This document shows positions 1 through 64,000 of a stretch of DNA of 64,000 nt, one piece after another (positions within the stretch are counted from its first letter, which is position 1; each line of letters starts with the position of its first letter). Origin of the DNA: a virus; IMG/VR virus record IMGVR_UViG_3300013099_000017, positions 64,001 through 128,000 of that record, one strand, 5' to 3'. The translations under genes and the position numbers were made by a program. The notes under the pieces are model-generated. The model was given only the letters and a program-made list of their open reading frames with translations. It was not told the DNA's origin and searched no databases.

Positions 1-188
1 ACAAGCGTTACATTATGCAAAAGAAACTAACCGGAAGGTTGGTATATTGTTAATCATTAAAGATGAAGATGGTTTTAAATGGGTACAATTGGTATCAGAT
101 AACCTTAAATATTATCACATACATAAAGCAAAGGTGTGGTATATTATTGCTAATGAGCGATTTACCTACAAATGAAGGAAAATATATT

Positions 189-374
189 ATGAAATATACT
201 GTAAGAATTATTGAAAGTGAACGGGGTTGGGGTCAAATAGTTGATGAAATTAAAGAATTCGATTCTGATGATGAAGCATATGAATTTGTAAGAAAATATA
301 ATGCTCAAAATAATTTAGATTATGTTCCTGATTGGTATATGTATGCACAAGATCCCGTGAGGATTGAAAAATGA
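189..374 (+). CDS. Hypothetical protein (start MKYTVRIIE; track start at 63 probably too early)
   Basis: AAGGAAA RBS before ATG 189; TGTGG-TATATT promoter-like site at ~135-145. Confidence 0.6.
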   Translation: MKYTVRIIESERGWGQIVDEIKEFDSDDEAYEFVRKYNAQNNLDYVPDWYMYAQDPVRIEK

Positions 375-727
375 GTGATCAAGTACAAACAACATTAGAT
401 CCATTAAACAAATTCACAAAGTATAAGGCTTATGAAATTGCTGATGTTTGTGGAATTTTACCAATTTGGGTTTTAAATTATAATTTTTTCGATAAACCAT
501 TAAAAGATGCATTAAAAATTCAATATGGGTTTCCATTTGGTGATGATGATATGTCCAATTTTACTGGTAATGTTGAAGCTGATGGAACATTTACATATCC
601 GGAAGATCCCACAAAATACCCTCTAATACGCATTGTAAGAGGTTCTGAGACATTTTATCAGTATCTTGATAGTTGGGTGGCTATTGTACAGGAAGATGGT
701 TCATTTTATGTTGATAGAATGGATTAA
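371..727 (+). CDS. Hypothetical protein
   Basis: 118-aa ORF with ATGA overlap. Confidence 0.7.
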   Translation: MSDQVQTTLDPLNKFTKYKAYEIADVCGILPIWVLNYNFFDKPLKDALKIQYGFPFGDDDMSNFTGNVEADGTFTYPEDPTKYPLIRIVRGSETFYQYLDSWVAIVQEDGSFYVDRMD

Positions 728-728
728 T

Positions 729-773
729 ATATCCCATTGTGGGTATATACATTTACTGTAGATATCATATAAT
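729..773 (+). promoter_or_regulatory. Palindrome-class promoter cassette, copy 1
   Basis: ATATCC-CATTGT-GGGTAT, then TATAAT at 768. Confidence 0.8.
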
Positions 774-810
774 AAAGACATAAGATAAATTAATCCAAAA
801 GGAAAACATC

Positions 811-978
811 ATGAACACTCAACTTGTAGCAAGTCAACTAGAAAATGATTTAGCATATCAGCAGTCGGTTCAACAGAATGACCCATACAACATGATGTTG
901 GTGTTACGTGCATATCAACTTCCATACAAAATTACTGATGCAACGGCATTAATTGAATATGCCAAGGGTAAAAAATAA
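811..978 (+). CDS. 55-aa hypothetical protein, not in track (MNTQLVASQL...)
   Basis: CCAAAAGGAAA RBS, open frame, TAATG overlap with next gene. Confidence 0.7.
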   Translation: MNTQLVASQLENDLAYQQSVQQNDPYNMMLVLRAYQLPYKITDATALIEYAKGKK

Positions 979-1226
979 TGCCTATTACAACCAATAATCA
1001 TATTCGGGATTATCTTGATATTTCTGATGTTCCTGAATCTGAAATTGATGAATGGAATTCGGAATGTAGTTTATGGGTAAAATACAGGGGTATGTATCTT
1101 GCTCTTTCTGATTTTGGATATAATCCTTATTCGGAATGGTCTGCTACTTATGGTTTAACAAATACAGCATCAATTGTTCTTAAACCTATTGAAAGTGATC
1201 AATATATTATTGGTCTTGCAACATGA
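978..1226 (+). CDS. Hypothetical protein
   Basis: 82-aa ORF with TAATG overlap. Confidence 0.65.
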   Translation: MPITTNNHIRDYLDISDVPESEIDEWNSECSLWVKYRGMYLALSDFGYNPYSEWSATYGLTNTASIVLKPIESDQYIIGLAT

Positions 1227-1405
1227 ATTGGTTTGAAAAATTATTTGTAGCATTGGAAGTGTTAGCCATTATTGGTATGATTGTTTATTCTGTACTTCAA
1301 TTTTTTGGAATTGTATGATAATGGATATTGAAGAAATATTGGAAAAATTGTTTATCGTTTGTATTGTACTCCATGCAATTTACATGACATGTTTTTGAGA
1401 AAATT

Positions 1406-2222
1406 ATGAGCGTATATGACTTATTAAAAAAAGATTTAGATGAATTGATGGATCTCTGTCAATCAAAAAACATTTATGTTAGTTGGAATAAAAATTCAAT
1501 ATTTATTTGTGATTTAAATGGTGAGTTAATGTATCAGGGTGATGCACCACAAGAACCAATTAGCTATCAATTTCTAATGAAAAAAATTAAGGAAATTTTG
1601 TGAAATATAAGGTAAGTATTGAGAAAAAGTATCTTTATATTTGGAAAGCTAATAGGGAAAATCCTATATTAGAATTTTCTGTTTCAGAAAAAGGTATAAC
1701 GTTAATTGATGGTGATGTGAAAATTAAACAAGATTTTTATAGTCGTGAAGAAATCAAGAATTTAAAATATGAATTGGAGTTAATGAAATGACAAGTAAAG
1801 TATTATGTGCTTTAGGTGTTAAAGATGGTAAAACCGAATATCTTTATGATTTTTCATGGGATTGTGATTGGTATTGGGGTGGTGGTTATGTTGGTAATAA
1901 ACACTTACATCATCATTTTAATGGGTTAGTTGGTGGAAACATTAACATGCATGATGCGTTTGAAGAATATTATGATAGTACCAAAATAACAAAAGATCAA
2001 TTGTGGCGATTGTGTGATCTTATGAAACAATTTTATGCTCATAGAGAAAGTTCTGAATGTTTTCAATGGGGTGGCAATTATACATGTTCAGGTAGATCTC
2101 ATGAAGAAATTAATTCTGATTTGGGTAAAGCATTAAATGAACATATCGAAAAGGTCATTATTCCCGAAGTTCGGAAATTATTGAAAGATGTTGATACGCA
2201 GGAATCTGTAAAAATATCTTAA
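1406..2222 (+). other. Three overlapping small hypothetical ORFs (1406-1603, 1600-1791, 1788-2222)
   Basis: Coupled start/stop overlaps; no recognisable motifs. Confidence 0.65.
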
Positions 2223-2223
2223 T

Positions 2224-2269
2224 ATATCCCATTGTGGGTATATACATCTATTGTTAAATATAAGATAAT
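2224..2269 (+). promoter_or_regulatory. Palindrome-class promoter cassette, copy 2
   Basis: ATATCC-CATTGT-GGGTAT; TATACA-N17-GATAAT. Confidence 0.8.
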
Positions 2270-2274
2270 GTATT

Positions 2275-2319
2275 TGTGGTAAGGGGATTTCCCCAAATAG
2301 ATAAACTTCCAAAAGGAAA
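2275..2319 (+). promoter_or_regulatory. Conserved 5' leader (TGTGGT, GGGGA-loop-TCCCC hairpin, CTTCCAAAAGGAAA RBS)
   Basis: Near-identical leaders at 29770, 31237, 33104, 35026 and 37128. Confidence 0.75.
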
Positions 2320-2324
2320 ACACC

Positions 2325-2849
2325 ATGTATAATGGTAATTTTGAACAAGAATCTGAACAGGTCATTGAAAAATATGAACCGAAACTGAGAGTAATGTTTC
2401 CTGACTTTCATGTTAATATGAGAGTAAGTAAATTGCTTGGTACAACATTGTGGATTAATATATCTTCTCCGCATGAAATAACAAGACATAATGCAGATGT
2501 TAATATTGATTTTCATGTTTTCAATGAAGATCATGTTCCTTCATTAGAGAAAAATCTTTGTCCAAAAAAATATAAATTTCGTAAAATCAACGGTGATACC
2601 TTAGATGTTATGGTTGGTAAATTTATGGTTTGGATTGCAAAGAATGAATCTGAAATGAAATCCGATTGGGTTAATTATAAGGACAAGAAAATGAGTAAAT
2701 CAGATTATCAGGTGTATAAAAAAAATGGAAATCAATATGTCATTTATCAGGAATTTGATAAATGGAATATTTATCAACTTTCATGGTCTAGTGCTAATAA
2801 ATTAGTTTCTTCCCATGATACAAACGCAGAGGCGGTATCAGCATTATGA
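2325..2849 (+). CDS. Hypothetical early protein
   Basis: 174-aa ORF directly behind a full promoter/leader cassette. Confidence 0.75.
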   Translation: MYNGNFEQESEQVIEKYEPKLRVMFPDFHVNMRVSKLLGTTLWINISSPHEITRHNADVNIDFHVFNEDHVPSLEKNLCPKKYKFRKINGDTLDVMVGKFMVWIAKNESEMKSDWVNYKDKKMSKSDYQVYKKNGNQYVIYQEFDKWNIYQLSWSSANKLVSSHDTNAEAVSAL

Positions 2850-3291
2850 ACTTTTGTATTATGTACATTGCAAGAATCTCAAATGTAAGCAATGATTTTC
2901 AATATATATTTGTATCGAAACATCAAATAACACAAGATGATGTTATAACATATTTAAATTCCAAAGATGAAAGTTTGGATTTAGAAGTTAATCGCTTGGG
3001 TTTATATTCTAATTTACTTAATAAGTTTATTACTTATAAAGTTAATACCATTGAGGAAATTTAAAAATGAGTCCTACTAAAATTTTAAATATCGTAAATA
3101 AATTTGATAATCTATTTAAATTCTTTGGATATATTTTTATTGTTTGTATTTTAATGTTTACATTATATTTACTTGCAGTCAATATTCATTATGTTAGTGT
3201 ATTTGGTGTATTCTTGTTTTTACTATATGTATTGGTCAGATATATGGTTGCCTATTACAAGAAAAATAATCCGGATAGGAGAAATTCGTGA
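2846..3291 (+). other. Two small ORFs (2846-3064; 3067-3291, a membrane protein)
   Basis: Overlapping ORFs; the second has two hydrophobic stretches. Confidence 0.6.
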
Positions 3292-3662
3292 ATCAAACAG
3301 TAATCGGTCGTTTATATGGTATTGTTATTATGTTAATATTATTGGCAATGTCATTTGATTTGATGTACCCAAATGTGATTTTAGTTGGTGTATTATTTGC
3401 TGTTCGTGTTCTACTTATAGTTGATAATCTTAATAGAAATGATGTGAAAGATATATTAATTACTGATTTTAAAACAATAGGTTTATTATTGAATTTATTT
3501 GTTTTGATGTTAATATTATTTGGTTTTATTGAATTTTGGTACATATATGTAATATCACAATCAACTGTATTACTTTTTGGTGCAGTATGGTATTTGGAAA
3601 ATAAACCAGAAATACAGACATTATATCAACTAGCAATTTGGAAAAGGAATAGGGGAAGATGA
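3288..3662 (+). CDS. Multi-pass membrane protein, paralog A
   Basis: About four hydrophobic segments; FG.IEFWY...LFGAV shared with next ORF. Confidence 0.7.
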   Translation: MNQTVIGRLYGIVIMLILLAMSFDLMYPNVILVGVLFAVRVLLIVDNLNRNDVKDILITDFKTIGLLLNLFVLMLILFGFIEFWYIYVISQSTVLLFGAVWYLENKPEIQTLYQLAIWKRNRGR

Positions 3663-4018
3663 AAAAAAAAACGATTACAATTGTACGTTTAATTACAATA
3701 ACAATATATTTGATCATATTTGCAATGTCCTTTGGTTTAATAGAACTGAATGGATTGCTGGTAGCAAGTTTATTTATTGTTCAAATTTATATATTTTGTG
3801 GATTCATTAGTACATTAAATGCTCATGAATATGGTAATGTGCCGAAAGGTTGGTTATATTATTTGACTAACACTATTTCAGCTATATTAATATTGTTTAT
3901 GTTATTTGGACAAATAGAATTTTGGTACATGGTTATTTTGAGCCATATAATTTTATTTGGGGCGGTTATTGTATTTAAACGGAAAGCAGAACATGAATTA
4001 TTGGAGAGTAGAAAATGA
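3659..4018 (+). CDS. Multi-pass membrane protein, paralog B
   Basis: About four hydrophobic segments; FGQIEFWY...LFGAV. Confidence 0.7.
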   Translation: MKKKTITIVRLITITIYLIIFAMSFGLIELNGLLVASLFIVQIYIFCGFISTLNAHEYGNVPKGWLYYLTNTISAILILFMLFGQIEFWYMVILSHIILFGAVIVFKRKAEHELLESRK

Positions 4019-4956
4019 GTTATTGTGATTTTAATCATACGTTATTTAAACAGTTTACAAGTCATAAGACTAAGATATTTCCTGCTCTATCTGATGATTG
4101 GGAATTGATTAATAAAGCATATAACACAAGTGATGGTGTTGCGTTAAAGTCTAAAAATTTAAATCAAATTGTATATGATATTCCAATGAGGCGATTTATT
4201 ACATTTTGTAAAACATTTAATATTACCATAACAGGTAATCTTTTACATGGTGAATATGCCGTTGGTCAAGATAGATCAGTATATGTTAAAAAAGATTTTG
4301 ATAAGTGGAATGACAAATATAACAAACGTACAGAAAATATTATTTCTTTACGTGATGCTAAAGTAGGTCATGTTTATAGAACGGTGTGTGGATTGTCTGT
4401 AATTTATTTGGGTGCTATGTATCAGGCGAAAGTCATAACAAAAAAATGGGATGATTTATCAAATTTCACTAAAATTACAAAAGTTCATTTCATTCAAACA
4501 AATGTAAGTTTTGATGATGATAATCCTCAGTATGGAATACAACCTGTAAGAAATTATAAATTTATACGAGACATGGGTTATGCTTTGGATGCAGATGAAA
4601 TTGCTAATGTGTTTGAACATCAATATTACGGTGATAATAGCATCGTGTATTGGGATAAAAAACGTCCAAATGGTGTTCCAAAATACGGAATCATTCCAAG
4701 TATTAGAAAACCATATTATCCAAATCAGGATAATTATGCAAAGAAAAATGTGTCATTGTATTATTATACTCCATTATTTGCCAAATATCAGAATAGATTT
4801 TGGAAATTAAGGAATAGCACAACATTAAGATCATCTTATTCAGTTGATAAAGAAACGCTAAAATATTCTGGTAAAAATCAAGATCAAGGTTGGGGTTGTT
4901 CAGGGGAACAAATTAAAGTAGATAATGAATTTTATAGAATTGGTGTTATTGATTAA
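4015..4956 (+). CDS. Hypothetical protein
   Basis: 313-aa ORF; no motif recognised. Confidence 0.75.
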   Translation: MSYCDFNHTLFKQFTSHKTKIFPALSDDWELINKAYNTSDGVALKSKNLNQIVYDIPMRRFITFCKTFNITITGNLLHGEYAVGQDRSVYVKKDFDKWNDKYNKRTENIISLRDAKVGHVYRTVCGLSVIYLGAMYQAKVITKKWDDLSNFTKITKVHFIQTNVSFDDDNPQYGIQPVRNYKFIRDMGYALDADEIANVFEHQYYGDNSIVYWDKKRPNGVPKYGIIPSIRKPYYPNQDNYAKKNVSLYYYTPLFAKYQNRFWKLRNSTTLRSSYSVDKETLKYSGKNQDQGWGCSGEQIKVDNEFYRIGVID

Positions 4957-4957
4957 T

Positions 4958-5003
4958 ATATCCCATTGTGGGTATATACACAAATATTATATTATGTGAT
5001 AAT
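4958..5003 (+). promoter_or_regulatory. Palindrome-class promoter cassette, copy 3
   Basis: ATATCC-CATTGT-GGGTAT; TGT-GATAAT at 4998. Confidence 0.8.
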
Positions 5004-5038
5004 GGGTTCAAGATTAAATAAACAGGAAAGGAAATGAA

Positions 5039-5260
5039 ATGAAGTGGTGTAAAGATTCTTATTTTAAAGATTTAAGTGATGATGAATTGCTCATTGAATA
5101 TGATGATGCCCGTAGTTTGATGTCGTATTATAATGCGGCCGAAGGAAATTGGAGTAGTGAAACGGGTGCTCGAAATGAATGTAGTTATTATCTTAATGAA
5201 GTGAGAACTGAAATTGGTATTCGAGATTTGACCCCAAATACAGGAACTTATTTATGCTAA
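5039..5260 (+). CDS. Hypothetical protein
   Basis: 73-aa ORF with GGAAAGGA RBS. Confidence 0.65.
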   Translation: MKWCKDSYFKDLSDDELLIEYDDARSLMSYYNAAEGNWSSETGARNECSYYLNEVRTEIGIRDLTPNTGTYLC

Positions 5261-5284
5261 ATAAGCATAAAGGGGAATTTATAT

Positions 5285-5914
5285 ATGGAATTAAACAAAG
5301 ACTTTTTTCAAAGTTTAAATGAATCATTATTAACTGAATCGGGTTTATCAAGGGTTTGGAAACAAACAAAAGAACATGATTTTGGAACAATTACTGCTTT
5401 TCGTAGTGCCAAAGATTGCAATAAAGGTGAAGCATATACAAAAGCTGATAACATGAAACGAAATAAATCACTTGTTTCAAAATTACAGTCATTGCGATAT
5501 GGTATCACTAAAATCAAAGGTTCATATATTGAGAACTATGGTTCACAAAATGAAAAAGAAGTTGGTGAAAATTCGTTTATTGTAATTGATCTTCAAGACA
5601 AGGGTACATTGAAAAAAGATTTATTAAAATTGGGTGAAGAATTTGAACAAGATTCTATCATTTTTGGTAAAGCAGGAAAGGCAGGAACATTAGTTGGTTC
5701 AAATAAATGTCCTGATGGATATCCAGGATATCGTAAAGAAGCTAAACAAGGTGGTGCTATTTTTGGTAAAACTGGTGAATTTATGAGTCGGGTTAAAGGT
5801 AGACCATTTATTTTTACAGAAGAAGTTGAAAATTATGGTGTCAAAAAATATCCAACTGAGTTAAGGGGTGTAGTTGAATTATCAAAACTACATTGGTCTG
5901 AAATCGAAGTATAA
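5285..5914 (+). CDS. Conserved T4-like hypothetical protein, possibly virion-associated
   Basis: LNESLLTE N-terminus, SGLSRVW...GTITAFR motif, upstream CTAAATA late-promoter-like site. Confidence 0.6.
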   Translation: MELNKDFFQSLNESLLTESGLSRVWKQTKEHDFGTITAFRSAKDCNKGEAYTKADNMKRNKSLVSKLQSLRYGITKIKGSYIENYGSQNEKEVGENSFIVIDLQDKGTLKKDLLKLGEEFEQDSIIFGKAGKAGTLVGSNKCPDGYPGYRKEAKQGGAIFGKTGEFMSRVKGRPFIFTEEVENYGVKKYPTELRGVVELSKLHWSEIEV

Positions 5915-5925
5915 AGGTTTTTATT

Positions 5926-6783
5926 ATGCAATACATTTTAAAACAAATTGAATATGATGAATTAGTTCATTTAAAAGAAAAACACCAGAAACGTTACTTG
6001 AATGAACTTCAAAAAGTTTGTACAATGGCATGTGATAATACCCCAATTTTATATTGGGATAAAACAATTCCGGAACCTTGGGGTTGTATTATCACCATTG
6101 AAAAAGAAAATGAAGAAAATGGTACTGATGAAGAATGGTGTTGTGATGAATGTCCAACAATTAAAGTATGTCCTTATGAATACAAAACTTATAGTAAATA
6201 AAGGGTTTTTATAATGAGTGATGTTAAAACAATAATTCAACATTCTGTATTAGTTGTATTAGGTGAAAAAAATAATAAATTTTTATTTAATTCAAAAGAA
6301 GATAAAGATGAATTTTTATTAAGTGAAAATAAATTTTGTATTAATCAATTACAAAATTATATTGGTGCGTTTGATAAACTCGAACGCAAAACTTTCAAGT
6401 TTGAACTTGAAAAAAAGCGTATGGCTCATGCTGTACATTGTGGATTTCATGAAGTTGCCAATACAGGTACATGGAATCGTTCTGCAAATTATGACGCATT
6501 AATTGCGTAAAGGTGTTAAATTATGAGTAAAGATTATAAAGTTGGTATTCGTTTCCCTAATAAAAACGATGAAAAGTACAGATTAGGGTATATCTTTTTG
6601 CCGACCGAAGTAAAACGTGATGCTTATATTCGTGATGAATTGGAATTCTGCAAAAGTGAAGAAAAATCCTATTTAAGTGCGTTATATAAAAATCAGCGTC
6701 TTAGTTCTATTCAGGCATTATACAATAAGCGTATTGAATTTGCGAAATTGAATGGTTTGGATATTGAAATGGTTAAGGCATAA
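5926..6783 (+). other. Three small hypothetical ORFs (5926-6201, 6214-6510, 6523-6783)
   Basis: Each preceded by an AAGG-type RBS. Confidence 0.6.
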
Positions 6784-7370
6784 TGCTCAATGTTATGGTA
6801 GACAATGAATCGGTTGGATTGAAACCAAATTCAGCCGTTGCACAAATTGGAGCAGTAATTTTTCAAGATGATTTTACAATCATGGATCGATATTGTATAA
6901 ATTTAAATATTGATCAACAGTTGGATTTGGGTTCAACTTATGATGATGGAACTCTCGATTGGTGGATGCTTCAAGAAGATGAAAATTCTGATTTATATAA
7001 TTCGGTTTTTGATAATCCAATGAACTTAGATGGTGCTTATAAAAATTGGTCAACATGGTTAAAGGATAATTCCCCTGTAAATGATGTTGGATTTAGATTT
7101 TGGTGTAATCATTTATTATTCGATGTACCAATGTTAAATAATTTCATGTCGTATTATGATGATAATATGAAACATTATATCAAATATAATAATTTTGAAG
7201 ATTTTGCAACTGTCCGAAATATGGCAAAACGTAAAGTAAGCAATTTTAAGGTACTTGAAAATAAAATTAATGTGGATGCTAATGGTGCTAGTCATAATGC
7301 CTTGTATGATGCTGTTTGGCAGACTAAATCATTAGAATTATCATATAAAGTGCTGGACATTCAATTATAA
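6783..7370 (+). CDS. dexA: DEDDh 3'-5' exonuclease, DexA-like
   Basis: N-terminal VMVDNES, internal FDVPML, C-terminal HNALYDA. Confidence 0.8.
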   Translation: MLNVMVDNESVGLKPNSAVAQIGAVIFQDDFTIMDRYCINLNIDQQLDLGSTYDDGTLDWWMLQEDENSDLYNSVFDNPMNLDGAYKNWSTWLKDNSPVNDVGFRFWCNHLLFDVPMLNNFMSYYDDNMKHYIKYNNFEDFATVRNMAKRKVSNFKVLENKINVDANGASHNALYDAVWQTKSLELSYKVLDIQL

Positions 7371-7424
7371 TATTTCATATATCTCTTTTGGGATATATGA
7401 AATATTTAATCAATTTGATATAAT
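7370..7424 (+). promoter_or_regulatory. Palindrome-class promoter cassette, copy 4, with extended 14-bp perfect arms
   Basis: ATATTTCATATATC-N8-GATATATGAAATAT; TGA-TATAAT at 7419. Confidence 0.8.
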
Positions 7425-7458
7425 ATGTGTGTAGGTTGAAAAACCATTTTTAAATTTG

Positions 7459-7486
7459 AATAGGTAATAGGTAATAGGTAATAAGT
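7459..7486 (+). repeat. AATAGGT x3 plus AATAAGT tandem repeat over the RBS
   Basis: Read directly upstream of ATG 7488. Confidence 0.85.
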
Positions 7487-7487
7487 A

Positions 7488-8489
7488 ATGAAACGGACAA
7501 CAGATGTAAATCATGCAATGTATGGTAAAGAACCATCTATTCCAAATCAGGTATTTATGGATACGAAAGCATATAATATGTTTTTACATTCATCCTTTAA
7601 CTGGTACAATAACATGGTTAAAGATACCGAAAAAAAGAAATGGGTCATTAAATGGGGTATTGCCCGTGGATTCAATATATCAGATTTGAAAGCAATTCCG
7701 GATACTTATTTAACTACTCTTGGTTCAATGGTGAGAATGGATGATAATGGTTTCAAATTTAATGATATGCATTATCAAACAATTTCAACTAAATTAGGTG
7801 AATTGGTATTAAAGTTCAAAGAAATCAAACGTGAACAGCCTACAATAAAAAAGATTACAGTTGATAAGGTTGGTTTGGTTATGACTGTTTTTGATAATGC
7901 TATTGATAACGTTATGGACAATAAACCATATCCAAAATTAACAATCGATCATCCATTATCAGCACCAAATGTCAATGAACTGAAATCATATTATACAAGA
8001 CAGTTGGATGAACTTGAAACTGGTTCAAAATTTATTAAAGTTCATAATGAGATTTTAAATTTATTATCTGGTAAAGATAAAGTTAAAAAGCCCACAACAC
8101 GAAAACCTAAAATTAGGAAAGCACGTTCTCCTAAAAAGCAGGTGGCTAACTTGAACTTTATGATTGCTGATACTACATTAGGAATCAAATCCATTAAACC
8201 GGAAAAAATAATTGGTGCTTCTAAGTTGGTGATGTTTAATACCAATAATCGAAAGTTGACTATTTTCTATGCTGATGATGGTGGATTTTCTATCAAGGGT
8301 TCAACCTTGCAGAATTTTACAAAACAATCTTCCACTAAAACTATCAGGAAACCGGAAGATAAATTATCTGAATTTATTGGAGCACCAAAAACACGTACAG
8401 ATAAAATTTATTCTCAAATTAAATCGGTCAAGGGTTCGGTAACTGGTCGAATTAATAAACACAATATATTACTAAAGGTATTTAATTAA
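7488..8489 (+). CDS. Conserved T4-like hypothetical protein
   Basis: C-terminal FNTNNRKL...SIKGSTLQNF...KTIRKPE...GRINK resembles a family recalled from marine T4-like phages. Confidence 0.7.
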   Translation: MKRTTDVNHAMYGKEPSIPNQVFMDTKAYNMFLHSSFNWYNNMVKDTEKKKWVIKWGIARGFNISDLKAIPDTYLTTLGSMVRMDDNGFKFNDMHYQTISTKLGELVLKFKEIKREQPTIKKITVDKVGLVMTVFDNAIDNVMDNKPYPKLTIDHPLSAPNVNELKSYYTRQLDELETGSKFIKVHNEILNLLSGKDKVKKPTTRKPKIRKARSPKKQVANLNFMIADTTLGIKSIKPEKIIGASKLVMFNTNNRKLTIFYADDGGFSIKGSTLQNFTKQSSTKTIRKPEDKLSEFIGAPKTRTDKIYSQIKSVKGSVTGRINKHNILLKVFN

Positions 8490-8785
8490 TGAATCCATTT
8501 AAAGTAACATTGAAAGTAGAGAAACCCGATCCAACATATTCATTTGATGAATTGGGTCATAGGAGTATTGGTCGGATTCAGCGTGGGAAATACAAGGGAT
8601 TATTTGTTCTTGTGATTAAAGAAGATGTAAATGAACCAATATTAGTTGAACTAACTGGATTGTTTTATCTAAAAGGTAAACAATTAAAAGAGTTTGGTTC
8701 AAATATCGAAGCACTTAATGTTGATTATAATATAACATTATCATTATCACGTATACCAGAATCAGAAAGGATTAACTTAAAATGA
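8489..8785 (+). CDS. Small hypothetical protein, distant paralog of the next two ORFs
   Basis: Similar length and G.I...KY.GL.V pattern. Confidence 0.6.
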   Translation: MNPFKVTLKVEKPDPTYSFDELGHRSIGRIQRGKYKGLFVLVIKEDVNEPILVELTGLFYLKGKQLKEFGSNIEALNVDYNITLSLSRIPESERINLK

Positions 8786-9028
8786 TTGAAATTGTAAATG
8801 AACAAAAAGATGTAATAGTCTTAGCAAAAGATATGAAACAAGGTCAATTTGGTGTTATTGTTGAAAGTGAAGCTCAATATCTGATAGGTGATATTGTAGG
8901 GGGAACAATTGATTTCTTTAAATGGTAAAAACACATGGAAAAATCTTTCTCTGCCACAATTTAAAATTAAACTTTTGCATGATGGTACTATTTTTAAACT
9001 TACTAATAATGGAATTAAAAATGCTTAA
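8782..9028 (+). pseudogene. Small ORF frameshifted at a G5 run (8899-8903)
   Basis: Frame 1 stops after FFKW; the +1 frame continues GEQLISLNGKNTW..., which aligns with GELIVSLTSTHSW of the next ORF. Confidence 0.55.
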
Positions 9029-9290
9029 ACTTATAAAAGGTTCTGATCCGAAATACATTAAGGCAACTGAAATGACTATTAATCAAGTTGCCATTATCCG
9101 AAATAATAAAGATGATGATGTTGATCAAAAATATGTTGGTTTGATTGTTATGCGAGTTTATGGTGAACTGATTGTATCTTTAACTTCAACTCATTCATGG
9201 GGTGGAAATTGTCGTAGTTTAAATGCTCTTACTTTTAATCTCGAAGTAATACCAAATGGAAGTATGTTTGAAGTTGTGAATAATGAATAA
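9021..9290 (+). CDS. Small hypothetical protein (start MLKLIKG)
   Basis: In-frame ATG with GGA upstream; paralog of 8782. Confidence 0.65.
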   Translation: MLKLIKGSDPKYIKATEMTINQVAIIRNNKDDDVDQKYVGLIVMRVYGELIVSLTSTHSWGGNCRSLNALTFNLEVIPNGSMFEVVNNE

Positions 9291-9299
9291 GGATGTTAA

Positions 9300-10148
9300 A
9301 TGTTATTAATTGATTTAAGTTCGGTTGTAATAAATGCCGTACAGGGTGCAATTATACAAAATGATCTTAGTTTATCATTGGTTCGTAATTGTACCATGTC
9401 TCAGTTACTATATTACAAAAAACGATATTCAAAATATGGTAAGCCAATTTTATGTGTAGATTCAAGACACTATTGGCGTAAAGATTTTTTTAAATTTTAT
9501 AAACAAAATCGAAAAAAGATCCGTAAAAAATCCAGCATGGATTGGGACTTGTTTTTTGAATATTTTGCCAAAGTAAAACAGGAACTTCAAGACTATGTTC
9601 CATATATGTATATTGATGTTGAAAAATGTGAAGCTGATGATATCATTGCCATTATTGCAATGAAATCATCTGAGCCTGTTATGATTGTATCTGCTGATAA
9701 AGATATGGCACAATTACAAACCAAAGGGAAGGATATTAAGCAATATTCACCAATGACCAAAAAACAAATTACATTGAAGTCATTAGATTATTCATTAATT
9801 GAACATATTATTCGTGGTGATAATTCAGATGGTATTCCAAATATTAAATCCGATGATGATGTATTTTTATGTGAAGATAAAAGACAGAAATCAATTACCA
9901 CCACATTAATTAAAGATGCTTTACTTTTGGAACGTACCGAATTAATATGTCAAAATCAAATCGAATTGGGAAAATTTAAACGAAATCAAATCTTAATTGA
10001 TGTTGCTCATATTCCCGAAAATTATAAAAAAGATATTAGGGATGCTTGGAAATTTCAACAAGATAATCCACCAAAAGATAAATTAAAAACATATTTTATT
10101 AAATTTAGAATGAAATTATTATTTAATAAAATAAGCCAATTTAGATAA
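9300..10148 (+). CDS. rnh: T4-type RNase H / 5'-3' exonuclease
   Basis: MLLID, YWRK.F..YK..RKK, EADDII, SADKD..QL, GD.SDGIPN motifs. Confidence 0.95.
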   Translation: MLLIDLSSVVINAVQGAIIQNDLSLSLVRNCTMSQLLYYKKRYSKYGKPILCVDSRHYWRKDFFKFYKQNRKKIRKKSSMDWDLFFEYFAKVKQELQDYVPYMYIDVEKCEADDIIAIIAMKSSEPVMIVSADKDMAQLQTKGKDIKQYSPMTKKQITLKSLDYSLIEHIIRGDNSDGIPNIKSDDDVFLCEDKRQKSITTTLIKDALLLERTELICQNQIELGKFKRNQILIDVAHIPENYKKDIRDAWKFQQDNPPKDKLKTYFIKFRMKLLFNKISQFR

Positions 10149-10189
10149 GAACTAAATAGAATCATAATAGTAATTAAGGATGAAATATT

Positions 10190-10594
10190 ATGAAAACTTT
10201 AACGTTAGATTTTTTAAATTGTATTTACAATGGCGAAGGAACATGCAGAACACCAACAGAACAAATGATAAAAGATCCGGTCTTTGCTGGATATGCTCAA
10301 TTAGCTTATTCAGATAAAGTACCAACATATAAGATTATACCTGTACATAAACGTGATCCGAGAACTCCATTAGGTTTGGACTTTTCAAATTTACAAATGT
10401 CATTCAGGAAATTTTATCAAGGTGCATATGTTATTAATGATAATAAAATATCAAGACGTATACTGATTCAAGTTGCAGAAGCATTATCTCAGGTGGAAGT
10501 AAAATTTTTACGTGAAGTATTAAAAGGTAAAATTGGATTTTACTCAAAGCAACAATATTTACTTGATATGGATAGTGCTAATGCCGACATATGA
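10190..10594 (+). CDS. Conserved T4-like protein following rnh
   Basis: ILIQVAEALS..EVKFL resembles the usual rnh neighbour; ACTAAATA upstream. Confidence 0.6.
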   Translation: MKTLTLDFLNCIYNGEGTCRTPTEQMIKDPVFAGYAQLAYSDKVPTYKIIPVHKRDPRTPLGLDFSNLQMSFRKFYQGAYVINDNKISRRILIQVAEALSQVEVKFLREVLKGKIGFYSKQQYLLDMDSANADI

Positions 10595-10829
10595 TTATAA
10601 ATGCAATGAGTGTGGATATTATTTTGAAACATCTTCACCAATGGCAGAAAGACATAATCCAAAATGTTGTCCCAAATGTGGAGCATATGAAAGTAAGCAA
10701 GTCATTACACGGGGCAATGCTGTTTTGGATTCAGTAAGAATGGGTAGAACTAAAGTATCAGAAGGATTTAGGGATACTTTAATCGACATTAAAAAAGAGC
10801 ATCCAGGCTCAACAATTAAAATAAGATAA
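10581..10829 (+). CDS. FmdB-family zinc-ribbon protein
   Basis: MPTYDYKCNECG...CPKCG. Confidence 0.85.
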   Translation: MPTYDYKCNECGYYFETSSPMAERHNPKCCPKCGAYESKQVITRGNAVLDSVRMGRTKVSEGFRDTLIDIKKEHPGSTIKIR

Positions 10830-10840
10830 AGGAATATATA

Positions 10841-12244
10841 ATGAATAAACAAGATGTGTTAGATATAGAACGGTTAAAAGTTGATCGGTTAATTACTTTA
10901 CATGATATTGAATCAAATGAAGAAGAAATAAAACGACTTAAAACTCTTAGTGATCATGATGGGGAATTTTATGAAGAAATGGCTTTAAAATATTCTCAAT
11001 TAGATTTAAAACAAATTGATTTGGATATTGCTAACATTCTGCGTAATTATCCAACAGAGTAATTATATCTCTTAATGGGTATATACATATATATCCATTT
11101 GCTGTATTATTTAGAAAAACTTCCAAAAGGAAAAATATAATGAAAGATCATCCTATTACTTCAAAATGGGTTCAAGAAAATTTTAACATTGATGATGAAC
11201 GTCAAATTCTCAGAGAATTGGATTATTCCGGTGATTTTGTAGATTTGATTGAAGCAGATGTTGGTGATGGTGTATCTATTTCTGAATTTATTGAAATTGT
11301 TAAATCATCATTAAAAGGTCATGATTTTGTGTCCTTTAATGAAATTCGATATTCCGGAACCACATTAGATTTATCAAAATGGGTATCTGCTACTGAAACT
11401 GATAATCAAGTTATTGATCGATTAAAAGTTGAAGAACGGGCAAAACGCAAAGTCATTAAACAGGAAGAACAAGATCGTGTTGATTATGAACGATTGAAAC
11501 TCAGATTTGAACCGAAATCAATAACCAAAGTAAATTTGGATTTACTTGAATGTAGTCAATGTCGATTGGGTAAAAATTATTTAAATCTTTGTGATTTAAC
11601 ACATCCTGAATTTACTGAGTGCTTAGAATATGTTAATAATCATGAGGATTTATAAATGAGAAAACTAGTACCGTCTTATTGGTGGGATTTTGGAAAAGAT
11701 GGTTTTATCATTGTTGAAAGTGATGAAAATGATTTTCCTATTCTTGGTGAATTTGAATATGATGTAAAAGGCTATGCCGATCAAGCCATAAACCAAGCAC
11801 TAAAATTAATTAATGATCTTCGTTCCGGAAGAATTACACCAAAGGAGTGTATTAAAAATGGTTAAAAGTTATGAAAAGTATGATAATCTATTACCATACC
11901 CAAAATTAAAAAATCAAGCGTTTCCTGAACCAAAACGAAAAGATTTTGTTAGTTATACAGAACATGGTATAGCTATGGATGACTGGGAACGAAATCGCTG
12001 TACATATGATGTTGAACGGAAGAAATTGATAAAAGAATATCAAGATGAACAATCTCGAATGATTGCTTTGTTTTTTGATGATTTAATGAGTGAACTTGAT
12101 TGGGATGTTTTACCCAAAGAAAAAATTGATAAATTAAAATCTCATATTTGGGAAGAAGGACATCATGCAGGTTTTCCGGAATGTTATAACGTTGCTTATG
12201 ATATGGTAGAATTGGTTGATGTATTAATTAAAGGATGTAAATAA
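10841..12244 (+). other. Four hypothetical ORFs (10841-11062, 11140-11655, 11656-11865, ~11858-12244)
   Basis: Coupled ORFs with RBSs. Confidence 0.6.
11065..11110 (+). promoter_or_regulatory. Palindrome-class promoter cassette, copy 5
   Basis: ATATCT-CTTAAT-GGGTAT; TATTAT at 11105; CTTCCAAAAGGAAA RBS. Confidence 0.75.
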
Positions 12245-13284
12245 TGTTTAAATTTAAAAAATATGATAAAATTACTAATAGTTATGATGGTAAACATGTT
12301 CGTGCAGTAAAAATGGCTATGCTTGAACAAAACATAGAAGATGTGTGGATTGTTACTGAAAAAATTCATGGTGCTAATTTTGCATGTTATGTAAAGCCCA
12401 ATGAAGATTATATGGATGATACTCCATATTCAATTCAATATGCTTCACGTAATAACTTGTTAAGTGAATCTGAATCCGATGCTTTTTATAATTTCCAGTC
12501 TATTAAAGCAGACGTTAGTGAAAAAGTAAAAGAACTTTATAAAAATATATATGATGGTGATACTGCTGATGTTGATGAAATTATTGTTTATGGTGAATTA
12601 TTTGGTGGTTCATATGATCATCCTGATGTTGAACGTGTAAATCAATCACGGGTACAAAAAGGTGTCATGTATTGTCCGGATTTACATTTCAAGGCGTTTG
12701 ATATTTTTATACGTTATAATGATGGTGATGAAATGTATATGAATCCTGCGTTTTTTAATAAAATTTGTTTTGATGTGGGTGTTGATTATATTCCTGCAAA
12801 ATTGATTGGGACGTTGGATGAATGTTTATCTTATCAAAATGATTTTAATTCTTTGATTTATGTTGATTATGATTTACCTGATGTTGGTGAAAATACATGT
12901 GAGGGTGTTGTCATTAAACCCATATATCCATTTTATGACAATCGTGGCAATCGTGCTATTTTCAAGAACAAAAATGATAAATTCAAAGAAGTTGCAGGCG
13001 AACGTAAAAATAAAGTTACACAACCAATTGAATTATCGGATAAAGATAAAGAACATTTTGAATTGGTTGAACGTTATACCACAATGAATCGTTTGAATAA
13101 TCTTGAATCTAAAATTGGTGAACTTGAAGAAGCTAAACAAATTGGTGAATTCATGAAAGGTATGTGTGTTGATGTTAATGAAGATATCAAATTTGAACTG
13201 GATGTTTTATTAACTAAACGTGCCAAAGGTCATTTAATTAAAATGGTCAAAACTTTAATTATGGAAAAGTTATACAACACTTGA
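12244..13284 (+). CDS. rnlB: RNA ligase 2 (Rnl2 family)
   Basis: Motif I TEKIHGANF, YGELFGG, FKAFDI, EGVVIKP, FKNKNDKFKE. Confidence 0.93.
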   Translation: MFKFKKYDKITNSYDGKHVRAVKMAMLEQNIEDVWIVTEKIHGANFACYVKPNEDYMDDTPYSIQYASRNNLLSESESDAFYNFQSIKADVSEKVKELYKNIYDGDTADVDEIIVYGELFGGSYDHPDVERVNQSRVQKGVMYCPDLHFKAFDIFIRYNDGDEMYMNPAFFNKICFDVGVDYIPAKLIGTLDECLSYQNDFNSLIYVDYDLPDVGENTCEGVVIKPIYPFYDNRGNRAIFKNKNDKFKEVAGERKNKVTQPIELSDKDKEHFELVERYTTMNRLNNLESKIGELEEAKQIGEFMKGMCVDVNEDIKFELDVLLTKRAKGHLIKMVKTLIMEKLYNT

Positions 13285-13322
13285 TCTAGATCAATGTAAG
13301 TTGGTATAACTTATGAGATACT
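13281..13322 (+). promoter_or_regulatory. FNR-box promoter, copy A
   Basis: TTGAT-CTAG-ATCAA, 22 nt, then TGA-GATACT extended -10. Confidence 0.65.
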
Positions 13323-13328
13323 AAATTT

Positions 13329-13395
13329 GTCGTTAAAACATTTAGACATTTAGGCATTTTGTGTCAGGGGGGATTTACAGCTCCCCTTCTTTTTT
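13329..13395 (+). ncRNA. Candidate short RNA or attenuated leader
   Basis: No ORF between the promoter and a terminator-like hairpin; about 67 nt. Confidence 0.3.
13367..13395 (+). terminator. Rho-independent terminator-like hairpin
   Basis: GGGGGGA-TTTACAGC-TCCCCTT followed by CTTTTTT. Confidence 0.65.
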
Positions 13396-13413
13396 CTTTA
13401 AGGAATATATATA

Positions 13414-15414
13414 ATGAATAACGTATTACAATTAACTAATGCAGTCAACTTATTTAAAAACTCCAAACAAACACCAGAAGATTATACAAACTTCATCATG
13501 GTGGTTCAGGGTGTTACCCGTCAAGGTAGTGGATTGATGTGGTCACAAATAAACAAAATATTACTTGAAACATTACAACCCGAAAACACATGGTTGCGTA
13601 TATTTCCTACATATGAAGATTATATGTATGTTGTTGATCAACAATTGGAATCTACATATGGATGTGGTCATGTAGATTTAGATGATTATAACTGGATGGA
13701 TGCATATAATGATGAAGTTGTGCCAAGTGATGTTGTTCAAGAATTCAATCGTTATCATGGTATATTATGAAACTTAATAACATAGTAAATCGGCTTTATG
13801 CATTATCTCAGGCATTTAATTTAGTTGGTAATGAAGTTGTTGCTAAAAAATTAAATGAATGTTGTGAAATTATGGATGATGAAATTCAATCAATTGAATC
13901 TGAATTTGAAGATTATGAAATTACAATTGCCGAGTTAGAAACACCAAAATGGTCTGGAGTAAAACCTACTGAATCCGGTTATTATTTATGGAAAGAATTA
14001 AATAGACCATCTTGTAATATGAATAGACGGATTGCCAAAATTAAAAAAAGTGGTATGGGTTCCGATTTGTTTGTTAGTTTTGAAGAACCTCAATCTGGTT
14101 TAGAAGAATATACAAAATTGTCATTGATTGCAGATCGAGATTGGCTGAAAGTTGGAGAATTGTAATGGCAGGTATTGAAAAAGTATGTGAATATTCAGGG
14201 GATTATGATGGTCATAATATGTATGAATATAAACGTAATCGTATTCAAGTTAATCCAGAATACAGAAAATTATTTAAAGGATTAAAATTTAAATTTTTCA
14301 GATTTTTACCCAATTATGATTTGTCGAATTGGAGAAATAATCCAATGACTGATTATTGTTTATATGTACCTGATTTAAAAGGTCAGGTGGATGGTTTTTA
14401 TTACAATTGGACATATAATGAGTTGGGGATTGTTAGGCGTAAATTACAACGTTTAATGGGTGTCAATAAGTTAAATGAAATTCGTATTCCATTAGCAATG
14501 AATGAAGTGTGGGATTATTGTCACAAAACATCTTTACCTTTTGATGATTTCATGTTAAGATGTGAAACATACTCAAACGATCAATGGTTAGAAATTATTC
14601 GTTTGGCTGAATATGATAAAGTTTTTGGGAAATAAAAATGAAAATTGTTACAGTAACCGATAATTATGATCAAACACATAAAGATGTTTTATATCTTGAA
14701 ACCTTAGATGATTTGGATGAATTTGCAGAACTTAGTAATTCAGAAAATGAAGAAGAAATAAAATTGGCATTAAAAACTGATGTTAAGGAAGATAGATGGG
14801 ATCATTTATTTTCACACACACTTGGTTGTATGGCAACTTCTGTCGGTTTATCAAAAATTACAGGAGCAAATTCGATTATTGGTAGTGGTATTCTATTGGA
14901 ACAGAAACTCAATAGATTCCGTTCTTTACTTGAAAATGGTACTGCCATTATTGTTAATAAACATGGTGGATATTTTCCATGTTATGACTTCATGGATATA
15001 AATATTATCAAGTCTGATGAATATGTTTTGGATAAAACTCAATGGATTAAAATTAAAGATGATACCAAAATAATCAATCTTGAAAATGATATGGTTTTGG
15101 AACAACATTCAATGACTTATATGAGAGCATTGGATAAAAATTATTCATCTATCAGACGGTTGAAAAAATTCAATAAACAGGAATTGACTGAAATTTTTAA
15201 AGCGTTTAAATCCAAAGGTGGTGAAATTGCATATATTTACACCACTGGAATTGATGTTGATCAAATGTATGATTATACAGAAGCATTGATTGATGCAGGT
15301 ATTGAAGATATTCGGTTTGAGTTTAATTCTGGAATTGATGATAAGATTAAACAATTTTTGAATGATTTTAAAGATAAAAAAATAACATTTACTATAATAA
15401 ATGAGGTTCGGTAA
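13414..15414 (+). other. Four hypothetical ORFs (13414-13770, 13767-14165, 14165-14635, 14638-15414)
   Basis: Coupled ORFs; no motifs recognised. Confidence 0.65.
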
Positions 15415-15416
15415 AA

Positions 15417-15812
15417 ATGGCAGGAAATTTAATTTTAATTCGGGGATTACCTGGATCTGGTAAAACAACAATGGCAAAAGAATTGCTGAAAGTTTTGGAT
15501 GCTGTACATGTTGAAGCTGATATGTATTTTATAAATGCCAATGATGGTAATTATAATTTTAATCCAAAATGTTTACATCAAGCTCATTCATGGTGTCGAG
15601 CTATTGCTAGTGAGGGGTTATCTTTAGGTCGTAATATTATTGTTTCTAATACATTTACAACCCAAAAAGAAATGAAACCATATCTTAATATGGATTATGA
15701 TTCTATTGCTATCTTTGAAGCAAAAGGTAAGTATAAATCAATTCATAATGTTCCAAAAGAAACTATCAAAAAAATGAAAGATCGTTGGGTCGATTTATAT
15801 GAAAGTGATTAG
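15417..15812 (+). CDS. P-loop kinase (AAA_33 / polynucleotide-kinase-like)
   Basis: RGLPGSGKTT Walker A, EADMYF, VIVSNTF-like motif, SIHNVP. Confidence 0.85.
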   Translation: MAGNLILIRGLPGSGKTTMAKELLKVLDAVHVEADMYFINANDGNYNFNPKCLHQAHSWCRAIASEGLSLGRNIIVSNTFTTQKEMKPYLNMDYDSIAIFEAKGKYKSIHNVPKETIKKMKDRWVDLYESD

Positions 15813-16223
15813 TTTTATTATTCTGTTGTGTTTGTTTGGTGAAGTTCAATCAAATCCTTTTATTGTTAGTGATGTTGGTCAATACCATAAAACAAATACA
15901 ATGGTTAATTATAATGTAAAACGTGGGATATTAGTTGTCAATAATATTGATGTTCTTTCACAGTATTATGTGAGTGGCAAATTTAAATTAATAACAGATA
16001 TACCTGCAATTGTATTTGAATTGGTTGAATATAATTATGTTCATGAATTTGAAAACCCTGAGTGGCAGGATAAACATTATTCGTTTTTTGATGGAAAAAT
16101 TTTAACTATCGAATATTTAACTATTGATGATGATTCAAATATTTGGGATGAACATTGGAATGTTGAACTTAAACATTTGGGTGGCAATATATTTGAATTG
16201 ATTAATTTAAATAAAGTAAAATA

Positions 16224-16269
16224 ATACCCACAATGGGATATATATTATTTATTATAATTGTTATATAAT
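16224..16269 (+). promoter_or_regulatory. Palindrome-class promoter cassette, copy 6 (site inverted)
   Basis: ATACCC-ACAATG-GGATAT; TATAAT at 16264. Confidence 0.8.
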
Positions 16270-16482
16270 AACACAAATGGAGAATTATTATGCCACAACT
16301 TAAAGTATGTTTTCCACATACAAAATCATGTTATACAGATGCTTGTATTATAATTGACACATATCACAATGATAGTGAGGATGATATAATCAAACGAGCC
16401 AAAGAAAAAATTCAAAATGAAACTAAATTATGTTTTAGTGAATTTGATGGTTATCGTTCTATTCCTACTACAATAAAGAAAG

Positions 16483-16490
16483 TATAAATA
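16483..16490 (+). promoter_or_regulatory. T4-type late promoter
   Basis: TATAAATA upstream of the small membrane ORF at 16516. Confidence 0.5.
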
Positions 16491-17924
16491 GCCTATTAAA
16501 TTATAGGAAAACATAATGTCAAAAGCAACACAAACGATAATTCATTGGGGATTAATTGGGGTTTTAGTATTTTCAACTTACACATTTATTCAATTATATA
16601 ATATAATTGAAAATGATTTACAATATACCACTATTGATGGTGTTAAACATTTAAAGGATATTGATATATGATGGAAAACTTTGAAAAATATGCTATTAAT
16701 ACAGTTATTGTTATTGCGTTAATTACAACAATAGTTTCTTTCGTTTATGGTTTTTGGTATATGAAACGAAGCATTAATGCTTGGTTATATTATGATGGTG
16801 TAACTACTGAGCAAGTTTGTGAAATGGTAAAGCCTGAATACATCAAAGATGGATATTGTAAATGAAATTCAGTGAAAGTTATGTAGGGCAACCAGTTTTT
16901 ATAAAAAACGATACATCTAAATTTGGTTATATTAAGAAATTATCATTTATTGAATATGATGATTCTGATTCTAATATAAATACCATTAATAATATTTATG
17001 TTATAGTTGATCGTGGTGAAACATCAATTGAATATGATATTAAAGAATTAACCCCAGCAAAAGGAAATATGTAATGTATAGAAATTATTTGTATAAATGT
17101 CCAATTTGTAGTCATGAGCAGAATTATTCAGTTGATCGAGTGAATGAACGTTGCTACTGTCAAAAATGTGAAAAAGATGGTAAAGCTGTTTTAATGGATC
17201 AAATTAAAGTAAATAAAGATGTCAAGGTTGAACTATTGATTGAAGATGATTGTAGATGATTGTAGTATTGTCGTTAATAATTAATTCTATTATGGCAGTA
17301 TTTGCTTTATATATGTTATGGACAGGATTAACGTTATTTAAAATGACTGATGAAGAATATTCAAGACATAGGCAATTATTATTACATCCGGAAGAAGATC
17401 ACACAGGCGATACCACAACATCAATTCTTATGGATAAAGATGGAAATGTTATAAGACGGGTACGATGTTCTCTTGGTGCAACAAAAAGATTATTACACAA
17501 AGTATGGAATAGATAATGGTAGACAAACAGAAAGATTTAGTGTATAAAGTATTAATTCATCTTCATGATAAACTTAAACTCAATAAAAAATCTGAGGTAG
17601 TTTTTAAAGAATATATGGATTTTTATAAACAGGAAGAACCTGTAAATGAAAATGATCCAGAAATAATGTATGAAAATTATAAATCATGGTGAAATATTAT
17701 GGAATATTCAAAAAATATTGATTGGGGTGTTAAAATTAATACCGATGGTGAAATATCCATTGGTGCTATTATTGATGGTTATATGCAATATCGGGTTTTT
17801 ACAATTACAGATTTAGAATTCTTTTTAGAAAAAGCAAAAGATCATAAAATGGATTTTGATGATCTTGTTTGTGCATACACTAGAGGTGGGATGTCATTAA
17901 CTGATGCCCTTAAAAAAATTAATC

Positions 17925-18317
17925 ATGGATGAAATTCATTTAAGAAAAAAAGATTTCAAACTTGAATGGTTTAGCGGTACTGGTGCTGGTGGTCAACATA
18001 GAAATAAACATCAAAATTGTTGCAGAATAACTCATATTGAAAGTGGGTTAAAAGCACAAGGTACGGATCATAAATCAAGGGTATCAAATCAAAATGATGC
18101 TTTCATGAAATTAGCTAAAATGGTGATATCATTTTACCATGCAGATAAAATGAAAACACGCATAACAAGATCTGAAACCATTAGAAATTATCATGCTGTT
18201 AGAAATGAAGTTCATGATAAAGCAAGTGGACTAAAACAATCATATAAAGATGTGGTTGAAAATGGAAATTTAGGTAAAATGATTAAAGCCCGAATGGAGG
18301 CAACACATAATGAATAA
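17925..18317 (+). CDS. Stand-alone class I release-factor GGQ-domain protein (ArfB/YaeJ/PrfH-like)
   Basis: GTGAGGQHRNK...CRITHIESG...SR..NQ..A; basic tail IRNYH; lacks the stop-codon-reading domain. Confidence 0.88.
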   Translation: MDEIHLRKKDFKLEWFSGTGAGGQHRNKHQNCCRITHIESGLKAQGTDHKSRVSNQNDAFMKLAKMVISFYHADKMKTRITRSETIRNYHAVRNEVHDKASGLKQSYKDVVENGNLGKMIKARMEATHNE

Positions 18318-18512
18318 TAATACACATTTAACTTTATTGGAATTGAAACAGGAAATAGAACAACTTGATTATATTTTAAATCGAAATGATGTGGTGGATA
18401 TTATAACCACATATATTGACCGTGAAAAACCAATATCAATTGATGAATATAAACGTGACATGGGTTTAAGTTATGCCAATGATTTAGATTTTACCCAAAT
18501 GGGGAATGGTTA

Positions 18513-18695
18513 ATGAAAGTTTATGATTACAAATGTTTAGATAAAGAATGTGGGATCGTAGATGAACGTTTTGTCAAAGATCCAGATGATTTTCAATTTT
18601 GTCAAATATGTGGTTGTGAAATGGAAAAAATGCTATCCGCCCCAGCAATGGTCAAAGGCAATTTTTATAATGATAAGTGTGGTTCTAAAAAATGA
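18513..18695 (+). CDS. Second FmdB-like zinc-ribbon protein
   Basis: YDYKC...CG...CQICG.EM.KM.SAP. Confidence 0.75.
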   Translation: MKVYDYKCLDKECGIVDERFVKDPDDFQFCQICGCEMEKMLSAPAMVKGNFYNDKCGSKK

Positions 18696-18831
18696 AAATT
18701 TTATATTTTTTTGGTAATATCTTATATGTTCTATTACTACCATATTGGTTATACATGTCTAAATTTCATTGGAAGAAAAATAGTTTATTTATATTAGCAC
18801 AATATAAAATGGTTTTAACGGGTAAACTTAC

Positions 18832-19416
18832 ATGAGTTCTACAAATAGAAATGCTGTAAGAAATAAAAACGATTATTATATTACACCAATAAATCAAATT
18901 GAATTATTTTGGGAACATTTTACTAAACATAATTATATTAATTTATATGATTCTGTTCTTGATCCTTCTGCTGGTGGTGATCCGGAACATCCTATTATGC
19001 CTTATCCAAGTGTACTACAATCTCATTTCAATCATCCAATAAAAACGATTGATATTCGGGAAGATAGTATTGCTGAAATCAAGGGAAATTATTTAGACTT
19101 GACAATGGATAAAAAGTATAATATAATCGTTGCTAATCCACCATTTAATTTGGCAATAGATTTTATTAAAAAAGCATTAAATGATGTTGCTATTGATGGA
19201 TATGTAATTATGCTTCTGCGTTTAAATTTCTTTGGTAGTGAAAAGCGTTATAACTTTTTAAAAGATAATATGCCCGAAGAATGTTATGTCCATTCTAAAA
19301 GAATGGGGTTTATTCCAGAACAACCAAATAAAACAGATAGTATTGAATATGCTCATTTTGTTTGGAGAAATAGACACAATAGGGATTATTCAACTAATTT
19401 AAGGATTATAAGATGA
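18832..19416 (+). CDS. DNA amino-methyltransferase (probably N6-adenine)
   Basis: DYYITP, LDPSAG.G, ANPPF catalytic motif, MLLRLNF. Confidence 0.85.
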   Translation: MSSTNRNAVRNKNDYYITPINQIELFWEHFTKHNYINLYDSVLDPSAGGDPEHPIMPYPSVLQSHFNHPIKTIDIREDSIAEIKGNYLDLTMDKKYNIIVANPPFNLAIDFIKKALNDVAIDGYVIMLLRLNFFGSEKRYNFLKDNMPEECYVHSKRMGFIPEQPNKTDSIEYAHFVWRNRHNRDYSTNLRIIR

Positions 19417-19652
19417 TATTAATGGAAGAAATTGGAAAAAATGGGGAACGGTTTACACAAGAAATTTATACTATGTGTAAAATGCACAACATGACACATC
19501 TTGATGCTATTACCTTATTTTGTGAAGAACATGATATGGATGTGCAGGATGTAATTCCTTTAATTGGTTCAACATTAAAAGAACAAATTAGAATGGAAGC
19601 AGAAAAAAGAAGGATGCTTGAAGTTGAACACAATACACCAAGTCTTTTTTAA
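19413..19652 (+). CDS. gp33: Late transcription coactivator gp33
   Basis: F..EI...M..LDAI..FCEE.D.D...V..LI...LKE.I..EA pattern of the gp33 family. Confidence 0.8.
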   Translation: MILMEEIGKNGERFTQEIYTMCKMHNMTHLDAITLFCEEHDMDVQDVIPLIGSTLKEQIRMEAEKRRMLEVEHNTPSLF

Positions 19653-19685
19653 TTATTCGTAAATTTCCAATAGAGGATTAATATA

Positions 19686-20099
19686 ATGTATTCAAATGAT
19701 GATTTAACTGTTGATATTCTATCTATCTATAGAGATAGAATTAATCGAGTTTTAAAACAATTTCCAATTAAATTAGTATCTAACACAACTCATATTATTG
19801 ATAGATTGAAAGATCGTGATTTAAATAATATGGATTTACGAACTGTATTGCAATTATTGTATAGAACGTATTTGCCTGAGTTTATTTATTTGGCAACATT
19901 GGAAGAAACCAAAAGACCATTTAAAATTGAAATTAAAAATGAACACATTATTATTGTGTTAAGTCGTATTGATGAATATAAATGGAAAATCAATACTGTA
20001 CTTGATCCGAAGATTCACAGTAAACACGAAAAAACTGGTAATTATCAAAAATACATTAATACAGATATACCACTTTCGGGAGACATGGTAAAATGGTAA
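19686..20099 (+). CDS. Hypothetical protein with an H..DR...R motif
   Basis: THIIDRLKDR and C-terminal INTV; function not assignable. Confidence 0.6.
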   Translation: MYSNDDLTVDILSIYRDRINRVLKQFPIKLVSNTTHIIDRLKDRDLNNMDLRTVLQLLYRTYLPEFIYLATLEETKRPFKIEIKNEHIIIVLSRIDEYKWKINTVLDPKIHSKHEKTGNYQKYINTDIPLSGDMVKW

Positions 20100-20301
20100 A
20101 AAATTATTATGGCAGAAACACAAGGGTTTATCAAAAAGGGAAAAATCAACACAAACTTCCTATGCCAAAATTAGTAAGAAATGAAGTTGAAAATAATACT
20201 GAATATTTGGAAAACTATTCTTTAAATAACTTACTTAAAATAATGTTATATCTTGTCGTATTTTTTGTTATTATGATAGCAACATTCATGGACTAATGTT
20301 A

Positions 20302-20559
20302 ATGAATCAAACAAAATTATAAAGTTTATTAGAAACCTCTGTCAATATAGCAAGTGGATTTATTGTATCTTTATTTTTATGGTCATTTGTGGTTGCTCCA
20401 TTATGGGGATTAGAAATGAGTACATTTGATAATCTTGGTATTGTTTCAATTTTCACAGTATCAGCAATTGGGCGTGGTTATGTTTGGCGTAGATTCTTTA
20501 ATGCTGGAATACACAAAGCGATACACAAATATGTAAACAAATATGTAAGGAGTTTTTAA
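20302..20559 (+). pseudogene. Small phage membrane protein gene with an in-frame TAA at 20320
   Basis: MNQTKL*SLLETSVNIASGF...RGYVWRRFFN matches a common phage family recalled as starting M.QTK.QS. Confidence 0.6.
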
Positions 20560-21258
20560 TTATGGAATTACCATTTGTATTAAAATTATTTTTCAGTGAA
20601 TTGATGCTTATAATTCTTTTGGCTTTATGTGGTTTATTTTTTTCACTGAATGAAACGTACCAAAAATTCTTAACAGGAATATTATTTGGATTGTGTATTA
20701 TAATGTTAATAACATTATTTTTAGGAGTATGGGGATTTATATGATAGAATTACATAGATTTGATGGGAATAAAATATCATTTATAGCAAGAAATATTTTT
20801 GCAATTGAACCAAATGAATATTCAAAAAAATGCAATACAAATATTTATGTCGTTGGTGATAAAAAAGATAAACCTTCATTTTCCGTATTAGAAAAATATG
20901 AAGATGTTTTACGTGATATGGCAAGATTTTCTTAAAGGAAAAATAATGAATACGATACAAAGTATTGGATTTATTGAATGCAAAAATTAGCAGTTGATTC
21001 AAGAATAAGAATTGAGTTAGAAGGTGTAAAACAATCTGTTCAACACATGTTTAATCAAAACAATGAAGAATTAAATAAAATGGTCATGGATGAAATTGAT
21101 CGACAACTTCAACTGGAATGGGTTCAGGATAAAATTAGATGGTCTGTTGAATCTTGTATCAAAGAAGCAATAGATGATATTTCTAATAACTACCGATTAA
21201 AATCAGCAATTACAGGATTAATCGGAAAATCAATCGAAAAATTAATTAAGGAACCAAA

Positions 21259-22395
21259 ATGAGACAATTTCCAACTTTATATAAATTTGATACAAAAGGA
21301 AAAGTTCGCAGATGGGATATTTATTCTGATGAAAATATTTTTGTAGTTGAACATGGTTTAGATGGAGGTAAAATTCAATCAAAACCAACAAAATGTAAAC
21401 CCAAAAATATTGGTAAAACAAACGAAACTACACCCGAAGAACAGGCTGAAAAAGAAGCTGTTGCAAGATGGGAAAAACAAATTCGTATAGAAGATTATGC
21501 CGAAAATATTAATGAAGCTGGGTTACAAAATAGACCAATGTTGGCACATGATTATCGAAAAGTACCACATCGAGTTAATTGGAATTATACTACATGTCAA
21601 TTTAAATTAGATGGTCTGCGTTTACTTGGTGGTTATCGTTGGGATGATTCAGCACTTGTTGAATTAATGAGCAGAAAGGGTGAGGTTTATCCTATACCAC
21701 ATTTTCAGCGTCCAGTAGAAGAATTACTTGAAATCATTATTGATGAAATTGGATATGATTGTCATGCTATTGATGGTGAAGCATATATTCATGGTATGAA
21801 ATTACAACATATTACAAGTTTAGCAAGAAAAAATAAACCAGAATCATTTGATTTAAAATATTACTTATTTGATTTGGTTATGTATCATACTGAATTTGGT
21901 GAACGTTTTGGTATTTTAGAAAAAGCATTAAAAATTTATTCAAACCGCAATAATGGTAGTGATCATCCATTTGTATTAGTTGAAGTAACATCATGTGAAA
22001 ATGAAGATCAAATGAAAACTTTTCATGGTCAGGCAATTGAAAAGGGATATGAGGGTGCTATGATCCGTCATATAAACGGCAAATATAAAAAGGGACGTTC
22101 TGCCGATTTATTCAAGTATAAAGAATTTTTTGATGTTGAATGTAAAATCATTGGAATGAAATCAGATAATAATGATAATGCCATGTTTGTTGTCATTGCT
22201 CCCAATGGTGTGGAACTTGATGTAACACCAAAACGTACACACAAAGAACGTAAAGAAATGTTAAAACATCCTGATGATTATATCGGAAAATGGCTTACTG
22301 TTAAATATCAGGCATTAACTGAATCCGGTAATTTACAATTTCCAATTGGTTTAGATTTACGTGAATGTGGTGATGATGGTAAACCAATTATATGA
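21259..22395 (+). CDS. gp30: ATP-dependent DNA ligase
   Basis: QFKLDGLR, DGEAY, YYLFD, EGAMIR, LFKYK motifs; OB domain with VKYQ. Confidence 0.93.
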   Translation: MRQFPTLYKFDTKGKVRRWDIYSDENIFVVEHGLDGGKIQSKPTKCKPKNIGKTNETTPEEQAEKEAVARWEKQIRIEDYAENINEAGLQNRPMLAHDYRKVPHRVNWNYTTCQFKLDGLRLLGGYRWDDSALVELMSRKGEVYPIPHFQRPVEELLEIIIDEIGYDCHAIDGEAYIHGMKLQHITSLARKNKPESFDLKYYLFDLVMYHTEFGERFGILEKALKIYSNRNNGSDHPFVLVEVTSCENEDQMKTFHGQAIEKGYEGAMIRHINGKYKKGRSADLFKYKEFFDVECKIIGMKSDNNDNAMFVVIAPNGVELDVTPKRTHKERKEMLKHPDDYIGKWLTVKYQALTESGNLQFPIGLDLRECGDDGKPII

Positions 22396-23165
22396 ATAAA
22401 TTGAGGGAAAATCAGGGGGGATATTTCATAACACGAAAATCCCCGTTTATTGAAGGTGTTGAATTTAAGAAAAAAGCTATTGAAGTTGTATTTAATTTTG
22501 CTTATGCTATGACATTTGGAGAAGGTGAACATCGAGATCATAGAACTGGTGGAAGTTATAATAGAAAAAAAGGTCAAATTTTCATTAATGCTTTCCAAGG
22601 TAAATTAGCCGAAATAGCTATATTTGATGTATTCAATAAAATAAATAAGGAAGCATATAATAAATTATCTAAGATAGATTTTGATATTTATGGTTTGGGT
22701 GAATGGGATGATAGTGATATAGTTTTGGGAAAATTGAAATTTTCGATTAAATCTACAAAACATTATGGAAATTTATTATTACTTGAAACGAAAGATTGGA
22801 ATAATGCAGGGGAATATCTTCCAAATAAAAATACAGATAAAACTTGCATATATGATTATTTTGTATTAGTTAGAATTAAGCCTGATGGTGAAAAAGTAAT
22901 GAAGGAAAATAGATTACTATATTCTAATGATTATATTGAGAAGGATCATTTGTTTTCATTAATATATCAAGAACAATGGTTTTATGATATTGCAGGATAC
23001 ATAACCAATAATAACTTTAAATATATAATCGAAAATGATTTTGTTCTACCAAAGGGGGGATTACTTAATGGTAAGATACCTATGGATGCCGAAAACTATT
23101 ATGTTCAAAGTGGCGATTTAAATGATTTTCAGCGATTAGTTGGTCGATTTAAAAATACTAATTAA
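22392..23165 (+). CDS. Putative PD-(D/E)xK nuclease-like protein
   Basis: GKLAE...D..D...FSIKSTK pattern; inference only. Confidence 0.45.
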   Translation: MNKLRENQGGYFITRKSPFIEGVEFKKKAIEVVFNFAYAMTFGEGEHRDHRTGGSYNRKKGQIFINAFQGKLAEIAIFDVFNKINKEAYNKLSKIDFDIYGLGEWDDSDIVLGKLKFSIKSTKHYGNLLLLETKDWNNAGEYLPNKNTDKTCIYDYFVLVRIKPDGEKVMKENRLLYSNDYIEKDHLFSLIYQEQWFYDIAGYITNNNFKYIIENDFVLPKGGLLNGKIPMDAENYYVQSGDLNDFQRLVGRFKNTN

Positions 23166-23183
23166 CTACTTGATTTAAAACGC

Positions 23184-23347
23184 TATTCTTATTAAATGAC
23201 GTTTAAATGACCATTTAATAAGAATATCCATCCTACCACACCAATTCACATATTAAAACGTCATTTAAACGTCAAATAAAAGCAACTTTTCCTTATAAAT
23301 CAACAACTTATCCCATAATAAGAAAATCCTTATAAATCAATGACTTA
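23184..23347. repeat. Overlapping 15-bp inverted repeats plus a direct repeat in a non-coding gap
   Basis: TATTCTTATTAAATG/CATTTAATAAGAATA (23184/23212); TGACGTTTAAATGAC/GTCATTTAAACGTCA (23197/23260); CCTTATAAATCAA x2 (23291, 23328). Confidence 0.85.
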
Positions 23348-23447
23348 GAAAAAGCCTTGGTATTGTTGGAAACTCATATAAACACTGAAAAATATTCATA
23401 TTAAGTATGAATATTATGCATATTAAAAAAATAATGCTTGACAGGGG

Positions 23448-23475
23448 TTGACAAGATTTCAACTAGTGGTATAAT
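23448..23475 (+). promoter_or_regulatory. Consensus sigma70 promoter
   Basis: TTGACA-N16-TATAAT with TG extension. Confidence 0.8.
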
Positions 23476-23585
23476 TCCACTGTTAATAATGAATGTTAGG
23501 GATCTATAATATATTATGTAGAAGAAAAAGGTTTGCCTTTGGCAATGCCGTAGGCAGTTAATTAATGAATAATAAGGAATAAATA

Positions 23586-23903
23586 ATGAATTTAAAGTTT
23601 GATAAAGAACATTGGTTAAAAGATAAAGAGTATTTTAACAAAAATGATGGTGTTGATCTTGATGTTGAATTAATGGATAAGTATAAATATTATTTTTTTG
23701 GTTTTATAGATTCTCCTGTTGATATATATGAGAATGTTGTTATTGAAGCCAAATCAAATAATTTTCATAATGAAGATAAATTAAGATTATATCTTGATTC
23801 ATATCGTGGTACTTGTAAAAAATTGATATTGTATTGTATTTTACGAAATAATAATGATATGTTAAGATTAAGATATGTAATAATTCCGGAGGATGTTGAA
23901 TAA
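23586..23903 (+). CDS. Hypothetical protein, tandem paralog A
   Basis: FDKEHWL.DKE...LDVELMDKYK.YFFGF shared with next ORF. Confidence 0.75.
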   Translation: MNLKFDKEHWLKDKEYFNKNDGVDLDVELMDKYKYYFFGFIDSPVDIYENVVIEAKSNNFHNEDKLRLYLDSYRGTCKKLILYCILRNNNDMLRLRYVIIPEDVE

Positions 23904-24208
23904 TGCAATTAATATTTGATAAAGAACATTGGTTAAGGGATAAAGAAGAATTCCAAAATGATCTTGATGAACTTGATGTTGAATTGATGGATAAGTATAA
24001 AGACTATTTTTTTGGTTTTATGGAATGTCCGGTTGATTCATATTATGACAATCAGTTGATTATTGCTAAAATTACTGATTTATATGATGAAGATGAATTG
24101 AGATTATATCTTGACTCACATCGTGGAACTGGGACAAAATTGGTATTATATCAGATTTTACGCAATGAAAATGGTATGATACGATTAAGATCGGCAATGA
24201 TTTCATAA
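23903..24208 (+). CDS. Hypothetical protein, tandem paralog B
   Basis: Obvious duplicate of 23586-23903. Confidence 0.75.
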   Translation: MQLIFDKEHWLRDKEEFQNDLDELDVELMDKYKDYFFGFMECPVDSYYDNQLIIAKITDLYDEDELRLYLDSHRGTGTKLVLYQILRNENGMIRLRSAMIS

Positions 24209-24209
24209 T

Positions 24210-24255
24210 ATATCTCTTTTGGGATATATATATTTCATGAAAATTAAACGATAAT
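24210..24255 (+). promoter_or_regulatory. Palindrome-class promoter cassette, copy 7
   Basis: ATATCT-CTTTTG-GGATAT; GATAAT at 24250; TTTCCAAAAGGAAA RBS. Confidence 0.8.
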
Positions 24256-24500
24256 ACAAGCATAAGATAAATTTCCAAAAGGAAAATAGTTATGTCAATC
24301 ATTACATTAACAGCATTAGTTGAAGATAATGTACTCAATTTATATCCTGCAATATCAAAAGATGATAAGTGGTTTATTAGACATGATGGTGGTGCTAATG
24401 GTCAATTCACATTATTTGAAGTTTTAAGCAATGATGAAGTAGTAATAGTTGATTATTTTTCTACTGTTGATAAAGCAATTGAAGTAGGACAAAAACTATA

Positions 24501-24902
24501 ATGTTATCAATAGTTGATATTAAAGCAGGAAAAGCCATTTTTACCGTATCTAATGATAAGGGTGATCATTACACATATAAAGTGAGTAAAGCGGATAATG
24601 GTTCTGTTTGGTTTGTTTCAACATTGGTTGGAAGTGATAACGAGAATTCTTATTCTTATCTTGGTATAATTACTACTGCAAATATTTTCAGATTGACCAA
24701 AGGTTCAAAATTTGGTGAAGATTCAAAATCATATAAAATTTTTAAATGGGTATTTGATATTATCAAAGGTGTCAAATCATTACCAATTGGATATGATGTT
24801 AAACATGCAGGATGTTGTTTGAAATGTGGTAGAACTTTGACAACACCCGAAAGTATTGATAGTGGTTATGGTCCGGTTTGTCTTAAAAAGGTATATGGTT
24901 AA
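24501..24902 (+). CDS. Phage protein with a C-terminal Zn finger (DUF6011-like)
   Basis: CLKCGRTLTTPESI..GYGPVC. Confidence 0.7.
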   Translation: MLSIVDIKAGKAIFTVSNDKGDHYTYKVSKADNGSVWFVSTLVGSDNENSYSYLGIITTANIFRLTKGSKFGEDSKSYKIFKWVFDIIKGVKSLPIGYDVKHAGCCLKCGRTLTTPESIDSGYGPVCLKKVYG

Positions 24903-25421
24903 TTATGAAACAACTTGAATTTAAACCATATTTTGATGGTGGATTAAATTTAGTTGGTGATTATACCGTTGTTTGGTGTGGACGTTCAATTGTTCTTTTG
25001 GGTACATATGATGGTATTGAAAATATTGATACTAGAGAATATATTATTAACATTAATGATTTGACTTTATAGGTGAAAAATGTTTAAAATTGAAGTACAC
25101 ACCGTTGATGGAGAAACAACTTATACAGCGATAGCAATTGAAGAAGTTTATAATATTTATTATATTGATGGAACTTGGACTGCTATTGACAAAGATAATA
25201 AAATTGTTGATAAAGACAGGTATCGTTATGATTTATTTGATAGGTTGGAAATGTTATATGAAAAATAAAGAACCATGTATTGATTGTCCGGATAAAGAAG
25301 AAATTCTTAAATTATTAAATTCGGTTCATGATAAGGGTGTACCAAATTGGTCAACATCTGATCTTCAATTGGTTCGTGAAAATTTGAAGTTATTAACTTA
25401 TCTTTGGTTCAGGGTCGAATT

Positions 25422-26354
25422 ATGAATGTATTGGGATTGTTTTCTGGTATTGGTGGATTTGAATATGGATTACAAAATGTTGGATATAATATTAAGGCAT
25501 TATGTGAGATTGAACCATATCCAGTTTCAGTATTAAAGAAAAACTTTCCAACTATACCTATAATTAATGACGTTAGGGATATTGTTCATAATTCATTTAA
25601 AGATATTGATGTTATTGCTGGTGGATTTCCATGTACAGATATATCCAGAGCAGGAAAAATGAATGGTGGTATACGTGGTGAAAAATCTGGATTATGGTTT
25701 GAATTTAGGAGAATAATAAATGACATTAAACCAAAATATGCTATTATTGAAAACGTCAATTCAATACTTGGAAACGGAATTGAAACAGTCTTATCCAACC
25801 TTGCCGAAATCGGGTATGATGCGACTTGGACATCGTATGACACAAAATACTTTGGATTACCACAACGTAGAAGTAGAGTGTATATTATTGCCGTTCGTGA
25901 CGGAATCAAAGACGGAACCGAAATCTTCCAGTTTAAAGAACGTAGTACAGAACAACACAGATACAAAGTTCAATCTATCAAAAAGAGCTTTGAATGGGAT
26001 TATACGCAGGATGGAAGAATCGAAAATCCCTTTGCCTTTTTTACTAGACAAAGAAGTGATGAATTTGCTTGTACAGGATTAAGTTCTACTTTAATGAAGC
26101 GAGATTATAAAGATTTTACCGATATAATAGCCCAAAATGGACAATTAAGACGGGTTACACCAACTGAGCGTATGTTGTTGCAGGGGTTTCCAAAAGATTG
26201 GCTTATAAAGTCAACTAACACCAATATGTATTCATGCAATGGAATGAGTGTACCAGTTATTGAAGAAATTGGAAAACAATTATTTCAATATGATAAAAAA
26301 TATGGTATGATGTCATATGTTAAAGATATTAAACTACAAAGGAAATTGTTTTGA
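25422..26354 (+). CDS. C5-cytosine DNA methyltransferase family protein
   Basis: LFSGIGG (I), GGFPC (IV), ENV (VI), PQRRSRVY (VIII); motif X reads NGMSVPV. Confidence 0.92.
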   Translation: MNVLGLFSGIGGFEYGLQNVGYNIKALCEIEPYPVSVLKKNFPTIPIINDVRDIVHNSFKDIDVIAGGFPCTDISRAGKMNGGIRGEKSGLWFEFRRIINDIKPKYAIIENVNSILGNGIETVLSNLAEIGYDATWTSYDTKYFGLPQRRSRVYIIAVRDGIKDGTEIFQFKERSTEQHRYKVQSIKKSFEWDYTQDGRIENPFAFFTRQRSDEFACTGLSSTLMKRDYKDFTDIIAQNGQLRRVTPTERMLLQGFPKDWLIKSTNTNMYSCNGMSVPVIEEIGKQLFQYDKKYGMMSYVKDIKLQRKLF

Positions 26355-27010
26355 AAAAAGATACTTTTAAGTTTGAAGATATTGATAATTTTAATCGACA
26401 TATTGAATTGTCTATCCCAAATTACAAAGGATTAGTTGATATATTCACATCATTTGCTTATGAATTCACTACACATGATGGGGTATTAATTGATTTGGGG
26501 TGTAGTACAGGATCATTCTTGGAACAATTGCCAAAAATAAAAAGTGCTCAATATATTGGTGTTGATGAAGTTGAATTTGTAGATCAAATTAATGTTAATA
26601 ATGAATTTGATTATACTTTTATTAAAGGTGATATCTTGGATTGTTTAACTGAATATAATAATGATGATATTGATGTTATTGTATTAATGTTTACATTACA
26701 GTTTTTGGGTAATAAAAAACGTAAAAAAGTTGTTCAAGAATTAAAGAAATTTGTTGAACGTGGTACAACTGTATTAATATCGGAAAAAGTTTATTTAAAT
26801 GATAGTAAAGTTAATTCTATTTTACAAAGAAACCATAGAGCAATGAAGCGTCATAATTTTACTGATACTGAAATAGTAAATAAAGAATATCAATTGGCTG
26901 GCTCAATGTTTAATAAATCATATACTGACATTATAGAAGAATTGAATTTTATTGGAAATGTCAACCAAGTTTGGCAAAGTTATAATTTTATGGGATGGGT
27001 GATAAAATGA
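26351..27010 (+). CDS. CmoA-like SAM-dependent enzyme
   Basis: F..HI..SIPNY, DLGCSTG, FTLQFL, ISEK, EI..K match the layout of CmoA (carboxy-SAM synthase); TTGA overlap with the MTase. Confidence 0.75.
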   Translation: MKKDTFKFEDIDNFNRHIELSIPNYKGLVDIFTSFAYEFTTHDGVLIDLGCSTGSFLEQLPKIKSAQYIGVDEVEFVDQINVNNEFDYTFIKGDILDCLTEYNNDDIDVIVLMFTLQFLGNKKRKKVVQELKKFVERGTTVLISEKVYLNDSKVNSILQRNHRAMKRHNFTDTEIVNKEYQLAGSMFNKSYTDIIEELNFIGNVNQVWQSYNFMGWVIK

Positions 27011-27485
27011 TTGAATTAGATGAACCAAAATATAAACAAGCAATAAAAATGTTATATGATAATGGTATTATGTGTGAAGCTGTACGTGATGAAGAAAATG
27101 ATATAAAATTGGCAGTTGAAGGAGAATTTAATTTTTTTGATTATTATCCTTCAACAGGTAGATGGGTGCAACGATTGAGTCATGAATATTTGAGTACAGC
27201 CAGAGAAGGATTTAGTTTACTAAAATTAATTAATTATATAAAGGATCAATAATGCACGATAAAACACAAAGAGCTATGGATGCTTTGGAAATTAATCAGA
27301 TTGGGTTTGAAGTAAAAAATAATGGTATCCAGTTAATTGTAGAGGGGAATGATGGATTTATTGATTTTTACCCTACTACAGGAAATTGGAAATGTCGAAT
27401 TAATGATTCTGAAACTTATGATTCAGGAACCGGATTTAGTTTGAGAAATTTAATTGATCATATTTTGGGGGATCATCGTGGGTGA
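27007..27485 (+). other. Two small tandem paralogs (27007-27252, 27252-27485)
   Basis: Shared VEG....D(Y/F)YP(S/T)TG.W...GF(S)L..LI. Confidence 0.7.
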
Positions 27486-27724
27486 AATATCCGATAGTTA
27501 TTATTTACCAGTAAAAGAAGATTCCTTTATTACTTATGCTATTGCCAAAGAAGATGTGATGGAAGAATTTAGATATTTAACAAATATCTCTCAATATTCA
27601 CCATCACTCAAACGAGCTAATATATATAAATTAAATGAAGGATTATCTAAATTATTCCAATTAGAAAATCATGTTTTGTTGAAGTTGGAAACTAAGGTAA
27701 GTCGGGTTGACGTGGAGGTCAAAA

Positions 27725-27964
27725 ATGGCTAGAAAAGGTAAAAAACGTAGTATTGCAGTATTTGGTTGTACTCTTGATGATGGTTCATAATTGAATCACA
27801 CAGATTCTGAATTTGTTTCTGTTATTGTAAATCCTGATAAAACTGTAAGTGTAACTGATATTAACAACAATAGTACAATATTATTAGATATTAATGGTGA
27901 TCCGGTTAAATCCGAGAACAAATTAATTAACGATAATATTTTGCCATTTCTTTCAATTCTATAA
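27725..27964 (+). pseudogene. Small ORF with an in-frame TAA at 27788
   Basis: MARKGKKRS...DGS*LNHTDSEF...; frame stays open for about 57 more codons. Confidence 0.4.
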
Positions 27965-28238
27965 TAGAAAGATTATTTTTGGCACGATTGGCTTTAACTG
28001 ATAAAACTTGAATATTGTCTGGTTCATAACCAAGATCACTATCAATTCTATCTATTGAAGGTGAAAATTCATTATAACCCCTTGCATTATAATCAATAAT
28101 ATGGTTTAATAGTGGACACGTTAAAGGTAATGATAAATCATATAAATCGGTTAATGTGAGTGTAAATTTAATATTTCTTTTTTTAGCAGATGCTTTCAAA
28201 TGAGATAATAATTTTTTGTAGTTTAGTGTATGTATCAT
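27927..28238 (-). CDS. HNH-type homing endonuclease (start MIHTLNYKK)
   Basis: CPLL...SPSIDRID...GY..DNIQVLS..ANRAKN; TATAAATA on the - strand at 28250-28257. Confidence 0.8.
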   Translation of the reverse strand: MIHTLNYKKLLSHLKASAKKRNIKFTLTLTDLYDLSLPLTCPLLNHIIDYNARGYNEFSPSIDRIDSDLGYEPDNIQVLSVKANRAKNNLSIIELKEMAKYYR

Positions 28239-28444
28239 AATATTGTAATTATTTATAAGGTGAAATAAAATGAACGATTGTTTTAGATGTAAGCGGAAAC
28301 ACACAACATATTGTAATAGTTGTCGTAAAAATCCAAAATTGAAAGATAATTTCATTGAAAGTGATGAATATCATATTAATAAGTGGAGTTTGGAAGGAAA
28401 AGGTGCTAAGGTAATTGATGTCACTTATATGTAATTATTATTTT

Positions 28445-28452
28445 TATAAATA
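28445..28452 (+). promoter_or_regulatory. T4-type late promoter
   Basis: TATAAATA 27 nt upstream of ATG 28480. Confidence 0.7.
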
Positions 28453-28479
28453 GATAAAATAACTTTATAAGGTCAATTA

Positions 28480-29418
28480 ATGTTAAAATTCAAAAACTAT
28501 CTTGTTGAACAGGATTTATTAAATGAGAAACTATTATTAATTAATAGTGGTAAAAAATATGGACAGGTAGTTTTTCTTGCTGGTGGTGCTGGTTCTGGAA
28601 AGGGGTTTGCTGGAAATAATTTTATGAATATTCAGGATTTTAAAGTTCGGGATGTTGATGAAATGAAAAAAGCATATCTTACACTTAATAAATTGAGACA
28701 CAAATATCCTGAATTAGATGGACTTGATTTAAAAAAACCAGAAGATGTTTTTAAAATGCATGGTTTTATTAAGAAAAAAGGTACAGTTAAATCTACATTA
28801 GATAATATGCTTTCTGTTATTGTAAATCCAAACATTTTACCAAATATCGTATTTGATGTTACATTACAGTATGTTTCTAAAATTGATGATACCGTTCCAT
28901 TATTAATCAAAGCTGGATATAAACCCGAAAATATTCATATTATATGGGTGTTGACTGATTATGAAATTGCATTTAAAGCAAATTTGGAAAGGGATCGTAT
29001 TGTTCCTTATGGTAAAGATGGTACACCAAATATTATATTAGATACTCATGTTGGTGCAAGTAAAACAATGTGGAATATTGTTGGTAAAAATAATATTCCA
29101 AAATCAATTAATGGCGGTATTTATGTTATACTGAATAATCGTGATCAAACTATTGTATTTAAAGAAGGTGATAAAAAAGATTTCAGAACAGCAAAAGATG
29201 ATAAAGATGCACCAGCAAAAATAACAACAAGCCCTAGAAAATATGTTAGTAAAAGTAGTGAGAATTACAAAAAGAAAACTATCGTTGTTAAAGATTTCAC
29301 ATATTTAACATATAAAGAACCTGGGAAGGCTCCCAAAAAAGATAAAGAAATTTATAAACAGTTATTTGGATGGGTTAAAGCTAATATTCCAAAATCAGCA
29401 TTAAAATTCATTAATTGA
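28480..29418 (+). CDS. P-loop kinase (zeta-toxin/AAA_33-like) with an internal-protein-like N-terminus
   Basis: MLKFKNYLVE; FLAGGAGSGKG; DVDE; VFDVT; N..R.R.V. Confidence 0.7.
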   Translation: MLKFKNYLVEQDLLNEKLLLINSGKKYGQVVFLAGGAGSGKGFAGNNFMNIQDFKVRDVDEMKKAYLTLNKLRHKYPELDGLDLKKPEDVFKMHGFIKKKGTVKSTLDNMLSVIVNPNILPNIVFDVTLQYVSKIDDTVPLLIKAGYKPENIHIIWVLTDYEIAFKANLERDRIVPYGKDGTPNIILDTHVGASKTMWNIVGKNNIPKSINGGIYVILNNRDQTIVFKEGDKKDFRTAKDDKDAPAKITTSPRKYVSKSSENYKKKTIVVKDFTYLTYKEPGKAPKKDKEIYKQLFGWVKANIPKSALKFIN

Positions 29419-29424
29419 TGATAT

Positions 29425-29470
29425 ATATCCCATTGTGAGTATATACATTAACATTTAATAATGTGATAAT
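29425..29470 (+). promoter_or_regulatory. Palindrome-class promoter cassette, copy 8
   Basis: ATATCC-CATTGT-GAGTAT; TGT-GATAAT at 29465. Confidence 0.75.
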
Positions 29471-29722
29471 AATCCTGTAGTGAGAGATAGCGTTCCCATT
29501 TAAAGAAAAGGAGTCGATATGAGTTATTCAGTTGTTCATTCCGAAAGATATTTAGTTGATAAAAAAGAAACAGAATATTCTAGTCTGGAAAAAATCAAAG
29601 AACGTTATTCCGTTTATTGGAATTATGTTAAAGATGAAATTTCTGCTCTGAATGTTGGTGATAGTGTTGATGTTCATTATGATGATTATGTTTCTCTGAA
29701 TGTTAAAAAAGTTTCTTAACTC

Positions 29723-29816
29723 TTGATCTAGATCAAGGTAAATATCCTCTATCATTGATATACTATATTTGTGGTGAGGGAATTGTTCCCAAAATAGAAA
29801 AACTTCCAAAAGGAAA
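29723..29816 (+). promoter_or_regulatory. FNR-box promoter, copy B, with conserved leader
   Basis: TTGATCTAGATCAA, 22 nt, TGA-TATACT; leader GGGAA-TTG-TTCCC...CTTCCAAAAGGAAA. Confidence 0.75.
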
Positions 29817-29822
29817 TTCAAA

Positions 29823-30398
29823 ATGAAAGCAACACATAAAGGTACTTGTCAATGTTGTGGTGCAATGCAAAAACTTCCAAATGGCGTATTATCTAATCAT
29901 GGTTATACAGTTGATTGGGGTATGTTCAATGGCACTTGTCAAGGTGCAGGTCATAAGCCTTTTGAAAAATCAACAGATTTAATCGAAAGTTTCATAAATC
30001 AAGCCAAAGCTCAAATCGAAAATTTAAACAATGAAATCAGTGAAGTTTCTAATTCAACTGATGTTAAATCGGTTTGGTATCGTAAATATATTCCTGCAAC
30101 ATACAGCAAACAAGCACATTATGTTTGGGAAAAACGTGGTTTATTATTAGATAAAGTTTATTCTGAAAGATTTACTTCTTGGAAATGGGATAGTTTACCA
30201 ACTGATACCAAAGACGTTAATCGTGGTAAAACAGGTGTTGGTGATCATAAACCAAATCCCGATGATGCAGTTAAATTTGAAAATGAAAAATATACCGCAA
30301 TGTTAAGCAAAAAGGTTCAAGGTATTGAAGGTTATATCCAATGGCAAGAAGAACGTATTTCCGGTTGGACTGAGCAACCTTTACAGGAAATTAAATAA
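29823..30398 (+). CDS. Hypothetical early protein with an N-terminal Zn-binding motif
   Basis: GTCQCCG...HGY...C.G. Confidence 0.75.
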   Translation: MKATHKGTCQCCGAMQKLPNGVLSNHGYTVDWGMFNGTCQGAGHKPFEKSTDLIESFINQAKAQIENLNNEISEVSNSTDVKSVWYRKYIPATYSKQAHYVWEKRGLLLDKVYSERFTSWKWDSLPTDTKDVNRGKTGVGDHKPNPDDAVKFENEKYTAMLSKKVQGIEGYIQWQEERISGWTEQPLQEIK

Positions 30399-31185
30399 TG
30401 TTAAAACCTAGAATTGCTAAACTGAAAAAGGATACTCAATTAAAAATTAAACGATATGTAAATTTTCAAGAACAATATATTGGTGAAGTTGGGGATAAAT
30501 CTCCAACATATTTTTTATTCTTGAAACGCATGGAAAAACAATATCATAAAACCCTATCCACAATAAATAAACTTGGATCAAATTAAATGGATGATACATT
30601 AACAATATCGGAAAAGATAAAAGAAGCTCAATATTATTTTAATACTTATTCTGAAACTGTCCGACTATATGAAGAAATTCATGGAGTCGGTAATTATTCA
30701 CCTAAACTAACTGTATTATACACACTGGAATCATAAAATGGATATTGAAGAAATAAAAAAAGAACACAATTATATGTTGGATAGTTATTCAAAACAACTA
30801 AAAACATATCAAGATGAAAATGGATGTGATGATTATCCTGATTATATGATGTATACAATTAAATTGATAGAATTTTATCGTGGTACTTTGACTATATTAA
30901 ATCGAATTGAAAATGGTGTATTTAAATGAATATACAGAATATCTTGTTTACCGATTACAAATGGAAGAATATTATCGTGGTGTTTGGAACACATTAAATG
31001 AACTTAAACGGGGTGCATAATGAAAAAATATAAATTCTCTGTTATTTATTTCATCTATAATGAAGAAGATGAAATAAAAAAAGTTATTGATGTTATGTAT
31101 GGCTCAGGACATCAATCAGTTGTAGATGAAATCAAAAAACTGGAAAATTTTGTCACTATGGTTTATATTGGAGTAATTGAGTAAT

Positions 31186-31281
31186 ATATCCCATTGTAGG
31201 TATATATTTATCAATATAATTGTGAGATACTATACTTGTGGTGAGGGGATTTCCCCAATTAGATAAACTTCCAAAAGGAAA
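31186..31281 (+). promoter_or_regulatory. Palindrome-class promoter cassette, copy 9, with conserved leader
   Basis: ATATCC-CATTGT-AGGTAT; TGA-GATACT at 31226; GGGGATTTCCCC leader. Confidence 0.8.
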
Positions 31282-31287
31282 TAAATC

Positions 31288-31785
31288 ATGAACTATTTTT
31301 CTGCCGTTTCAACTGTCGAAGAAATCAAAAAACTTTATCGTAAATTGTGTTCTAAATTTCATCCGGATCGTGGTGGTGATTTAGAAATCATGAAAACGGT
31401 AAACGTTCAATATAAAGAATCCCTTGCTGGAAATCATGGTCAAAAATCTACCGATAATTTTGGTAAAGAACATACTTATTACTACAATGAGCATGTAGAA
31501 GATGCATTGATGGAAAAAATTCAGGAACTTTTAGCCCTCAATATGACAGGTGTTGAAGTTGCTTTAATTGGTGTTTGGATTTGGGTGACGGGCGATAATA
31601 CTAAAGATTATCGCACACAATTCAAAAACCTTAAATTACGTTGGCACTCAAAGCGTCAAGCGTGGTACTTTCAAACAAGTAAGAAGCGTACCAAATATAA
31701 GAGAAACTTTTCAATGGATGATATGGCTCATGCTTATGGTTATCAGACATTCAAAAGTGATGATAATAAATTGGCACTTGCCTAA
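31288..31785 (+). CDS. J-domain (DnaJ-like) protein
   Basis: EIKKLYRKL...HPDRGG...M..VN. Confidence 0.88.
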   Translation: MNYFSAVSTVEEIKKLYRKLCSKFHPDRGGDLEIMKTVNVQYKESLAGNHGQKSTDNFGKEHTYYYNEHVEDALMEKIQELLALNMTGVEVALIGVWIWVTGDNTKDYRTQFKNLKLRWHSKRQAWYFQTSKKRTKYKRNFSMDDMAHAYGYQTFKSDDNKLALA

Positions 31786-32098
31786 TGAATATCGTTGATT
31801 TCTTTTTTACTTCTTATGTTGTTATTATCACATCAATTCCGTTTATATTTTATTATGATGATATTAAACGGAAACGGTGGGTTAATGGAAAAGATGATAC
31901 CATAAAATAACTATTATAGGATAATATTATGATCAAATCACAACAAAATGCTCTTGTTGTTCTTTCTGTTATGGGTGAACTTGTTACAGAAAAAATTTCA
32001 AAAATTATTGAACTTGAAGAAGAACTTGCACAAGTAAAAAAAGAATTGGAGCAAGAGCGCAATATGAAAGAATATTTAGTTGCTTTAACTTCGGTAAA

Positions 32099-32144
32099 AT
32101 ACCCATTAAGAGATATATAAATTATTTTTTAAGTATGTAATAAT
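32099..32144 (+). promoter_or_regulatory. Palindrome-class promoter cassette, copy 10 (exact reverse complement of copy 5; overlaps the end of the upstream ORF)
   Basis: ATACCC-ATTAAG-AGATAT; TGT-AATAAT at 32139; CTTCCAAAAGGAAA RBS. Confidence 0.7.
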
Positions 32145-32183
32145 AAAGTCTGAATTGAGATAAACTTCCAAAAGGAAATCAAA

Positions 32184-32603
32184 ATGGCTGAGTCAGCAAA
32201 GTTCAAAAAATACGAAATGGTTTGTAAATCTTCAAAGAAATCTCAAGAACGAAATGACTGTTCCGTAAAAGCTGTATCAATGGCAGGACGGGTTTCATAT
32301 AAAGAAGCTCATAGACGTTGTGCAGAACATGGTAGAATTAATAATAAGGGTATGATGAATAGCCAAATTAATTCTACATTGGAAGATTTAGGATTTGAAT
32401 TGCAACTAATTGAAAACCTTTATCAAAAGAATGGTTCTAAATACACTCCTAAGACTATTGGGAAGCGTTTAAAGGCAGGTTATTACATTGTTTATGTTAA
32501 AGGGCATGTGTTCCCTGTAATCAATGGTACGGTCTTTGATTGGTCTGCTAATAGACAACATAGAATCTACCAAGCATATAAAATTGTAAGGAAGCGTACA
32601 TAA
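32184..32603 (+). CDS. Hypothetical protein with an NDCSVKA motif
   Basis: Cys motif and a later GHV...NG.V.D suggest a papain-like fold; weak inference. Confidence 0.65.
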   Translation: MAESAKFKKYEMVCKSSKKSQERNDCSVKAVSMAGRVSYKEAHRRCAEHGRINNKGMMNSQINSTLEDLGFELQLIENLYQKNGSKYTPKTIGKRLKAGYYIVYVKGHVFPVINGTVFDWSANRQHRIYQAYKIVRKRT

Positions 32604-33052
32604 TGAGTAATGGAATTGAAGGTAATATTAGGGTATTTGAAGTTGATTTATTTAGTGAGGTTCTTTACTTTGTCTTACCAAAACACATGAGTAAGCAAGA
32701 TAAATTAATAATTTATAAGAGTGTTGGAGCCACACGTTCTTATGAAAATCAAAATGGCAATACTGTTTTGGTTGTTAAAAAGTGGCAAAATTAAAAAGGA
32801 AATAAATATTATGACAAAGAAATCATTCCATCCAAAGAAATTATCTGATTATTCAGACATATGTCATTTGCGTGATACATTACATATATTACATGAAATT
32901 GATTGGGAAATTGATTTGATTAATGATAGTTTGCAAAACGATAATCATACGAAAACAACAACATTAAATAGATTGGAACGAAAAGATGAATTGGAAACGG
33001 TTTTGGGAACAGTTTTTAGTTTATTAAAACCATATGGGGAAAAATTCAGATA

Positions 33053-33148
33053 ATATCCCATTGTGGGTATATACATTCATTAACTAATATAAGATAATAT
33101 ATTTGTGGTTGGGGGAAGTCTCCCAAAAGATAAATTTTCAAAAGGAAA
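33053..33148 (+). promoter_or_regulatory. Palindrome-class promoter cassette, copy 11, with conserved leader
   Basis: ATATCC-CATTGT-GGGTAT; GATAAT at 33093. Confidence 0.8.
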
Positions 33149-33153
33149 TAATT

Positions 33154-33465
33154 ATGAATGGTTTATTAGTTTCAATCTATCGTGATGGATTTGGTGATTG
33201 TACAAATGGTGGTGTTTCAGGTCGTGTTAAACAGGCTGTAATCACTGGTGATTTAGTTGATTGTGATGTGTTTGAACCAACTGCTTTACAACCTGAAATG
33301 GTCATTGTGGAGCGTTATATAGGTACTAATAAATACCTTCATGCTGTTCCAAAAGATTTACATGAAAGTGGAAAATGGGTTATGTTTGGTGGTAATTTTC
33401 TTTATAGTTCAGACAGCCGTTTCCCTTCGGATCAACCAATTGCAATCCATGACAGGGTGGAATAA
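33154..33465 (+). CDS. Hypothetical phage protein (DCTNGGVS family)
   Basis: Start behind the cassette RBS; motif recalled from other phages. Confidence 0.7.
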   Translation: MNGLLVSIYRDGFGDCTNGGVSGRVKQAVITGDLVDCDVFEPTALQPEMVIVERYIGTNKYLHAVPKDLHESGKWVMFGGNFLYSSDSRFPSDQPIAIHDRVE

Positions 33466-34989
33466 TGAGAGATCCAAGTTTTTATGGTCATTTAAAGTCA
33501 TAACAACATTTCCAAGTGGAATGAAAAGTTCCACTTGGTTTTATAATTATAGACTTCTTAAAAAATATAAGAAATCAGTTCGTAAATTTGAACCTGATTC
33601 AAAAATTGTAGTATTTCCGTATAGTGAATAGGAAGATTAAATATGTTTGAAGTTGATGGAATAAAAGTATCAAATAAAGATGGTGCATTGATAAAAAGAG
33701 CCATGAAGGAATTTGGAAAACAATTAAGTTCTGGTATAATTACCCATAATGGAAAAGAAAAAAATAAAATTAAATTAATTCAGCAATGTGCAAAAATCAT
33801 TGATAAATTTAATTATGATGCTTTTGGAAACCAAGCATCATATATGGCATCATATAGAATATTTTACAAATACGCAGATAAACCCGATATGGAACCATTA
33901 TATGCAGATATGCGTTCATCATCAAAAGAAGGTGCTGTTGATGAATTTTATATATGGTATTGGGATGGTGAGCGCATTGTTAATAATAAAGAAATAGAAA
34001 TTGTTGGTTTGGGGTAATTAATATGTTTGATTTTTTTTGGAAAATTATTATCTATTGGAAATGATGTGGCATTAACACCAAAACATTATCGGGGTTTAGT
34101 TCTTGGTAAAGTGGTTGGTTTTACCCCAAAACAAGTTATATGCAATACTGGAAATATTGAAGGAATGAAAAAGTTTCTAATCTTAATAACAGAAATGACA
34201 TTTATTTTAATTATTGCCATTATTGAAGCAATTTGGAAAAAGTTTAACAAAAATCTTAGAATAGATATTGAAGGAATTGATTGATGAAATTACAAGCACC
34301 AAAATTGCCACTTAAATATCGTGCCGATTTTATGTTACGATATAAAGAAATATTAGATCAGAAATTATCATTTGAAGGTGCTGAGAATGGTATATTTTAT
34401 TTTAAAGGATTGATACAAATATCCGGTAAAATGTTAGAAGCTGAAATGAATGTTGCCTGTACAGATATGAGTGATTTATATTTGAACCCCATTGAATCAA
34501 TTAAAAATCTATTGGATTTTGAATATATTGATTTATTTATTGATGATGTATATTGTTTAAGGATACAATAATGAAAACTAAATGGAAATCTATTGCTTAT
34601 TGGGATAAAGGGGTAAGTACCGGAAATAGTAAAAACGTATCAGTTGATACACATAGCACCGAAGAAATGGCTCAGGCTGTTGCTGATGCATTATTAATTG
34701 AGGGTTTGGGTGGTGAACGTAAAATTTTCCCAATAAAAACCAGAGTTGAAAAGGTTATTATCTTATGAAAAGAACTATTGTTTCAGAAATTCAACCTGAA
34801 TATGCAGTTTCTTATTATTCAATAAAAAAACATGGTAATAGTGGAGCAGGATTTTATTTACATAAAACAGATGATCCGGATAATGGATATTGTGAATTAG
34901 AATTAGTGGAAATGGGTGCTTCTCCTAAAACTGTTCGTGAGTTAAGGGAAGTTGCAAGTATTGAAGTATTTGGTAAACCCTTGATCTAG
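33465..34989 (+). other. Run of small hypothetical ORFs; one appears frameshifted at T8 (34031-34038)
   Basis: ATG 34023 (MFDFF) joins GKLLSIGNDVA only if the run is T7. Confidence 0.55.
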
Positions 34990-35070
34990 ATCAATGTTAT
35001 TTTATCCAAGTTTGATAAACTATATATGTGGTTGGGGAATGATCCCCAAAAGATAAATTTTCAAAAGGAA
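34981..35070 (+). promoter_or_regulatory. FNR-box promoter, copy C, with conserved leader
   Basis: TTGATCTAGATCAA, ~20 nt, TGA-TAAACT; GGGGA-loop-TCCCC leader. Confidence 0.7.
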
Positions 35071-35077
35071 ATAAATA

Positions 35078-35386
35078 ATGAGTGATCAGAATCCAATTTT
35101 AAAAATTACAACTGATAAGATGCATAAATTTGGAGTTCGTATTGTTAATACAGGTGATCATTATGGTCTTAATGATGTATTGGTTAATGATGGTGATCCA
35201 TTGGTAGAATTTTGGGATCATACAACTTTTGAAGAAGGTCAATTCGTTAGTCGATATTATGTTAAAACCATTTTAGATCATGAATATGGTCATGATTTAA
35301 ATTTAGATGGTGGTATTCCTGAGTGGTCTATTGATGCTAATTCCATGACTACTATTGTTGGTTGGTTAAATTTTATATTGGATTGA
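35078..35386 (+). CDS. Hypothetical protein, tandem paralog A
   Basis: RI..TG..Y...NDGDP.VEF.D...GQ...L.L.GGI..W.ID. Confidence 0.75.
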   Translation: MSDQNPILKITTDKMHKFGVRIVNTGDHYGLNDVLVNDGDPLVEFWDHTTFEEGQFVSRYYVKTILDHEYGHDLNLDGGIPEWSIDANSMTTIVGWLNFILD

Positions 35387-35389
35387 AAA

Positions 35390-35701
35390 ATGAATAATTT
35401 AAATAATGTGTTTAATGTTGTAAATGGTAATCTACATCAATTCCAAGTTCGGATCATTGATACGGGTGAACAATATGATACGACATTATTTAATGATGGT
35501 GATCCAATGGTTGAATTTTTGGATACAACATTAAATGAAGCAGGGCAATCAATTTCCATGTTTTATGTTTCAAGTCTTATAGATCATGAACCTGGATCAA
35601 GTTTAGATTTAGCAGGTGGTATTTCTAAATGGATAATTGATGGTGATACAATGGATAGCATTGTTGATTGGTTAAATGATTATTTTGGGTATGGGAGATA
35701 A
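35390..35701 (+). CDS. Hypothetical protein, tandem paralog B
   Basis: Duplicate of 35078-35386. Confidence 0.75.
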   Translation: MNNLNNVFNVVNGNLHQFQVRIIDTGEQYDTTLFNDGDPMVEFLDTTLNEAGQSISMFYVSSLIDHEPGSSLDLAGGISKWIIDGDTMDSIVDWLNDYFGYGR

Positions 35702-35703
35702 TA

Positions 35704-37075
35704 ATGAATATAAATGATATGTCTAAGTTGACAGATTCAAGATTGAGAACATTAGATACAGATAATCTTGATAGTGCAACCCGTGTAGAATTATTGGAAT
35801 CTTTGAATATAGAATTGAATTTCATAAAAAATACTTTACGAGATTTGAGAATAACAAATTCTGATACACATTTGGCTGTTATGTTAGAAAATCTCATGCA
35901 TAGTGATTGTGGTGAAGAAGATAATCATTTCACTAGAAGTAGAGAATTATAATGAAATTTGATGATGTTTGGGTTGAATGTCGAGAAGCAATACATTCAT
36001 ATAAAATTCATGGTGCTCTTATTGCACCAGATATGTTTTATAGTGTTACTTTTTACAATGATCTTGAAGGTTGTATTAGCATTGGTGGTTGGATTTTATA
36101 TGATGATGTTTGGGTTAAGGTTCTTTTTAGTTTAACCAAAGATGATGAAGAAATTAAATATATTGATGGGATACTATCTCATAATTGGGAAAAATGATGG
36201 AATATGAAAAATTTGAAAGTTGGGAAAATACTTACATGTCAAGACATGTAATTTCTTCTGATGTTATTATGACAGAAAAAGAAACGGGTCGGGTTGTTGC
36301 AGTTTTTTACAATGATTATGATTTGGATGATGTTTTGGAACAATTGAAAAAGGTAAAAGAAAATGGCACATTATAGAAAAATGACAGTTGATGGTATTGA
36401 ATATCAATATAACATTGGTAAGAAATTTGTTGAAATTCGAGAAGAACTTGCACCAAAACAACTTATTGAAAAATCCGAAATTGGATTTAAGAGCAAACAT
36501 AATGAATTAATTGTTCATCCTAAAATGATTGCTGATTATATTCAGGGTAAAAAGAAGCAACATGTGAGTAAGTATTTTCGTACATGTAAATGTGTTGGTG
36601 TTTCTAAACAATTAGGTGTAATACCATATGATTATGAAATTGACAATAAATCCAATTATGTTTATTGGTGTAGTGCTTGTTATAGTGCAAATGCAGATGA
36701 TATATGATGGAAACGATGGAATCTTTGGACGACACATTATGTGATTATTGTCCTAAAACAGAGTATGGTACTTGTTCGGTAAATACAAACCAATATAATT
36801 TATGTGAGGGTTATCACTGTGATGATGCTTATGAAAATTATAAAGATGATTTTGAAAACGAAATGGAGACTAAAATGAAACACAATAAAGTAATTTTTTC
36901 TGGAAATGCGACAATAGTTTTTTGGGAAGATAATACAAAAACTATCGTTAAATGTTCTGATAACGATAGTTTTGATTCTGAAAAGGGATTCTTAATTGCA
37001 TATTATCAGAAACATACGGGGAATAGTAAAAAACAAACATCCAAAGTATTACAATCCTTACCTGATAGAAAATAA
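35704..37075 (+). other. Five small hypothetical ORFs
   Basis: Coupled ORFs 35704, 35952, ~36194, 36363, 36704. Confidence 0.6.
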
Positions 37076-37076
37076 T

Positions 37077-37171
37077 ACACCCACAATGGGATATATACAT
37101 TTTAATCTAATTATCGGATAATATACATGTGGTCGGGGAAATCCCCATTTAGAAAAACTTCCAAAAGGAAA
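37077..37171 (+). promoter_or_regulatory. Palindrome-class promoter cassette, copy 12 (inverted), with conserved leader
   Basis: ACACCC-ACAATG-GGATAT; GATAAT at 37117; GGGGAAATCCCC. Confidence 0.8.
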
Positions 37172-37176
37172 AGAAA

Positions 37177-38346
37177 ATGACCGATTTTAATACTGATGTG
37201 ATTGAAATACCTTCTGAAAATATTGATATTCTCAAAAAGAAAGTTGAACAAGTCAACAAAAAAGCGATTAAAAATGGTTTGGTTCCAATGGTTTTGACTA
37301 TTGGTGATGTTATCGAAACTAAACAAAAAGACCATTTTGGTAATGTTTCATATACCAAATCTTATCCGGTTTCAATTGCAGGTGAATATCCTGCTATTAA
37401 TGGTTGGAAATGTATTGCTAAAATTGATCATCGTGATGGTGTTAATATCGTTGCCATTTATGATGAAATTGATGTTTCAAAATATCGTGATCGTAAACCA
37501 ACATGTGATCATTGTGGTCATAACAAAATCAAGGTTCAATCTTATTTGATTCAAAATATTGAGTCAGGTGAAATTTTACAAATTGGTAAATCTTGTATTA
37601 AAGATTATATCAAGGGTGATCCTAAATGGATGCTTCAAATGCTTACTTGGATTCGTACCTTAGATGAACAACTGAAAGATGAATTTTCAATTGGTGGTGG
37701 TTCTGAATTTTATTATGACATTGAAAAAATTGCTTCTGCTTCTGCATTGTCAATTGAATTAAATGGTTTCGTTGGTTCGGGTGGTTATGATTATGACAAA
37801 ACACCTACCGTTTCAGATGTCAATGATTTCTTTTTTGGTAAACGTGATAATGATTGGTTAGGTTATTGGAAAATTACTGATGAAAATAAAGCTATTGCCA
37901 AAGGCATGATTGAATATTTCAATGAACAGTCAGGCGATAATAATTTTGTTATCACTATCAAGCAACTGTTAGAACTTGGTAAAGTTCGAGCTAAGTTCTT
38001 TTCATACATTGCAGGGGCAGTATCAGGCTATTTAAAGCATCTTGACCGTGAAGCTAAGAAAGCAGTCGATGAAAAAATTAAGCGTGTTAATGCTACCGTT
38101 GGTGAAGTTAAAAAGCGTCAAGATTTCAATGTTACTTTGGAATCACTGATTACTACTTCCGGTTTTTATGGAACAATTTATGTTCATAAATTCCGTAAAG
38201 ATACAGGTGAAACAATCGTTTGGTTTGCAAATGGTACTTCATTAGATCGTGAAATTGGTGATGAATTCACCATCAAAGCAACCGTTAAAAAGTTTGATGA
38301 ATATAATGGTTGGAAACAAACAATTGTTGTTAGAGTTAAGGATTGA
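37177..38346 (+). CDS. Conserved early phage protein with a Zn motif and a C-terminal OB-fold-like domain
   Basis: CDHCG...GKSC; C-terminal ATVK...EYNGWKQT. Confidence 0.7.
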   Translation: MTDFNTDVIEIPSENIDILKKKVEQVNKKAIKNGLVPMVLTIGDVIETKQKDHFGNVSYTKSYPVSIAGEYPAINGWKCIAKIDHRDGVNIVAIYDEIDVSKYRDRKPTCDHCGHNKIKVQSYLIQNIESGEILQIGKSCIKDYIKGDPKWMLQMLTWIRTLDEQLKDEFSIGGGSEFYYDIEKIASASALSIELNGFVGSGGYDYDKTPTVSDVNDFFFGKRDNDWLGYWKITDENKAIAKGMIEYFNEQSGDNNFVITIKQLLELGKVRAKFFSYIAGAVSGYLKHLDREAKKAVDEKIKRVNATVGEVKKRQDFNVTLESLITTSGFYGTIYVHKFRKDTGETIVWFANGTSLDREIGDEFTIKATVKKFDEYNGWKQTIVVRVKD

Positions 38347-38575
38347 ATTATGACTAATAAATTTAGTATTACTGAAAGTGATAAGCAATTCCTTAGTGCT
38401 GTAAATCGTTGGAGAAACGAAAATGAAATCAATAAACAGATATTAGCGTTTATTGATGAATTAATTGAATCTGTCAATGATGATGATTGTATGTGTGATC
38501 AATTTGATGATGGATTTGATGCATGTGCTTATATGGTTAAACTTCAAATTAACAAGATAATTAATGGGGCAAATA

Positions 38576-39064
38576 ATGCAAAGGGAAATTGAAAGAAAAT
38601 TTTTATTAACAAATGATTGGAAAGATCGAATTAAAAAATATGCGGTTGATAAAAATCTAATTCGACAAGGATATTTGAAATTATCTGATCCTGTTGTTCG
38701 TGTTAGAACATTCAATAATATCGGTAAACTCACCATCAAGGGGAATCCTACTGATGGTGAATTGGGTGTTGATGAATATGAATATACTATTCCATATGTA
38801 GATGCTATCAATATGTTATTAACATTGTGTGATCGTGAATTGTGGAAAACAAGATATTCTGTTTTTATTTGTGGTAAAATTTGGGAAATTGATGAATTTC
38901 TTGGAGACAATAAGGGTTTGATATTTTGTGAAGTTGAATTAGATTCAGAAGATGAATTTCTTGATTTGCCTAATTTTATTGGCAAAGAAGTTACAGGCAA
39001 TGAACGATTTTATAATAATTGGATTATTAATAACCCAATAGGTGAAACAAATGAAAACGATTGA
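38576..39064 (+). CDS. CYTH-domain triphosphatase / adenylate-cyclase-like protein
   Basis: EIERKFL, QGYL, VRVR, LTIKG, KTRY, WEIDEF, EVEL motifs. Confidence 0.9.
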   Translation: MQREIERKFLLTNDWKDRIKKYAVDKNLIRQGYLKLSDPVVRVRTFNNIGKLTIKGNPTDGELGVDEYEYTIPYVDAINMLLTLCDRELWKTRYSVFICGKIWEIDEFLGDNKGLIFCEVELDSEDEFLDLPNFIGKEVTGNERFYNNWIINNPIGETNEND

Positions 39065-39471
39065 TTATGTAAACCTATCAAATAATGTTTTATTTTGGTT
39101 GGGTAGTGCTGGTGTTAAAGATATTAAAGATATAGCAATTACAGATGATAACATTACTATAAACATTTAGGTAAAGGTTATAAATCAGAATTAAACAATT
39201 CACTTGATTTTTTGTTGGAAAATTTACAAGATGTATGTATTTTTTATTATAAATTTATATGAGATCTTTATAGGTAAAGATAATAATCTTATACAAGTTA
39301 TATTTAAAGTCAAAAAATCGGGTGATAAATAATGAGTATTAATATTGAAAATGAATTGACCAATTTTGGTGGATGGGAAAAAAATAAAATTCGTAATATG
39401 CTTAGGCAAGAATTTAAGTATGGGGTTTTATTGGGTGTTATTGGAACTTTGATCATTGTGTGGATTTTTAT

Positions 39472-39888
39472 ATGAAAAAAGTAAGTGCTGGTATCATCAT
39501 AACAGATGGTAAAGAAATTTTATTAGGTCATTCAACTGGTAATAATTTTTGGGATATTCCAAAGGGGATGGTTGAAGATGGTGAAAATCCATACGATACT
39601 GCTATCCGTGAAACTCATGAAGAATTTGGATTAGATTTTTCAGATCATACATTAGTTGATATTGGTGAATTTAAATATTCAAAATCTAAGAATTTACATT
39701 TATTTTTGGCAAACGTATCATCAATGCCAAACGCAAAACACTGTGAATGTACATCATATTTTGATATCGGGCAGGGTAAGAAACCAGAAATTGATACTTT
39801 TATTGTTTTTGAATTAAAAAATGTAGAAGTATTATTTTGTGCATCAATGAAAGAATGTTTTAAACAATGGAGAAAATATATAAAATGA
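39472..39888 (+). CDS. Nudix hydrolase
   Basis: Nudix box GMVEDGENPYDTAIRETHEEFGL. Confidence 0.9.
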   Translation: MKKVSAGIIITDGKEILLGHSTGNNFWDIPKGMVEDGENPYDTAIRETHEEFGLDFSDHTLVDIGEFKYSKSKNLHLFLANVSSMPNAKHCECTSYFDIGQGKKPEIDTFIVFELKNVEVLFCASMKECFKQWRKYIK

Positions 39889-41096
39889 GTACAAAAATAT
39901 ACAATGCTTATATCTGTAAAATGGGGATGCCGTATCTTAGTCTTATTATTAAAGAATTAAGAAAAGAATATACAGAAGAAGTACAAAAAACGATTTTAGA
40001 TATACCATTTAATTTTAGAAAAAAATGCATTGAATTTTATGAAGATGATTCTATTGTAATTTATCCGTTGCAAAATGGTGATATTTTATTTCAAGAGTGG
40101 CGTTATAGATTGAGATATAGTGTAAATTTACCTACATTCAATTTGATGCTCAATTTCAATAAAATTGAAGATTATCATTATCAAGATCAGTCAGATCCTT
40201 GGTATATTGATGATTATGATGATGATAAAATTACCAAAGAAGAATATGAAAGTGCAATAATCCAATATGAACAGCGTGAAAAAGATTGGAATGAAGTATT
40301 CGGTGATGGTTCATGGAGTCCAGCCGAAACTGGATTTACTATACCTTATATAAACGATAAAATTAGATTAGAGTGGGACAAATGAAGCGATTAGTAGAAT
40401 TACCACTTACCTTATATACAATTTTGGATACAAAATCTAATGAAAATTGGCATACAAATCAAAACAAGGGTGTTTGGTTTAAAATAAATCATGCTAAATC
40501 AGCATGGACAAATAACCAATGGCGTGATGAAATTAAATTCAATGATCAAGACAGATATAAGATTGTTGAAAATACTGTTGCTTCATGGAATAAGCAAATT
40601 ATTAATTAATAAATAGGTTTAAGGATAAAATGATTGAAATAAAATTTACGGCAGTTGCTCCGGTGGTTCAGGGTTGGAAAAATGGAATTGATGTTTCACG
40701 ACATAAATACTATGATTGTTCATTCTCAGTATCATTCGATCCAACTAAAATTAATGATCATCAAGTTAATCAAATGATTCACAATCAAATGCTTCAAATG
40801 AAACGAGATCATCCAAGAAGTCAAGTACTTAAACAAGCCCAAAGGCAATATTAATTAATATGAGATAAAATAATATGTATGAACCAGAAGAAACCTATTA
40901 TGGAAAAGAACAGCACCAACAAGAGCAAATAATATTACAACATGGACAACCTGAAATTCCTTGGTATTTTGGTCAGGATTTCCAATGGTGGTGGACCGGT
41001 GTATTTGTGCCAATTATTCTTGCTATTGTTATTAATAAGACTATGAAAAAGAAAACCGTTGTTAATGAAAGTAATCATAAACATCCAAGATTGTAA
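39885..41096 (+). other. Four hypothetical ORFs (~39885-40385, 40382-40609, 40630-40854, 40875-41096)
   Basis: Coupled ORFs; the last has a transmembrane segment. Confidence 0.6.
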
Positions 41097-41098
41097 AT

Positions 41099-41144
41099 AT
41101 ATCCACAATGGGATATATACCAATGTATCCCATTGTGTGATAAT
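41099..41144 (+). promoter_or_regulatory. Palindrome-class promoter cassette, copy 13 (perfect arms)
   Basis: ATATCC-ACAATG-GGATAT; second degenerate site at 41125-41142; TGT-GATAAT at 41139. Confidence 0.8.
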
Positions 41145-41181
41145 ATCTGTATTGTAGAAAACATTCCAAAAGGAAAATATT

Positions 41182-42508
41182 ATGAGTCGTTCTGTCAGTT
41201 ATCCTAATAATGCTAGTGTTGTCTGTTATATTGATGTGAGTTATATGGAAGATTCCGATGAATGGAATGATTTCATGGATTCATTAAAATATGTTATTTT
41301 AACAAAATATAAATCTTTTGAAGATGATGATCATTATATTGGTCGGGAATTAACTTCTGTTTTATCAAACCAACATGCTCAAATTGTGGTATCTGAATAT
41401 TGTGGATTAGCAAGCGTTTCTCTTGCTCCAATTGAATTTGATGGTTATGGTGAAGATTCGAGTTTACAAAATATTGCTAATGCATGGTGTAATTTGGTAT
41501 CTGATAACTTCAAAAAATTAATTGATAAACATTTTAATTCTTTAAATAAAGTTGCAACATTCAGCAATGGTGAATCTATGTATGAGTATGCATCATGAAA
41601 ATATATCAACTAACAAGTGAAAATTTTGATGAAGGTTGTGGTACTTTTACTTATATTATAAGCACTTCAAAAAACAAAAAACAACTTGAATCTGTTGCCA
41701 AAAAATTAAATGATTTATATGAAACTAATTATCAACATTATTATGTAAATAATGTTGATGTTAAAGATTCTTTAACACATGATGAAATTGAACAAATAAT
41801 CAAACAAATATTGGAGCCATAAAAATGTCATATCTATTACAAAAAAGAAATGAAAGTTGTGTTGAATATGCTTTGATTAATCAACATCCAATTGATTTTT
41901 TCAGACAATTATTTTTTACTAATGGCAATGGTATTGAGATTAGTAATGGTAATCCAGTTGAAGTCGTTAATTATGGACGGACTATCCCTTGGATAGAATA
42001 TTATAAAGAAGAAACCACATTAGATGATATTAAAGATTATTTTGTTGATTATAAACTTGAACGCAAAGTTCAAGAAACTCAAAAAATGATTCGTGGTATG
42101 GATTCTTATAGCAATATATATAAGGATGCTCTTGCTGAATTGGATGATATTTATGAATTGAGTGATAATGAAATCACAAATAGTCATTTTTGGTTAAATA
42201 AATTATTAGATGAAAAGGGTAATTTTTATCCATATTTGTCATTATCTGATGGTTATTTTAAATTGCAACAAATTAATGAAAATACAGAACCATTATTATT
42301 GGATGTTGCAATAGCGGTTACGTCTGCATATGTATCATTTTTTGCTTATGTGAAAATAAATAAAACTTTCATTGAAGAATATAAATCAATTATTTCATTT
42401 AGATGGAATGTTGAAACTCTCGAAAGATGTTATAATACATCTATGGATGATTTGGAAATGTTGCGAAAAGAATTTAAACGTTTATTGAAACTTAAAATGG
42501 ATAGATAA
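41182..42508 (+). other. Three hypothetical ORFs (41182-41598, 41595-41822, 41825-42508)
   Basis: Behind cassette 13. Confidence 0.65.
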
Positions 42509-43164
42509 TGAAAACCTTAATTTGTTATAGTGGTGGATTTGATTCAACTGCTTTATTATTGAATGAGTTACAGAATGGTTATCATGTTGATACTTGTTAT
42601 TTTGAATTGCCAAATAATACAGGTGCTCAATCAATTGAATTGAAAAATCGTAAAAAGATTTTAAAGTATGTATCCAAAATAACAAAAGATCCTGAAATGT
42701 CAGGAACTTTGGGAAATGATGTTGTTTATAATTTATATACTAAATTTGATAATCGGGTATATTTACATCTTCAACAAGCATACCTATGGATACAATTTTT
42801 AATATTGAAAGTTGATTTAAGTAAATATGATCGAGTTGTTTTTGGTTATGTGAAATATGATGATTTTTGGCATTTTAAAAATGAATTTATTGAGTTATAT
42901 AATTCATCCGTAAAATTAACTGTACATAAAAACACACCAAAATTGGTATATCCTTTTGAGTGGTGTACTAAAAAAGATGTTTTAAAATGGTATGATACGG
43001 AAAATTTTTACAATAAAAATGTATCCAAATATATTAAAAAAATAGAAAAATTAACGTTTTATTGTGAAACTCCGGTTGATGGTAAAGCATGTAAAAAATG
43101 TGATTCATGTAAACGACATAAAAGTGAGATTGGAAATGAACAGAAAAGAATTAATATTAACTAA
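42508..43164 (+). CDS. queC: QueC-like PP-loop ATPase (7-cyano-7-deazaguanine synthase family)
   Basis: CYSGGFDST; C-terminal C(x8)C(x2)C(x2)C in YCETPVDGKACKKCDSC. Confidence 0.75.
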   Translation: MKTLICYSGGFDSTALLLNELQNGYHVDTCYFELPNNTGAQSIELKNRKKILKYVSKITKDPEMSGTLGNDVVYNLYTKFDNRVYLHLQQAYLWIQFLILKVDLSKYDRVVFGYVKYDDFWHFKNEFIELYNSSVKLTVHKNTPKLVYPFEWCTKKDVLKWYDTENFYNKNVSKYIKKIEKLTFYCETPVDGKACKKCDSCKRHKSEIGNEQKRININ

Positions 43165-43169
43165 TATAC

Positions 43170-43198
43170 TTGACATGGTATCTAATTTCTTATATTAT
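43170..43198 (+). promoter_or_regulatory. Sigma70 promoter for RNA ligase 1
   Basis: TTGACA-N17-TATTAT. Confidence 0.65.
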
Positions 43199-43283
43199 AA
43201 TACAATAAATAATATTTATTAAAAACATAAATAAATTGTGGTGTTTCCATGCAGTTATTTATATTACATTAGGATTTAAACTT

Positions 43284-44225
43284 ATGAAAATTCCAACAAA
43301 GGAATTTATTGAAAATAATAGAAAGATGGTGAAATTGAAGCCAACACCATATGATAATGTGTTTGTGTTGAAATATACTCCAAAAGTATTTTATAATTAT
43401 TGGTGGGATAAAGATGATTCGTTAATTGAATGTCGTGGGACTTTGGTCGATAAAGATTTAAATATCGTATCAAGACCATATACAAAAATCTTCAATCATA
43501 ATGAAAAGTTTGCACCAAAATTTGATGATGATGAAATTGTTTTAGTTGCTGATAAAATCAATGGCTTTATGTGTGCGGTTACTTGGCACAATGATATGGT
43601 TTTGGTTTCCACAACTGGTACAACTGATTCAGATTTTGCAAAGGTTGCAAGAGAAGAAGTAATGAAGGTCACGAATGAAACTCTATTTAAAGACCATTCA
43701 GATTATACTTTCATCTTTGAAGTTTGTACAAAAGAAGATAGACATATCATTGAAGAAGATTTGGGTGTTTATTTATTGGATGTTAGACTGAAAAAATGGG
43801 ATACACCTAATATTGGTTTGGGGTCAAGTGAAATAGCTTGTTTGAGATTGACAACACAATATCGTAATGAAGATAATTTCAATGATAGCTTTAAATTACC
43901 TAAACATTGGATGTATAAGTTTGGTGAACTTGAATCAATTTTGAAAACATATAAGCGTGAAGGTTTTGTTGTGACAAGTTTGGATAGAACCCGACAAGTT
44001 AAAATGAAATCCCCATATTATTTAACATCAAAATTTTTGGCTAAATTGAATAATGATAATGTTGAATTGTTGTTATCAAATCCACAAAAATGTAAAGCAC
44101 GAATTGATGAAGAATTTTATCCAATTGTGGATTATTTAAATGAAAATTTAGATCATTTTAAAACGTTGGATAATTTCGATAAAGCAATGTATGTTCAGGC
44201 ATACTTCGATGGAGAAGAAACATGA
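43284..44225 (+). CDS. rnlA: RNA ligase 1 (Rnl1 family)
   Basis: ECRG, PYTKIFN..E, DKING, EGFVV, VKMKSP.YL. Confidence 0.88.
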   Translation: MKIPTKEFIENNRKMVKLKPTPYDNVFVLKYTPKVFYNYWWDKDDSLIECRGTLVDKDLNIVSRPYTKIFNHNEKFAPKFDDDEIVLVADKINGFMCAVTWHNDMVLVSTTGTTDSDFAKVAREEVMKVTNETLFKDHSDYTFIFEVCTKEDRHIIEEDLGVYLLDVRLKKWDTPNIGLGSSEIACLRLTTQYRNEDNFNDSFKLPKHWMYKFGELESILKTYKREGFVVTSLDRTRQVKMKSPYYLTSKFLAKLNNDNVELLLSNPQKCKARIDEEFYPIVDYLNENLDHFKTLDNFDKAMYVQAYFDGEET

Positions 44226-44533
44226 GAAAAGAAAAAGATGATAGTTATTTTATTAATAGAATGAGTTCATTTGGGGAATGGGTGTGGCGATTATATATTA
44301 TTGAAGTTTTCCGTGATGGTGATGGGGTTTCATTTATTTTTAATAAATATCATCCACTTTCATATATAATGTTCTTGGTTAGTATATTAGATGTATTTTG
44401 GATCAGTGGTGCAGATGGTGTAAAAGAAGAATGGAAAGATAATCAATTGGGTTGGGATTTTACAAAGTATTGGAAAAAACCGGAAAATAAAATACGGTAT
44501 ATTCCAAGACCAGATATATATTTTTATACATAA

Positions 44534-44578
44534 GTATCCACAATGGGATATATTAATTATCATTGTATATGATATACT
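44534..44578 (+). promoter_or_regulatory. Palindrome-class promoter cassette, copy 14 (inverted)
   Basis: GTATCC-ACAATG-GGATAT; TGA-TATACT at 44573. Confidence 0.8.
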
Positions 44579-45007
44579 ATGATTATAAATTTTAAAGGAT
44601 AGAAGAATGAAAGGTAATATAACAATTTCCAGACCGAGTTATGGTGATGGTAGGGAAAATATTGTAATTTCAATCAGAGATCGTGATTCAGGTGAAAGAT
44701 TTTGTGAAGTTAATATAGATTACAAATCTTTTACTAAGTTAATTACGGGTCAATCGGAAATTGATTGTGAATTAAATGTAAAAAATTTAGAACGTGTTGG
44801 TAAAAAACGGGAAAATGATACAATTGAATTTCCATTTGATAAAACATATTCAAATGAGAGAAATGAATTAGCAATTGAAAAAGTAAAAGAATATACTCCG
44901 GAAGGTTGGACATGTGATAATTATTTTGGTTCACAAACATCATTTTTCCGTAAAGATGGGGTTGATTATGCAAGGGCAACAATCAGACGTTGGATAGATA
45001 AAGAATA

Positions 45008-45559
45008 ATGAGAGAAGCATATATTACAAGTGATAATCATTTTTATCATAAAAACATTTTAAAATATCAAAAGGAAGAAAGACCATTTGATGATGTTTTG
45101 GAAATGAATGAAGTTATTATTGAACGACATAATGAAGTTGTTAAAGATAAAGATGATATTTATTATCTTGGTGATTTTGCTATGACCGGAAATAATAATA
45201 TTATTGAAATTTTAAAAAGATTAAATGGTAGAAAGCATTTTGTTTTTGGTAATCATGATCGACAAATGAGACATGATTCTGTCAAAGAATATTTTGATTG
45301 GATGTTTCAGTATCATGAACTTAAAGTAAAGCAATATGGCTTTAAAATTCCTCCAATTACATTATTTCATTATCCTATGGAACGTTGGAATAGAAAGAGC
45401 TATGGTTCATTTCATTTCTTTGGACATACTCATTCTAATGAATATGATGAAGTTGGTCGATTTAATGTTGGTGTTGATAACCATAATTTATATCCGTGGT
45501 CATTGGCAGAAGCAATTGAAAATTTAGAATCTATTGGGAGAGATAACAATGAAAGTTGA
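45008..45559 (+). CDS. Calcineurin-like metallophosphoesterase
   Basis: SDNHF.H, LGDF, GNHD, HYP, GHTH. Confidence 0.9.
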   Translation: MREAYITSDNHFYHKNILKYQKEERPFDDVLEMNEVIIERHNEVVKDKDDIYYLGDFAMTGNNNIIEILKRLNGRKHFVFGNHDRQMRHDSVKEYFDWMFQYHELKVKQYGFKIPPITLFHYPMERWNRKSYGSFHFFGHTHSNEYDEVGRFNVGVDNHNLYPWSLAEAIENLESIGRDNNES

Positions 45560-46023
45560 ACATTGGGATGGTGATCATCTTTGTGGTGATACAGGATTTA
45601 TTGATACAGATTATACACCAGAAGAAGTTTTAGAATCATATAAAAATGATCGTGGCATACCAACGGTAATGTGGGGAGCATATACATTTTTAATTGTTGA
45701 TGTTGTGTGGGCTGATCCAATTAAAAAGGATAAAATCAAGGTGTGTTTACAATGAATCTGAAAGTAATACATTTAACTGAAACATGTGATATGATTTATC
45801 GTGAAGATGATGAAATATTTTATGTTATTCATGCAGGTGAAAATGAAGGTGTAACTTTTACCCTATTGGATCTGGTGATTTCAATTGTAGATGGTCAATA
45901 TAAACATGATTATTTACCACTTATCATAGAAAACTCTTATAATGCTCCAGTTAAATTAATTTATAATGAAATTTTTGAAGTTGTTCAGGCAAAAGTTAAA
46001 TTATATATGGATAAAATAAAATA

Positions 46024-46731
46024 ATGTTATTAAGAATAGTGAGTGATTTACATTTAGATATTGAATATAAAGAATTGTCAATATTACCGGATGAAGATAA
46101 ACAAGTTCTTATATTAGCTGGTGATATTGCATCAAACATCGACCTATTTGATGAATTCCTACTTGACGTTGTGTACAGATTCAAACAGATTATTATTATC
46201 TATGGGAACCACGAATACTATGGTCATAACGTTGAAGCCCGTAAAAACGAGTTGTTTGAATTGTGTACAGATTATAGTAATGTTCAATTATTAGATGATG
46301 TGGCAATTAATTATGATGGAGTTACTATCTATGGTGGTACATTATGGACAAGTGCTTATAAAGATCCCGTATATTGGTTAAATGATTTCAATGTTGTTGA
46401 TTTTCCTGATGATTTTTATATTGAAGAACATAATTGCCAAGTCAATCATTTATCGAAAATGATTGACCAATTTGATGTGGTTATTACTCACCATGCACCA
46501 AGTTATAAGTCATGTGCTCCAAGATTTGAAAATTCTCCAATGAATAAATACTTCATGAACCACCTTGACAATTTAATTTTAGATGCTGGAAAAAAGTTGA
46601 AATTGTGGGTACATGGACATGGACACGATTCATGTCAATATAAAATTGGTGAATGTGATGTAATTTGCAATCCAAAAGGATATAACGATGAAAATAAGGA
46701 ATATAATGATGGGTTAATATACGAAATTTAA
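46024..46731 (+). CDS. Second metallophosphoesterase
   Basis: SDLH, LAGDI, GNHEYY, THHAP, HGH.H, NPKGY. Confidence 0.9.
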   Translation: MLLRIVSDLHLDIEYKELSILPDEDKQVLILAGDIASNIDLFDEFLLDVVYRFKQIIIIYGNHEYYGHNVEARKNELFELCTDYSNVQLLDDVAINYDGVTIYGGTLWTSAYKDPVYWLNDFNVVDFPDDFYIEEHNCQVNHLSKMIDQFDVVITHHAPSYKSCAPRFENSPMNKYFMNHLDNLILDAGKKLKLWVHGHGHDSCQYKIGECDVICNPKGYNDENKEYNDGLIYEI

Positions 46732-46741
46732 TTAATAGTGC

Positions 46742-46770
46742 TTGTAAAAAAATGGATAGTATGCTACAAT
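46742..46770 (+). promoter_or_regulatory. Sigma70-type promoter
   Basis: TTGTAA-N17-TACAAT with TG extension. Confidence 0.55.
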
Positions 46771-47055
46771 GCTATCTAATTAATGTTGTAATCATATATG
46801 GACTAATATGAAAACCACTAAGATTAAAATGAAAAAAGTAAGCGGTATGGCTGTTTTAAGTACAAACATATGGAATTTGGGTAAAATAAACATATCATTT
46901 GGTGATAATTTACCTGAAATGAAAAATGTATATGATTATAAGACATATAGACCGATACTAATTACTCAACTGTTTTAACAATTAATTAAATTTATTAACC
47001 GATTTACATAATAATGTATAGGGGATTACTATACCCGAAATAATGAGAGATATGG

Positions 47056-49425
47056 ATGTCAGAAGAACTAATACTTACCAATTTAATACATAATGATGAA
47101 TTTATAAAAAGAGCATTACCCTTCCTAAAATTATCATATTTTCAATATGAAGAAAATAAATTAATCTTTGAGCAATATGTCAGATACTACGCAAAGTATA
47201 ATACAAAACCAACGGCTGAAACTCTTGCTCACGAAATAGCAGAAATAGAAGAAATTCGTGATGATACCCTTGAAAACACATTGGAAAGTTTGGGTGATCT
47301 TGAACAGGATGAAGAACCCAATATTGAATGGTTAGTAAATACAACCGAGGGTTTTTGTCAAGAACGTGCTATTTATAATGCTATTCAAAATTCAATTGAC
47401 ATTATTGATGGTGTTGATGAAAAACACACTAAACACGCTATTCCCGATATTCTTAAAAAAGCCTTATCAATTTCATTTGATGTTAAGTTAGGTCATGATT
47501 ATTTAGAAGATGCTGAAAAGCGTTTTGAATTTTATAATTTAGATCATCCAAGAATCGAATTTGACATTGAAATGTTGAATAAAATTACCAATGGTGGTTG
47601 TCCAAGAAAAACTTTAAATGTTCTATTAGGAACCACTAATGTAGGTAAAGCTGAAAGTATTTTTACTAAATTATTAACTCCAACTGGAATTAAAATGTTT
47701 GGTGATTTAAAAGTTAATGATTATGTTTATGGTAGTGATGGAAATCCAACTAAAATTATCAATACATATCCCCAGGGAGAATTACCATTATATGAAATAA
47801 CATTCAAAGATGGTAGATCAACACAATGTTCATATGAACATCTTTGGAATGTATATAAAGGCGATAATAAAGAACAAATTACAATTGATTCTAATGAAAT
47901 ATTTAGGTTGATGGATTTAAAATATTACAGTAAAAGATTATGGATACCATTATCTAAACCAATTAATTTCAATAAAGAATATAATTTTAATATAGATCCA
48001 TATTTAATGGGTGTTTATTTGGGTGATGGTACTACAATGGCTGAATCTATTGGAATATCATCTAATGATAACCATATTATTGAAAAAATAAAAAATATCA
48101 TTGATATTGATGATATGGATATCAAATATAAATCAAAATACGATTATATAATTAAGTCTAGGTTCACTGGTGAAAATGAATATTTAACAGAGTTAAAACA
48201 ATATAATTTATTTAAAGTGAAATCAGATAAAAAGTTTATTCCAAAAGAAATGATGAATTCTACAATTCAAAACAGATGGGATTTATTGACAGGATTGATT
48301 GATTCTGATGGATATTGTGGTAAACATGGAACATTACAATATTATACTACAAGTGAACAACTTAAAAATGATGTAATTGATCTTGTAAGAAGTTTAGGTG
48401 GGATTGCCACAAGTAAAGATAAACAAACATATTGTAATGGAAAAAAAGGATTACCATCTTATGATATAATGATTAAAATTAATCCTGAAAATGGATTAAA
48501 TATTAGTCCAAATAAAAAGAATGTGGAAATATTTAATAATAGAATAAAAATTCCAAAACTAAAAATTGAATCAATAAAGAAAATACACAAAGAAGAATGT
48601 ATGTGTATTAAAGTTGAAGCAAAAGATCATTTATATTTAACAAAGGATTTTATTGTTACTCATAATACATTGGGATTAGTACATATGGCAACTGCATATA
48701 TGAATCTTGGTTATAATGTTGCATATATCACAGCGGAAATGAGTGAAGAAGCAATTGGTAATCGTGTTGATGCTAATGAATTTCAAGTTAATGTGAATGA
48801 TGTAGAAGATATGGATTTCGATATCTTCATGAATAAAATTAATGCCATTAAGAATAAAACAAAGGGTCGATTAAAAATACACGAATATCCTACAAGTACA
48901 GCTCATACAGGTCATATTAAGACATTATTACAAGAATGGCAATTGAAGATGAATTTCACGCCAGATATTATAATGATAGATTATATAAATATTATGGCAA
49001 GTAGTAGGGTCAAGTTAGCTAATACCGGATCATATTTTTACATTAAAGCCATTGCCGAAGAATTTAGAGCATTGGCAGTAGAAACAAATACAGTTTTATG
49101 GACTGCTACTCAATCAAATCGAGGCGGTGCTAATAATCCAGATGTTGATTTAACTGATACGAGTGAATCATTTGGTTTACCTGCAACTGCTGATTTTATG
49201 TTGGCATTAATCAGAACAGAAGAATTGGATGCTTTGGGTCAATTAATGATCAAACAATTAAAATCAAGATATGGCAATAAGGGCTATTATGAGAAATTTG
49301 TAATTGGTTCTAACATTAATACAATGAGTTGGTATGATGTTGATGATACTGCTCAATTTGATGATGTTATTAAAGAAGATACAAAGCAAAAACATAAGGG
49401 GAAATTCGATGATTTTAAAATTTAA
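47056..49425 (+). CDS. gp41: Replicative helicase gp41 (DnaB family), interrupted by an intein
   Basis: Walker A GTTNVGK|T split by the intein; AEMSEE, IDYINIM, ATQSNR, SESFGLPATAD, KSRYG. Confidence 0.95.
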   Translation: MSEELILTNLIHNDEFIKRALPFLKLSYFQYEENKLIFEQYVRYYAKYNTKPTAETLAHEIAEIEEIRDDTLENTLESLGDLEQDEEPNIEWLVNTTEGFCQERAIYNAIQNSIDIIDGVDEKHTKHAIPDILKKALSISFDVKLGHDYLEDAEKRFEFYNLDHPRIEFDIEMLNKITNGGCPRKTLNVLLGTTNVGKAESIFTKLLTPTGIKMFGDLKVNDYVYGSDGNPTKIINTYPQGELPLYEITFKDGRSTQCSYEHLWNVYKGDNKEQITIDSNEIFRLMDLKYYSKRLWIPLSKPINFNKEYNFNIDPYLMGVYLGDGTTMAESIGISSNDNHIIEKIKNIIDIDDMDIKYKSKYDYIIKSRFTGENEYLTELKQYNLFKVKSDKKFIPKEMMNSTIQNRWDLLTGLIDSDGYCGKHGTLQYYTTSEQLKNDVIDLVRSLGGIATSKDKQTYCNGKKGLPSYDIMIKINPENGLNISPNKKNVEIFNNRIKIPKLKIESIKKIHKEECMCIKVEAKDHLYLTKDFIVTHNTLGLVHMATAYMNLGYNVAYITAEMSEEAIGNRVDANEFQVNVNDVEDMDFDIFMNKINAIKNKTKGRLKIHEYPTSTAHTGHIKTLLQEWQLKMNFTPDIIMIDYINIMASSRVKLANTGSYFYIKAIAEEFRALAVETNTVLWTATQSNRGGANNPDVDLTDTSESFGLPATADFMLALIRTEELDALGQLMIKQLKSRYGNKGYYEKFVIGSNINTMSWYDVDDTAQFDDVIKEDTKQKHKGKFDDFKI
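47650..48666 (+). mobile_element. 339-aa intein with a LAGLIDADG endonuclease; class 3 (WCT) signature
   Basis: Starts with Ala (AESIF); block B EHLW; block F ECMCI; ends VTHN before Thr; GVYLGDG and GLIDSDG motifs. Confidence 0.88.
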
Positions 49426-49444
49426 TTCAACTGAGACTATTTAA

Positions 49445-50446
49445 ATGGGATTCTTTGATTTTTGGGATAAAGATATATCTGATGAAGATAAGAAAATTGC
49501 ATATGAAAAGTGTAAGCATATTGCACCACCACCATTAGAACCCCCTGCCCAACATCCACCAGAAGTAATAGAAGAATATAATGAAAAACGTTTAGAGTGT
49601 ATGCGTATTCAGCAAGATATTCTTTATTATAGTAAAATTCAACATTTGTGTATTAAAAGTGGGGAACATATTGAAGATAATAGATTTTCTGATATAGTTG
49701 CTAAGGCATGGATTAATTGTTGGAAACAATATCCTTCAACAGAAGAATATATTGAAATGTATGGTCTTGATCCATATACAGAATGTTTCCATTGTGAAAA
49801 AGATAAACAGGGTAAACTAATTGATGAACGTGAAATTTGTAATCCATGTAATCCTTGTGTAAATTTTGAATATGATGGTAATTGTACTAAGTGGCAATAT
49901 TGGTATATGATTTTTGATGTTAAATCTCAAAGATTTTGGAGACAACCAACAACAAAAGAACCAATATGGGATTGTGAACAACAAGCTATCCAAGCATGGG
50001 AGGAAGATAATCCACCAAAATCTGCTGGTAAACAACAAATATCATTTCATGATCCCTTGAAACAACAGGGTAATTTCTGTCCAAAATATGAAAGTCAAAT
50101 TACAGGTGATCCCGAAAAAGATAAAAATATTCCAAAAGTGGAAAATAGTTTTAAATGGTGTGTACCAAGATGGAATGATCAATGTCGTTTTTTTGTTATG
50201 AAATTTAAAAATAATATGATTTCCATTAATGATAGTGATACCATGTACACATCTTGGACAATGATTAAAAAATGTAATCAAGAAGAATGTGATTTAGCCG
50301 AAGCAGAAGATGAAGATTCATCTTTGAATAGATTGGCAAGACATGCCCGATATTGTATTAATAGATGTTTTGATGTTGATCCAAAACATGCAATCTATCC
50401 TGCATGGGAAGGAAATTTAGTAAATTATACTCATAAAGGATGGTAA
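49445..50446 (+). CDS. Cys/Trp-rich hypothetical protein
   Basis: 333-aa ORF with many Cys residues and a Pro-rich N-terminus. Confidence 0.7.
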   Translation: MGFFDFWDKDISDEDKKIAYEKCKHIAPPPLEPPAQHPPEVIEEYNEKRLECMRIQQDILYYSKIQHLCIKSGEHIEDNRFSDIVAKAWINCWKQYPSTEEYIEMYGLDPYTECFHCEKDKQGKLIDEREICNPCNPCVNFEYDGNCTKWQYWYMIFDVKSQRFWRQPTTKEPIWDCEQQAIQAWEEDNPPKSAGKQQISFHDPLKQQGNFCPKYESQITGDPEKDKNIPKVENSFKWCVPRWNDQCRFFVMKFKNNMISINDSDTMYTSWTMIKKCNQEECDLAEAEDEDSSLNRLARHARYCINRCFDVDPKHAIYPAWEGNLVNYTHKGW

Positions 50447-50455
50447 TTTTCAAAT

Positions 50456-50463
50456 TATAAATA
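50456..50463 (+). promoter_or_regulatory. T4-type late promoter heading the internal-protein-like array
   Basis: TATAAATA 21 nt upstream of ATG 50485. Confidence 0.75.
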
Positions 50464-50484
50464 CTATAAAATAGGATAGTTTGA

Positions 50485-51303
50485 ATGAAATATAACAATA
50501 TCACATATGATGAATATGTGGATGCTTTAAATGAAATTGCATTGCTTGACGAAAATGGTCAATTAAATGAGGGTATCTTAGATTCATTGTCGGGTTTAAC
50601 TGGTAAGGTTGGTAAATTTATATCAACTGCTAAAAAAACTATGGGTGAACTTGTTGATTCTACTAAACTTGAAACCCGTGATATAATTAAAGCATTTAAA
50701 AATAGAGAAATTTTTTCAGTATTGAAGAAAGTTGGGTTTAGTATTAAGAAATTACTGATGATGCTTAAAGCAGGACAAAAAGCATTAAATGGTGGTTTAA
50801 ATAAAATATTCAAAGAAATCCACAATCATAAAATATTACAAAAAATTCATAGTGGTGTTATGACTGTTGATGAATTTATCAACAAATATCCCATTCTTAA
50901 TAAAATAGGTGGAATTGCTGTTGCTGGAATTTTATTGTGGATATGGTTAAATATGTCATTTACGGGAGCAAGTCTTGATTTTGACATTGATCAATCTTCT
51001 CTATTAGATGCATTAGCTGGCAATTATTCATTAGCCGATCTATTTACATCCCCTACTGGTTTAAAAACAATAGCATTTTTAGCGGTTGGTTTATCCGGTA
51101 TTTCTGTTATAGCTTATTTTCCTGTAACTGCATATAATCTTACTATGAGTATTATCTATACAGGACTTAAAAAATCCAACTTCAAAGATCAATCCACTAT
51201 GCACAAAATAAAACATCATATTTTTAAAATAGCAGAAAAATGTGATTATAAAATGTCATTTAAGCAATTTAATAAATACAGTAAAATACAGGAAGTATTA
51301 TGA
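50485..51303 (+). CDS. Putative internal/virion protein with C-terminal hydrophobic segments
   Basis: TYDEY..ALNE...LNEG N-terminus. Confidence 0.6.
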   Translation: MKYNNITYDEYVDALNEIALLDENGQLNEGILDSLSGLTGKVGKFISTAKKTMGELVDSTKLETRDIIKAFKNREIFSVLKKVGFSIKKLLMMLKAGQKALNGGLNKIFKEIHNHKILQKIHSGVMTVDEFINKYPILNKIGGIAVAGILLWIWLNMSFTGASLDFDIDQSSLLDALAGNYSLADLFTSPTGLKTIAFLAVGLSGISVIAYFPVTAYNLTMSIIYTGLKKSNFKDQSTMHKIKHHIFKIAEKCDYKMSFKQFNKYSKIQEVL

Positions 51304-51497
51304 TTACAAAATACAGAGAATATCTTATTGAAGGCGTAAATCAAGTTTTCAAAAAATTTCCGGATTACGAAAGTCGGAAAAAAGAATTAAATAGATTAGT
51401 TGATAAGCGTGGAGATCAATCTTCAAATTTATCTAAACAAGAACAAAAAAACTATATCACATTAACTGATTGGTGGGATGAAAAGGGAAAAGATTAA
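51300..51497 (+). CDS. Putative internal head protein
   Basis: MITKYREYLIE. Confidence 0.6.
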   Translation: MITKYREYLIEGVNQVFKKFPDYESRKKELNRLVDKRGDQSSNLSKQEQKNYITLTDWWDEKGKD

Positions 51498-52126
51498 TGA
51501 AAAGTTATAAAGCATTACAAGAAGAATTAAATAAGCCAAGTGAAGTATTAATTGAAGATATTATGTCAATCATTGCTATTCGTGGGGCAGATCAAACTCA
51601 ATTATATGAAGCATTTGATGCTGATTGTGATCATATCTTAAATGAAGGTATTATGGATGTTCTTAAAATGGATGTTCGTACCGTTGCCAAAAATGTCGAT
51701 GGTTTGCTTAGTAAGGGTTTAAAAAAGGTTGGATTACACACACATAAGGGTAAGGGTATTATCTCTTATATAATGAGTGCAGGTAAAGGTGTGGGTAAAA
51801 TGGTTTTAGCTGGTATCCGTGGTGATTCTGAAACAGTTAAAGAACTTGCTCGAAGTGTTAAAAAAGAAGATGTTTTGGATTTTGTATTAAAACTTGACAT
51901 GGCTACACAACACTTAATTACCGGACCAATTCATATGATCGATGCTTGGACGGGTTGGCATATTGGGGCAAATTTAGAAAACGTTATTCGTGGTAAGGAT
52001 GGTATCGTTGCGAAAATTAAAGGTGCTTTTCAGACAATTAAACAAAATATTGGTCATGTGGTTGATAAAACCCGTGTGGCAGTATTTAATAAAGGTATTA
52101 GTCAACTTGAAGCAGAAATCAGTTAA
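51497..52126 (+). CDS. Putative internal head protein
   Basis: MKSYKALQEE, later ILNEG. Confidence 0.6.
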   Translation: MKSYKALQEELNKPSEVLIEDIMSIIAIRGADQTQLYEAFDADCDHILNEGIMDVLKMDVRTVAKNVDGLLSKGLKKVGLHTHKGKGIISYIMSAGKGVGKMVLAGIRGDSETVKELARSVKKEDVLDFVLKLDMATQHLITGPIHMIDAWTGWHIGANLENVIRGKDGIVAKIKGAFQTIKQNIGHVVDKTRVAVFNKGISQLEAEIS

Positions 52127-52198
52127 TTGGAACTAATTAATAAATAATTGCTTTAATATGTAAAATATGTTAAACTGAGGGGATAAAGGAGAATATTA

Positions 52199-52366
52199 AT
52201 GATATCATATGAAGAATATCTTAATATCAACAGAGGTATTGTTGGTGTTTATCATACAGAAGATGTAGCAAAGAATCAAAAAAAGAAATTAAAGGTATAT
52301 TATTCCGGTTTAAATGTTCAACGAAGTAAATCAGGTGATTATATTCTTTACGGAATACCATTATAA
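52199..52366 (+). CDS. 55-aa putative internal head protein, not in track
   Basis: AAGGAG RBS; MISYEEYLN; TTGCTT-N17-TAAACT promoter upstream. Confidence 0.6.
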   Translation: MISYEEYLNINRGIVGVYHTEDVAKNQKKKLKVYYSGLNVQRSKSGDYILYGIPL

Positions 52367-52382
52367 ATTAAGGAAAAAACAA

Positions 52383-52565
52383 ATGAAAAAGAATTATAAA
52401 GAGTTTTTGGAAGAACAAAGAGAAGTTCTAACAGAAAGTGAAAAATGGGCTAAATCAGAAGCTATGAAAGTTTTAAATGCTCATTTCAAGAAAATGGAAC
52501 ACAAAATGGAAGTATCGGAAGCGGAATCATTTCAAAATTTCATCAATAAAATGAAAAAAGGTTAA
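52383..52565 (+). CDS. Putative internal head protein
   Basis: MKKNYKEFLEE...VLTE; AAGGA RBS. Confidence 0.6.
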   Translation: MKKNYKEFLEEQREVLTESEKWAKSEAMKVLNAHFKKMEHKMEVSEAESFQNFINKMKKG

Positions 52566-52570
52566 GTAAA

Positions 52571-53080
52571 ATGCAACAAAATGCTTACTGGATCAATCCA
52601 AGGGGCAAAATCCTTGATATTGGAATGGGAACACACATTAATCAGATTATTAAATCACCAAAATCGTTTGGATTGACAGAACGTTATATTCGTAATGTCT
52701 ATGAAAAATTTGGTGAGCCAATGAGTCTTGAAGGTAAAGCCCGTGAACAAATCATGTTGGAAGTTATCAAGGATGGATTTGTTCGTATCAGATTGGTTCC
52801 AAATAGATTTTGGTTAGTCAATGCTAATAAATATGATCGAAAATTAAAAAAAGCATTATCTGTTTGGGCTGGTGATGCCAAAGATGTAAAAAATGCAGGT
52901 AAATTTATGCCTGTCAAAATTGTTACTAACAGTGAAGTAGTAAGCACATATGATGTTAATGATTTATATTATGAAAAACATTTGAATGAATCTGATAACA
53001 TATCCGGTTATAATCCTATTATGGTTGAAAGTGTTGAAGATTTCAAATATTCAAAATATCAACAACTTAGGAACTTATGA
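52571..53080 (+). CDS. Hypothetical protein
   Basis: AYWINPRG..L...H motif; no targeting-like N-terminus. Confidence 0.7.
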   Translation: MQQNAYWINPRGKILDIGMGTHINQIIKSPKSFGLTERYIRNVYEKFGEPMSLEGKAREQIMLEVIKDGFVRIRLVPNRFWLVNANKYDRKLKKALSVWAGDAKDVKNAGKFMPVKIVTNSEVVSTYDVNDLYYEKHLNESDNISGYNPIMVESVEDFKYSKYQQLRNL

Positions 53081-53667
53081 AAACATTTAAACAATTTAAT
53101 AAATCAGGTAGAAATGTAGAAATTTCAAAGTATTCATTATCAGATGCTATTGAATATTCACAAAGTCAATTCCGTGAATATGGTAAAGACTTATATGAAG
53201 AAATACCAAACTTTGATAAGAACTTTGAAATAGCTCAAATGAAAGCGAGTACGGGTAGAACATTAAGAAAAGATATGCCTGTAATTTCAAGAAAAGATAT
53301 TGCTGATTTCAAAGTATTTCTTAAAGAAAAAGGTGTTAAATTTAAATTAAAGAAACAGGAAGTTAGTAAATTTCATCCAATTCAAAAACAAATTTATTTA
53401 AATAAATCTATTGATATTATTGCTAAATTTAGTGTTCAAGATTCTAAAAACTTCTTAACTGATTCTAAAACTGTTAGTGTATTATCGAGAGATAATTATC
53501 TTATTGATGGACATCATAGGATGCTTACAGGGTTATTAATAAATCCTAAAATGAAATTTAATACCATTATTGTTGATTTACCTGCAATTGAATTATTACC
53601 ACTAGCGTTAGAATTTTCAGATGATCATACTAGTAATACACGAAACGAATCATATGAAAAAGTTTAA
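53077..53667 (+). CDS. ParB-like N-terminal-domain protein, paralog A
   Basis: MKTFKQF; HPIQKQIY; YLIDGHHR. Confidence 0.75.
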   Translation: MKTFKQFNKSGRNVEISKYSLSDAIEYSQSQFREYGKDLYEEIPNFDKNFEIAQMKASTGRTLRKDMPVISRKDIADFKVFLKEKGVKFKLKKQEVSKFHPIQKQIYLNKSIDIIAKFSVQDSKNFLTDSKTVSVLSRDNYLIDGHHRMLTGLLINPKMKFNTIIVDLPAIELLPLALEFSDDHTSNTRNESYEKV

Positions 53668-54082
53668 AGAATATTTAAAAGAAGAATGGTATCAAACATA
53701 TAAGATACCAAGTTTAAAAGATCCATTAAATATCTTTAAAAATCCATCAAGAAAAGAAATAATGGAATTAGCAAAACAAGATTTTGATAGTTTTAGAGTA
53801 TTATTGATGGATAATGGTGATGTTTATGCATGGTCAAAAGCAATTCATGCACAAGCACATAAAGCATTAAAATTGAATGATAAATTTATTCCTGCTTATA
53901 TTGAATTTGCTGGAAATACTGGTGTAATTACTATTACAGATTTTATAAATAAATCATATTGGGGTGATCATCGTGAAATGGTTGCTGAACAAGTTAGAAC
54001 CAACAAACATTTAAAAAAATTATTCAATAATATAAAAATTGGATATTACAACAAACGTTCAACCGGAGATTGGGAACAATGA
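53654..54082 (+). CDS. Putative internal head protein
   Basis: MKKFKEYLKEE; IFKNPS..E. Confidence 0.6.
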   Translation: MKKFKEYLKEEWYQTYKIPSLKDPLNIFKNPSRKEIMELAKQDFDSFRVLLMDNGDVYAWSKAIHAQAHKALKLNDKFIPAYIEFAGNTGVITITDFINKSYWGDHREMVAEQVRTNKHLKKLFNNIKIGYYNKRSTGDWEQ

Positions 54083-54456
54083 AAAAATTTAAAGATCTAT
54101 TAACTGAAATAACATTACAACGTGCAGTAACAAAAGAACCAATATTGAATAAAATTAAGAAATTATTTCAAAATAAATTCGATAAAACAAATAATAATTT
54201 ATTTTTTATGGATAAAAAAGATGCGATTAAACGATTAAAATCTTATGGATTATCTGATGAAGAAATCAAAACGATTGAAACTGTTGCCTATTCTGAAATG
54301 AAAAAGATTATGACAAAATATAATATTGCTTTTCGTGGAAATGATCCATTTGTACTTCATGGATTTAATTTATTTTGGGAGCGTAGTTTTGGTGATGAAA
54401 AAACTGCCGATAAAGCATATAAAGAATATTTAAATAACATTAAGCAGAAACTATAA
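54079..54456 (+). CDS. Putative internal head protein
   Basis: MKKFKDLLTE. Confidence 0.6.
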   Translation: MKKFKDLLTEITLQRAVTKEPILNKIKKLFQNKFDKTNNNLFFMDKKDAIKRLKSYGLSDEEIKTIETVAYSEMKKIMTKYNIAFRGNDPFVLHGFNLFWERSFGDEKTADKAYKEYLNNIKQKL

Positions 54457-54614
54457 TGAAAAGTTTTAAAGAATTAAACGAAAATGTATTGACAAAAGAA
54501 ATGGATTTTGTTGATGATAGTTCATCAAAATATAATTATTTAGATCAACTTGATAGTCATTTAAGTGGTATAATTACAGTATCAGAAGCTCTTGAAAGGG
54601 AATATAAAAAATGA
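54456..54614 (+). CDS. 52-aa putative internal head protein, not in track
   Basis: TAATG overlap; MKSFKELNE. Confidence 0.55.
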   Translation: MKSFKELNENVLTKEMDFVDDSSSKYNYLDQLDSHLSGIITVSEALEREYKK

Positions 54615-54627
54615 GTGATATAGATAT

Positions 54628-55569
54628 ATGAAAAAATTTAAAGCATTTTTAAAAGAACAACCATCCGAAGCTCAGATAAAAGCTGGGAATTATAAGAAAA
54701 AACATATGCGATTTTGTACTTGTGATATAGCAATTGAAAATCGTAAAGGGTCAGTTCGTTCTGGTACTGATCCCGATGGTAAAGAATGGTCTGTAAAAAT
54801 GCCGTTTGATTATGGTTATATTAAAAGAACCAATGGTGCTGATGGTGATGCTGTTGATGTGTTTGTTGGTCCCGATAAAAAGAGTGAACGTATCTTTACA
54901 ATTAATCAAACTGATGATAAAGGAAAGTTTGATGAACATAAAGTAATGATGGGTTTTACTGACAAAAAGGATGCAGAAAAAGGTTATCTATCTGCATACG
55001 ATAAGGGTTGGTCTAACTATGAGAAAGATATTATAGAAATGGATATTGATACTTTTAAAAAGTGGTTGGATGTTAAATCACAAAAGAAACCAATGACCGA
55101 AAGTTTTGTATTATTACTTAAAGAAAATACCGAGATAAATGGTTTAGCTCAAATGAAAAAATTTGCTAAAAGTGCAATTTTAAAAATGTCCCAAACAGAA
55201 CAGTTATCTGAAATGTCATTTGCTCAAATGAAATCAGTTGAGCAACATGCTGATGATATTTTTTCATCATTAAACATTGATGTTAAGTTAAGGGGTCATT
55301 TCTTTGATAGATTGAATGATGCAAGAAATGGTCGTGAAATTACCGAAGCTGAAATGATACATTTATTTAATGCCACATTTAAAAAGTATGGGGCTAAAAT
55401 AGCTCATATGTCAAAGGGTCATGAAGCTGTTATATTTGATCATATGAATAATATTAATGTTCCATTTTTAATAGACTTTGATAATGTTACCGGACAACTG
55501 GTATTGATACCAAAAACGGTTATGAGAAAAAAGAATTTTCTAACAAGAACACAAAAATTAAAGGTGTAA
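54628..55569 (+). CDS. Phage inorganic-pyrophosphatase-like domain fused to a second domain
   Basis: MKKFKAFLKE; GNYKK..IENRKGS.RSG.D..G..W...YGYI..T.G.DGD..DVF.G...FDEHKVM.G; C-terminal HFFDRLND.RN. Confidence 0.75.
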   Translation: MKKFKAFLKEQPSEAQIKAGNYKKKHMRFCTCDIAIENRKGSVRSGTDPDGKEWSVKMPFDYGYIKRTNGADGDAVDVFVGPDKKSERIFTINQTDDKGKFDEHKVMMGFTDKKDAEKGYLSAYDKGWSNYEKDIIEMDIDTFKKWLDVKSQKKPMTESFVLLLKENTEINGLAQMKKFAKSAILKMSQTEQLSEMSFAQMKSVEQHADDIFSSLNIDVKLRGHFFDRLNDARNGREITEAEMIHLFNATFKKYGAKIAHMSKGHEAVIFDHMNNINVPFLIDFDNVTGQLVLIPKTVMRKKNFLTRTQKLKV

Positions 55570-55571
55570 AA

Positions 55572-55844
55572 ATGAAATCATATAAAGAATTTAACAAATT
55601 ATCAGAAGGATTTGCCAATAAATTAAGGTCTGGTAAAGTTCCGGTTGGTGAATATAGATTTAAATATGTATCAAAGGGAAATGTTGATTTTATATCAAAT
55701 TCAACTAAACATAGAAAAAGTTTAAAAGTAATTGAAAAAGGTAGAGATTATGTTATCATTAATGGTAATGCAAATGATCATTCATCTTTAATTACATCAT
55801 TGCAATCATTTGGGGATATTAACGGTTATGTCGAAGAAGAATAA
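55572..55844 (+). CDS. Putative internal head protein
   Basis: MKSYKEFNKLSE. Confidence 0.6.
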   Translation: MKSYKEFNKLSEGFANKLRSGKVPVGEYRFKYVSKGNVDFISNSTKHRKSLKVIEKGRDYVIINGNANDHSSLITSLQSFGDINGYVEEE

Positions 55845-56190
55845 CAAATACGATCAATTTTTAGATAACATTGAAGATCCTGCCGAAAAAATGGTAAAGG
55901 AAAATAAAATTCCTGTTGATTATAAATTGATCCATAATATGACAAAAGAAATATGGTCATATGAAAATGAAAACGGTGATCTTAGTGAAATATTTAAAAG
56001 TAAAGATGAAGCATTATTAAGTATTTGGAATGAAAAATATTTAAATGAATCATCTAAAGAAAATGGGATGGTTGGTGAAGCGATTGATATATTATCATTA
56101 ACTAATACAAGAATAACGGATTCTTCCATTACATCTAAATTAGAAAAAATCATAAACGAATTAAGTTCGATCCAAAGGAAAATCAAATGA
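55828..56190 (+). CDS. Putative internal head protein
   Basis: MSKKNNKYDQFL; later YLNE. Confidence 0.55.
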   Translation: MSKKNNKYDQFLDNIEDPAEKMVKENKIPVDYKLIHNMTKEIWSYENENGDLSEIFKSKDEALLSIWNEKYLNESSKENGMVGEAIDILSLTNTRITDSSITSKLEKIINELSSIQRKIK

Positions 56191-56492
56191 GTAAATATAA
56201 AGAATATTTAAACGAAGCAAATAGTGGTAAATATGAAATTTATCATGATTCATTAACAAGTGCCGTTCAAGAAATGGAATCATATGTTGTTAAAAATGGT
56301 TATACGTTGGATGATGAAGAAATGGCTGAAACCGTAGGGTTTGGTCCAAAAAAACCTTCTGGTGGAAAAACTAACCGATATACCATGTCGTTATATAAGG
56401 ATGGTAAAAAGCAACGTAAGGCTATTCATTTCCAAGTTTATAATCGTGAAACAAAACGAAACACTTTTGAGTTAAATATGTATATTAGATGA
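56187..56492 (+). CDS. Putative internal head protein
   Basis: MSKYKEYLNEA. Confidence 0.65.
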   Translation: MSKYKEYLNEANSGKYEIYHDSLTSAVQEMESYVVKNGYTLDDEEMAETVGFGPKKPSGGKTNRYTMSLYKDGKKQRKAIHFQVYNRETKRNTFELNMYIR

Positions 56493-56935
56493 AAAAATTT
56501 AAACAATTCTTAAATGATTACAGTAAAAAAGCTCCAGTATTGGAGGCAAAGAATGTCTATGCTGTCAATTTTACATTTAGAGATTTAAAGAAAATCATAC
56601 AACTTGAAGATTCACCAAATGATTATATTGATCAATTAACAACGATCATGAAATTGAGTAATTCAAAAGGTGGTGCAACCATTAATGAAATGATATTTAA
56701 TGGTTGGGAAAAACAAATCAAGAAATATACCAAAGACATTATATTAATTGAAAAATTATCAAATCGTTTCATTAATGGTGATAAATCTGAAACAATTATT
56801 GAAATTTATAAAACCTTTCCTGATGATAAGGAATGGATTAAAGAATTAAATACAAATTCTAATAAAATTAATAAAGAATTAAAAACCCCATTAGAAGAAT
56901 TATTTTTAGCATTAGGTAAAAAAGAATGGATATGA
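56489..56935 (+). CDS. Putative internal head protein
   Basis: MKKFKQFLND..VLEA. Confidence 0.6.
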   Translation: MKKFKQFLNDYSKKAPVLEAKNVYAVNFTFRDLKKIIQLEDSPNDYIDQLTTIMKLSNSKGGATINEMIFNGWEKQIKKYTKDIILIEKLSNRFINGDKSETIIEIYKTFPDDKEWIKELNTNSNKINKELKTPLEELFLALGKKEWI

Positions 56936-57444
56936 AATCATTTAAACAATTTAATGAGGGTAATTTATCTAAACTTAAATCACTAAAAAAGTCCAAAACA
57001 GATAACATCAAATCATTTGATAGATTAGGTAAGGGTGATAAAATTACAATTGGTAATAAAAATATCATTTTATCTAATAGAGTTGAATTGAAAACACATC
57101 CTTATGAACTTGATGGATGGTATATCGCATTAGCACAAGATGGAAATGATTCTTATTATATTACAAAATCTAAAAATTCAGATACTTATAAATTATATAA
57201 AGCATTAAAATTATCACAAGTTGGTTCAGAATATGAACCAATTGCAAAATCACCAAAATTAACTAAAAATAAAATTATTATAGAAGATATAAAAATTCCT
57301 ATAAAAGTTGGTGATATTGTATTGGGTGGTAAATTTAAAAACAAAAAAATCAAAGTTAAATCTATTGGTAAAAATGAAAAAGGTGATATCACCATTAACA
57401 ATAGACCATTATTAAAATTTAGAATAATCGATCAGGATAAATAA
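56932..57444 (+). CDS. Putative internal head protein with a C-terminal SH3-like module
   Basis: MKSFKQFNE; IKVGDIVLGGKFKNKKIKVKSIG. Confidence 0.6.
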   Translation: MKSFKQFNEGNLSKLKSLKKSKTDNIKSFDRLGKGDKITIGNKNIILSNRVELKTHPYELDGWYIALAQDGNDSYYITKSKNSDTYKLYKALKLSQVGSEYEPIAKSPKLTKNKIIIEDIKIPIKVGDIVLGGKFKNKKIKVKSIGKNEKGDITINNRPLLKFRIIDQDK

Positions 57445-57776
57445 TGATGCAAGACATATATCAAGTTATAGTTCGGGGAAATTTTTGGGGTGGTCGATAC
57501 TATGAAGATAGTTTGGATTCTATTTTTGTATTGGCTGATGATAAGCAAGATGCTGTTAATATAGCAAAATCAAATATTGAACAAGTTGAAGTTCATTTTA
57601 GAAATAAAAGGTATTATGGTGGAAAGTTGGCTATTGCTAAACACGATAAATATAAATTTAAAGAACGTAATATTTGTGTTGCCAAAACATCATACCAAAA
57701 AGTTTATAATAAAACATTAACAAAACACGGAAACTTTGAAAAAGTAAATCTAAACACATTAGGGACAAATGAATGA
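57444..57776 (+). CDS. Hypothetical protein
   Basis: 110-aa ORF with TAATG overlap. Confidence 0.65.
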   Translation: MMQDIYQVIVRGNFWGGRYYEDSLDSIFVLADDKQDAVNIAKSNIEQVEVHFRNKRYYGGKLAIAKHDKYKFKERNICVAKTSYQKVYNKTLTKHGNFEKVNLNTLGTNE

Positions 57777-58486
57777 ATACATTTAAACAATATTTAATTG
57801 AAGCTGGACAAGGGGCAGGACAACTTGAATTAGTAAAAACAGACGTTAAAAAAGCAAGGGAATATGCTGAAAAAGATTTTCAAAAATATGATCGTGATTT
57901 AGATGAACAAATTCCTGATTTTGATAAGAATTATTTATTTGCTCAAAAACAAGCAGGGTCAGGTAAAACACAACGTAAAGATATGCCTGTAATTGAAGAA
58001 AAAGATGTTAAGGATTTACAGCGTAGACTAGAAAATGGTCATATTGATATTAAATCACCACATCCTAAAAATACTAAACATCCTTTTCCAAAAGGACTAA
58101 CACAACAAACCGGACATCAATGGTTGGAAAATGGATTAAAGCGTCATGATGGTAGTATTAAAGATGATATCGTAAAAGTTAAGATGGAGCAAGTTACCGT
58201 TGGGTCATTACATCCAATACAAAAACAAATATATTTTGATAAGTCAATTAATCCAATTGCAGAAAATGGTGCTGTTAAATCAAAAGCATTTATGACAGGA
58301 AAAAATACTACTTTCATTATGTCAAAAGATCATTACATCATTGATGGACATCATAGATTTTTAGCTTCTGTATTATTAGATCCAACAATGAAAGTTAATT
58401 CATTGGTTATTGATTTACCAATTAAAGATTTACTACCATTAACATTATCCTACTCAGATGCAGTAGGAAACAAAAGGAACGCATAA
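57773..58486 (+). CDS. ParB-like N-terminal-domain protein, paralog B
   Basis: MNTFKQYLIEA; KDMPVI; HPIQKQIY; YIIDGHHR. Confidence 0.75.
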   Translation: MNTFKQYLIEAGQGAGQLELVKTDVKKAREYAEKDFQKYDRDLDEQIPDFDKNYLFAQKQAGSGKTQRKDMPVIEEKDVKDLQRRLENGHIDIKSPHPKNTKHPFPKGLTQQTGHQWLENGLKRHDGSIKDDIVKVKMEQVTVGSLHPIQKQIYFDKSINPIAENGAVKSKAFMTGKNTTFIMSKDHYIIDGHHRFLASVLLDPTMKVNSLVIDLPIKDLLPLTLSYSDAVGNKRNA

Positions 58487-58487
58487 C

Positions 58488-58754
58488 ATGGCATTTACAC
58501 ATATACCAAATAACTCAGATTGGGAATACGATAACGCACCTCCTGACCCTGGAGGAAAACAATCTAATTTGTGGAATAAACAAGTTAATGGTATTCGTGT
58601 TAATTCTGGTGGTGATGAAGTTTACTCACATTGTCGAAAAATTGGAACAAGTGTACAAACTTCCGGTGAGTTAAATAAATCTTATTGGGATAATCAAAGA
58701 ATATCATTTAATGTTACTGGTGGTTCCGGTGAATCAGTACATGTTGCTAATTAA
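58488..58754 (+). CDS. Hypothetical protein
   Basis: 88-aa Gly/Asn-rich ORF. Confidence 0.6.
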   Translation: MAFTHIPNNSDWEYDNAPPDPGGKQSNLWNKQVNGIRVNSGGDEVYSHCRKIGTSVQTSGELNKSYWDNQRISFNVTGGSGESVHVAN

Positions 58755-58759
58755 CATTG

Positions 58760-58767
58760 TATAAATA
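58760..58767 (+). promoter_or_regulatory. T4-type late promoter
   Basis: TATAAATA upstream of ATG 58784. Confidence 0.7.
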
Positions 58768-58783
58768 ATTACATGGAATTAAT

Positions 58784-59221
58784 ATGAAAAATCTCTTTGA
58801 AGATGGTGAACCAACAAATAGTGTAAGTGCTGGATCAATGGATTCACATGAAGCAACTGATGGTAAAAGAAAAAAAGAAAAAACAAAAATAGCAAGGCGT
58901 AAAAAAATGAAAAAATATAAAGAATATCAGGAATCATTGAAAGAAGATCATGTTGATGATGGTTGGGTTCAATATCAATATGAAGATTCAACATCAATGA
59001 AAAAAGCAGTTGTTAATTTAAATATTTCACCAGAAGATTATGTTATGTATCCTGTTGAAAAATATATTGAATTTAAAAAAGAAAGTGATTTGGAAGCAGT
59101 TTTAAAAATCATTGACGATCCACATCATCAAAAACCATTCCATCCATATCACGAACATGAACATGATGATCATATAAGTGATTATGAATACGATTATGAA
59201 GAAGAAGATTTAGAATTATAA
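58784..59221 (+). CDS. Late hypothetical protein with an acidic His-rich tail
   Basis: LFEDGEPTNSV; internal MKKYKEYQE at 58907. Confidence 0.65.
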   Translation: MKNLFEDGEPTNSVSAGSMDSHEATDGKRKKEKTKIARRKKMKKYKEYQESLKEDHVDDGWVQYQYEDSTSMKKAVVNLNISPEDYVMYPVEKYIEFKKESDLEAVLKIIDDPHHQKPFHPYHEHEHDDHISDYEYDYEEEDLEL

Positions 59222-59244
59222 TATCAAATTAAGGAAGTTAAACA

Positions 59245-59667
59245 ATGAGTAAAAATATAAACATAGCACCAAGTTATTGTCCGAAAGCCAAAGCAACTAA
59301 ACGTGGTTGGGAAGATCCTGAAACTGGTGAATTATTGGTATCCAATAAAAGTTTGGATTTAGAGTTAATTAATTCTGGTGTTTCATTAAATGATGTTGTT
59401 TCAGCAAACGTTGAAACTACCACAAAAGATGAAACCTTATATGATGAATTAGTTGAAATGAATAAGGAATTGGAAGAATTAGTTGAAATGAATAAGGAAT
59501 TGGAAGAAGAACCTGTTGAATTGGCAGAAAAAACCGAAGAAAAAATTAATTTAAGTACCATGAATAAAACTGAAATCATTGCTTATGCTGAGAATGTTTT
59601 AGATTTAGAATTGAGTATGGATGATACTAAAAAAAGTTTAATTGAACAAATAAAAAACCAAAAGTAA
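59245..59667 (+). CDS. Conserved T4-like protein upstream of primase
   Basis: RGWEDPETGELLVS; C-terminal K.EI..YA...L.L..TK..LI. Confidence 0.65.
   Translation: MSKNINIAPSYCPKAKATKRGWEDPETGELLVSNKSLDLELINSGVSLNDVVSANVETTTKDETLYDELVEMNKELEELVEMNKELEEEPVELAEKTEEKINLSTMNKTEIIAYAENVLDLELSMDDTKKSLIEQIKNQK
59446..59505 (+). repeat. Perfect 30-bp in-frame tandem duplication
   Basis: GAATTAGTTGAAATGAATAAGGAATTGGAA x2 (ELVEMNKELE). Confidence 0.9.
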
Positions 59668-59670
59668 AAT

Positions 59671-60024
59671 ATGAATGATAATGATGATTTTGTTCAGTAT
59701 TGTATAAAAAACTACAAAGCACGTTTTTTCTCACTGGATGAATTTAAAAAAGATTTAAGTACCGTAACCAATATTAAAAAAATGTTATCACGGTACTTAA
59801 CATCCAATAAAATTAATGAAAGACTTGTTTTAAATCATGTAATTACACTCAATAATGTATTTGGTGTGGAAGCAACTAATGTTATATTATTCTATAAATT
59901 GGAAGATAAATTTTATCCTGCCATTAAATCTATATTAATATTTCTTAATATATACATTCAGAGCAATCTTACACATAGAATAAAACAAGATGTTAAATTA
60001 ACCGATTTATTAGAAATATCTTGA
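59671..60024 (+). CDS. Conserved T4-like hypothetical protein
   Basis: EFKKDL...IK....RY......ERLVLNH.I.L.NVFG pattern recalled from T4-like phages. Confidence 0.75.
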   Translation: MNDNDDFVQYCIKNYKARFFSLDEFKKDLSTVTNIKKMLSRYLTSNKINERLVLNHVITLNNVFGVEATNVILFYKLEDKFYPAIKSILIFLNIYIQSNLTHRIKQDVKLTDLLEIS

Positions 60025-60049
60025 CATAATATATATATTGTGCTAAACT
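60021..60049 (+). promoter_or_regulatory. Consensus sigma70 promoter for primase
   Basis: TTGACA-N17-TAAACT with TG extension. Confidence 0.75.
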
Positions 60050-60085
60050 GGGTCAAATGAAATAAATTCATAATGAGAACGATTA

Positions 60086-61090
60086 ATGGCAGATCCGTAC
60101 ATAGACATGAAGTATATTCGATTGTTATCAACACAATTGAGAAATTACAAGGAAAAGAAAAATAATTTAATTAATTTTTCGTGTCCGATATGTGGTGATT
60201 CTGAAAAAGATAAGCTCAAAGCAAGAGGTTATATCTATGAAAAACAAAACAAATATCAATATAAATGTCATAATTGCAATGTTGGTATGTCTGCTGGAAA
60301 TTTAATTAAAGCTGTTAATCCGGAATTATGGAAAGAATGGAAAGCTGAGAAATTTAAAAGTAAATATAAGCCAAAACCAAAATTCAACAATTCATTATTT
60401 AAGAATAAACCAAAGATACTTGATTATGTATTAGGTATGGAATCTTTAGATAAATTAGATGATGATCATGTTGCTGTTCGTTATGTTAAAAGTAGATTAA
60501 TACCCAAAGAACAATATCATAGAATTTATTACACGGATAATATAAATAAAATTGGTGTTCAATTGGGATATGATGATAAATTTCCTGTTGCTGATATGAT
60601 TGTATTTGAATTTATCAATATGGATGGGAGAACTACACACATTCAAGGTCGATATATTGATCCACAATCAAAAGAATTTAGATTTGTTACATTGGATATG
60701 ATGAAAGATCAACCAAAAATATTTGGTTTAGAAACAATCGATCCAACTAAAAAAGTATATATTGTTGAAGCACCAATTGACAGTTTATTTTTACCAAACT
60801 GTATTGCTTATGCAGGATCAAGCCTAAATACATTTACACCCGAATATGATGATTTTACAATCATTTTGGATCGAGAACCTAAAAATTCAGTAATTGTGAA
60901 AATTATGATGAAATGTATTGAAAAGGGATTCCCCATTGCTATTTTACCAAATGATTTAGACGGTAAAGATATTAATGATTATGTGAAGTGGGGATATGAT
61001 CTCATTCCCTTAAAGGAATTGATTGACAATAATACCTTTCAGGGAATGAAAGCGAAATTAAAAATGACATTATGGAGAAAAGGAATTTGA
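60086..61090 (+). CDS. gp61: DNA primase gp61
   Basis: CPICGDS...CHNC zinc finger; QGR; VEAPIDSLF TOPRIM; D.EP; KDIND. Confidence 0.95.
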   Translation: MADPYIDMKYIRLLSTQLRNYKEKKNNLINFSCPICGDSEKDKLKARGYIYEKQNKYQYKCHNCNVGMSAGNLIKAVNPELWKEWKAEKFKSKYKPKPKFNNSLFKNKPKILDYVLGMESLDKLDDDHVAVRYVKSRLIPKEQYHRIYYTDNINKIGVQLGYDDKFPVADMIVFEFINMDGRTTHIQGRYIDPQSKEFRFVTLDMMKDQPKIFGLETIDPTKKVYIVEAPIDSLFLPNCIAYAGSSLNTFTPEYDDFTIILDREPKNSVIVKIMMKCIEKGFPIAILPNDLDGKDINDYVKWGYDLIPLKELIDNNTFQGMKAKLKMTLWRKGI

Positions 61091-61707
61091 TAGATTTAAA
61101 ATTAACACCATCGACTACTACTAATTCATCTTTATGTGATGTATTTGGTGGAAATATTGAATTAGGAAATTTGATTGCAAGCGTACAATCTATTAAAATA
61201 AAAATAGGTTATGAACTTGAAACTCAAATATGTTCTATTATAAATAAAAATAATGAAATTTATAGGCATCATAAAACAACAATAAACAAAACAACAATAG
61301 AAGCTGATATTATTGATTGTACAAATAAAAGAATAATTGAAATAAAAAATGGTGTAAATTTTGATACAAAAAAAAGTAAAGGGGAACTTAGTTCATTATC
61401 AAAATTATATGATTATTATAATCATTTAGATTATAAATGTTATTTTGTTTCATGGGATGCAATAACATATGATGCAATTATTTCTGGAATGAAGTTAAAA
61501 CGAAACGAACAACCAGAAAATATTGAATTCTTAACAGGACAAATGTTTGCCGATTTATATGAATTTGATTACACTATCCCTCAAAAAAATATACATAATA
61601 AAACACAGGAAAATATACAAATATTTAAGAATTATTTTAATAATATTGATTTTACCAAACAAAAACAAACAAAATCATGTAATTGTGAACCAAGGGTATT
61701 ATTTTGA
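61072..61707 (+). CDS. Putative type II restriction-endonuclease-like protein
   Basis: EAD...IIEIKNG.NFDTKK PD-(D/E)xK pattern; coupled to a methyltransferase. Confidence 0.5.
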   Translation: MEKRNLIDLKLTPSTTTNSSLCDVFGGNIELGNLIASVQSIKIKIGYELETQICSIINKNNEIYRHHKTTINKTTIEADIIDCTNKRIIEIKNGVNFDTKKSKGELSSLSKLYDYYNHLDYKCYFVSWDAITYDAIISGMKLKRNEQPENIEFLTGQMFADLYEFDYTIPQKNIHNKTQENIQIFKNYFNNIDFTKQKQTKSCNCEPRVLF

Positions 61708-62393
61708 AAAATTCAATTAAAAATATTGATGCTACTATAGGATTAAAAAATATACCAAGTTCTTCTGTGGATTTAATTGTTACTGATCCACCATATCCGG
61801 TCATATCTGGTGGTCCAGGGGATAAAACATCCCCACAAGGGGTAATAAAAAGTAATGATGGTAAAATATTTAAACATAATGATATACATATCAAAGAATG
61901 GATATATGAATGTTATAGAGTATTAAAACCAAATACACATATATATATTATGGTGAATTTTTTAAATTTGTCGGAATATTTAATAGAAATACAAAAAGCA
62001 AAATTTAAATTACATAATTTACTTGTATGGAAAAAGAACAATGTCACACCAAATCGTTGGTACATGAAAAATGCAGAATACACTATATTTGCATATAAAG
62101 GTTCAGCTAAAAGAATTAATAATGTTGGTCAAAGTAATACAGTACATGAAATAAAAAATATTACTGGCAATAAAGTACATCCTACTGAAAAACCAATAGA
62201 ATTAATGGATTTATATATTAATAATTCATCAAATAAAAATGATTTAGTTTTAGATCCGTTTATGGGGTCGGGTAGTGTTGCACTTTCATGTATTAACAAT
62301 AAAAGGAATTATATTGGGTTTGAAATAGATAAAGATTATTACAATATAATTAATAATAGAATAAAAAATAATATAAACACTAAACTATTTTAA
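61704..62393 (+). CDS. N4-cytosine/N6-adenine DNA methyltransferase (beta class)
   Basis: VTDPPY; HPTEKP; LDPFMGSGS. Confidence 0.92.
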   Translation: MKNSIKNIDATIGLKNIPSSSVDLIVTDPPYPVISGGPGDKTSPQGVIKSNDGKIFKHNDIHIKEWIYECYRVLKPNTHIYIMVNFLNLSEYLIEIQKAKFKLHNLLVWKKNNVTPNRWYMKNAEYTIFAYKGSAKRINNVGQSNTVHEIKNITGNKVHPTEKPIELMDLYINNSSNKNDLVLDPFMGSGSVALSCINNKRNYIGFEIDKDYYNIINNRIKNNINTKLF

Positions 62394-62404
62394 GAAAATA
62401 TATT

Positions 62405-64000
62405 ATGACAGATGAAACATTTAGATTAATGCATGAAGCAGAAATATTACACAAAAGGATTAAAGAGTTAATGGAAAACACAAAATTTCAGGATGAATTC
62501 AGTAAAGAAATATGGCAAAGTACATATAAAGATCACAGTGATGAAAACGTTGATGATACATTTAGACGGGTAGCAACATATGTAGCAAGCGTTGAACCAT
62601 CATTTGAATTACAATTAGAATGGCAACAAAAGTTTTATGATGCTTTAACTGATTTCAAAATCACGGCTGGTGGAAGAATTTATTCAAATGCAGGTACAGA
62701 GTGGGCTAAAAAGGGGACAGGTTTATTAAATTGTTATGTTGCTCCAAGAAAAAATAAAGATATTGATAGTCTTAATAATATCTTAGATACGGTTAAAGAT
62801 CAAAGCAATACATTAAAATCCGAAGGGGGTTGGGGAGAAAATTTCTCTTATATTAGACCAAGGGGAGGTTTTATTCATGGTGTTGGTGTAGAAACTCCAG
62901 GAGCAGTTAAATATATGGAAATATTTGACAAAACTTCTGATGTTATTACAAGTGGTTCAGGTCGTAAATCAAAAAATAAAAAAGCTAAAGGTAAAATCCG
63001 TAAAGGTGCAATGATGGGTGTATTAGATTGCTTATCAGGAAATACATTAATTGATACAATAGATGGTAAAATTGCTATTAAAGATTTAGTTGGAAAAAAT
63101 CCATATCTATATTGTACTGATGGTAATGGTAATATATTTGTTAGACAGGCACAATTAGTATGGTCAAAAGGTATTAGAAAAACAATTAAAATAACTATGG
63201 ATGGTCATGAAACATTAGAATGTACACCAGAACATGAAATAATGCTATCAAATGGTTCTTATAAAATGGCAAAAGATTTAACAACTGGTGATAGTTTATC
63301 AGTATTAAATCGAAAAATGTATAATAAACAATATATATATTTAGGTGTATCAGGAAATAGAATTAAAATAGCAGAACATCATGCTACTTATGAAATGAAA
63401 TATGGTGAATATCCTACATGTACAGGTAAAAAAAGAAAAGGTTGGATGACATTAGCACATCATAAAGATGAATGTAAATGGAATAATCATCCTGATAATA
63501 TTGAAAAAATGACATTATCAGATCATGCTAAATTACACGACAACATTTTAAGAGAAAATCAAAAAAGAATTTCTAAAGAAAGAAAGGGGAAAAGTTGGGA
63601 TGAATATTATGGTAAAGAACTAGCAGATCGTATTAAAAAATCATCAAATTTCAATCATAAAGTAGTTAAAATTGAAACGCATATTGAACAAGAAGTGTTT
63701 GATATTGCTATGCCAGAGTATCATAATTTTGTAGCAAATGGGGTATTTGTACATAACTGTTGGCATCCAGATATTTTTGAATTTATTACAGCAAAACAAA
63801 ATGCAGGAAGATTGACCAAATTTAATATGTCAGTAAATTGTACAAATGAATTTATGGCAAGAGTAATTGAAATTGAAGATAATGGTTGTGATGAATTTGA
63901 TACAATTGATATTTGGGATCTTAAATTTCCGGATACCACTTATTCAAAATATAGTGATGAATGGGATGGTGATTTAGAATTATGGGAATCTAAGGGATAT
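62405..64000 (+). CDS. nrdJ: Ribonucleotide reductase, class II (NrdJ)-type, with intein; truncated by the window end (alternative start 62471)
   Basis: Manually translated open frame: GGRIYSNAG, LLNCYV, EGGWG.NFS.IRP, RKGAMMGVLD|CWHPDI.EFI.AK..GRL.KFNMSV; no ATP cone seen. Confidence 0.8.
   Translation, partial: MTDETFRLMHEAEILHKRIKELMENTKFQDEFSKEIWQSTYKDHSDENVDDTFRRVATYVASVEPSFELQLEWQQKFYDALTDFKITAGGRIYSNAGTEWAKKGTGLLNCYVAPRKNKDIDSLNNILDTVKDQSNTLKSEGGWGENFSYIRPRGGFIHGVGVETPGAVKYMEIFDKTSDVITSGSGRKSKNKKAKGKIRKGAMMGVLDCLSGNTLIDTIDGKIAIKDLVGKNPYLYCTDGNGNIFVRQAQLVWSKGIRKTIKITMDGHETLECTPEHEIMLSNGSYKMAKDLTTGDSLSVLNRKMYNKQYIYLGVSGNRIKIAEHHATYEMKYGEYPTCTGKKRKGWMTLAHHKDECKWNNHPDNIEKMTLSDHAKLHDNILRENQKRISKERKGKSWDEYYGKELADRIKKSSNFNHKVVKIETHIEQEVFDIAMPEYHNFVANGVFVHNCWHPDIFEFITAKQNAGRLTKFNMSVNCTNEFMARVIEIEDNGCDEFDTIDIWDLKFPDTTYSKYSDEWDGDLELWESKGY
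63029..63757 (+). mobile_element. 243-aa intein carrying an HNH endonuclease domain
   Basis: Starts CLSGNT; block B CTPEH; HHKDECKWNNHPDNI...H; ends FVHN before Cys. Confidence 0.88.

Follow-up and report, generated by a model that had tools for sequence, protein, structure and literature searches.

A position-locked palindrome in PeSL-like promoter cassettes of an uncultured T4-like phage as a candidate upstream operator

A dyad of 18 bp, or 22 bp when the AT on each side is counted, recurs upstream of rightward promoters in an uncultured T4-like phage, and its sequence pattern points to a candidate operator module in the upstream part of PeSL-like mobile promoter cassettes, a reading to which we assign a probability of roughly 0.55. 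For this dyad we infer protein binding, the identity of the protein and the direction of control alike. A two-fold symmetric DNA-binding protein would sit on the dyad at about -54 to -33 and touch the weak -35 element (TATACA) that precedes a -10 of the sigma-70 type; with a protein on the shared dyad, one factor could therefore set about 26 accessory-gene operons together. The window, that is the whole 64,000-nucleotide stretch of DNA analysed here, forms part of a phage record of 144,243 bp that is 79% complete.

All 14 dyads reported in the initial annotation were found in the window, 11 of them matching ATAYCY-N6-RGRTAT exactly (729, 2224, 4958, 7379, 11065, 16224, 24210, 31186, 32099, 33053 and 41099) and three, at 29425, 37077 and 44534, carrying one arm mismatch each. 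Chance would supply 0.06 exact matches in the window, and none of 100 shuffled sequences reached 11; over the whole record there were 23 exact dyads and a single match to a control pattern. Scanning the genome and its relatives, a check proposed in that annotation, gave 26 promoter-linked copies in the record and 17 more in nine related contigs, which together make up the set of 43 cassettes used below. Two further descriptions were borne out: the pattern search of the window returned no promoter-linked copy between 46.7 and 64 kb, and the dyads lie close to the upstream stop codon, starting -1 to 2 nt past it in 17 of 25 record copies. The sites are as follows (window coordinates; no strand is assigned to the dyads).

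729-746: dyad ATATCCCATTGTGGGTAT, forward type; -35-like hexamer from 746; -10 TATAAT at 768-773; first gene from 811
2224-2241: dyad, forward type; -35-like TATACA at 2241-2246; -10 GATAAT at 2264-2269; gene from 2325
4958-4975: dyad, forward type; TG followed by -10 GATAAT at 4998-5003; gene from 5039
7379-7396: dyad ATATCTCTTTTGGGATAT; -10 TATAAT at 7419-7424; gene from 7488
11065-11082: dyad ATATCTCTTAATGGGTAT; -10 TATTAT at 11105-11110; gene from 11140
16224-16241: dyad ATACCCACAATGGGATAT, flipped type; -10 TATAAT at 16264-16269; gene from 16290
24210-24227: dyad ATATCTCTTTTGGGATAT; -10 GATAAT at 24250-24255; gene from 24292
29425-29442: dyad ATATCCCATTGTGAGTAT, one arm mismatch; -10 GATAAT at 29465-29470; gene from 29519
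31186-31203: dyad ATATCCCATTGTAGGTAT; -10 GATACT at 31226-31231; gene from 31288
32099-32116: dyad ATACCCATTAAGAGATAT, flipped form of the 11065 type; -10 AATAAT at 32139-32144; gene from 32184
33053-33070: dyad, forward type, overlapping the upstream stop codon; -10 GATAAT at 33093-33098; likely start codon at 33154
37077-37094: dyad ACACCCACAATGGGATAT, flipped type, one mismatch; -10 GATAAT at 37117-37122; gene from 37177
41099-41116: dyad ATATCCACAATGGGATAT; -10 GATAAT at 41139-41144; gene from 41182
41126-41137: partial second dyad TATCCCATTGTG, in the -35/-10 interval of the 41099 promoter, its centre 26 bp past the first copy; probably a recombination scar
44534-44551: dyad GTATCCACAATGGGATAT, flipped type, one mismatch; -10 TATACT at 44573-44578; gene from 44607

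The two-fold symmetry extends from 18 to 22 bp, with AT flanking each side, and the consensus of the 43 copies is ATATATCCCATTnTGGGTATAT, in which C and G tracts stand within AT-rich arms. As had been claimed, the spacer occurs flipped (CATTGT vs ACAATG; CTTAAT at 11065 vs ATTAAG at 32099) and the promoters all fire rightward. Among the relatives, the ortholog of the 16224 dyad (L099:10678) has the same orientation, and L099:1874, orthologous to the 7379 dyad, reads ATACCCATTTTGGGGTAT. Conserved, locked in position and occurring in either orientation, the dyad looks in these respects like a two-fold protein site, in line with the original proposal.

Since one and the same 18-mer accounts for nine of this phage's 26 copies, copying of cassettes clearly occurred, and the palindrome might be a passenger with no function of its own, carried along by cassette duplication and homogenisation. 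We consider this very improbable. In the profile of the 43 cassettes, positions 1-23 (the dyad and the adjoining ATACA) are the best conserved part, with C5, C6, G13 and G14 of the dyad at 2.0-2.6 bits, higher than the -10, whereas the next 10 nt (positions 24-33) carry about 0 bits; recent copying alone is therefore insufficient. Against the same explanation, the dyad is retained in relatives whose coding DNA is just 70-80% identical, and the arm consensus is kept in all 24 distinct 18-mers.

The fixed geometry described earlier holds: the 18-mer is separated from the start of the -10 by 23 nt in 12 window copies and by 22 nt in the other two (729 and 44534), so that the dyad centre lies 31.5 or 30.5 nt before the -10. 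Record-wide the offset is 23 in 24 of 26 copies and 22 in the remaining two. Judged by sequence, the -35-like hexamer (TATACA in 11 of 26) is followed by 17 nt and a -10 scoring 4-6 of 6; the -35 of dyad promoters never has TTG and matches at no more than 4 of 6 positions, and the dyad-free promoters of this genome carry a perfect TTGACA. TG precedes the -10 in 16 of the 26 dyad promoters; such extended -10 promoters might need no activator, an observation that speaks against the operator reading.

The slot occupied by the dyad is filled by FNR-type boxes in six cassettes of this phage, and modules are exchanged between relatives: at one orthologous locus a dyad at L099:7810 is replaced in this phage by the FNR-type TTGATCTAGATCAA (window 13281), so the cassettes mark replacement between relatives in which the upstream module was swapped between orthologous genes. 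The parallel that had been drawn with the FNR-box class is supported by the shared slot, and like class II FNR/CRP sites (TTGAT-N4-ATCAA at -41.5) the dyad is a two-fold symmetric element that overlaps or directly adjoins the -35. The dyad centre is 3 bp further upstream than that of the phage's own FNR-type boxes (31.5 vs 28.5 nt before the -10) and its arms are unrelated to TGTGA/TTGAT, and the dyad was accordingly rejected as a class II CRP/FNR site.

A dimeric class II-type activator, of phage or host origin, could recruit RNA polymerase to promoters with a poor -35, much as Mu Mor and C do at -43.5, and the dyad promoters would then form a delayed-early or middle class operating without MotA and AsiA. 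A dyad centred at -43.5 or -42.5, right next to a -35 without TTG, agrees with this, as does a slot shared and swapped with FNR-type boxes at the class II position. Mor binds a dyad centred at -43.5, and in Mu a dimeric factor of the Mor/C type switches an entire temporal promoter class (PMC4390567); the phage sites resemble Mor/C sites in centre, counted from an inferred start site, in their poor -35 and in their usable -10 (PMC4390567). Unlike in Mu, however, the sequences are unrelated, the copies are far more numerous and no Mor/C-family gene (PF08765) matched at E <= 1 in this 79% complete record. Moreover, many dyad promoters have an extended -10, and the first genes after the dyads are orphan accessory genes, an early class in T4-type phages. 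An activator of this kind is thus a tentative proposal and on balance rather unlikely.

The Pfam search found no ordinary HTH regulator in the window, as first reported, and among about 250 ORFs of the 79% complete record it returned none besides a sub-threshold Sigma70_r4 match in P0001; genes for Mor, AsiA, the MotA C-terminal domain (MotCF) and HTH_3 were likewise not found in that record. The lack of AsiA and MotCF and the presence of P0001 as a small Sigma70_r4-like protein would suit an activator, but P0001 is a 98-aa orphan for which a single distant relative turned up, and the related contigs did not contain it. The main reading divides among three candidate binders: a host CsoR/CstR-family tetramer acting as a repressor, with the largest share, the activator just considered, with a slightly smaller one, and, with the smallest, a phage-made repressor that would shut off early promoters, which we regard as fairly improbable. 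As a separate point against the operator reading, the searches, which covered a record that is 79% complete, returned no binding protein.

The regulon had been taken as undescribed, but its cassettes are PeSL-like, and PeSLs (promoter-early stem-loops) are mobile promoter cassettes known from the T4-type phages RB49/phi1, T4/PST and KVP40/nt-1 (PMC2839356, PMC4122927). The PeSL layout comprises a stop codon, an inverted repeat upstream of a sigma-70-like promoter, a Shine-Dalgarno sequence and ATG (PMC4122927). The phage studied here encodes T4-like proteins (a gp41-like helicase, gp55, gp33, Rnl2 and DNA ligase), and its cassettes, about 100 bp long and intergenic within accessory regions, likewise span an upstream stop codon, a foldable inverted repeat, a promoter that is sigma-70-like by sequence, a Shine-Dalgarno sequence and ATG; they are also associated with orphan genes and with replacement events among relatives.

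The dyad could then be the PeSL stem-loop itself, acting by structure without a dedicated binding protein: terminating or attenuating read-through, stabilising the 3' end of the upstream mRNA, or serving as the crossover point for cassette shuffling. Besides the matching layout (PMC4122927), a PeSL stem-loop was as effective as rrnB T1 in lowering lacZ expression, and the loop was the place to which crossovers mapped (PMC2839356). The dyad is able to fold (mean dG -6.2 vs -1.1 for shuffles), it begins next to the stop codon, and the partial second copies resemble recombination scars. Stem-loops of PeSLs in other T4-type phages have been shown to terminate transcription (PMC2839356), an observation that counts against the operator reading.

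A search for pairing covariation over the 43 copies found none (85.5% paired cells vs 85.2% in shuffles, a level reached by 223 of 500), and at pair 4-15 there were 16 Watson-Crick, 19 T.G and eight C.A copies where 20 Watson-Crick were expected, C.A mismatches on the transcribed strand being almost as frequent as G.U pairs. Hairpin dG is the same on either strand (-6.2 and -5.9), with no strand bias. No T tract follows the dyad, 33 of 43 copies having 1-3 T in the next 8 nt, and in a terminator scan of window 1-20000 none of the five dyad sites was called terminator-like; an intrinsic terminator with a G+C-rich stem and a T tract was rejected on these grounds. Lacking covariation, strand bias and a T tract, the dyad therefore behaves more like a DNA-level protein site than like a terminator; it is conserved as DNA sequence, not as pairing. 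Unlike PeSLs, the repeat combines an A/T-rich composition with a CC/GG core, is replaceable by a weakly folding FNR-type box (-1.4 to -5.2), and has arms that match a bacterial operator consensus. None of the structural roles requires an exact 23-nt spacing to the -10, and whereas the stem-loop position varies among five subclasses in RB49/phi1 (PMC2839356), the dyad here keeps one exact position. Action by structure without a bound protein is for these reasons quite unlikely.

The motif had also not been recognised as a known host operator, but it does resemble one known class: its 8-bp arms are identical to the consensus of the CsoR/CstR type-2 operator, ATATACCC...GGGTATAT (PMC3902906, PMC5057107, PMC8643695). 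Examples of that class (Pfam PF02583) include Streptomyces ATATACCCCTNAGGGGTATAT, Bradyrhizobium TATACCC-N5-GGGTATA and the S. mitis cst operator; the phage sites share with it the two-fold symmetry, the arms, the AT flanks, and C and G tracts on either side of a spacer that is not conserved. The dyad may serve as operator for a host tetramer of the CsoR/CstR family, which senses Cu(I) or persulfide. Such a tetramer would cover the -35 and the upstream region, repress the cassettes and release them once the host detects the signal; in another version, the host repressor might be soaked up by the many copies. In bacterial genomes ATATACCC-N6-GGGTATAT lies at or beside a CsoR-family gene in 17-18 of 80 loci, PF02583 being by far the commonest flanking family (11 of 82 ORFs), and the exact form occurs in four of the 43 phage-lineage copies. 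The gp55 promoter (G000:24426-24454) shows the bacterial csoR layout, with TTGACA, a dyad in the spacer and a right arm that forms the -10.

The spacing and base preferences differ, however. All 43 phage-lineage copies read TAY-N10-RTA, one base pair more than CsoR boxes usually have, whereas the dyads found at 30 gammaproteobacterial CsoR loci had N9 in 22 cases and N10 in two, always with TAC and GTA; N10 spacing is nevertheless what the 17-18 bacterial loci beside CsoR genes show. Streptomyces CsoR cannot do without these two triplets, which never vary in the bacterial sample; they occur together in none of the 26 copies of this phage and in eight of 17 in relatives, which by this measure sets the dyads of this phage apart from CsoR operators. 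The phage conserves CC/GG best and lets the C of TAC degenerate; CsoR boxes do the reverse, and they usually lie inside the core promoter, not upstream of the -35. About 26 copies are scattered over one phage genome with no cognate protein in the phage, a PF02583 gene being found neither there nor in the related contigs, and the family is present in just 66 of 301 sampled Gammaproteobacteria. Control by a host sensor of this family is accordingly possible but doubtful.

We consider a broader idea speculative and unlikely: a lytic T4-like phage may wire its shuffled accessory cassettes to host environmental sensors through interchangeable operator modules. If so, the modules would be a CsoR/CstR-type box for copper or persulfide and an FNR-type box for oxygen, and the redox conditions and metal status of the infected cell would decide which counter-defence or takeover genes are fired.

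The initial annotation had described the palindrome ATAYCY-N6-RGRTAT as a fourteen-copy operator-promoter of fixed geometry, and the sites are indeed present: the window holds eleven exact matches to this 18-bp dyad (22 bp with its AT flanks) against 0.06 expected, and the three remaining sites carry one arm mismatch apiece. Across the whole record, 23 exact sites were found compared with one for the reversed control pattern, and 26 copies have a rightward promoter downstream. The spacing reported earlier, 31.5 or 30.5 nt from site centre to -10 hexamer, was reproduced: 24 copies have the hexamer starting 23 nt past the 18-mer, and two have it starting at 22 nt. The flipping of the asymmetric spacer is likewise real. 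Assuming a 17-nt promoter spacer, the first base of the -35 hexamer is the last T of the dyad; this hexamer reads TATACA in 11/26 copies and contains TTG in none; TG precedes the -10 in 16/26. The distance from dyad to upstream stop codon is -1 to 2 nt in 17 of 25 copies.

The sites belong to a T4-like phage. Its IMG/VR record (144,243 bp, 79% complete, ~29% G+C), of which the window spans bases 64001-128000, has nearly all genes transcribed rightward, and the T4-like gene set includes an intein-containing gp41-type helicase, Rnl2, DNA ligase, RNR, gp55, gp45, gp33, RNase H and clamp-loader genes. The helicase has its nearest counterparts in marine cyanophages and in Melnitz, a phage of OM43; no close relative was present in the phage collection searched, and the dyad motif is absent from the relative G001 (138.6 kb, 45% GC, ligase 47% identical). 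The helicase intein is of the LAGLIDADG type (window 47056-49425), and a further intein interrupts the RNR large subunit (window 62405-64000).

Each dyad stands at the head of an intergenic stretch ~60-105 nt long: after the stop codon come the dyad, ATACA, a spacer that is not conserved, an extended -10, in many cases a GGGGA...TCCCC hairpin, the leader AAACTTCCAAAAGGAAA and ATG. This layout is the architecture known from T4-type phages as the promoter-early stem-loop (PeSL), a mobile promoter cassette. In PST and nt-1 the PeSL stem-loop lies just 5' of the promoter (PMC4122927), and in RB49 and phi1 it varies in position and terminates transcription (PMC2839356); almost no PeSLs were present in the KVP40 regions examined for this geometry. 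As with PeSLs, orphans or genes of unknown function come first downstream of the dyads.

Further features accompany these cassettes. The GGGGA...TCCCC hairpin directly follows the presumed start site in ~40% of them and is succeeded by the conserved leader, whose ribosome-binding site is able to pair as TTCC/GGAA; exact copies of TTCCAAAAGGAAA number 20 in the record. Examples of the leader with hairpin, among others, are:
Window 2277-2320, conserved leader with hairpin
Window 31240-31283, conserved leader with hairpin
Window 33105-33150, conserved leader with hairpin
Window 37130-37172, conserved leader with hairpin

A tandem repeat of TAGGTAA (about four copies, window 7455-7487) stands directly 5' of the start codon at 7488. 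Second or partial dyads occur at window 41126-41137, at G000:58013-58025 (the G000 prefix denotes the phage record outside the window) and at L099:1900-1916 on a related contig, centred ~17.5 nt before the start site and 26 bp past the main copy. Their appearance suggests an origin by unequal exchange between ATTGTG of the dyad and a similar stretch ahead of the -10. Promoters of a third class carry a perfect TTGACA and lack the dyad. One promoter region of >100 bp is duplicated (window 23400-23580 and G000:134650-134800); it has two overlapping TTGACA boxes ahead of a single TATAAT, and a SegE-like GIY-YIG endonuclease gene lies behind the second copy.

In a second cassette class, an FNR-type box, TTGATCTAGATCAA, occupies the slot of the dyad. 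The box is centred 28.5 nt ahead of the -10, and the accompanying -35 has a score of 0-2 of 6. The perfect or near-perfect boxes are:
Window 13281-13294, FNR-type box
Window 29723-29736, FNR-type box
Window 34981-34994, FNR-type box
G000:46894, FNR-type box
G000:48553, FNR-type box
G000:50563, FNR-type box

Window 5237-20747 has a syntenic counterpart in contig L099, at 70-80% nucleotide identity, where dyads are kept at orthologous places. In one interval between orthologous genes, L099 has a dyad (L099:7810) at the position of the phage's FNR-type box (window 13281); the two cassettes are alike in their extended -10. The slot 5' of the -35 thus appears to be a swappable input module. Each FNR-type box contains two GATC sites, and the phage also encodes Dam-type methyltransferases. 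The leader of the 13281 promoter contains a terminator-like hairpin with a T run before the ribosome-binding site (window 13366-13397), which may be an attenuator.

Two rival readings are that the dyad is a purely structural PeSL stem-loop, or that it is a passenger with no function of its own. Both were weighed on 43 cassettes, 26 of the phage plus 17 on nine metagenome contigs related to it (~30% G+C). Information content is high at positions 1-23, with a peak of 2.0-2.6 bits at C5, C6, G13 and G14, drops to about zero over the following ten bases and recovers at the extended -10. Together with the retention of dyads in L099, this profile means that simple recent copying is not a sufficient explanation, and a functionless passenger is very improbable. 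A covariation test found 85.5% of cells paired; shuffles gave 85.2%, and 223 of 500 reached the observed value. The pair 4-15 is Watson-Crick in 16 cassettes, T.G in 19 and C.A in 8, with Watson-Crick pairs below the prediction for independence. Hairpin energies are equal on either strand, no T tract lies 3' of the dyad, none of the five dyad sites in window 1-20000 was called in a terminator scan, and the FNR-type box that replaces the dyad folds weakly. Taken together, these results are the behaviour of a sequence-specific DNA site, and a purely structural PeSL stem-loop is unlikely. The dyad appears to act as a DNA site locked in position and functional in either orientation, not as a terminator or RNA hairpin.

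On sequence grounds, the best concrete lead to a binder appears to be the likeness of the dyad to operators of the CsoR/CstR repressor family (PF02583). In the form seen in relatives, the flanked arms ATATACCC and GGGTATAT equal the CsoR-family type-2 consensus, of which the S. mitis CstR operator is an example (PMC8643695). Further examples in the literature are the Streptomyces CsoR box ATATACCCCTNAGGGGTATAT, with TAC-X9-GTA essential (PMC3902906), and the boxes of Bradyrhizobium and Corynebacterium (PMC5057107). A scan for ATATACCC-N6-GGGTATAT, with each prokaryotic species represented by one genome, returned at least 80 loci. Among 82 flanking ORFs of the listed loci, no family came near PF02583 in frequency (11 members against two for the runner-up). 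By an HMM built from these flanking matches, 17-18 of 80 listed loci have a CsoR-family frame at the site or next to it, which indicates that the phage-type spacing is a real, minor form of CsoR operator. About one quarter of the listed genomes are Chitinophagaceae or Ferruginibacter; their loci have one copy each, no CsoR gene nearby and no recurring neighbour gene.

The fit is nevertheless incomplete. Thirty gammaproteobacterial CsoR loci gave N9 in 22 sites and N10 in two, whereas the phage lineage has N10 in 43/43; those bacterial sites always contain TAC and GTA, which occur together in 0/26 phage copies and 8/17 in relatives. Conservation in the phage is strongest at CC/GG and not at the C of TAC, and the dyad lies 5' of the -35, whereas bacterial CsoR boxes usually lie within the core promoter. 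For these reasons the dyad was not classified as a CsoR operator. The promoter of gp55, the late sigma factor (TTGACA, 17 nt, TATATT; G000:24426-24454 = L076:5426-5454, outside the window), has its spacer filled by the dyad-like ATATCCCATTCGTGGTAT, the right arm being the -10, a layout shared with autoregulated bacterial csoR promoters. Literature searches with 11- to 15-mers of the motif returned unrelated primer sequences only, and those linking CsoR with phage promoters nothing relevant.

Pfam scans of ~250 ORFs of the record detected no ordinary HTH regulator, and direct searches of the 79%-complete record found no Mor, AsiA, MotCF, HTH_3 or CsoR-family genes. The factor would thus come from the host, be encoded in the 21% of the genome that the record lacks, or belong to an unrecognised family. 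A weak lead is P0001, a 98-aa orphan (G000:47339-47632 = L077:9339-9632) with a sub-threshold Sigma70_r4 match and the sole HTH-like protein detected, its helix-turn-helix resembling Sigma70 region 4. Its Atlas matches are small phage Sigma70_r4 proteins; it has one distant relative, none in IMG/VR or the related contigs, and its gene is second behind an FNR-box cassette. P0003 (window 13767-14165) was rejected as a phage CsoR: its PF02583 match is weak (14.3-14.8 bits), it was the top match of the CsoR HMM yet at an E of only 0.67, PDB sequence matches and Atlas support are absent, and its low-confidence model (pLDDT 63) combines a helical hairpin with a beta domain. Proteins identical to P0001 and P0003 are carried by a 207-kb contig, and an IMG/VR search for phage-encoded CsoR relatives gave eight loci.

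Most likely, with a probability of roughly 0.55, a putative two-fold symmetric protein on the dyad sets the activity of the adjoining promoters across ~26 operons. Such a protein would occupy about -54 to -33. Activation would be favoured by the poor -35, by an estimated centre at -43.5 like that of the Mu Mor/C site (PMC4390567), and by exchange with a box at a class II position; repression would be favoured by the likeness of the arms to CsoR operators, by how often the -10 is extended, and by the dyad-like copy in the gp55 promoter spacer.

The cassette type is already known. What is new is the evidence that its majority module is a position-locked site acting at the DNA level, the exchange of this module for an FNR-type box between orthologous genes, and its likeness to CsoR operators. 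To our knowledge, marine T4-like phages lack MotA and AsiA, which raises the question of how their early and middle transcription is ordered or conditioned. A single position-locked candidate operator, common to ~26 promoters and swappable with an FNR-type box, allows a direct test of that question using one oligonucleotide. A binder made by the phage would represent a new regulator class, since known DNA-binding families were not detected; if it is a host CsoR-family sensor, a lytic phage would read the copper or sulfide status of its host. The findings also suggest that protein binding, and not termination, may be the role of some PeSL stem-loops.

What the first reader, a model, noticed from the sequence alone, without database searches (positions are those of the whole stretch)
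13281..35020. Three phage promoters carry a perfect FNR-consensus box at the activator position: possible oxygen-sensing early regulon
Seen: the identical palindrome TTGATCTAGATCAA occurs at 13281, 29723 and 34981. Each copy sits at a gene boundary and is followed by an extended -10 (TGA-GATACT, TGA-TATACT, TGA-TAAACT) with no TTGACA. The spacer is 22 nt in two copies and about 20 nt in the third. Established: FNR/ANR/FixK bind TTGAT-N4-ATCAA, and class II FNR promoters centre the site at -41.5, which is a 22-nt gap to the -10 hexamer. Inference: a lytic T4-like phage may use the host anaerobic regulator to switch specific accessory operons (13414-, 29823-, 35078-) on only under low oxygen. 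The O2-independent NrdJ-type reductase fits this. Caveat: identical central CTAG bases could simply reflect cassette copying or a phage-encoded binder, and each site contains two GATC (Dam) sites.
Basis: partly seen in the sequence, partly recalled or inferred. Interest (0 to 1): 0.88.

Follow-up and report, generated by a model that had tools for sequence, protein, structure and literature searches.

The report
FNR-type boxes on phage promoter cassettes
An uncultured T4-like phage from marine sediment carries the exact 14-base docking site of the oxygen-sensing regulator FNR, at the activating position, on six of its roughly thirty interchangeable promoter cassettes; this suggests, but does not prove, that some of its accessory genes respond to the host's oxygen state.

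Summary
TTGATCTAGATCAA lies at window 13281, 29723 and 34981. The 144-kb record holds two more exact copies and one 13/14 copy. All six sit at gene boundaries, 21-22 nt upstream of an extended -10 with no -35, so they are centred near -40.5/-41.5. The 14-mer is letter for letter the 'FF site' of the FF-41.5 model promoter, which E. coli FNR and Pseudomonas ANR activate (PMC4505428).

The boxes are one module of PeSL-like promoter/leader/RBS cassettes. About 22 sister cassettes share the same core promoter and leader but carry a different palindrome (ATATCCCATTGTGGGTATATA) in that place.

The phage record encodes no CRP/FNR-family protein and no MotA. A host FNR-type regulator is therefore the most likely reader (about 0.5). 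'On only under low oxygen' is too strong: promoters B and C lie inside longer transcription units, the -10 elements are strong, the host is unknown and nothing was measured.

New here: the same box at the same spacing recurs in other marine phage lineages. In two of them it is the only copy and precedes 2OG-Fe(II) oxygenase operons.

This scan found the same feature before in other windows of this genome (e1-5799761, e1-5799763). It is a new variant of a known kind (NtcA sites in cyanophages; PeSLs).

The parts
13281..13294 (+). FNR-type box A (TTGATCTAGATCAA); contains the TGA stop of the upstream Rnl2-like gene
13314..13322 (+). Extended -10 of promoter A (TGaGATACT), 22 nt after the box; box centre about -41.5
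13366..13398 (+). Terminator-like hairpin plus T-tract in the leader of promoter A, just before the RBS of ORF 13414
13414..16224 (+). Gene block behind box A: six ORFs, one with a P-loop AAA_33 kinase-like domain, the rest without a known family. It ends at the next main-class box (16221).
29723..29736 (+). FNR-type box B
29756..29764 (+). Extended -10 of promoter B (TGaTATACT), 22 nt after the box
29778..29816 (+). Leader of cassette B: 5' hairpin GGGAAttgTTCCC (29778-29790) and the conserved RBS block CTTCCAAAAGGAAA (29803-29816). This module is 85% identical to that of a main-class cassette.
29823..31184 (+). Gene block behind box B: a 191-aa Cys/His-rich protein of a widespread phage family (confident AF2 model, no PDB match) and three small ORFs
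34981..34994 (+). FNR-type box C; contains the TAG stop of ORF 34765-34989
35013..35021 (+). Extended -10 of promoter C (TGaTAAACT), 21 nt after the box; box centre about -40.5
35032..35071 (+). Leader of cassette C: 5' hairpin (35032-35049) and RBS block (35058-35071)
35078..37075 (+). Gene block behind box C: seven small ORFs without a known family. In metagenomic relatives, homologues of the first gene (about 68% nt identity) are also preceded by the box.
29425..29445 (+). Main-class palindrome of the sister cassette directly upstream of box B. Other copies in the window include 729, 2224, 4958, 31186, 33053 and 37074.

Best explanation
The 14-mer is a functional binding site for a dimeric CRP/FNR-family regulator with FNR/ANR/FixK-type specificity, most likely supplied by the host. 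It sits on a minority of the phage's modular promoter cassettes in the place where a class II activator overlaps and replaces the -35 element. When the regulator is active (for a true FNR, when oxygen is scarce), it would bind at about -41.5, recruit host RNA polymerase to the extended -10 promoter, and raise transcription of the small accessory-gene blocks behind each box above the level given by read-through from upstream cassettes. Shown here: the sequence, copy number, geometry, modular swap and absence of a phage CRP/FNR gene. Inferred: that a protein binds the box, which protein it is, the direction of the effect, and the oxygen signal.
For: 1. There are five exact copies and one 13/14 copy. 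All are at gene boundaries, in the same orientation relative to a -10, with 21-22 nt spacing and no -35.
2. Among the six copies in this genome the box is invariant apart from one central base, while the 21-22 nt spacer next to it is almost unalignable. The box also keeps a CTAG although CTAG is depleted genome-wide (observed/expected 0.42).
3. The only two substitutions seen in 12 copies (own genome plus relatives) fall at central positions 6 and 9. The TTGAT and ATCAA half-sites never change.
4. The 14-mer equals the FF site of the class II FF-41.5 promoter, which responds to E. coli FNR and to P. putida ANR, PP_3233 and PP_3287 in an O2-dependent way (PMC4505428). It also equals the Shewanella FNR motif tTGATctagATCAa and the S. 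oneidensis ccoN site (PMC2532739, PMC3078092).
5. FNR-class and main-class cassettes share the same -10, leader and RBS module (mean identity 0.70 within the FNR class, 0.66 between classes; the nearest neighbours of B and C are main-class cassettes). The box is therefore the only class-specific part.
6. The 144 kb holds no HTH_Crp_2, cNMP_binding or MotA_activ match and no E-x-x-S-R recognition helix.
7. Canonical TTGACA-17-TATAAT promoters also occur in this phage, so the host polymerase is of the ordinary sigma-70 type.
8. The same box at 20-22 nt from TATAAT recurs in other phages: 94 IMG/VR stretches against 8 at a control spacing of 25-27. One is a CheckV-complete 64.9-kb phage with no CRP-family gene, where the single box precedes a 2OG-Fe(II) oxygenase gene. 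Others are HTVC023P-like phages where the single box precedes an operon annotated as two 2OG-Fe(II) oxygenases plus a ferrochelatase.
Against: The host is unknown, so no FNR-type protein can be shown for it. No transcription start, expression or binding data exist. Extended -10 elements (TGnTATAAT in the relatives) can work without an activator, so the box may only modulate, or may even repress. The sister class has a different, odd-centred palindrome that matches no host factor I could recall. That looks like a phage-specific control system, and the FNR-type box could belong to it. In a second, distant T4-like phage (G001) the FNR-type box is on five or six cassettes found in 48.7 kb, which fits a general promoter element better than a conditional one. 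B and C are internal to longer transcription units. Each box holds two GATC sites and the phage has a Dam-like gene (Pfam PF05869, 25.9 bits, below the cut-off). The metagenomic relatives were retrieved with the exact box as the query, so their exactness is partly by construction. The record is only about 79% complete, so a phage-encoded regulator could lie in the missing part.
Confidence: 0.5

Rival explanations
1. A phage-encoded dimeric DNA-binding protein, not of the CRP/FNR family, reads the box. The FNR-type and main-class palindromes would then mark two temporal or regulatory classes of phage promoters, as MotA boxes do in T4, and the identity with the FNR site would be coincidence.
For: Two palindromes occupy the same place on one promoter chassis. 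The main one matches no host site I could recall and also lies in the spacer of a TTGACA-17-TATATT promoter before the gene at the gp55 position, a typical operator location. A 98-aa ORF with a sub-threshold sigma-70 region 4 match (19.9 bits against 24.1) lies in the cassette behind the 13/14 box. In G001 the box is carried by every cassette found so far. About 21% of the genome is missing.
Against: An unrelated protein would have to have evolved an operator identical at all 14 positions to the optimal FNR site, including its weakly specified centre. The only substitutions seen lie in the N4 centre, as FNR-type recognition predicts. The box recurs in unrelated phage lineages, one of them a complete genome with a single copy.
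Confidence: 0.25
2. A host CRP/FNR-family paralogue that does not sense oxygen directly reads the box (FixK-, Dnr/Nnr- or NtcA-like; signal nitric oxide, 2-oxoglutarate, a cascade, or none). The regulon would then report another host state.
For: TTGA-N6-TCAA cores are shared by several family members (established knowledge). T4-like cyanophages carry 1-16 NtcA sites each, linked to 2OG-related genes (PMC3037559). In two other phage lineages the box precedes 2OG-Fe(II) oxygenase operons, which use both O2 and 2-oxoglutarate. Two TTGACATATGTCAA palindromes in this phage fit the looser FixK-type core.
Against: The full TTGAT/ATCAA half-sites are invariant, and these are what distinguishes FNR/ANR sites. 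Nothing here identifies the signal.
Confidence: 0.15
3. No regulator is involved. The palindrome is kept by cassette copying or recombination, as a pair of Dam (GATC) sites, or because it supplies stop codons for upstream ORFs.
For: The cassettes are repeated and probably recombine, as PeSLs do (PMC2839356). The box has two GATC sites and a Dam-like gene is present. The box provides the stop codon of the upstream ORF at A and C.
Against: Recent copying would also conserve the adjacent spacer, which has diverged. The spacing to the -10 is fixed at 21-22 nt in every copy and in other lineages. As RNA the box folds at only -0.7 kcal/mol. GATC is not unusual genome-wide (observed/expected 0.8), and the 13/14 copy has lost one GATC but kept the half-sites.
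Confidence: 0.07

Closest known systems
Class II FNR-dependent promoters, in particular the semi-synthetic FF-41.5 promoter (PMC4505428)
   Same: The FNR box is the identical 14-mer TTGATCTAGATCAA. The site overlaps the -35 region and is centred about 41.5 bp upstream of the start.
   Different: These are natural copies in a lytic-type phage on repeated cassettes, with an extended -10 and centres of -40.5/-41.5 inferred from the -10 only. Dependence on FNR or oxygen is untested and the host is unknown.
NtcA-box promoters of T4-like cyanophages (Sullivan et al. 2010, PMC3037559)
   Same: [quoted passage not shown] This is read as exploiting a host stress response.
   Different: The box is GTA-N8-TAC and the signal is 2-oxoglutarate/nitrogen, not TTGAT-N4-ATCAA and oxygen. 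The hosts are cyanobacteria. Those sites are not described as modules of repeated cassettes.
PeSLs, promoter-early stem-loop cassettes of RB49/phi1, T4/PST and KVP40/nt-1 (PMC2839356, PMC4122927)
   Same: Repeats of about 100 bp containing a promoter, a G/C stem-loop and a Shine-Dalgarno sequence, lying in front of small ORFan genes in the plastic regions of T4-like genomes.
   Different: PeSLs have consensus -35 and -10 hexamers, and their stem-loop acts as a terminator. Here there is no -35, a palindromic box sits at -41.5 or -43, the stem-loop lies in the 5' leader without a U-tract (except in cassette A), and there are two box classes.
T4 MotA/AsiA middle promoters (textbook knowledge, from memory)
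   Same: The -35 element is replaced by an activator box while the -10 is kept.
   Different: The MotA box is asymmetric and centred at -30. No MotA domain was found in this phage.
Phage Mu mom promoter, controlled by host OxyR and Dam GATC methylation (from memory, not checked here)
   Same: A phage promoter is read by a host redox-related regulator, with GATC sites inside the binding region.
   Different: OxyR represses there and methylation blocks its binding. The regulator family and geometry are different.

Membership tests
Class II FNR-dependent promoter | Inverted repeat TTGAT-N4-ATCAA | tested here: met
   10 of 10 half-site bases match in all six genomic copies. Five copies are identical to the FF site.
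Class II FNR-dependent promoter | Site centred near -41.5, overlapping the -35 region | tested here: met
   21-22 nt lie between the box and the -10 hexamer in all copies, which gives -40.5/-41.5 if the hexamer spans -12 to -7. This is relative to a predicted -10 only.
Class II FNR-dependent promoter | Experimentally mapped transcription start consistent with the geometry | not testable with these tools
   No RNA run holds the phage.
Class II FNR-dependent promoter | Poor or absent -35 hexamer | tested here: met
   ATGTAA, AGGTAA and AATGTT at 17-bp spacing, at most 3 of 6 matches to TTGACA. The consensus scan does not call these promoters.
Class II FNR-dependent promoter | Activity depends on FNR (or ANR/FixK) and on low oxygen | not testable with these tools
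   Needs reporter fusions or binding assays.
Class II FNR-dependent promoter | Host encodes a CRP/FNR protein with the E-x-x-S-R recognition helix | tested here: inconclusive
   The host was not identified. Genome-collection scans with the main-class box and with the DNA polymerase found nothing.
PeSL (promoter-early stem-loop) cassette | Repeated intergenic cassette of about 100 bp with promoter, stem-loop and SD before small genes of a T4-like phage | tested here: met
   22 cassettes share the RBS block. Most have the -10 and many the G/C hairpin. T4-like core genes are present.
PeSL (promoter-early stem-loop) cassette | Consensus sigma-70 -35 and -10 hexamers | tested here: not met
   The FNR class has no -35. 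The main class has at best TATACA.
PeSL (promoter-early stem-loop) cassette | Stem-loop acting as terminator for upstream transcription | tested here: inconclusive
   The hairpins lie downstream of the -10 and lack a U-tract in B and C. Only cassette A has a terminator-like hairpin.
PeSL (promoter-early stem-loop) cassette | Mediates gene shuffling between strains | tested here: inconclusive
   The joints seen when contigs of four other samples were laid on the stretch match paralogous cassettes elsewhere in the same genome, so they prove nothing.
Phage-encoded CRP/FNR regulator | Gene with HTH_Crp_2 or cNMP_binding domains, or an E-x-x-S-R helix | tested here: not met
   No match in six frames of the 144 kb. 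The record is about 79% complete.
T4 MotA-dependent middle promoter | MotA activator gene present | tested here: not met
   PF09114 gives no match.

The most novel reading that the evidence does not exclude
Lytic marine phages of several unrelated lineages wire chosen operons to the host's FNR-type oxygen sensor. This T4-like sediment phage does so for six swappable accessory-gene cassettes. HTVC023P-like phages and another lineage (represented by a complete 65-kb genome) do so for their single 2OG-Fe(II) oxygenase operon. Phage gene expression would then track the redox state of the infected cell, possibly matching host defences that FNR switches on in anoxia.
Probability: 0.35. Interest if true: 0.8.

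Novelty: new variant of a known kind. Interest (0 to 1): 0.6.

Why it matters
If a host FNR-type protein reads these boxes, a virulent phage would sense oxygen through its host and adjust part of its accessory (probably host-takeover or counter-defence) programme to it. That is relevant in sediments and oxygen-minimum zones, where hosts switch between oxic and anoxic states. It would extend the cyanophage NtcA and PhoB precedents to redox sensing. It would also fit the recent report that FNR activates CRISPR-Cas in anoxia in Enterobacteriaceae (PMC12669028, abstract seen). The modular design, one core promoter with exchangeable regulator boxes, would show how phages can rewire the regulation of shuffled genes simply by swapping about 20 bp. 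The promoters are short and the box is the standard FF site, so the idea is directly testable in laboratory strains.

Tried and rejected
- Host identification failed. A scan of 185,579 species genomes for the main-class box and a search with the phage DNA polymerase both found nothing.
- No RNA holder was listed among public runs, so starts and expression could not be examined.
- I laid contigs of four other sediment or marine samples on 13000-32900. The same strain is present. The many 'joints' at cassette borders carry spacer letters of paralogous cassettes elsewhere in this genome (for example genome 62207 and 131680), so I reject them as evidence of shuffling. No variant in boxes A or B was among the differences listed, but 846 differences were not shown.
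I could therefore not reach the 207-kb contig that carries an identical copy of the 191-aa gene, which might hold the missing fifth of the genome, nor the contexts of its 45-70% identical homologues.
- 80 IMG/VR loci with distant homologues of the 191-aa gene contain no TTGAT-N4-ATCAA at all. The box therefore does not travel with that gene family.
- IMG/VR scans for the box plus the RBS block found no relative. The 18-mer scan found mostly unrelated phages.
- Function of the regulated genes: Pfam, NCBIfam and PHROGs gave nothing beyond one P-loop kinase-like domain and one DUF2958. A confident AF2 model of the 191-aa protein (pLDDT 89.5) has no PDB match.
- RNA structure for the box itself is rejected (-0.7 kcal/mol). 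The window has no Rfam family and no tRNA.
- I first took the conserved CTAG centre as evidence against FNR. I withdrew this after reading that ctag is the preferred centre of the Shewanella FNR motif and of the FF site.
- Cultured pelagiphage HTVC023P has no FNR-type box. Only its metagenomic relatives do.
- One call was wasted on a 30-base query.

Full report
WHAT IS THERE

The window is bases 64001-128000 of a 144,243-bp IMG/VR virus record with 29% G+C, estimated about 79% complete. It is a T4-like phage:
- Its DNA polymerase is 41% identical to gp43 of T4-like cyanophages.
- It has UvsW, a gp46-like SMC ATPase, RNase H, DNA ligase and both T4-type RNA ligases.
- It has an intein-bearing DnaB-like helicase and an intein-bearing class II reductase NrdJ, with no NrdB or NrdD.

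Public runs that hold it are sediment and marine metagenomes.

THE OBSERVATION

TTGATCTAGATCAA occurs exactly at window 13281, 29723 and 34981. The whole record adds exact copies at genome 48553 and 50563 and a 13/14 copy at 46894. No other intergenic site comes within three mismatches. It is the most repeated perfect palindrome in the genome.

Every copy lies at the end of an ORF. In A and C the box itself supplies the stop codon. Each box is followed after 21-22 nt by an extended -10 (TGn plus GATACT, TATACT, TAAACT, TATAGT or TATAAT), with nothing like TTGACA at -35. If the hexamer spans -12 to -7, the box centre is at -40.5 or -41.5.

THE CONTEXT CHANGES THE PICTURE

The boxes are not isolated. 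Twenty-two intergenic regions share a conserved block, CTTCCAAAAGGAAA, 5-7 nt before the start codon. Most also share the -10 region, and many share a G/C hairpin (GGGGA-loop-TCCCC) in the predicted 5' leader.

In about 22 places a different palindrome, ATATCCCATTGTGGGTATATA, occupies the position of the FNR-type box. It occurs in either orientation, 19 nt from the -10, centred near -43.

The part from the -10 to the start codon is not class-specific. Mean identity is 0.70 among FNR-class cassettes, 0.67 among main-class cassettes and 0.66 between the classes. The closest relatives of leaders B and C are main-class cassettes, at 85% and 79%.

So the phage uses one promoter/leader chassis with two exchangeable upstream boxes. 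This is the PeSL design of T4-like phages (PMC2839356, PMC4122927), with two differences. There is no consensus -35, and the hairpin lies downstream of the -10 rather than acting as an upstream terminator.

Ordinary TTGACA-17-TATAAT promoters and TATAAATA late-type sequences also exist. The host polymerase is therefore of the usual sigma-70 kind, and the boxed promoters are probably activator-dependent classes.

IS THE BOX FUNCTIONAL?

Within this genome the six copies keep 83 of 84 box positions, while the adjacent spacers are nearly unalignable. Recent copying would have preserved both. The box also keeps a CTAG in a genome that avoids CTAG (observed/expected 0.42). As RNA it does not fold (-0.7 kcal/mol).

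A metagenome scan for the exact box followed by the RBS block returned five contigs of related phages. Their flanking genes are 65-80% identical in DNA to this phage. In them the box precedes homologues of the gene behind box C (L092, L093, L095) and of the gene behind the box at genome 50563 (L096), again 21-22 nt from a now perfect TGnTATAAT.

These contigs were found with the exact box, so their exactness is partly by construction. The one copy caught in passing (L093, TTGATCTAAATCAA) is 13/14. In all 12 copies the only two substitutions are at central positions 6 and 9, and the TTGAT and ATCAA half-sites never vary. By contrast, the main-class boxes caught in passing in the same contigs differ from this phage's consensus at 0-4 of 21 positions.

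WHO READS IT?

The 14-mer is exactly the 'FF site'. [quoted passage not shown] It uses the FF-41.5 promoter as a class II FNR-dependent reporter that responds to oxygen through E. coli FNR and through P. putida ANR, PP_3233 and PP_3287.

The motif discovered de novo for FNR in Shewanella genomes is tTGATctagATCAa (PMC2532739). The same 14-mer is a predicted EtrA/FNR site at S. oneidensis ccoN (PMC3078092). The conserved CTAG centre, which I first took as an argument against FNR, is thus the family's preferred centre.

The phage record has no HTH_Crp_2, cNMP_binding or MotA domain in six frames and no E-x-x-S-R helix. The simplest reading is a host FNR-type regulator acting as a class II activator.

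A NEW LINE OF EVIDENCE FROM OTHER PHAGES

Scanning IMG/VR for TTGATC-YR-GATCAA followed after 20-22 nt by TATAAT gave 94 stretches. The same pattern at 25-27 nt gave 8. Many hits are one conserved coding region. After clustering, about six non-coding lineages remain against two or three in the control, so the excess by lineage is modest. Three of these lineages are informative:

(a) G001 is a 48.7-kb fragment (38.5% G+C) of a distant T4-like phage. Its baseplate and tail proteins are 27-38% identical to this one's. It has five cassettes with the box 21-22 nt from TATAAT on both strands, each before a gene. The centre varies (TA, CA/TG) but the half-sites do not. A sixth box-like copy (TTGATTTAGGTCAA) lies much farther from its -10.

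(b) Twenty-four contigs related to pelagiphage HTVC023P have a single box. In the contigs checked it precedes the homologues of gp64-gp67. The GenBank record annotates gp65 and gp66 as 2OG-Fe(II) oxygenase-like proteins and gp67 as a putative ferrochelatase. The cultured phage itself has TTGACA...TATAAT there and no box.

(c) G005, a 64.9-kb genome rated 100% complete, and the related G006 each have one box, directly before a 2OG-FeII_Oxy_3 gene (57 bits). No CRP-family gene was found in either.

A single site in a complete genome, in front of an oxygen-consuming enzyme, is what a host-regulator site would look like. It is hard to read as a general phage promoter element. G001 points the other way: there the box looks like the standard cassette.

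LIMITS OF THE OXYGEN-SWITCH READING

- Promoters B and C lie 300 and 1,900 bp downstream of main-class promoters (29425, 33053) with no terminator-like site between them. The genes are therefore probably transcribed anyway, and the box can only add to that.
- Promoter A is followed by a terminator-like hairpin and T-tract (13366-13398) before its first gene. It may make a short RNA or be attenuated.
- Extended -10 promoters can be activator-independent.
- The roughly 30 genes behind the six boxes have no recognisable link to oxygen. They include one AAA_33 kinase-like domain, one DUF2958, one sub-threshold sigma region-4 match, and a widespread 191-aa Cys/His protein whose confident model matches nothing solved.
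- The phage has no PF13640 oxygenase.
- Each box has two GATC sites. The phage carries a Dam-like gene (below the Pfam cut-off), a C5-cytosine methylase and an N6 methylase, so methylation could affect binding.
- The host remains unknown.

VERDICT

The box is a selected promoter element on a modular cassette. Its sequence and position are those of a class II FNR site. A host CRP/FNR-family reader is the best-supported explanation (about 0.5 for a host FNR-type reader, plus 0.15 for a family member that senses something else). A phage-encoded binder is the main rival (0.25).

The concept has precedents: host CRP-family NtcA sites in T4-like cyanophages (PMC3037559) and PeSL cassettes. My searches found no paper describing FNR-type boxes in lytic phage promoters. 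I therefore class it as a new variant of a known kind.

Earlier agents of this scan reached the same core reading on other windows of this genome. I re-derived it independently and added five things: the literature identity with the FF site, the chassis comparison, the read-through caveat, the ascertainment caveat, and the cross-lineage recurrence with its link to 2OG-Fe(II) oxygenase operons.

Noticed in passing
window 729, 2224, 4958, 11065, 16221, 29425, 31186, 33053, 37074, 41096, 44531 (and 11 more in the genome): The main-class palindrome ATATCCCATTGTGGGTATATA occurs in either orientation, 19 nt before the -10 (centre about -43), on about 22 cassettes. It is odd-centred like phage repressor operators, its right end gives a TATACA -35-like hexamer, and its reader is unknown. 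Relatives show lineage-specific variants such as ATACCCCATTATGGGTATGTA.
   Followed up: partly
genome 24395 (L006:4395) and 134651 (L009:8651): The second repeated perfect palindrome, TTGACATATGTCAA (FixK-type TTGA-N6-TCAA core), is centred about -59.5 and -80.5 upstream of canonical TTGACA promoters, 21 bp apart in phase. One promoter precedes the 160-aa gene at the gp55 position and has a main-class box in its spacer. The other precedes a SegE-like GIY-YIG endonuclease gene.
   Followed up: partly
genome 47339-47635 (L007:7339-7635): A 98-aa ORF has a sub-threshold Sigma70_r4 match (19.9 bits, cut-off 24.1). Its helix VSSTAVRDLYNKALRLLK resembles sigma region 4.2 but lacks most of the -35-contacting residues. 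It is the second gene behind the 13/14 FNR-type box. It could be a stand-alone sigma-4 decoy or a DNA binder.
   Followed up: partly
window 13329-13398: Promoter A is followed by a leader of about 70 nt that ends in a terminator-like hairpin and T-tract just before the RBS of ORF 13414. This could be a short RNA or an attenuator. No Rfam match.
   Followed up: partly
window 47056-49425: A DnaB-like replicative helicase is interrupted by an intein with a LAGLIDADG homing-endonuclease domain.
   Followed up: no
window 62405 onward (L009:405-3746): A class II (B12-dependent) ribonucleotide reductase NrdJ carries an intein. No NrdB, NrdD or 2OG-Fe(II) oxygenase was found in the record.
   Followed up: yes
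window 25422-26354, 18832-19416; L009:4399-5409: Three DNA methyltransferase genes (C5-cytosine, Dam-like below the cut-off, N6 Eco57I-like). Palindromes are strongly avoided: CGCG 0 observed against 8.6 expected, GGCC 0.13, GCGC 0.27, CTAG 0.42, AGCT 0.56.
   Followed up: partly
L007:2648-3730 (genome 42648-43730): A 360-aa protein has the N-terminal domain of dATP/dGTP diphosphohydrolases (PF18909, 103 bits). This family is known from phages with modified purines and hints at a non-standard base in the DNA.
   Followed up: no
L009:16046-17278; L009:10768-14531: A DruA-like (Druantia) protein is encoded by the phage. An NAD salvage pair is also present (NAMPT, and NMNAT fused to Nudix).
   Followed up: no
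G001 = IMGVR_UViG_3300035499_000745 (L183-L185), boxes at 5154, 6495, 14999, 41092, 43318: A distant T4-like phage (38.5% G+C) has repeated cassettes that all carry TTGATC-YR-GATCAA 21-22 nt before a perfect TATAAT, on both strands.
   Followed up: partly
L254, L205, L189 (HTVC023P-like contigs); L192/G005, L212/G006: In these phages the single FNR-type box precedes 2OG-Fe(II) oxygenase operons. Cultured HTVC023P lacks the box at the same place.
   Followed up: partly
window 29823-30398: The 191-aa protein has invariant C9, C12, H26 and C39 and belongs to a family with more than 80 homologues in diverse phages. The AF2 model has pLDDT 89.5 and finds no significant PDB match.
   Followed up: partly

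Follow-up and report, generated by a model that had tools for sequence, protein, structure and literature searches.

The closest described system to the locus analysed here comes from the T4-like Synechococcus phage S-B43, whose CmoA homologue (SpCmoA) makes carboxy-SAM (Cx-SAM) with a kcat 10x the value for the E. coli enzyme (Yang et al., Nat Commun 2025, PMC12783734). The S-B43 cmoA gene lies beside, and is co-transcribed with, the gene for a C5 DNA methyltransferase homologue, CmoX (SpCmoX; structure 8YF3), which writes 5-carboxymethylcytosine (5cxmC) at GC sites. A further enzyme, CmoY, attaches glycine to this carboxymethyl moiety (PMC12783734). In CmoX, Arg350 replaces Asn304 of M.HhaI and binds the carboxylate. 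SpCmoX is strictly Cx-SAM-specific, and its R350N variant is inactive on both cofactors. The published survey of 5,615 CmoX candidates required both the SPPC motif and Arg350, and E. coli's own CmoA was used as a Cx-SAM source in that work (PMC12783734). The original prediction for the present locus mentioned a reported cyanophage CmoA/methyltransferase pair that makes 5-carboxymethylcytosine, and such a pair is indeed described (PMC12783734).

Two engineered C5 methyltransferases, M.MpeI N374K and M.MedI N377K, gain carboxymethyl transfer through a Lys at the motif X Asn (PMC12015181). Wild-type M.MedI, a natural Asn-type enzyme, carboxymethylates weakly with Cx-SAM (KM 8 uM; PMC12015181). 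In E. coli CmoA (EcCmoA), Arg199 is the sole side chain that contacts the Cx-SAM carboxylate (PMC4482062).

The window is a stretch of 64,000 nucleotides from a 144-kb IMG/VR virus record with 29% GC and a completeness estimate of 79%. The primase-helicase of this record most resembles its counterparts in cyanophages, Methylophilales phage Melnitz and Vibrio phage YC, and the source is classified, on sequence, as an uncultured T4-like marine phage. The cassette consists of two plus-strand genes. One (25422..26354) encodes a 310-aa C5 cytosine DNA methyltransferase (PF00145) of class 2, the Asn-type, CmoA-linked clade described below. The other (26351..27010) encodes a 219-aa phage CmoA-family protein (TIGR00740, phrog_4752), a predicted Cx-SAM synthase. 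At their coupling junction (26340..26354, plus strand), read directly from the sequence, the Shine-Dalgarno AGGA (26340-26343) falls within the 3' end of the methyltransferase gene and is followed after 7 nt by a TTG at 26351. No other start codon precedes the conserved N-terminal part of the CmoA homologue. The methyltransferase stop codon TGA occupies 26352-26354, so the TTGA overlap reported earlier for the two genes is real. The methyltransferase ATG overlaps the stop of a small upstream ORF as ATGA, and the ATG of an 81-aa ORF (27007..27252, plus strand) overlaps the CmoA stop, again as ATGA. The small upstream ORF, the methyltransferase, the CmoA homologue and the 81-aa ORF form one predicted translationally chained unit. 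Promoter and terminator scans of this AT-rich DNA give signals that are not above those of shuffled sequences.

The locus resembles S-B43 in its T4-like source, in the adjacency of CmoA and a C5 methyltransferase, in the features of the phage CmoA family, including a Glu at the position of EcCmoA Arg199, and in a presumed anti-restriction role. It differs in the methyltransferase, which is ~26% identical to SpCmoX and belongs to another lineage, with GFPC-T instead of SPPC-S and Asn273 instead of Arg350. It also differs in gene order, here methyltransferase then CmoA with the TTGA overlap, and in the lack of a CmoY ligase in the 144-kb record. The published survey, with its SPPC and Arg350 requirements, would have missed the clade to which the window enzyme belongs. 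Carboxymethylation by CmoA and CmoX was published in 2025; the present locus is an Asn-type, ligase-less variant of that arrangement.

The CmoA homologue is ~25% identical to E. coli CmoA, and unlike that enzyme it has neither a CmoB partner nor a tRNA context. Its best NCBIfam model is TIGR00740 (E 1.9e-17), where its 63.7 bits fall under the 193.3-bit equivalog cut-off, and it scores 52.9 bits against NF011995 (cut-off 285). Both models are built on bacterial CmoA. The match to phrog_4752 has an E-value of 1.4e-36. The AF2 model (pLDDT 91.2) has E. coli CmoA (4IWN/4GEK) as its top PDB matches, with a TM score of 0.78 and an rmsd of 2.9 A. The motifs SxPxY, FTLQF, SEK and H..KR and residue K198 are shared with E. 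coli CmoA. Phage CmoAs partnered with Arg-type methyltransferases share 74 columns with conservation of 90% or more; of these, the window protein keeps 56, SpCmoA 39 and EcCmoA 34. The window protein retains every residue on which EcCmoA, SpCmoA and the phage family agree.

The original prediction also aligned a Glu with EcCmoA Arg199 and offered it as a caveat. The alignment itself stands, and the residue is Glu179 (codon at 26885..26887, plus strand). The caveat falls away: at this position, which aligns without gaps, Glu is also present in S-B43 SpCmoA and in the CmoA of Moraxella phage Mcat8, the phage consensus is Asp, and every phage CmoA compared has either Asp or Glu. Since the verified SpCmoA has the same Glu, Glu179 is no argument against carboxy-SAM synthesis. 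Arg199 is, by alignment, not a defining feature of phage CmoA enzymes.

The methyltransferase matches PF00145 over profile positions 1-323 of 324 (E 3.9e-58) and is a complete C5 methyltransferase, with motifs I-X all in a single frame. It carries C71, E110-N111-V112 (ENV, motif VI) and Q148-R149-R150 (QxRxR, motif VIII). Motif IV, GGFPCT (25620..25637, plus strand), contains the catalytic Cys71 followed by Thr72. Thr72 occupies the position of HhaI Q82, where nearly all C5 methyltransferases have Gln. Across 120 clade members, this position is Gln in 83, Thr in 27, Ser in 9 and Ala in 1, and in the sister clade nearly all sequences read PCQ. The motif is GFPC(T), not the SPPC of CmoX. Compared with the canonical HhaI/Dcm signature (PCQ; G-N-(S/A)-V), the Cys and the Asn are kept, and there are changes from Gln to Thr, Gly to Cys, Ser/Ala to Gly and Val to Met. 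Over the N-terminal domain, identity to ordinary PCQ/GNAV methyltransferases is 45-50%. The AF2 model (pLDDT 79.8) has M.HhaI as its top PDB matches (TM 0.70), and CmoX 8YF3 appears at rank 14 (TM 0.61). The enzyme is nearer to M.HhaI than to 8YF3 by both sequence profile and fold.

Motif X lines the cofactor pocket in M.HhaI and in its engineered cofactor-pocket variants. In the window enzyme, family and profile alignments place it at C272-N273-G274-M275-S276-V277 (26235..26252, plus strand). The letters NGMSV (residues 273-277) had been read correctly in the original prediction. The substitution of the Asn that it proposed is not found; N273 is the canonical Asn in three alignments and lies in the column of HhaI N304 and SpCmoX R350, where the enzyme thus has Asn and not the Arg required of CmoX candidates. 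CNGMSVPVIEEIGK matches GNAVAVPVVEWIGR-type relatives without gaps, which puts N273 on the canonical Asn, and a comparison of the clade profile with HhaI pairs the position with N304. When 120 clade members are aligned by MAFFT with 111 canonical relatives, the N273 column is Asn in 109 of the 120 and in all 111. A single-sequence alignment that pairs the Met with HhaI N304 covers a 4-bit, non-significant stretch and is outweighed by the profile and family alignments. Because the motif X Asn is kept, the analogy to M.MpeI N374K, which had been drawn earlier, does not apply. The window enzyme may share with M.MpeI and M.MedI a C5 methyltransferase scaffold able to transfer carboxymethyl, as wild-type M.MedI does weakly, but the two engineered variants gain their activity through Lys and the window enzyme keeps Asn.

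The changes flank the kept Asn: Gly303 becomes Cys, Ser/Ala305 becomes Gly274 and Val306 becomes Met275. In the MAFFT alignment, position 274 is Gly in 117 of the 120 clade members and Ala or Ser in the 111 relatives. Position 275 is Met in all 120 members; the relatives have Val, Ile or Leu and never Met. The N304 and Gln82 positions are relaxed in the class-2 clade and near-invariant in its sisters. No conserved substitute Lys or Arg is present in the cofactor-binding half across the 120 class-2 members. Arg76, considered as a compensating basic residue, is present in 5 of the 120 members only; its place is the catalytic loop, expected to face the DNA as in M.HhaI.

Of 80 loci retrieved from IMG/VR with the CmoA family, almost every one has a C5 methyltransferase directly beside it. 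Most of these methyltransferases belong to class 1, with the motif GGTPCA(T/S)FS and a G-R-x-M motif X, and are Arg-type and CmoX-like at that position. Class 2, which includes the window enzyme, is a minority. In the methyltransferase tree, class 2 is monophyletic (support 98) and is sister to an ordinary GNAV clade (support 99). It is separate from both class 1 and the S-B43 type, so CmoA has been recruited by at least three methyltransferase lineages. In a second sample, collected from the methyltransferase side (IMG/VR, metagenome contigs and ten blind look-ups), an adjacent CmoA is present in 17 of 19 distinct class-2 genes and in none of 78 sister-clade genes (Fisher p 4.5e-17, which is only indicative since the sequences are related). 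Both gene orders occur among class-2 loci, and in related loci the stop-to-stop frames of methyltransferase and CmoA overlap or abut nearly everywhere. Only these two genes are conserved across cassettes, with no third gene kept in 12 cassettes. The earlier idea of a module in which CmoA feeds a C5 methyltransferase is supported by this lineage-specific gene linkage and matches the system shown in 2025.

In the CmoA tree, the window protein falls in a clade of class-2 partners (support 98). This clade is nested in a larger one (support 95) of 62 CmoAs, 47 of which are paired with Arg-type methyltransferases, and the type of methyltransferase partner switches at least four times. The class-2 clade is seen here in viral and metagenome contigs only. 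In a scan of 185,579 cellular species, the best 80 loci are N-terminal matches to canonical relatives and include no class-2 enzyme. Among the class-2 genes that lack a CmoA neighbour is a long-form subgroup carried by Vibrio phages, for example S4-7. The gamma-proteobacterial hosts of these phages probably make Cx-SAM themselves (PMC4482062).

Other possible users of Cx-SAM were sought and none was found. The 144-kb record, at its estimated 79% completeness, contains no PF00733 match that would indicate a CmoY-type ligase (asparagine-synthetase-like or AMP-forming), no CmoB and no second C5 methyltransferase, and the window contains no tRNA genes. An N6/N4 methyltransferase is present in the window, 35 kb away from the cassette.

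A second gene is nested in the +1 frame of the methyltransferase gene. This ORF (25720..26082, plus strand; 120 codons, ATG start) overlaps methyltransferase residues ~100-219 (motifs V-VIII) and carries the motifs TLPKSGxMRLG, ESP, LSxKALxGILRR and PLP. An open +1 frame of 117-182 codons is found at this location in 21 of 21 class-2 genes. Synonymous shuffles give about half this length, with 0 of 300 reaching the length of the nested ORF in most genes, and frame +2 of the class-2 genes shows no such open-frame signal. Where residues are identical, codon identity is 0.674 within the nested ORF and 0.413 elsewhere, with sharp edges. Open frame and codon conservation together mark the nested ORF as a real, conserved gene. 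Its profile matches 3557 library proteins. The copy at one related locus (L079) matches phrog_1008 (E 2.5e-7) and other copies do so weakly (E 0.004-0.035); the window's own copy has no PHROG match below E 0.1. The nested ORF is also present, unannotated, in Vibrio phage S4-7.

The same signal is found in class-1 (Arg-type) and sister-clade genes. Sister-clade genes divide the motifs between two frames, with the TRD and motif IX in frame +1 and motifs I-VIII and X in frame 0. This arrangement resembles that of M.EcoHK31I, where a different frame of the alpha gene codes for the beta chain (PMC2836561). The window gene and its relatives share with M.EcoHK31I a second conserved gene in another frame of a C5 methyltransferase gene, and the sister clade shows the split between alpha (I-VIII, X) and beta (motif IX). 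The window gene differs in that its main frame carries all ten motifs, including IX, and its nested 120-aa product has no motif IX. The nested gene was considered as a source of the carboxylate-binding residue and rejected, as it is also present in the CmoA-free sister clade and in class-1 genes. It is not specific to CmoA-linked genes and so does not explain donor choice.

The chance is about even that the locus is an Arg-less DNA carboxymethylation cassette without a ligase, in which the methyltransferase uses Cx-SAM. The CmoA homologue would convert SAM and prephenate to Cx-SAM, and the translationally coupled methyltransferase would take this as its cofactor. Cys71 would attack C6 of the flipped cytosine, and the carboxymethyl group would go to C5. 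The product, 5cxmC in phage DNA, would protect it from host restriction and, with no CmoY-type ligase, would remain in carboxymethyl form. The transferase would be an independent recruit without Arg or Lys at the N304 position. It may recognise the carboxylate through its altered motif X, where Asn273-Gly274-Met275 sit at the N-terminal end of the motif X helix, and in the window phage the smaller Thr72 in place of Gln may also make room. For the class-2 clade as a whole, the prospect that its Asn-type members are true Cx-SAM-dependent DNA carboxymethyltransferases, with basic-residue-free x-N-G-M recognition, falls slightly short of even.

Carboxymethylation by the window enzyme is favoured by the experimental proof of a comparable system in S-B43 (PMC12783734), by the weak carboxymethylation of the Asn-type wild-type M.MedI (PMC12015181), by the good conservation of the window CmoA and its nesting among partners of Arg-type methyltransferases, by the linkage of 17 of 19 class-2 genes to CmoA against 0 of 78 sisters, by the absence of any other candidate Cx-SAM user from the record and by the clade-defining changes in motif X, where Gly274 and Met275 are (near-)invariant and are absent from the 111 sisters, together with the relaxed Gln82 and Asn304 positions. 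Against it, the enzyme carries neither published CmoX signature, the R350N variant of SpCmoX works with neither cofactor, the cofactor-binding half offers no other conserved basic residue and the N-terminal domain is ordinary, with profile and fold nearer M.HhaI than 8YF3. The motif X differences could also stem from the two-subunit (alpha/beta) architecture of the sisters and not from the cofactor. The kept Asn at N304 and the canonical cofactor domain fit instead an ordinary SAM-dependent 5mC enzyme beside a CmoA that acts independently in anti-defence, by draining SAM or making Cx-SAM against type I/III R-M, BREX or SAM-AMP signalling. The S-B43 study itself mentions that CmoA might deplete SAM (PMC12783734), and the clade members without CmoA in Vibrio phages fit SAM use equally. 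This main alternative is rather unlikely. Translational coupling of a SAM consumer to a SAM-dependent enzyme would be counter-productive, and the nearest CmoA relatives all work with carboxymethyltransferases of the Arg type. The linkage is confined to the class-2 clade and not general among methyltransferases, and it is hard to explain unless the methyltransferase benefits from the CmoA product.

An intermediate possibility is a promiscuous methyltransferase, with a highly active CmoA shifting the SAM/Cx-SAM ratio so that 5mC and 5cxmC are mixed at the same sites. Wild-type M.MedI, with its Asn, does use both cofactors (Cx-SAM weakly; PMC12015181), the clade tolerates variation at the Q82 and N304 positions and CmoA-less members exist. 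SpCmoX, however, accepts Cx-SAM only and, with Asn in place of its Arg, loses activity instead of becoming promiscuous, and mixed modification is judged improbable. The least probable reading, and a very improbable one, goes back to the original prediction, which suggested a different SAM analogue from the Glu at the Arg199 position. The CmoA-like protein would then make another SAM derivative or none, and the DNA would bear a new modification that is neither methyl nor carboxymethyl. The alignment of Glu179 with Arg199 and the score under the bacterial CmoA equivalog cut-off are consistent with it. SpCmoA, a verified and faster Cx-SAM synthase, carries the same substitution, all phage CmoAs compared have Asp or Glu and the window protein retains every residue that EcCmoA and SpCmoA share, so that a different analogue finds no support. 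The CmoA homologue is best regarded as a predicted Cx-SAM synthase.

If the Arg-less clade carboxymethylates DNA, the SPPC and Arg350 rule behind the 5,615 CmoX candidates is incomplete. Natural 5cxmC would then be commoner than reported, with the Arg criterion missing a sizeable share of systems, and cofactor switching in C5 methyltransferases would have arisen on three or more occasions, in different ways. A second, charge-free route to Cx-SAM use in a C5 methyltransferase would be useful for the enzymes under current engineering for carboxymethylation-based sequencing. If the methyltransferase only methylates, CmoA would have a second, non-donor role in infection, the manipulation of SAM or Cx-SAM, which is so far speculation only.

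Downstream of the cassette, the 81-aa ORF is directly followed by a 77-aa paralogue (27252-27485). This two-ORF cluster is seen in this window only and is not kept in the other cassettes. Neither ORF matches a Pfam family, and the 81-aa ORF has no PHROG match. The 77-aa ORF has a single PHROG match, to phrog_27571 (function unknown), with an E-value of 2.5e-4.

A conserved but unannotated gene encoding a 120-aa product lies within the C5-MTase gene, in the +1 frame (window 25720-26082, + strand). The +1 frame is open at this site in 21/21 MTase genes of the clade. Synonymous constraint is strong and is confined to the nested stretch, with a codon identity of 0.67 inside versus 0.41 outside. 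The nested frame is also present in class-1 MTase genes (Arg-type, CmoA-adjacent), in sister-clade genes (canonical GNAV) and in Vibrio phage S4-7. The copy of the nested product from the related locus L079 matches phrog_1008 (E 2.5e-7), whereas the window's own product has no significant match to this family. The arrangement recalls the layout of M.EcoHK31I alpha/beta, a C5-MTase whose beta chain is encoded in another frame inside the alpha gene. In a predicted library protein of 213 aa, P0226, the frame-0 motifs I-IV of a class-2 (Asn-type, CmoA-linked) MTase run into the nested product of the +1 frame at about residue 95. This fusion may stem from a natural frameshift or from an indel in the assembly.

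Several cassettes carry a second C5-MTase, of class 3, immediately after the class-2 MTase/CmoA pair (L003 5624-6640, L052 6528-7571, L251 3890-4939 and L086 4497-5138). Class 3 MTases carry PC[LK]PFS and a motif X of ERCSGIP, which places Ser at the Asn/Arg position. CmoX of the type found in Synechococcus phage S-B43 is their sister group (branch support 99), although class 3 lacks its Arg.

The window has two pairs of small, tandem paralogous ORFs. One pair (27007-27252 and 27252-27485) forms a translational chain with CmoA through an ATGA overlap at the CmoA stop codon; the other occupies 23586-23903 and 23903-24208. Searches for family matches were uninformative for both pairs. Approximately 0.9 kb downstream of the cassette is an HNH/endonuclease VII-like gene (27927-28355; phrog_3322, E 2.2e-27), the sole convincing minus-strand gene in an otherwise plus-strand region.

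The phage has a second DNA methyltransferase, of the N6/N4 type, ~35 kb downstream of the cassette (61704-62393, +; PF01555, E 3.8e-39). The plus-strand ribonucleotide reductase large subunit gene (62405-64000), which runs off the window end, carries an intein insertion (PF14890, E 2.9e-17). The 789-aa primase-helicase (47056-49425, +) is spanned over just ~57%, in two pieces, by cyanophage and Melnitz gp41 homologues and over 97% by Vibrio phage YC-type proteins, which suggests a large insertion or extra domain.

Follow-up and report, generated by a model that had tools for sequence, protein, structure and literature searches.

An array of genes with T4-type leaders, most likely encoding internal head proteins, in an uncultured T4-like phage

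In the 64,000-nucleotide stretch of phage DNA analysed here (the window), our analysis confirmed an array of 16 leader-bearing genes whose bodies, one ParB-like pair aside, are unrelated. The array quite probably represents a late operon of internal head proteins carrying a T4-type capsid-targeting sequence (CTS), most likely with host-directed cargo. Each product would thus carry a tag roughly 10 residues long (a few tags are longer), whose aromatic residues at positions 4 and 7 would dock the protein on the assembling scaffolding core of the prohead; a gp21-type (S77) protease would cut after (L/I)-x-E at positions 8-10 and free the mature cargo in the head. The cargo, predicted to comprise an inorganic-pyrophosphatase-like (InPase) enzyme, two ParB/Srx-like proteins (NTPase or DNase-type), a hydrophobic-helix protein and about a dozen small basic proteins, would exit with the DNA at infection and act before phage gene expression, and the most likely task of most of it would be to counter host defences or to bring the host under phage control. 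Because they act before any phage gene is read, injected proteins are the first answer to restriction and other immediate defences.

Layout of the array and statistics of the leader

The array sits between the replicative helicase and the primase and consists of 18 tightly packed ORFs on the + strand (50485-58486), whose stops and starts overlap or abut and whose products measure 52 to 313 aa. A CTS-like leader, M-K-x-[F/Y]-K-x-[F/Y]-L-x-E or a close variant, opens 16 of the 18; the two ORFs devoid of it are gene 6 (52571-53080, 169 aa), for which Pfam, PHROG and the ESM Atlas gave no assignment, and gene 17 (57444-57776, 110 aa). The strict canonical register (M, an aromatic residue at 4, K/Q/R at 5 and F/Y/L at 7) is followed by 12 array ORFs, namely 51497, 53077, 53654, 54079, 54456, 54628, 55572, 56187, 56489, 56932, 57773 and, nearly, 52199. 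It is exemplified by gene 8 (53654-54082, 142 aa, MKKFKEYLKE/E, the slash marking the predicted cut) and gene 9 (54079-54456, 125 aa, MKKFKDLLTE/I). A one-residue insertion is found in the leaders of gene 2 (51300-51497, 65 aa, MITKYREYLIE/G) and gene 5 (52383-52565, 60 aa, MKKNYKEFLEE/Q), and looser variants open gene 1 (50485-51303, 272 aa, MKYNNITYDEYVDALNE, followed by a second conserved LNE/G) and gene 13 (55828-56190, 120 aa, MSKKNNKYDQFLDNIE). Two intact ORFs for which no homologues were found occupy gaps and bear the leader as well: gene 4 (52199-52366, 55 aa), with GGAG upstream of its start and the weak variant MISYEEYLNI that has no E10, and gene 10 (54456-54614, 52 aa, MKSFKELNE/N).

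The sequence-only reading had described 16 of 18 tandem ORFs sharing a leader on mostly unrelated bodies, and the ORF map, the motif statistics and the masked comparison agree on this point. Amino-acid composition alone would place the strict motif behind 0.3% of Met residues. In the array region it stands behind 12 of 79, whereas the rest of the + strand has it behind 10 of 1050 (Fisher p = 2e-9), and the roughly 260 other genes of the same genome lack it. All-against-all BLAST of leader-masked bodies revealed a sole similarity, between 53077 and 57773 (E 2e-49).

Leader genes also occur beyond these ORFs. A second TATAAATA motif (58760-58767; see below) precedes ORF 58784-59221 (+), which holds an internal leader, MKKYKEYQESLKE/D, at 58907; the array probably continues past 58486, and ORF 58784 is a possible 17th member. 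Outside the array, 4-5 dispersed leader genes bring the total to about 21. One of them, in the unit at 28445-29418 (+), is a 312-aa ORF beginning MLKFKNYLVE/Q (phrog_5268), whose homologues in two other viral contigs (L164, L103) are also leader-initiated.

Cargo domains and the role of the loaded proteins

Gene 11 (54628-55569, 313 aa, MKKFKAFLKE/Q) carries an InPase domain (residues 14-147) followed by a C-terminal domain. The InPase assignment comes from Pfam PF18823 (6e-52, 175.4 bits versus a cut-off of 26.8, positions 1-134 of 135), and the stretch DGDAVDV lines up with the region of the metal-binding Asp motif in E. coli PPase. PHROG matches of the protein include minor head, DarB-like and virion proteins, and the InPase domain matches a portal C-terminus (PDB 9b41, 5e-30), which lies inside in the solved portal. 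A single related viral locus was found for the InPase protein; it encodes a polyvalent protein and belongs to another phage, one rich in GC.

The ParB/Srx-like proteins are gene 18 (57773-58486, 237 aa, MNTFKQYLIE/AGQGAGQLE), with an IpII-like N-terminus, and its shorter paralogue gene 7 (53077-53667, 196 aa, MKTFKQF...). Both contain IDGHHR, a motif invariant in the family alignment. The gene 18 protein has 21 related viral loci; no cultured-phage relative of the family was found, the sole match there being weak, partial and located in an uncultured 735-kb record. ParBc_2 (PF08857) scored 18.1 bits, below its cut-off of 23.6, with a weak match in 7 of 18 members. In the Foldseek search with the AF2 model of 57773 (pLDDT 82.6) ParB or Noc chains took the first 10 ranks and Srx appeared from rank 12 on (E-values 0.03-0.3), and PDB sequence searches with the 57773 and 28480 proteins gave no match. 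InPase and ParB/Srx are known as domains of injected polyvalent proteins (PMC5512222), and in one other phage (L188) both are joined in a single 1464-aa protein.

Gene 1 encodes a protein with hydrophobic helices that has no match in Pfam or PHROG and 22 homologues, all retaining Y-x-x-Y-[VLI]-x-AL-[DN]-E; the identical protein is present on a 207,615-bp contig. In relative P0012, gene 3 (51497-52126, 209 aa, MKSYKALQEE) is a neighbour of the gene-1 family or is fused to it. About a dozen cargo proteins carry no recognisable domain in searches that included Pfam and PHROG. ESM Atlas look-ups for 52571 and 56932 returned sub-threshold matches only, and an ESM Atlas cluster named 'IpIV internal head protein' (score 0.77) fell below noise and was discarded.

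Of the expanded, diverse payload of co-injected effectors that had been proposed for this array, the size and the diversity of the cargo are borne out; packaging, processing, injection and an anti-defence role we infer. The proteins loaded through the leader might instead serve inside the virion, for instance by neutralising charge, condensing DNA or assisting the core or scaffold. Most array proteins are small, Lys-rich and basic, although basic pI values say little in a 29% GC genome, where most proteins have them; lysines of the T4 internal proteins touch DNA phosphates (PMC3012670), and the roughly one dozen domainless proteins would also suit such a role. We nevertheless regard it as unlikely. 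The bodies bear no relation to one another and are exchanged from one relative to the next, a pattern more in keeping with an arms race than with a structural requirement, enzymatic cargo such as InPase and ParB/Srx is unnecessary for packing, and all three known injected internal proteins (Ips) of T4 are specific inhibitors of type IV, GmrSD-type restriction enzymes (PMC12373910). Host-directed cargo hence stays the preferred reading.

Leader function, late expression and the prohead protease

The likeness of these N-termini to the T4 CTS, suggested earlier from the sequence, was upheld by direct comparison with the T4 record (AF158101), in which IpI begins MKTFKEF... and IpII and IpIII begin MKTYQEFIAE/A. 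A consensus of 16 leaders, 13 from the array region (58907 included) and three dispersed, reads M16, K10, x, F10/Y6, K14, E7/Q5, Y7/F6/L3, L9, x, E8; the leaders of 50485, 51300, 52383 and 55828, which fit only with a shifted register, were left out of this table. All 16 have F or Y at position 4 and F, Y or L at position 7. The mutagenesis of Mullaney and Black, as reviewed in PMC9026906, assigns residues 4 and 7 to targeting and 8 and 10 to processing, and these are the residues conserved in the array leaders. A T4-type CTS can be described as a propeptide at the N-terminus, about 10-19 residues long and similar to MKT[YF][QK]EF; the array leaders resemble it at positions 4 and 7. Since the leader is charged and not hydrophobic, we rejected the idea of a signal peptide or lipoprotein.

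The (I/L)xE site of the predicted cut is present in most leaders, not in all: a clean (L/I)-x-E lies at the expected place in about 11-13 of 16, and 3-5 do not show it at positions 8-10 (53077, 52199, 55828, 56932 and 56489). Gene 15 (56489-56935, 148 aa, MKKFKQFLND) has LND there, with Asp at position 10, a residue that in T4 blocked cleavage and not targeting, according to the same review (PMC9026906).

The DNA upstream of the leaders is unrelated between genes, and the leaders of one relative (G008) differ by synonymous codons and keep MKTFKEY; thus the signal resides at the protein and not the DNA level. Orthologues at 27-72% identity retain the leader, across genomes of 29-40% GC. Gene 12 (55572-55844, 90 aa, MKSYKEFNKLSE/G) and gene 16 (56932-57444, 170 aa, MKSFKQFNE/G) have orthologues in L006 (65% and 72% identity, the latter beginning MKTFSKLKEG), and the G003 orthologue of gene 14 (56187-56492, 101 aa, MSKYKEYLNE/A) begins MIKKFKEFLNES.

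A T4-type late promoter motif, TATAAATA (50456-50463, +), is located in a 38-nt gap, 22 nt before the first array gene, and the genome encodes a homologue of the late sigma factor gp55 (tblastn 6e-19), so at the sequence level the earlier claim of a late promoter ahead of the array stands. The array and each of the dispersed leader genes that open a unit (28445, 58760 and genome position 133476) have the motif 17-30 nt upstream, and it also precedes leader genes in L009, G003, G001, G008 and L170. On the + strand 12 copies are intergenic, in the 9% of DNA that is intergenic, versus 10 inside genes; this placement alone is the telling point, since the whole-window count is not above chance (15 versus 23 expected). 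No copies of the early promoter cassette were found between 41.1 and 64 kb, and sigma-70 and terminator scans of the region stayed at chance level. Through a gp55-read TATAAATA, expression of the array would be compatible with prohead assembly; its location between helicase and primase counts against this, the corresponding T4 interval being early or middle.

The DNA originates from an uncultured T4-like phage of marine sediment with a genome of 29% GC; its DNA polymerase is 41% identical to that of the nearest cultured phage, and megablast of the array against cultured phages gave no match. None of gp20, gp21, gp22 and gp23 was found on this contig, which is 79% complete, and the protease is therefore assumed from relatives. 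Peptidase_S77 (gp21) is present in four of the five larger relatives carrying the ParB-like leader protein and also in G008, where it occurs with a 6-gene leader array; in L009 the order is a leader gene, two other genes, gp21, gp22, gp23 and then three leader genes. Counts and contents of leader genes vary between G001, G003, G008, L006 and L009, with 4-7 in the sampled relatives, and a sample of a viral contig collection held at least 120 stretches with leader matches, with 6-7 leader genes arrayed in some of them. Single-sequence patterns picked up no syntenic contig containing the primase. Joints between contigs of four runs, with short sides and at low stringency, gave a weak hint of cassette flux.

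These observations bear on a second alternative, by which the shared N-terminus would reflect an A-rich start, a feature of the mRNA or of translation initiation, or else a short stretch of homology for cassette recombination, and the proteins would stay cytoplasmic in the producing cell. The leaders are indeed AAA/AAT-rich, some weak cassette flux among strains is possible, and the helicase-primase (41-61) interval of T4 is an early or middle region, not a late one. We consider this very improbable, given that the roughly 260 other genes of the genome do not share the motif, that conservation is at the amino-acid level with synonymous variation over a broad GC range, that the conserved positions are those needed for T4 targeting and cleavage in the reviewed account (PMC9026906), and that the link with TATAAATA and head genes would be left unexplained. 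Tandem duplication with divergence beyond recognition, the N-terminus being its last remnant, would account for the one clear paralogue pair (53077 and 57773) and is extremely improbable, considering the spread of lengths, the recognisable domains of different folds (InPase, ParB/Srx, hydrophobic-helix protein) and the C-terminal domain of gene 11, which stands alone behind its own leader in L114 and argues for leader-plus-cargo shuffling rather than decay.

Significance and relation to known systems

If the CTS reading is true, the tag would allow injected effectors of uncultured phages to be listed without virion proteomics. The array would provide about 20 candidates at once, most of them without a known fold, and a likely source of new host-manipulating proteins; tag, late promoter and protease would travel together far outside the enterobacterial T-even phages. 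Somewhat short of even odds is the broader proposal that the tag is ancient across environmental T4-like phages and not a T-even peculiarity, and that the present set of about 21, the largest tagged cargo set seen so far, amounts to a polyvalent protein taken apart, its enzymatic and inhibitor modules each given a tag of their own and exchanged as cassettes at a conserved helicase-primase hotspot. In T4, the overlooked leader gene 61.1 lies in the same helicase-primase interval. Were this proposal correct, a motif of 10 residues would suffice to list from sequence all the proteins that uncultured phages inject.

The closest counterparts are the T4 and T-even Ips, which share with the array the leader (aromatic residues at 4 and 7 and, in most, (L/I)-x-E at 8-10), unrelated, small and mostly basic bodies at variable loci, and the T4-type late promoter motif with gp55. 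IpII-type residues moreover recur past the cut site of the ParB-like family (12 of 20 identical to T4 IpII). The sequence-only reading credited T4 with only three such genes; T4 does have three Ips, but this understates the set, as gene 61.1, which begins with a perfect leader, is a fourth leader-bearing gene of T4, and T-even phages possess a diverse CTS-tagged set of at least 10 Ips (PMC12373910, PMC3012670), the polymorphic set being credited to Repoila et al. 1994 and the CTS to Mullaney and Black 1996 as cited in PMC12373910 and PMC9026906. The array differs from these Ips by its 16-17 genes in one operon plus 4-5 dispersed ones, by belonging to a distantly related phage, by holding no body homologous to IpI or IpIII, and by its partly enzymatic cargo.

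Polyvalent proteins of phages and conjugative elements, among them head proteins of the P1 DarB/DdrB type (Iyer et al. 2017, PMC5512222), bring ParB/Srx-like and InPase domains into the cell along with the DNA, as is proposed for the array, but in one giant multidomain polypeptide, whereas the array encodes separate small tagged proteins whose entry route would be the T4 scaffold and protease system. T4 Alt, gp67 and gp68 enter the prohead core and undergo trimming by gp21, as proposed here, and Alt is injected; their leaders are unlike the CTS (gp67 and gp68 compared), and no ADP-ribosyltransferase was detected in the array. The ejection bolus of SPN3US and phiKZ also involves many head-internal proteins, a related prohead protease and ejection (PMC5694885, PMC7411985), but these proteins are large, with long propeptides, no common 10-residue tag and no single array of small tagged genes. 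The kind as such is known, since a varied collection of CTS-tagged internal proteins has already been described for T-even phages. What is new is the size, about 21 genes where T4 has 3-4 and the sampled relatives 4-7, together with the distance of the lineage and the enzymes among the cargo.

The leader array and its phage

The window spans positions 64001-128000 within a linear viral contig (144,243 bp, 29% GC, judged 79% complete) that derives from a T4-like phage, with genes for baseplate wedge proteins, a UvsW-type helicase, gp46/gp47 and the gp43 polymerase, and further for RNA ligase, phosphoesterases, a DnaB-like helicase, gp61 primase and ribonucleotide reductase. The DNA polymerase is only 41% identical to that of the nearest cultured phage, a cyanophage, and the contig therefore represents a deep, uncultured branch. 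Sequencing runs containing the stretch are sediment and marine metagenomes.

As the sequence-only reading had claimed, 16 of 18 tandem + strand ORFs at 50485-58486, whose stops and starts abut or overlap, share an N-terminal leader with the consensus M-K-x-[F/Y]-K-[E/Q]-[F/Y]-L-x-E, and the shared-leader observation as a whole is confirmed. Twelve leaders are canonical, two carry a one-residue insertion and two are looser (50485, 55828); the leader is absent from ORFs 52571 and 57444. The strict motif, expected from composition after 0.3% of Met residues, follows 12 of 79 in the array region versus 10 of 1050 elsewhere (p = 2e-9). The bodies are mostly unrelated, also as proposed, since with the leader masked similarity was found only between 53077 and 57773. 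Leader genes outside the array were located at an internal start (58907), at window 28480 and at genome positions 133511 and 135322, with a possible further one on the minus strand at genome 134487, bringing the total to about 21. Two small neighbouring paralogues (window 23673 and 23987; MDKYK[YD]YFFGF) were left uncounted, their leader likeness being only superficial.

Several sediment metagenomes contain the array without a single base change (window 49400-60100, runs X2-X5). Many related contigs part ways from it where one gene meets the next, a pattern that strain-level exchange of cassettes may explain. Directly upstream of the array lies a Cys-rich ORF of 333 aa without leader or family match (49445-50446). 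The DnaB-like helicase (47056-49425, 789 aa) matches terminase and P-loop PHROGs in its middle part (approximately residues 185-549), which may contain an insertion such as an intein. The ribonucleotide reductase large subunit (1113 aa; window 62405 to genome 129746; L005:405-3746) contains an HNH-endonuclease-like segment at residues 351-392, suggesting an inserted mobile element.

Probable capsid targeting, processing and expression

The T4 genes, read directly from AF158101, begin with MKTFKEF in IpI and with MKTYQEFIAE followed by Ala in IpII and IpIII. According to a review of work on T4 (PMC9026906), amber-suppressor mutagenesis of the IpIII leader assigned residues 4 and 7 to targeting and 8 and 10 to processing, and Asp at position 10 stops cleavage, not targeting. 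The conserved positions of the array leaders are the same four, 4, 7, 8 and 10; ORF 56489, which carries Asp at position 10 (…FLND), would thus be targeted and left uncut at that site. Between T4 IpII and the ParB-like family of 57773 and 53077 the likeness extends past the cut site (E/A-x-x-GAGK-x-E, 12 of 20 identical; here and below the slash marks the predicted cut by the S77 protease gp21).

Leader conservation is at the protein level rather than the DNA level: the DNA ahead of the leader-gene starts in the array is unrelated, and in the related genome G008 four leaders read MKTFKEY with differing synonymous codons. The leader is kept in other contigs by orthologues of genes 1 (50485), 12 (55572), 14 (56187), 16 (56932), 18 (57773) and 28480, and likewise by those of the gene 11 (54628) C-terminal domain, at body identities of 27-72%. 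In contig L114 this domain stands alone behind its own leader, indicating that leader and cargo recombined. The leaders are probably capsid-targeting sequences (CTS), a reading well supported by sequence evidence.

The main gap in this case is that gp17, gp18, gp20, gp21, gp22 and gp23 were not found on the 79%-complete contig; these genes are presumably located in the missing fifth of the genome. Protease and head-gene evidence is supplied indirectly by relatives. Viral loci related to the ParB-like leader protein number 21, and of the five larger records in this set four encode Peptidase_S77; G008 combines a six-gene leader array with Peptidase_S77. Contig L009 shows the order leader gene, two small genes, gp21, gp22, gp23 and three leader genes (one ParB-like), and its gp23 carries an LAE/A site.

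A late promoter had been proposed ahead of the array. Its T4-type motif, TATAAATA, has no overall enrichment, but its placement and a gp55 late-sigma homologue encoded in the genome favour the proposal: 12 of 22 + strand copies fall in intergenic DNA, which makes up 9% of the genome, and the motif lies 17-30 nt ahead of the array, 28480, 58784 and genome 133511. It likewise precedes leader genes in L009, G003, G001, G008 and L170. BLAST finds many early promoter cassette copies in the window's first 41 kb and none in its last 23 kb (41.1-64 kb).

Predicted cargo of the leader genes

ORF 54628 contains an InPase domain (PF18823, 6e-52); among PHROG families it is related to minor head, virion and DarB-like proteins, and it matches a solved portal protein at the latter's C-terminus. 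The motif IDGHHR is invariant in the conserved family to which ORFs 57773 and 53077 belong. The model in this family is confident (pLDDT 82.6) and its best fold matches are all ParB, Noc or sulfiredoxin, with weak E-values; the Pfam ParBc_2 match falls below threshold. InPase and ParB/Srx-type domains are both among those of injected polyvalent proteins (PMC5512222), and contig L188 joins them in one 1464-aa protein. The gene 1 family has hydrophobic helices and a second conserved LNE/G site, and an identical gene 1 protein is encoded on another contig, of 207,615 bp. Gene-1 and gene-3 families (50485-52126) are adjacent in relatives and, in one of them, fused in the 434-aa protein P0012, which keeps an internal leader, MKSFKNYVDDQLIE; the conserved LNEG[IM][LM]D segment common to both could be a second protease site. 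Pfam and PHROG searches detected no family for the remaining array proteins. An anti-defence role of the cargo may reasonably be inferred from T4.

The array among T4-like phages

The array lies between replicative helicase and primase. Leader genes are also found upstream of the primase in L006, the closest relative fragment, and in the cultured pelagiphage HTVC008M, where two or three hypothetical genes 3-5 kb upstream (113582, 114973, 115347) have the leader-like starts MKSFKDF, MRTYRAF and MKTFTDF; this phage could be used for tests in culture. The helicase-primase interval of T4 contains gene 61.1 (AF158101 18966-19130, minus strand, between genes 41 and 61; L193:1967-2131), which encodes 54 aa annotated as hypothetical. 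Its start, MKTFKEFIKE/D, reads as a perfect capsid-targeting leader, and our literature search found no paper calling it an internal protein. The helicase-primase interval appears to be a conserved hotspot for leader genes.

The strict DNA pattern matched eight times in this phage, four times in T4 (the fourth being 61.1), G008 and G001, twice in G003, once or twice in Pelagibacter phage HTVC008M and never in Syn9, KVP40 or RB49. Loose motif counts were approximately 7 in G003 (complete, 166 kb), 6 in G008 and approximately 4 in G001, and this sample of relatives is too small to call the set of about 21 genes a record. In the viral contig collection the strictest motif form occurred in at least 120 stretches, among them tandem sets of 6-7 leader genes on uncultured phage contigs (L170, L141, L082 (G008 86066-88362) and L106; L170, of 5.4 kb, holds little besides leader genes), so such arrays are common in environmental phages.

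T-even internal proteins (Ips) are described as diverse defence-countering proteins with only the targeting sequence in common (PMC3012670); the reported total is at least 10, with a separate GmrSD enzyme inhibited by each of Ip1-3 (PMC12373910). Tagged cargo is thus already known, and it is scale and lineage that are new here: the array appears to be a large new member of the T4-type CTS-tagged Ip system.
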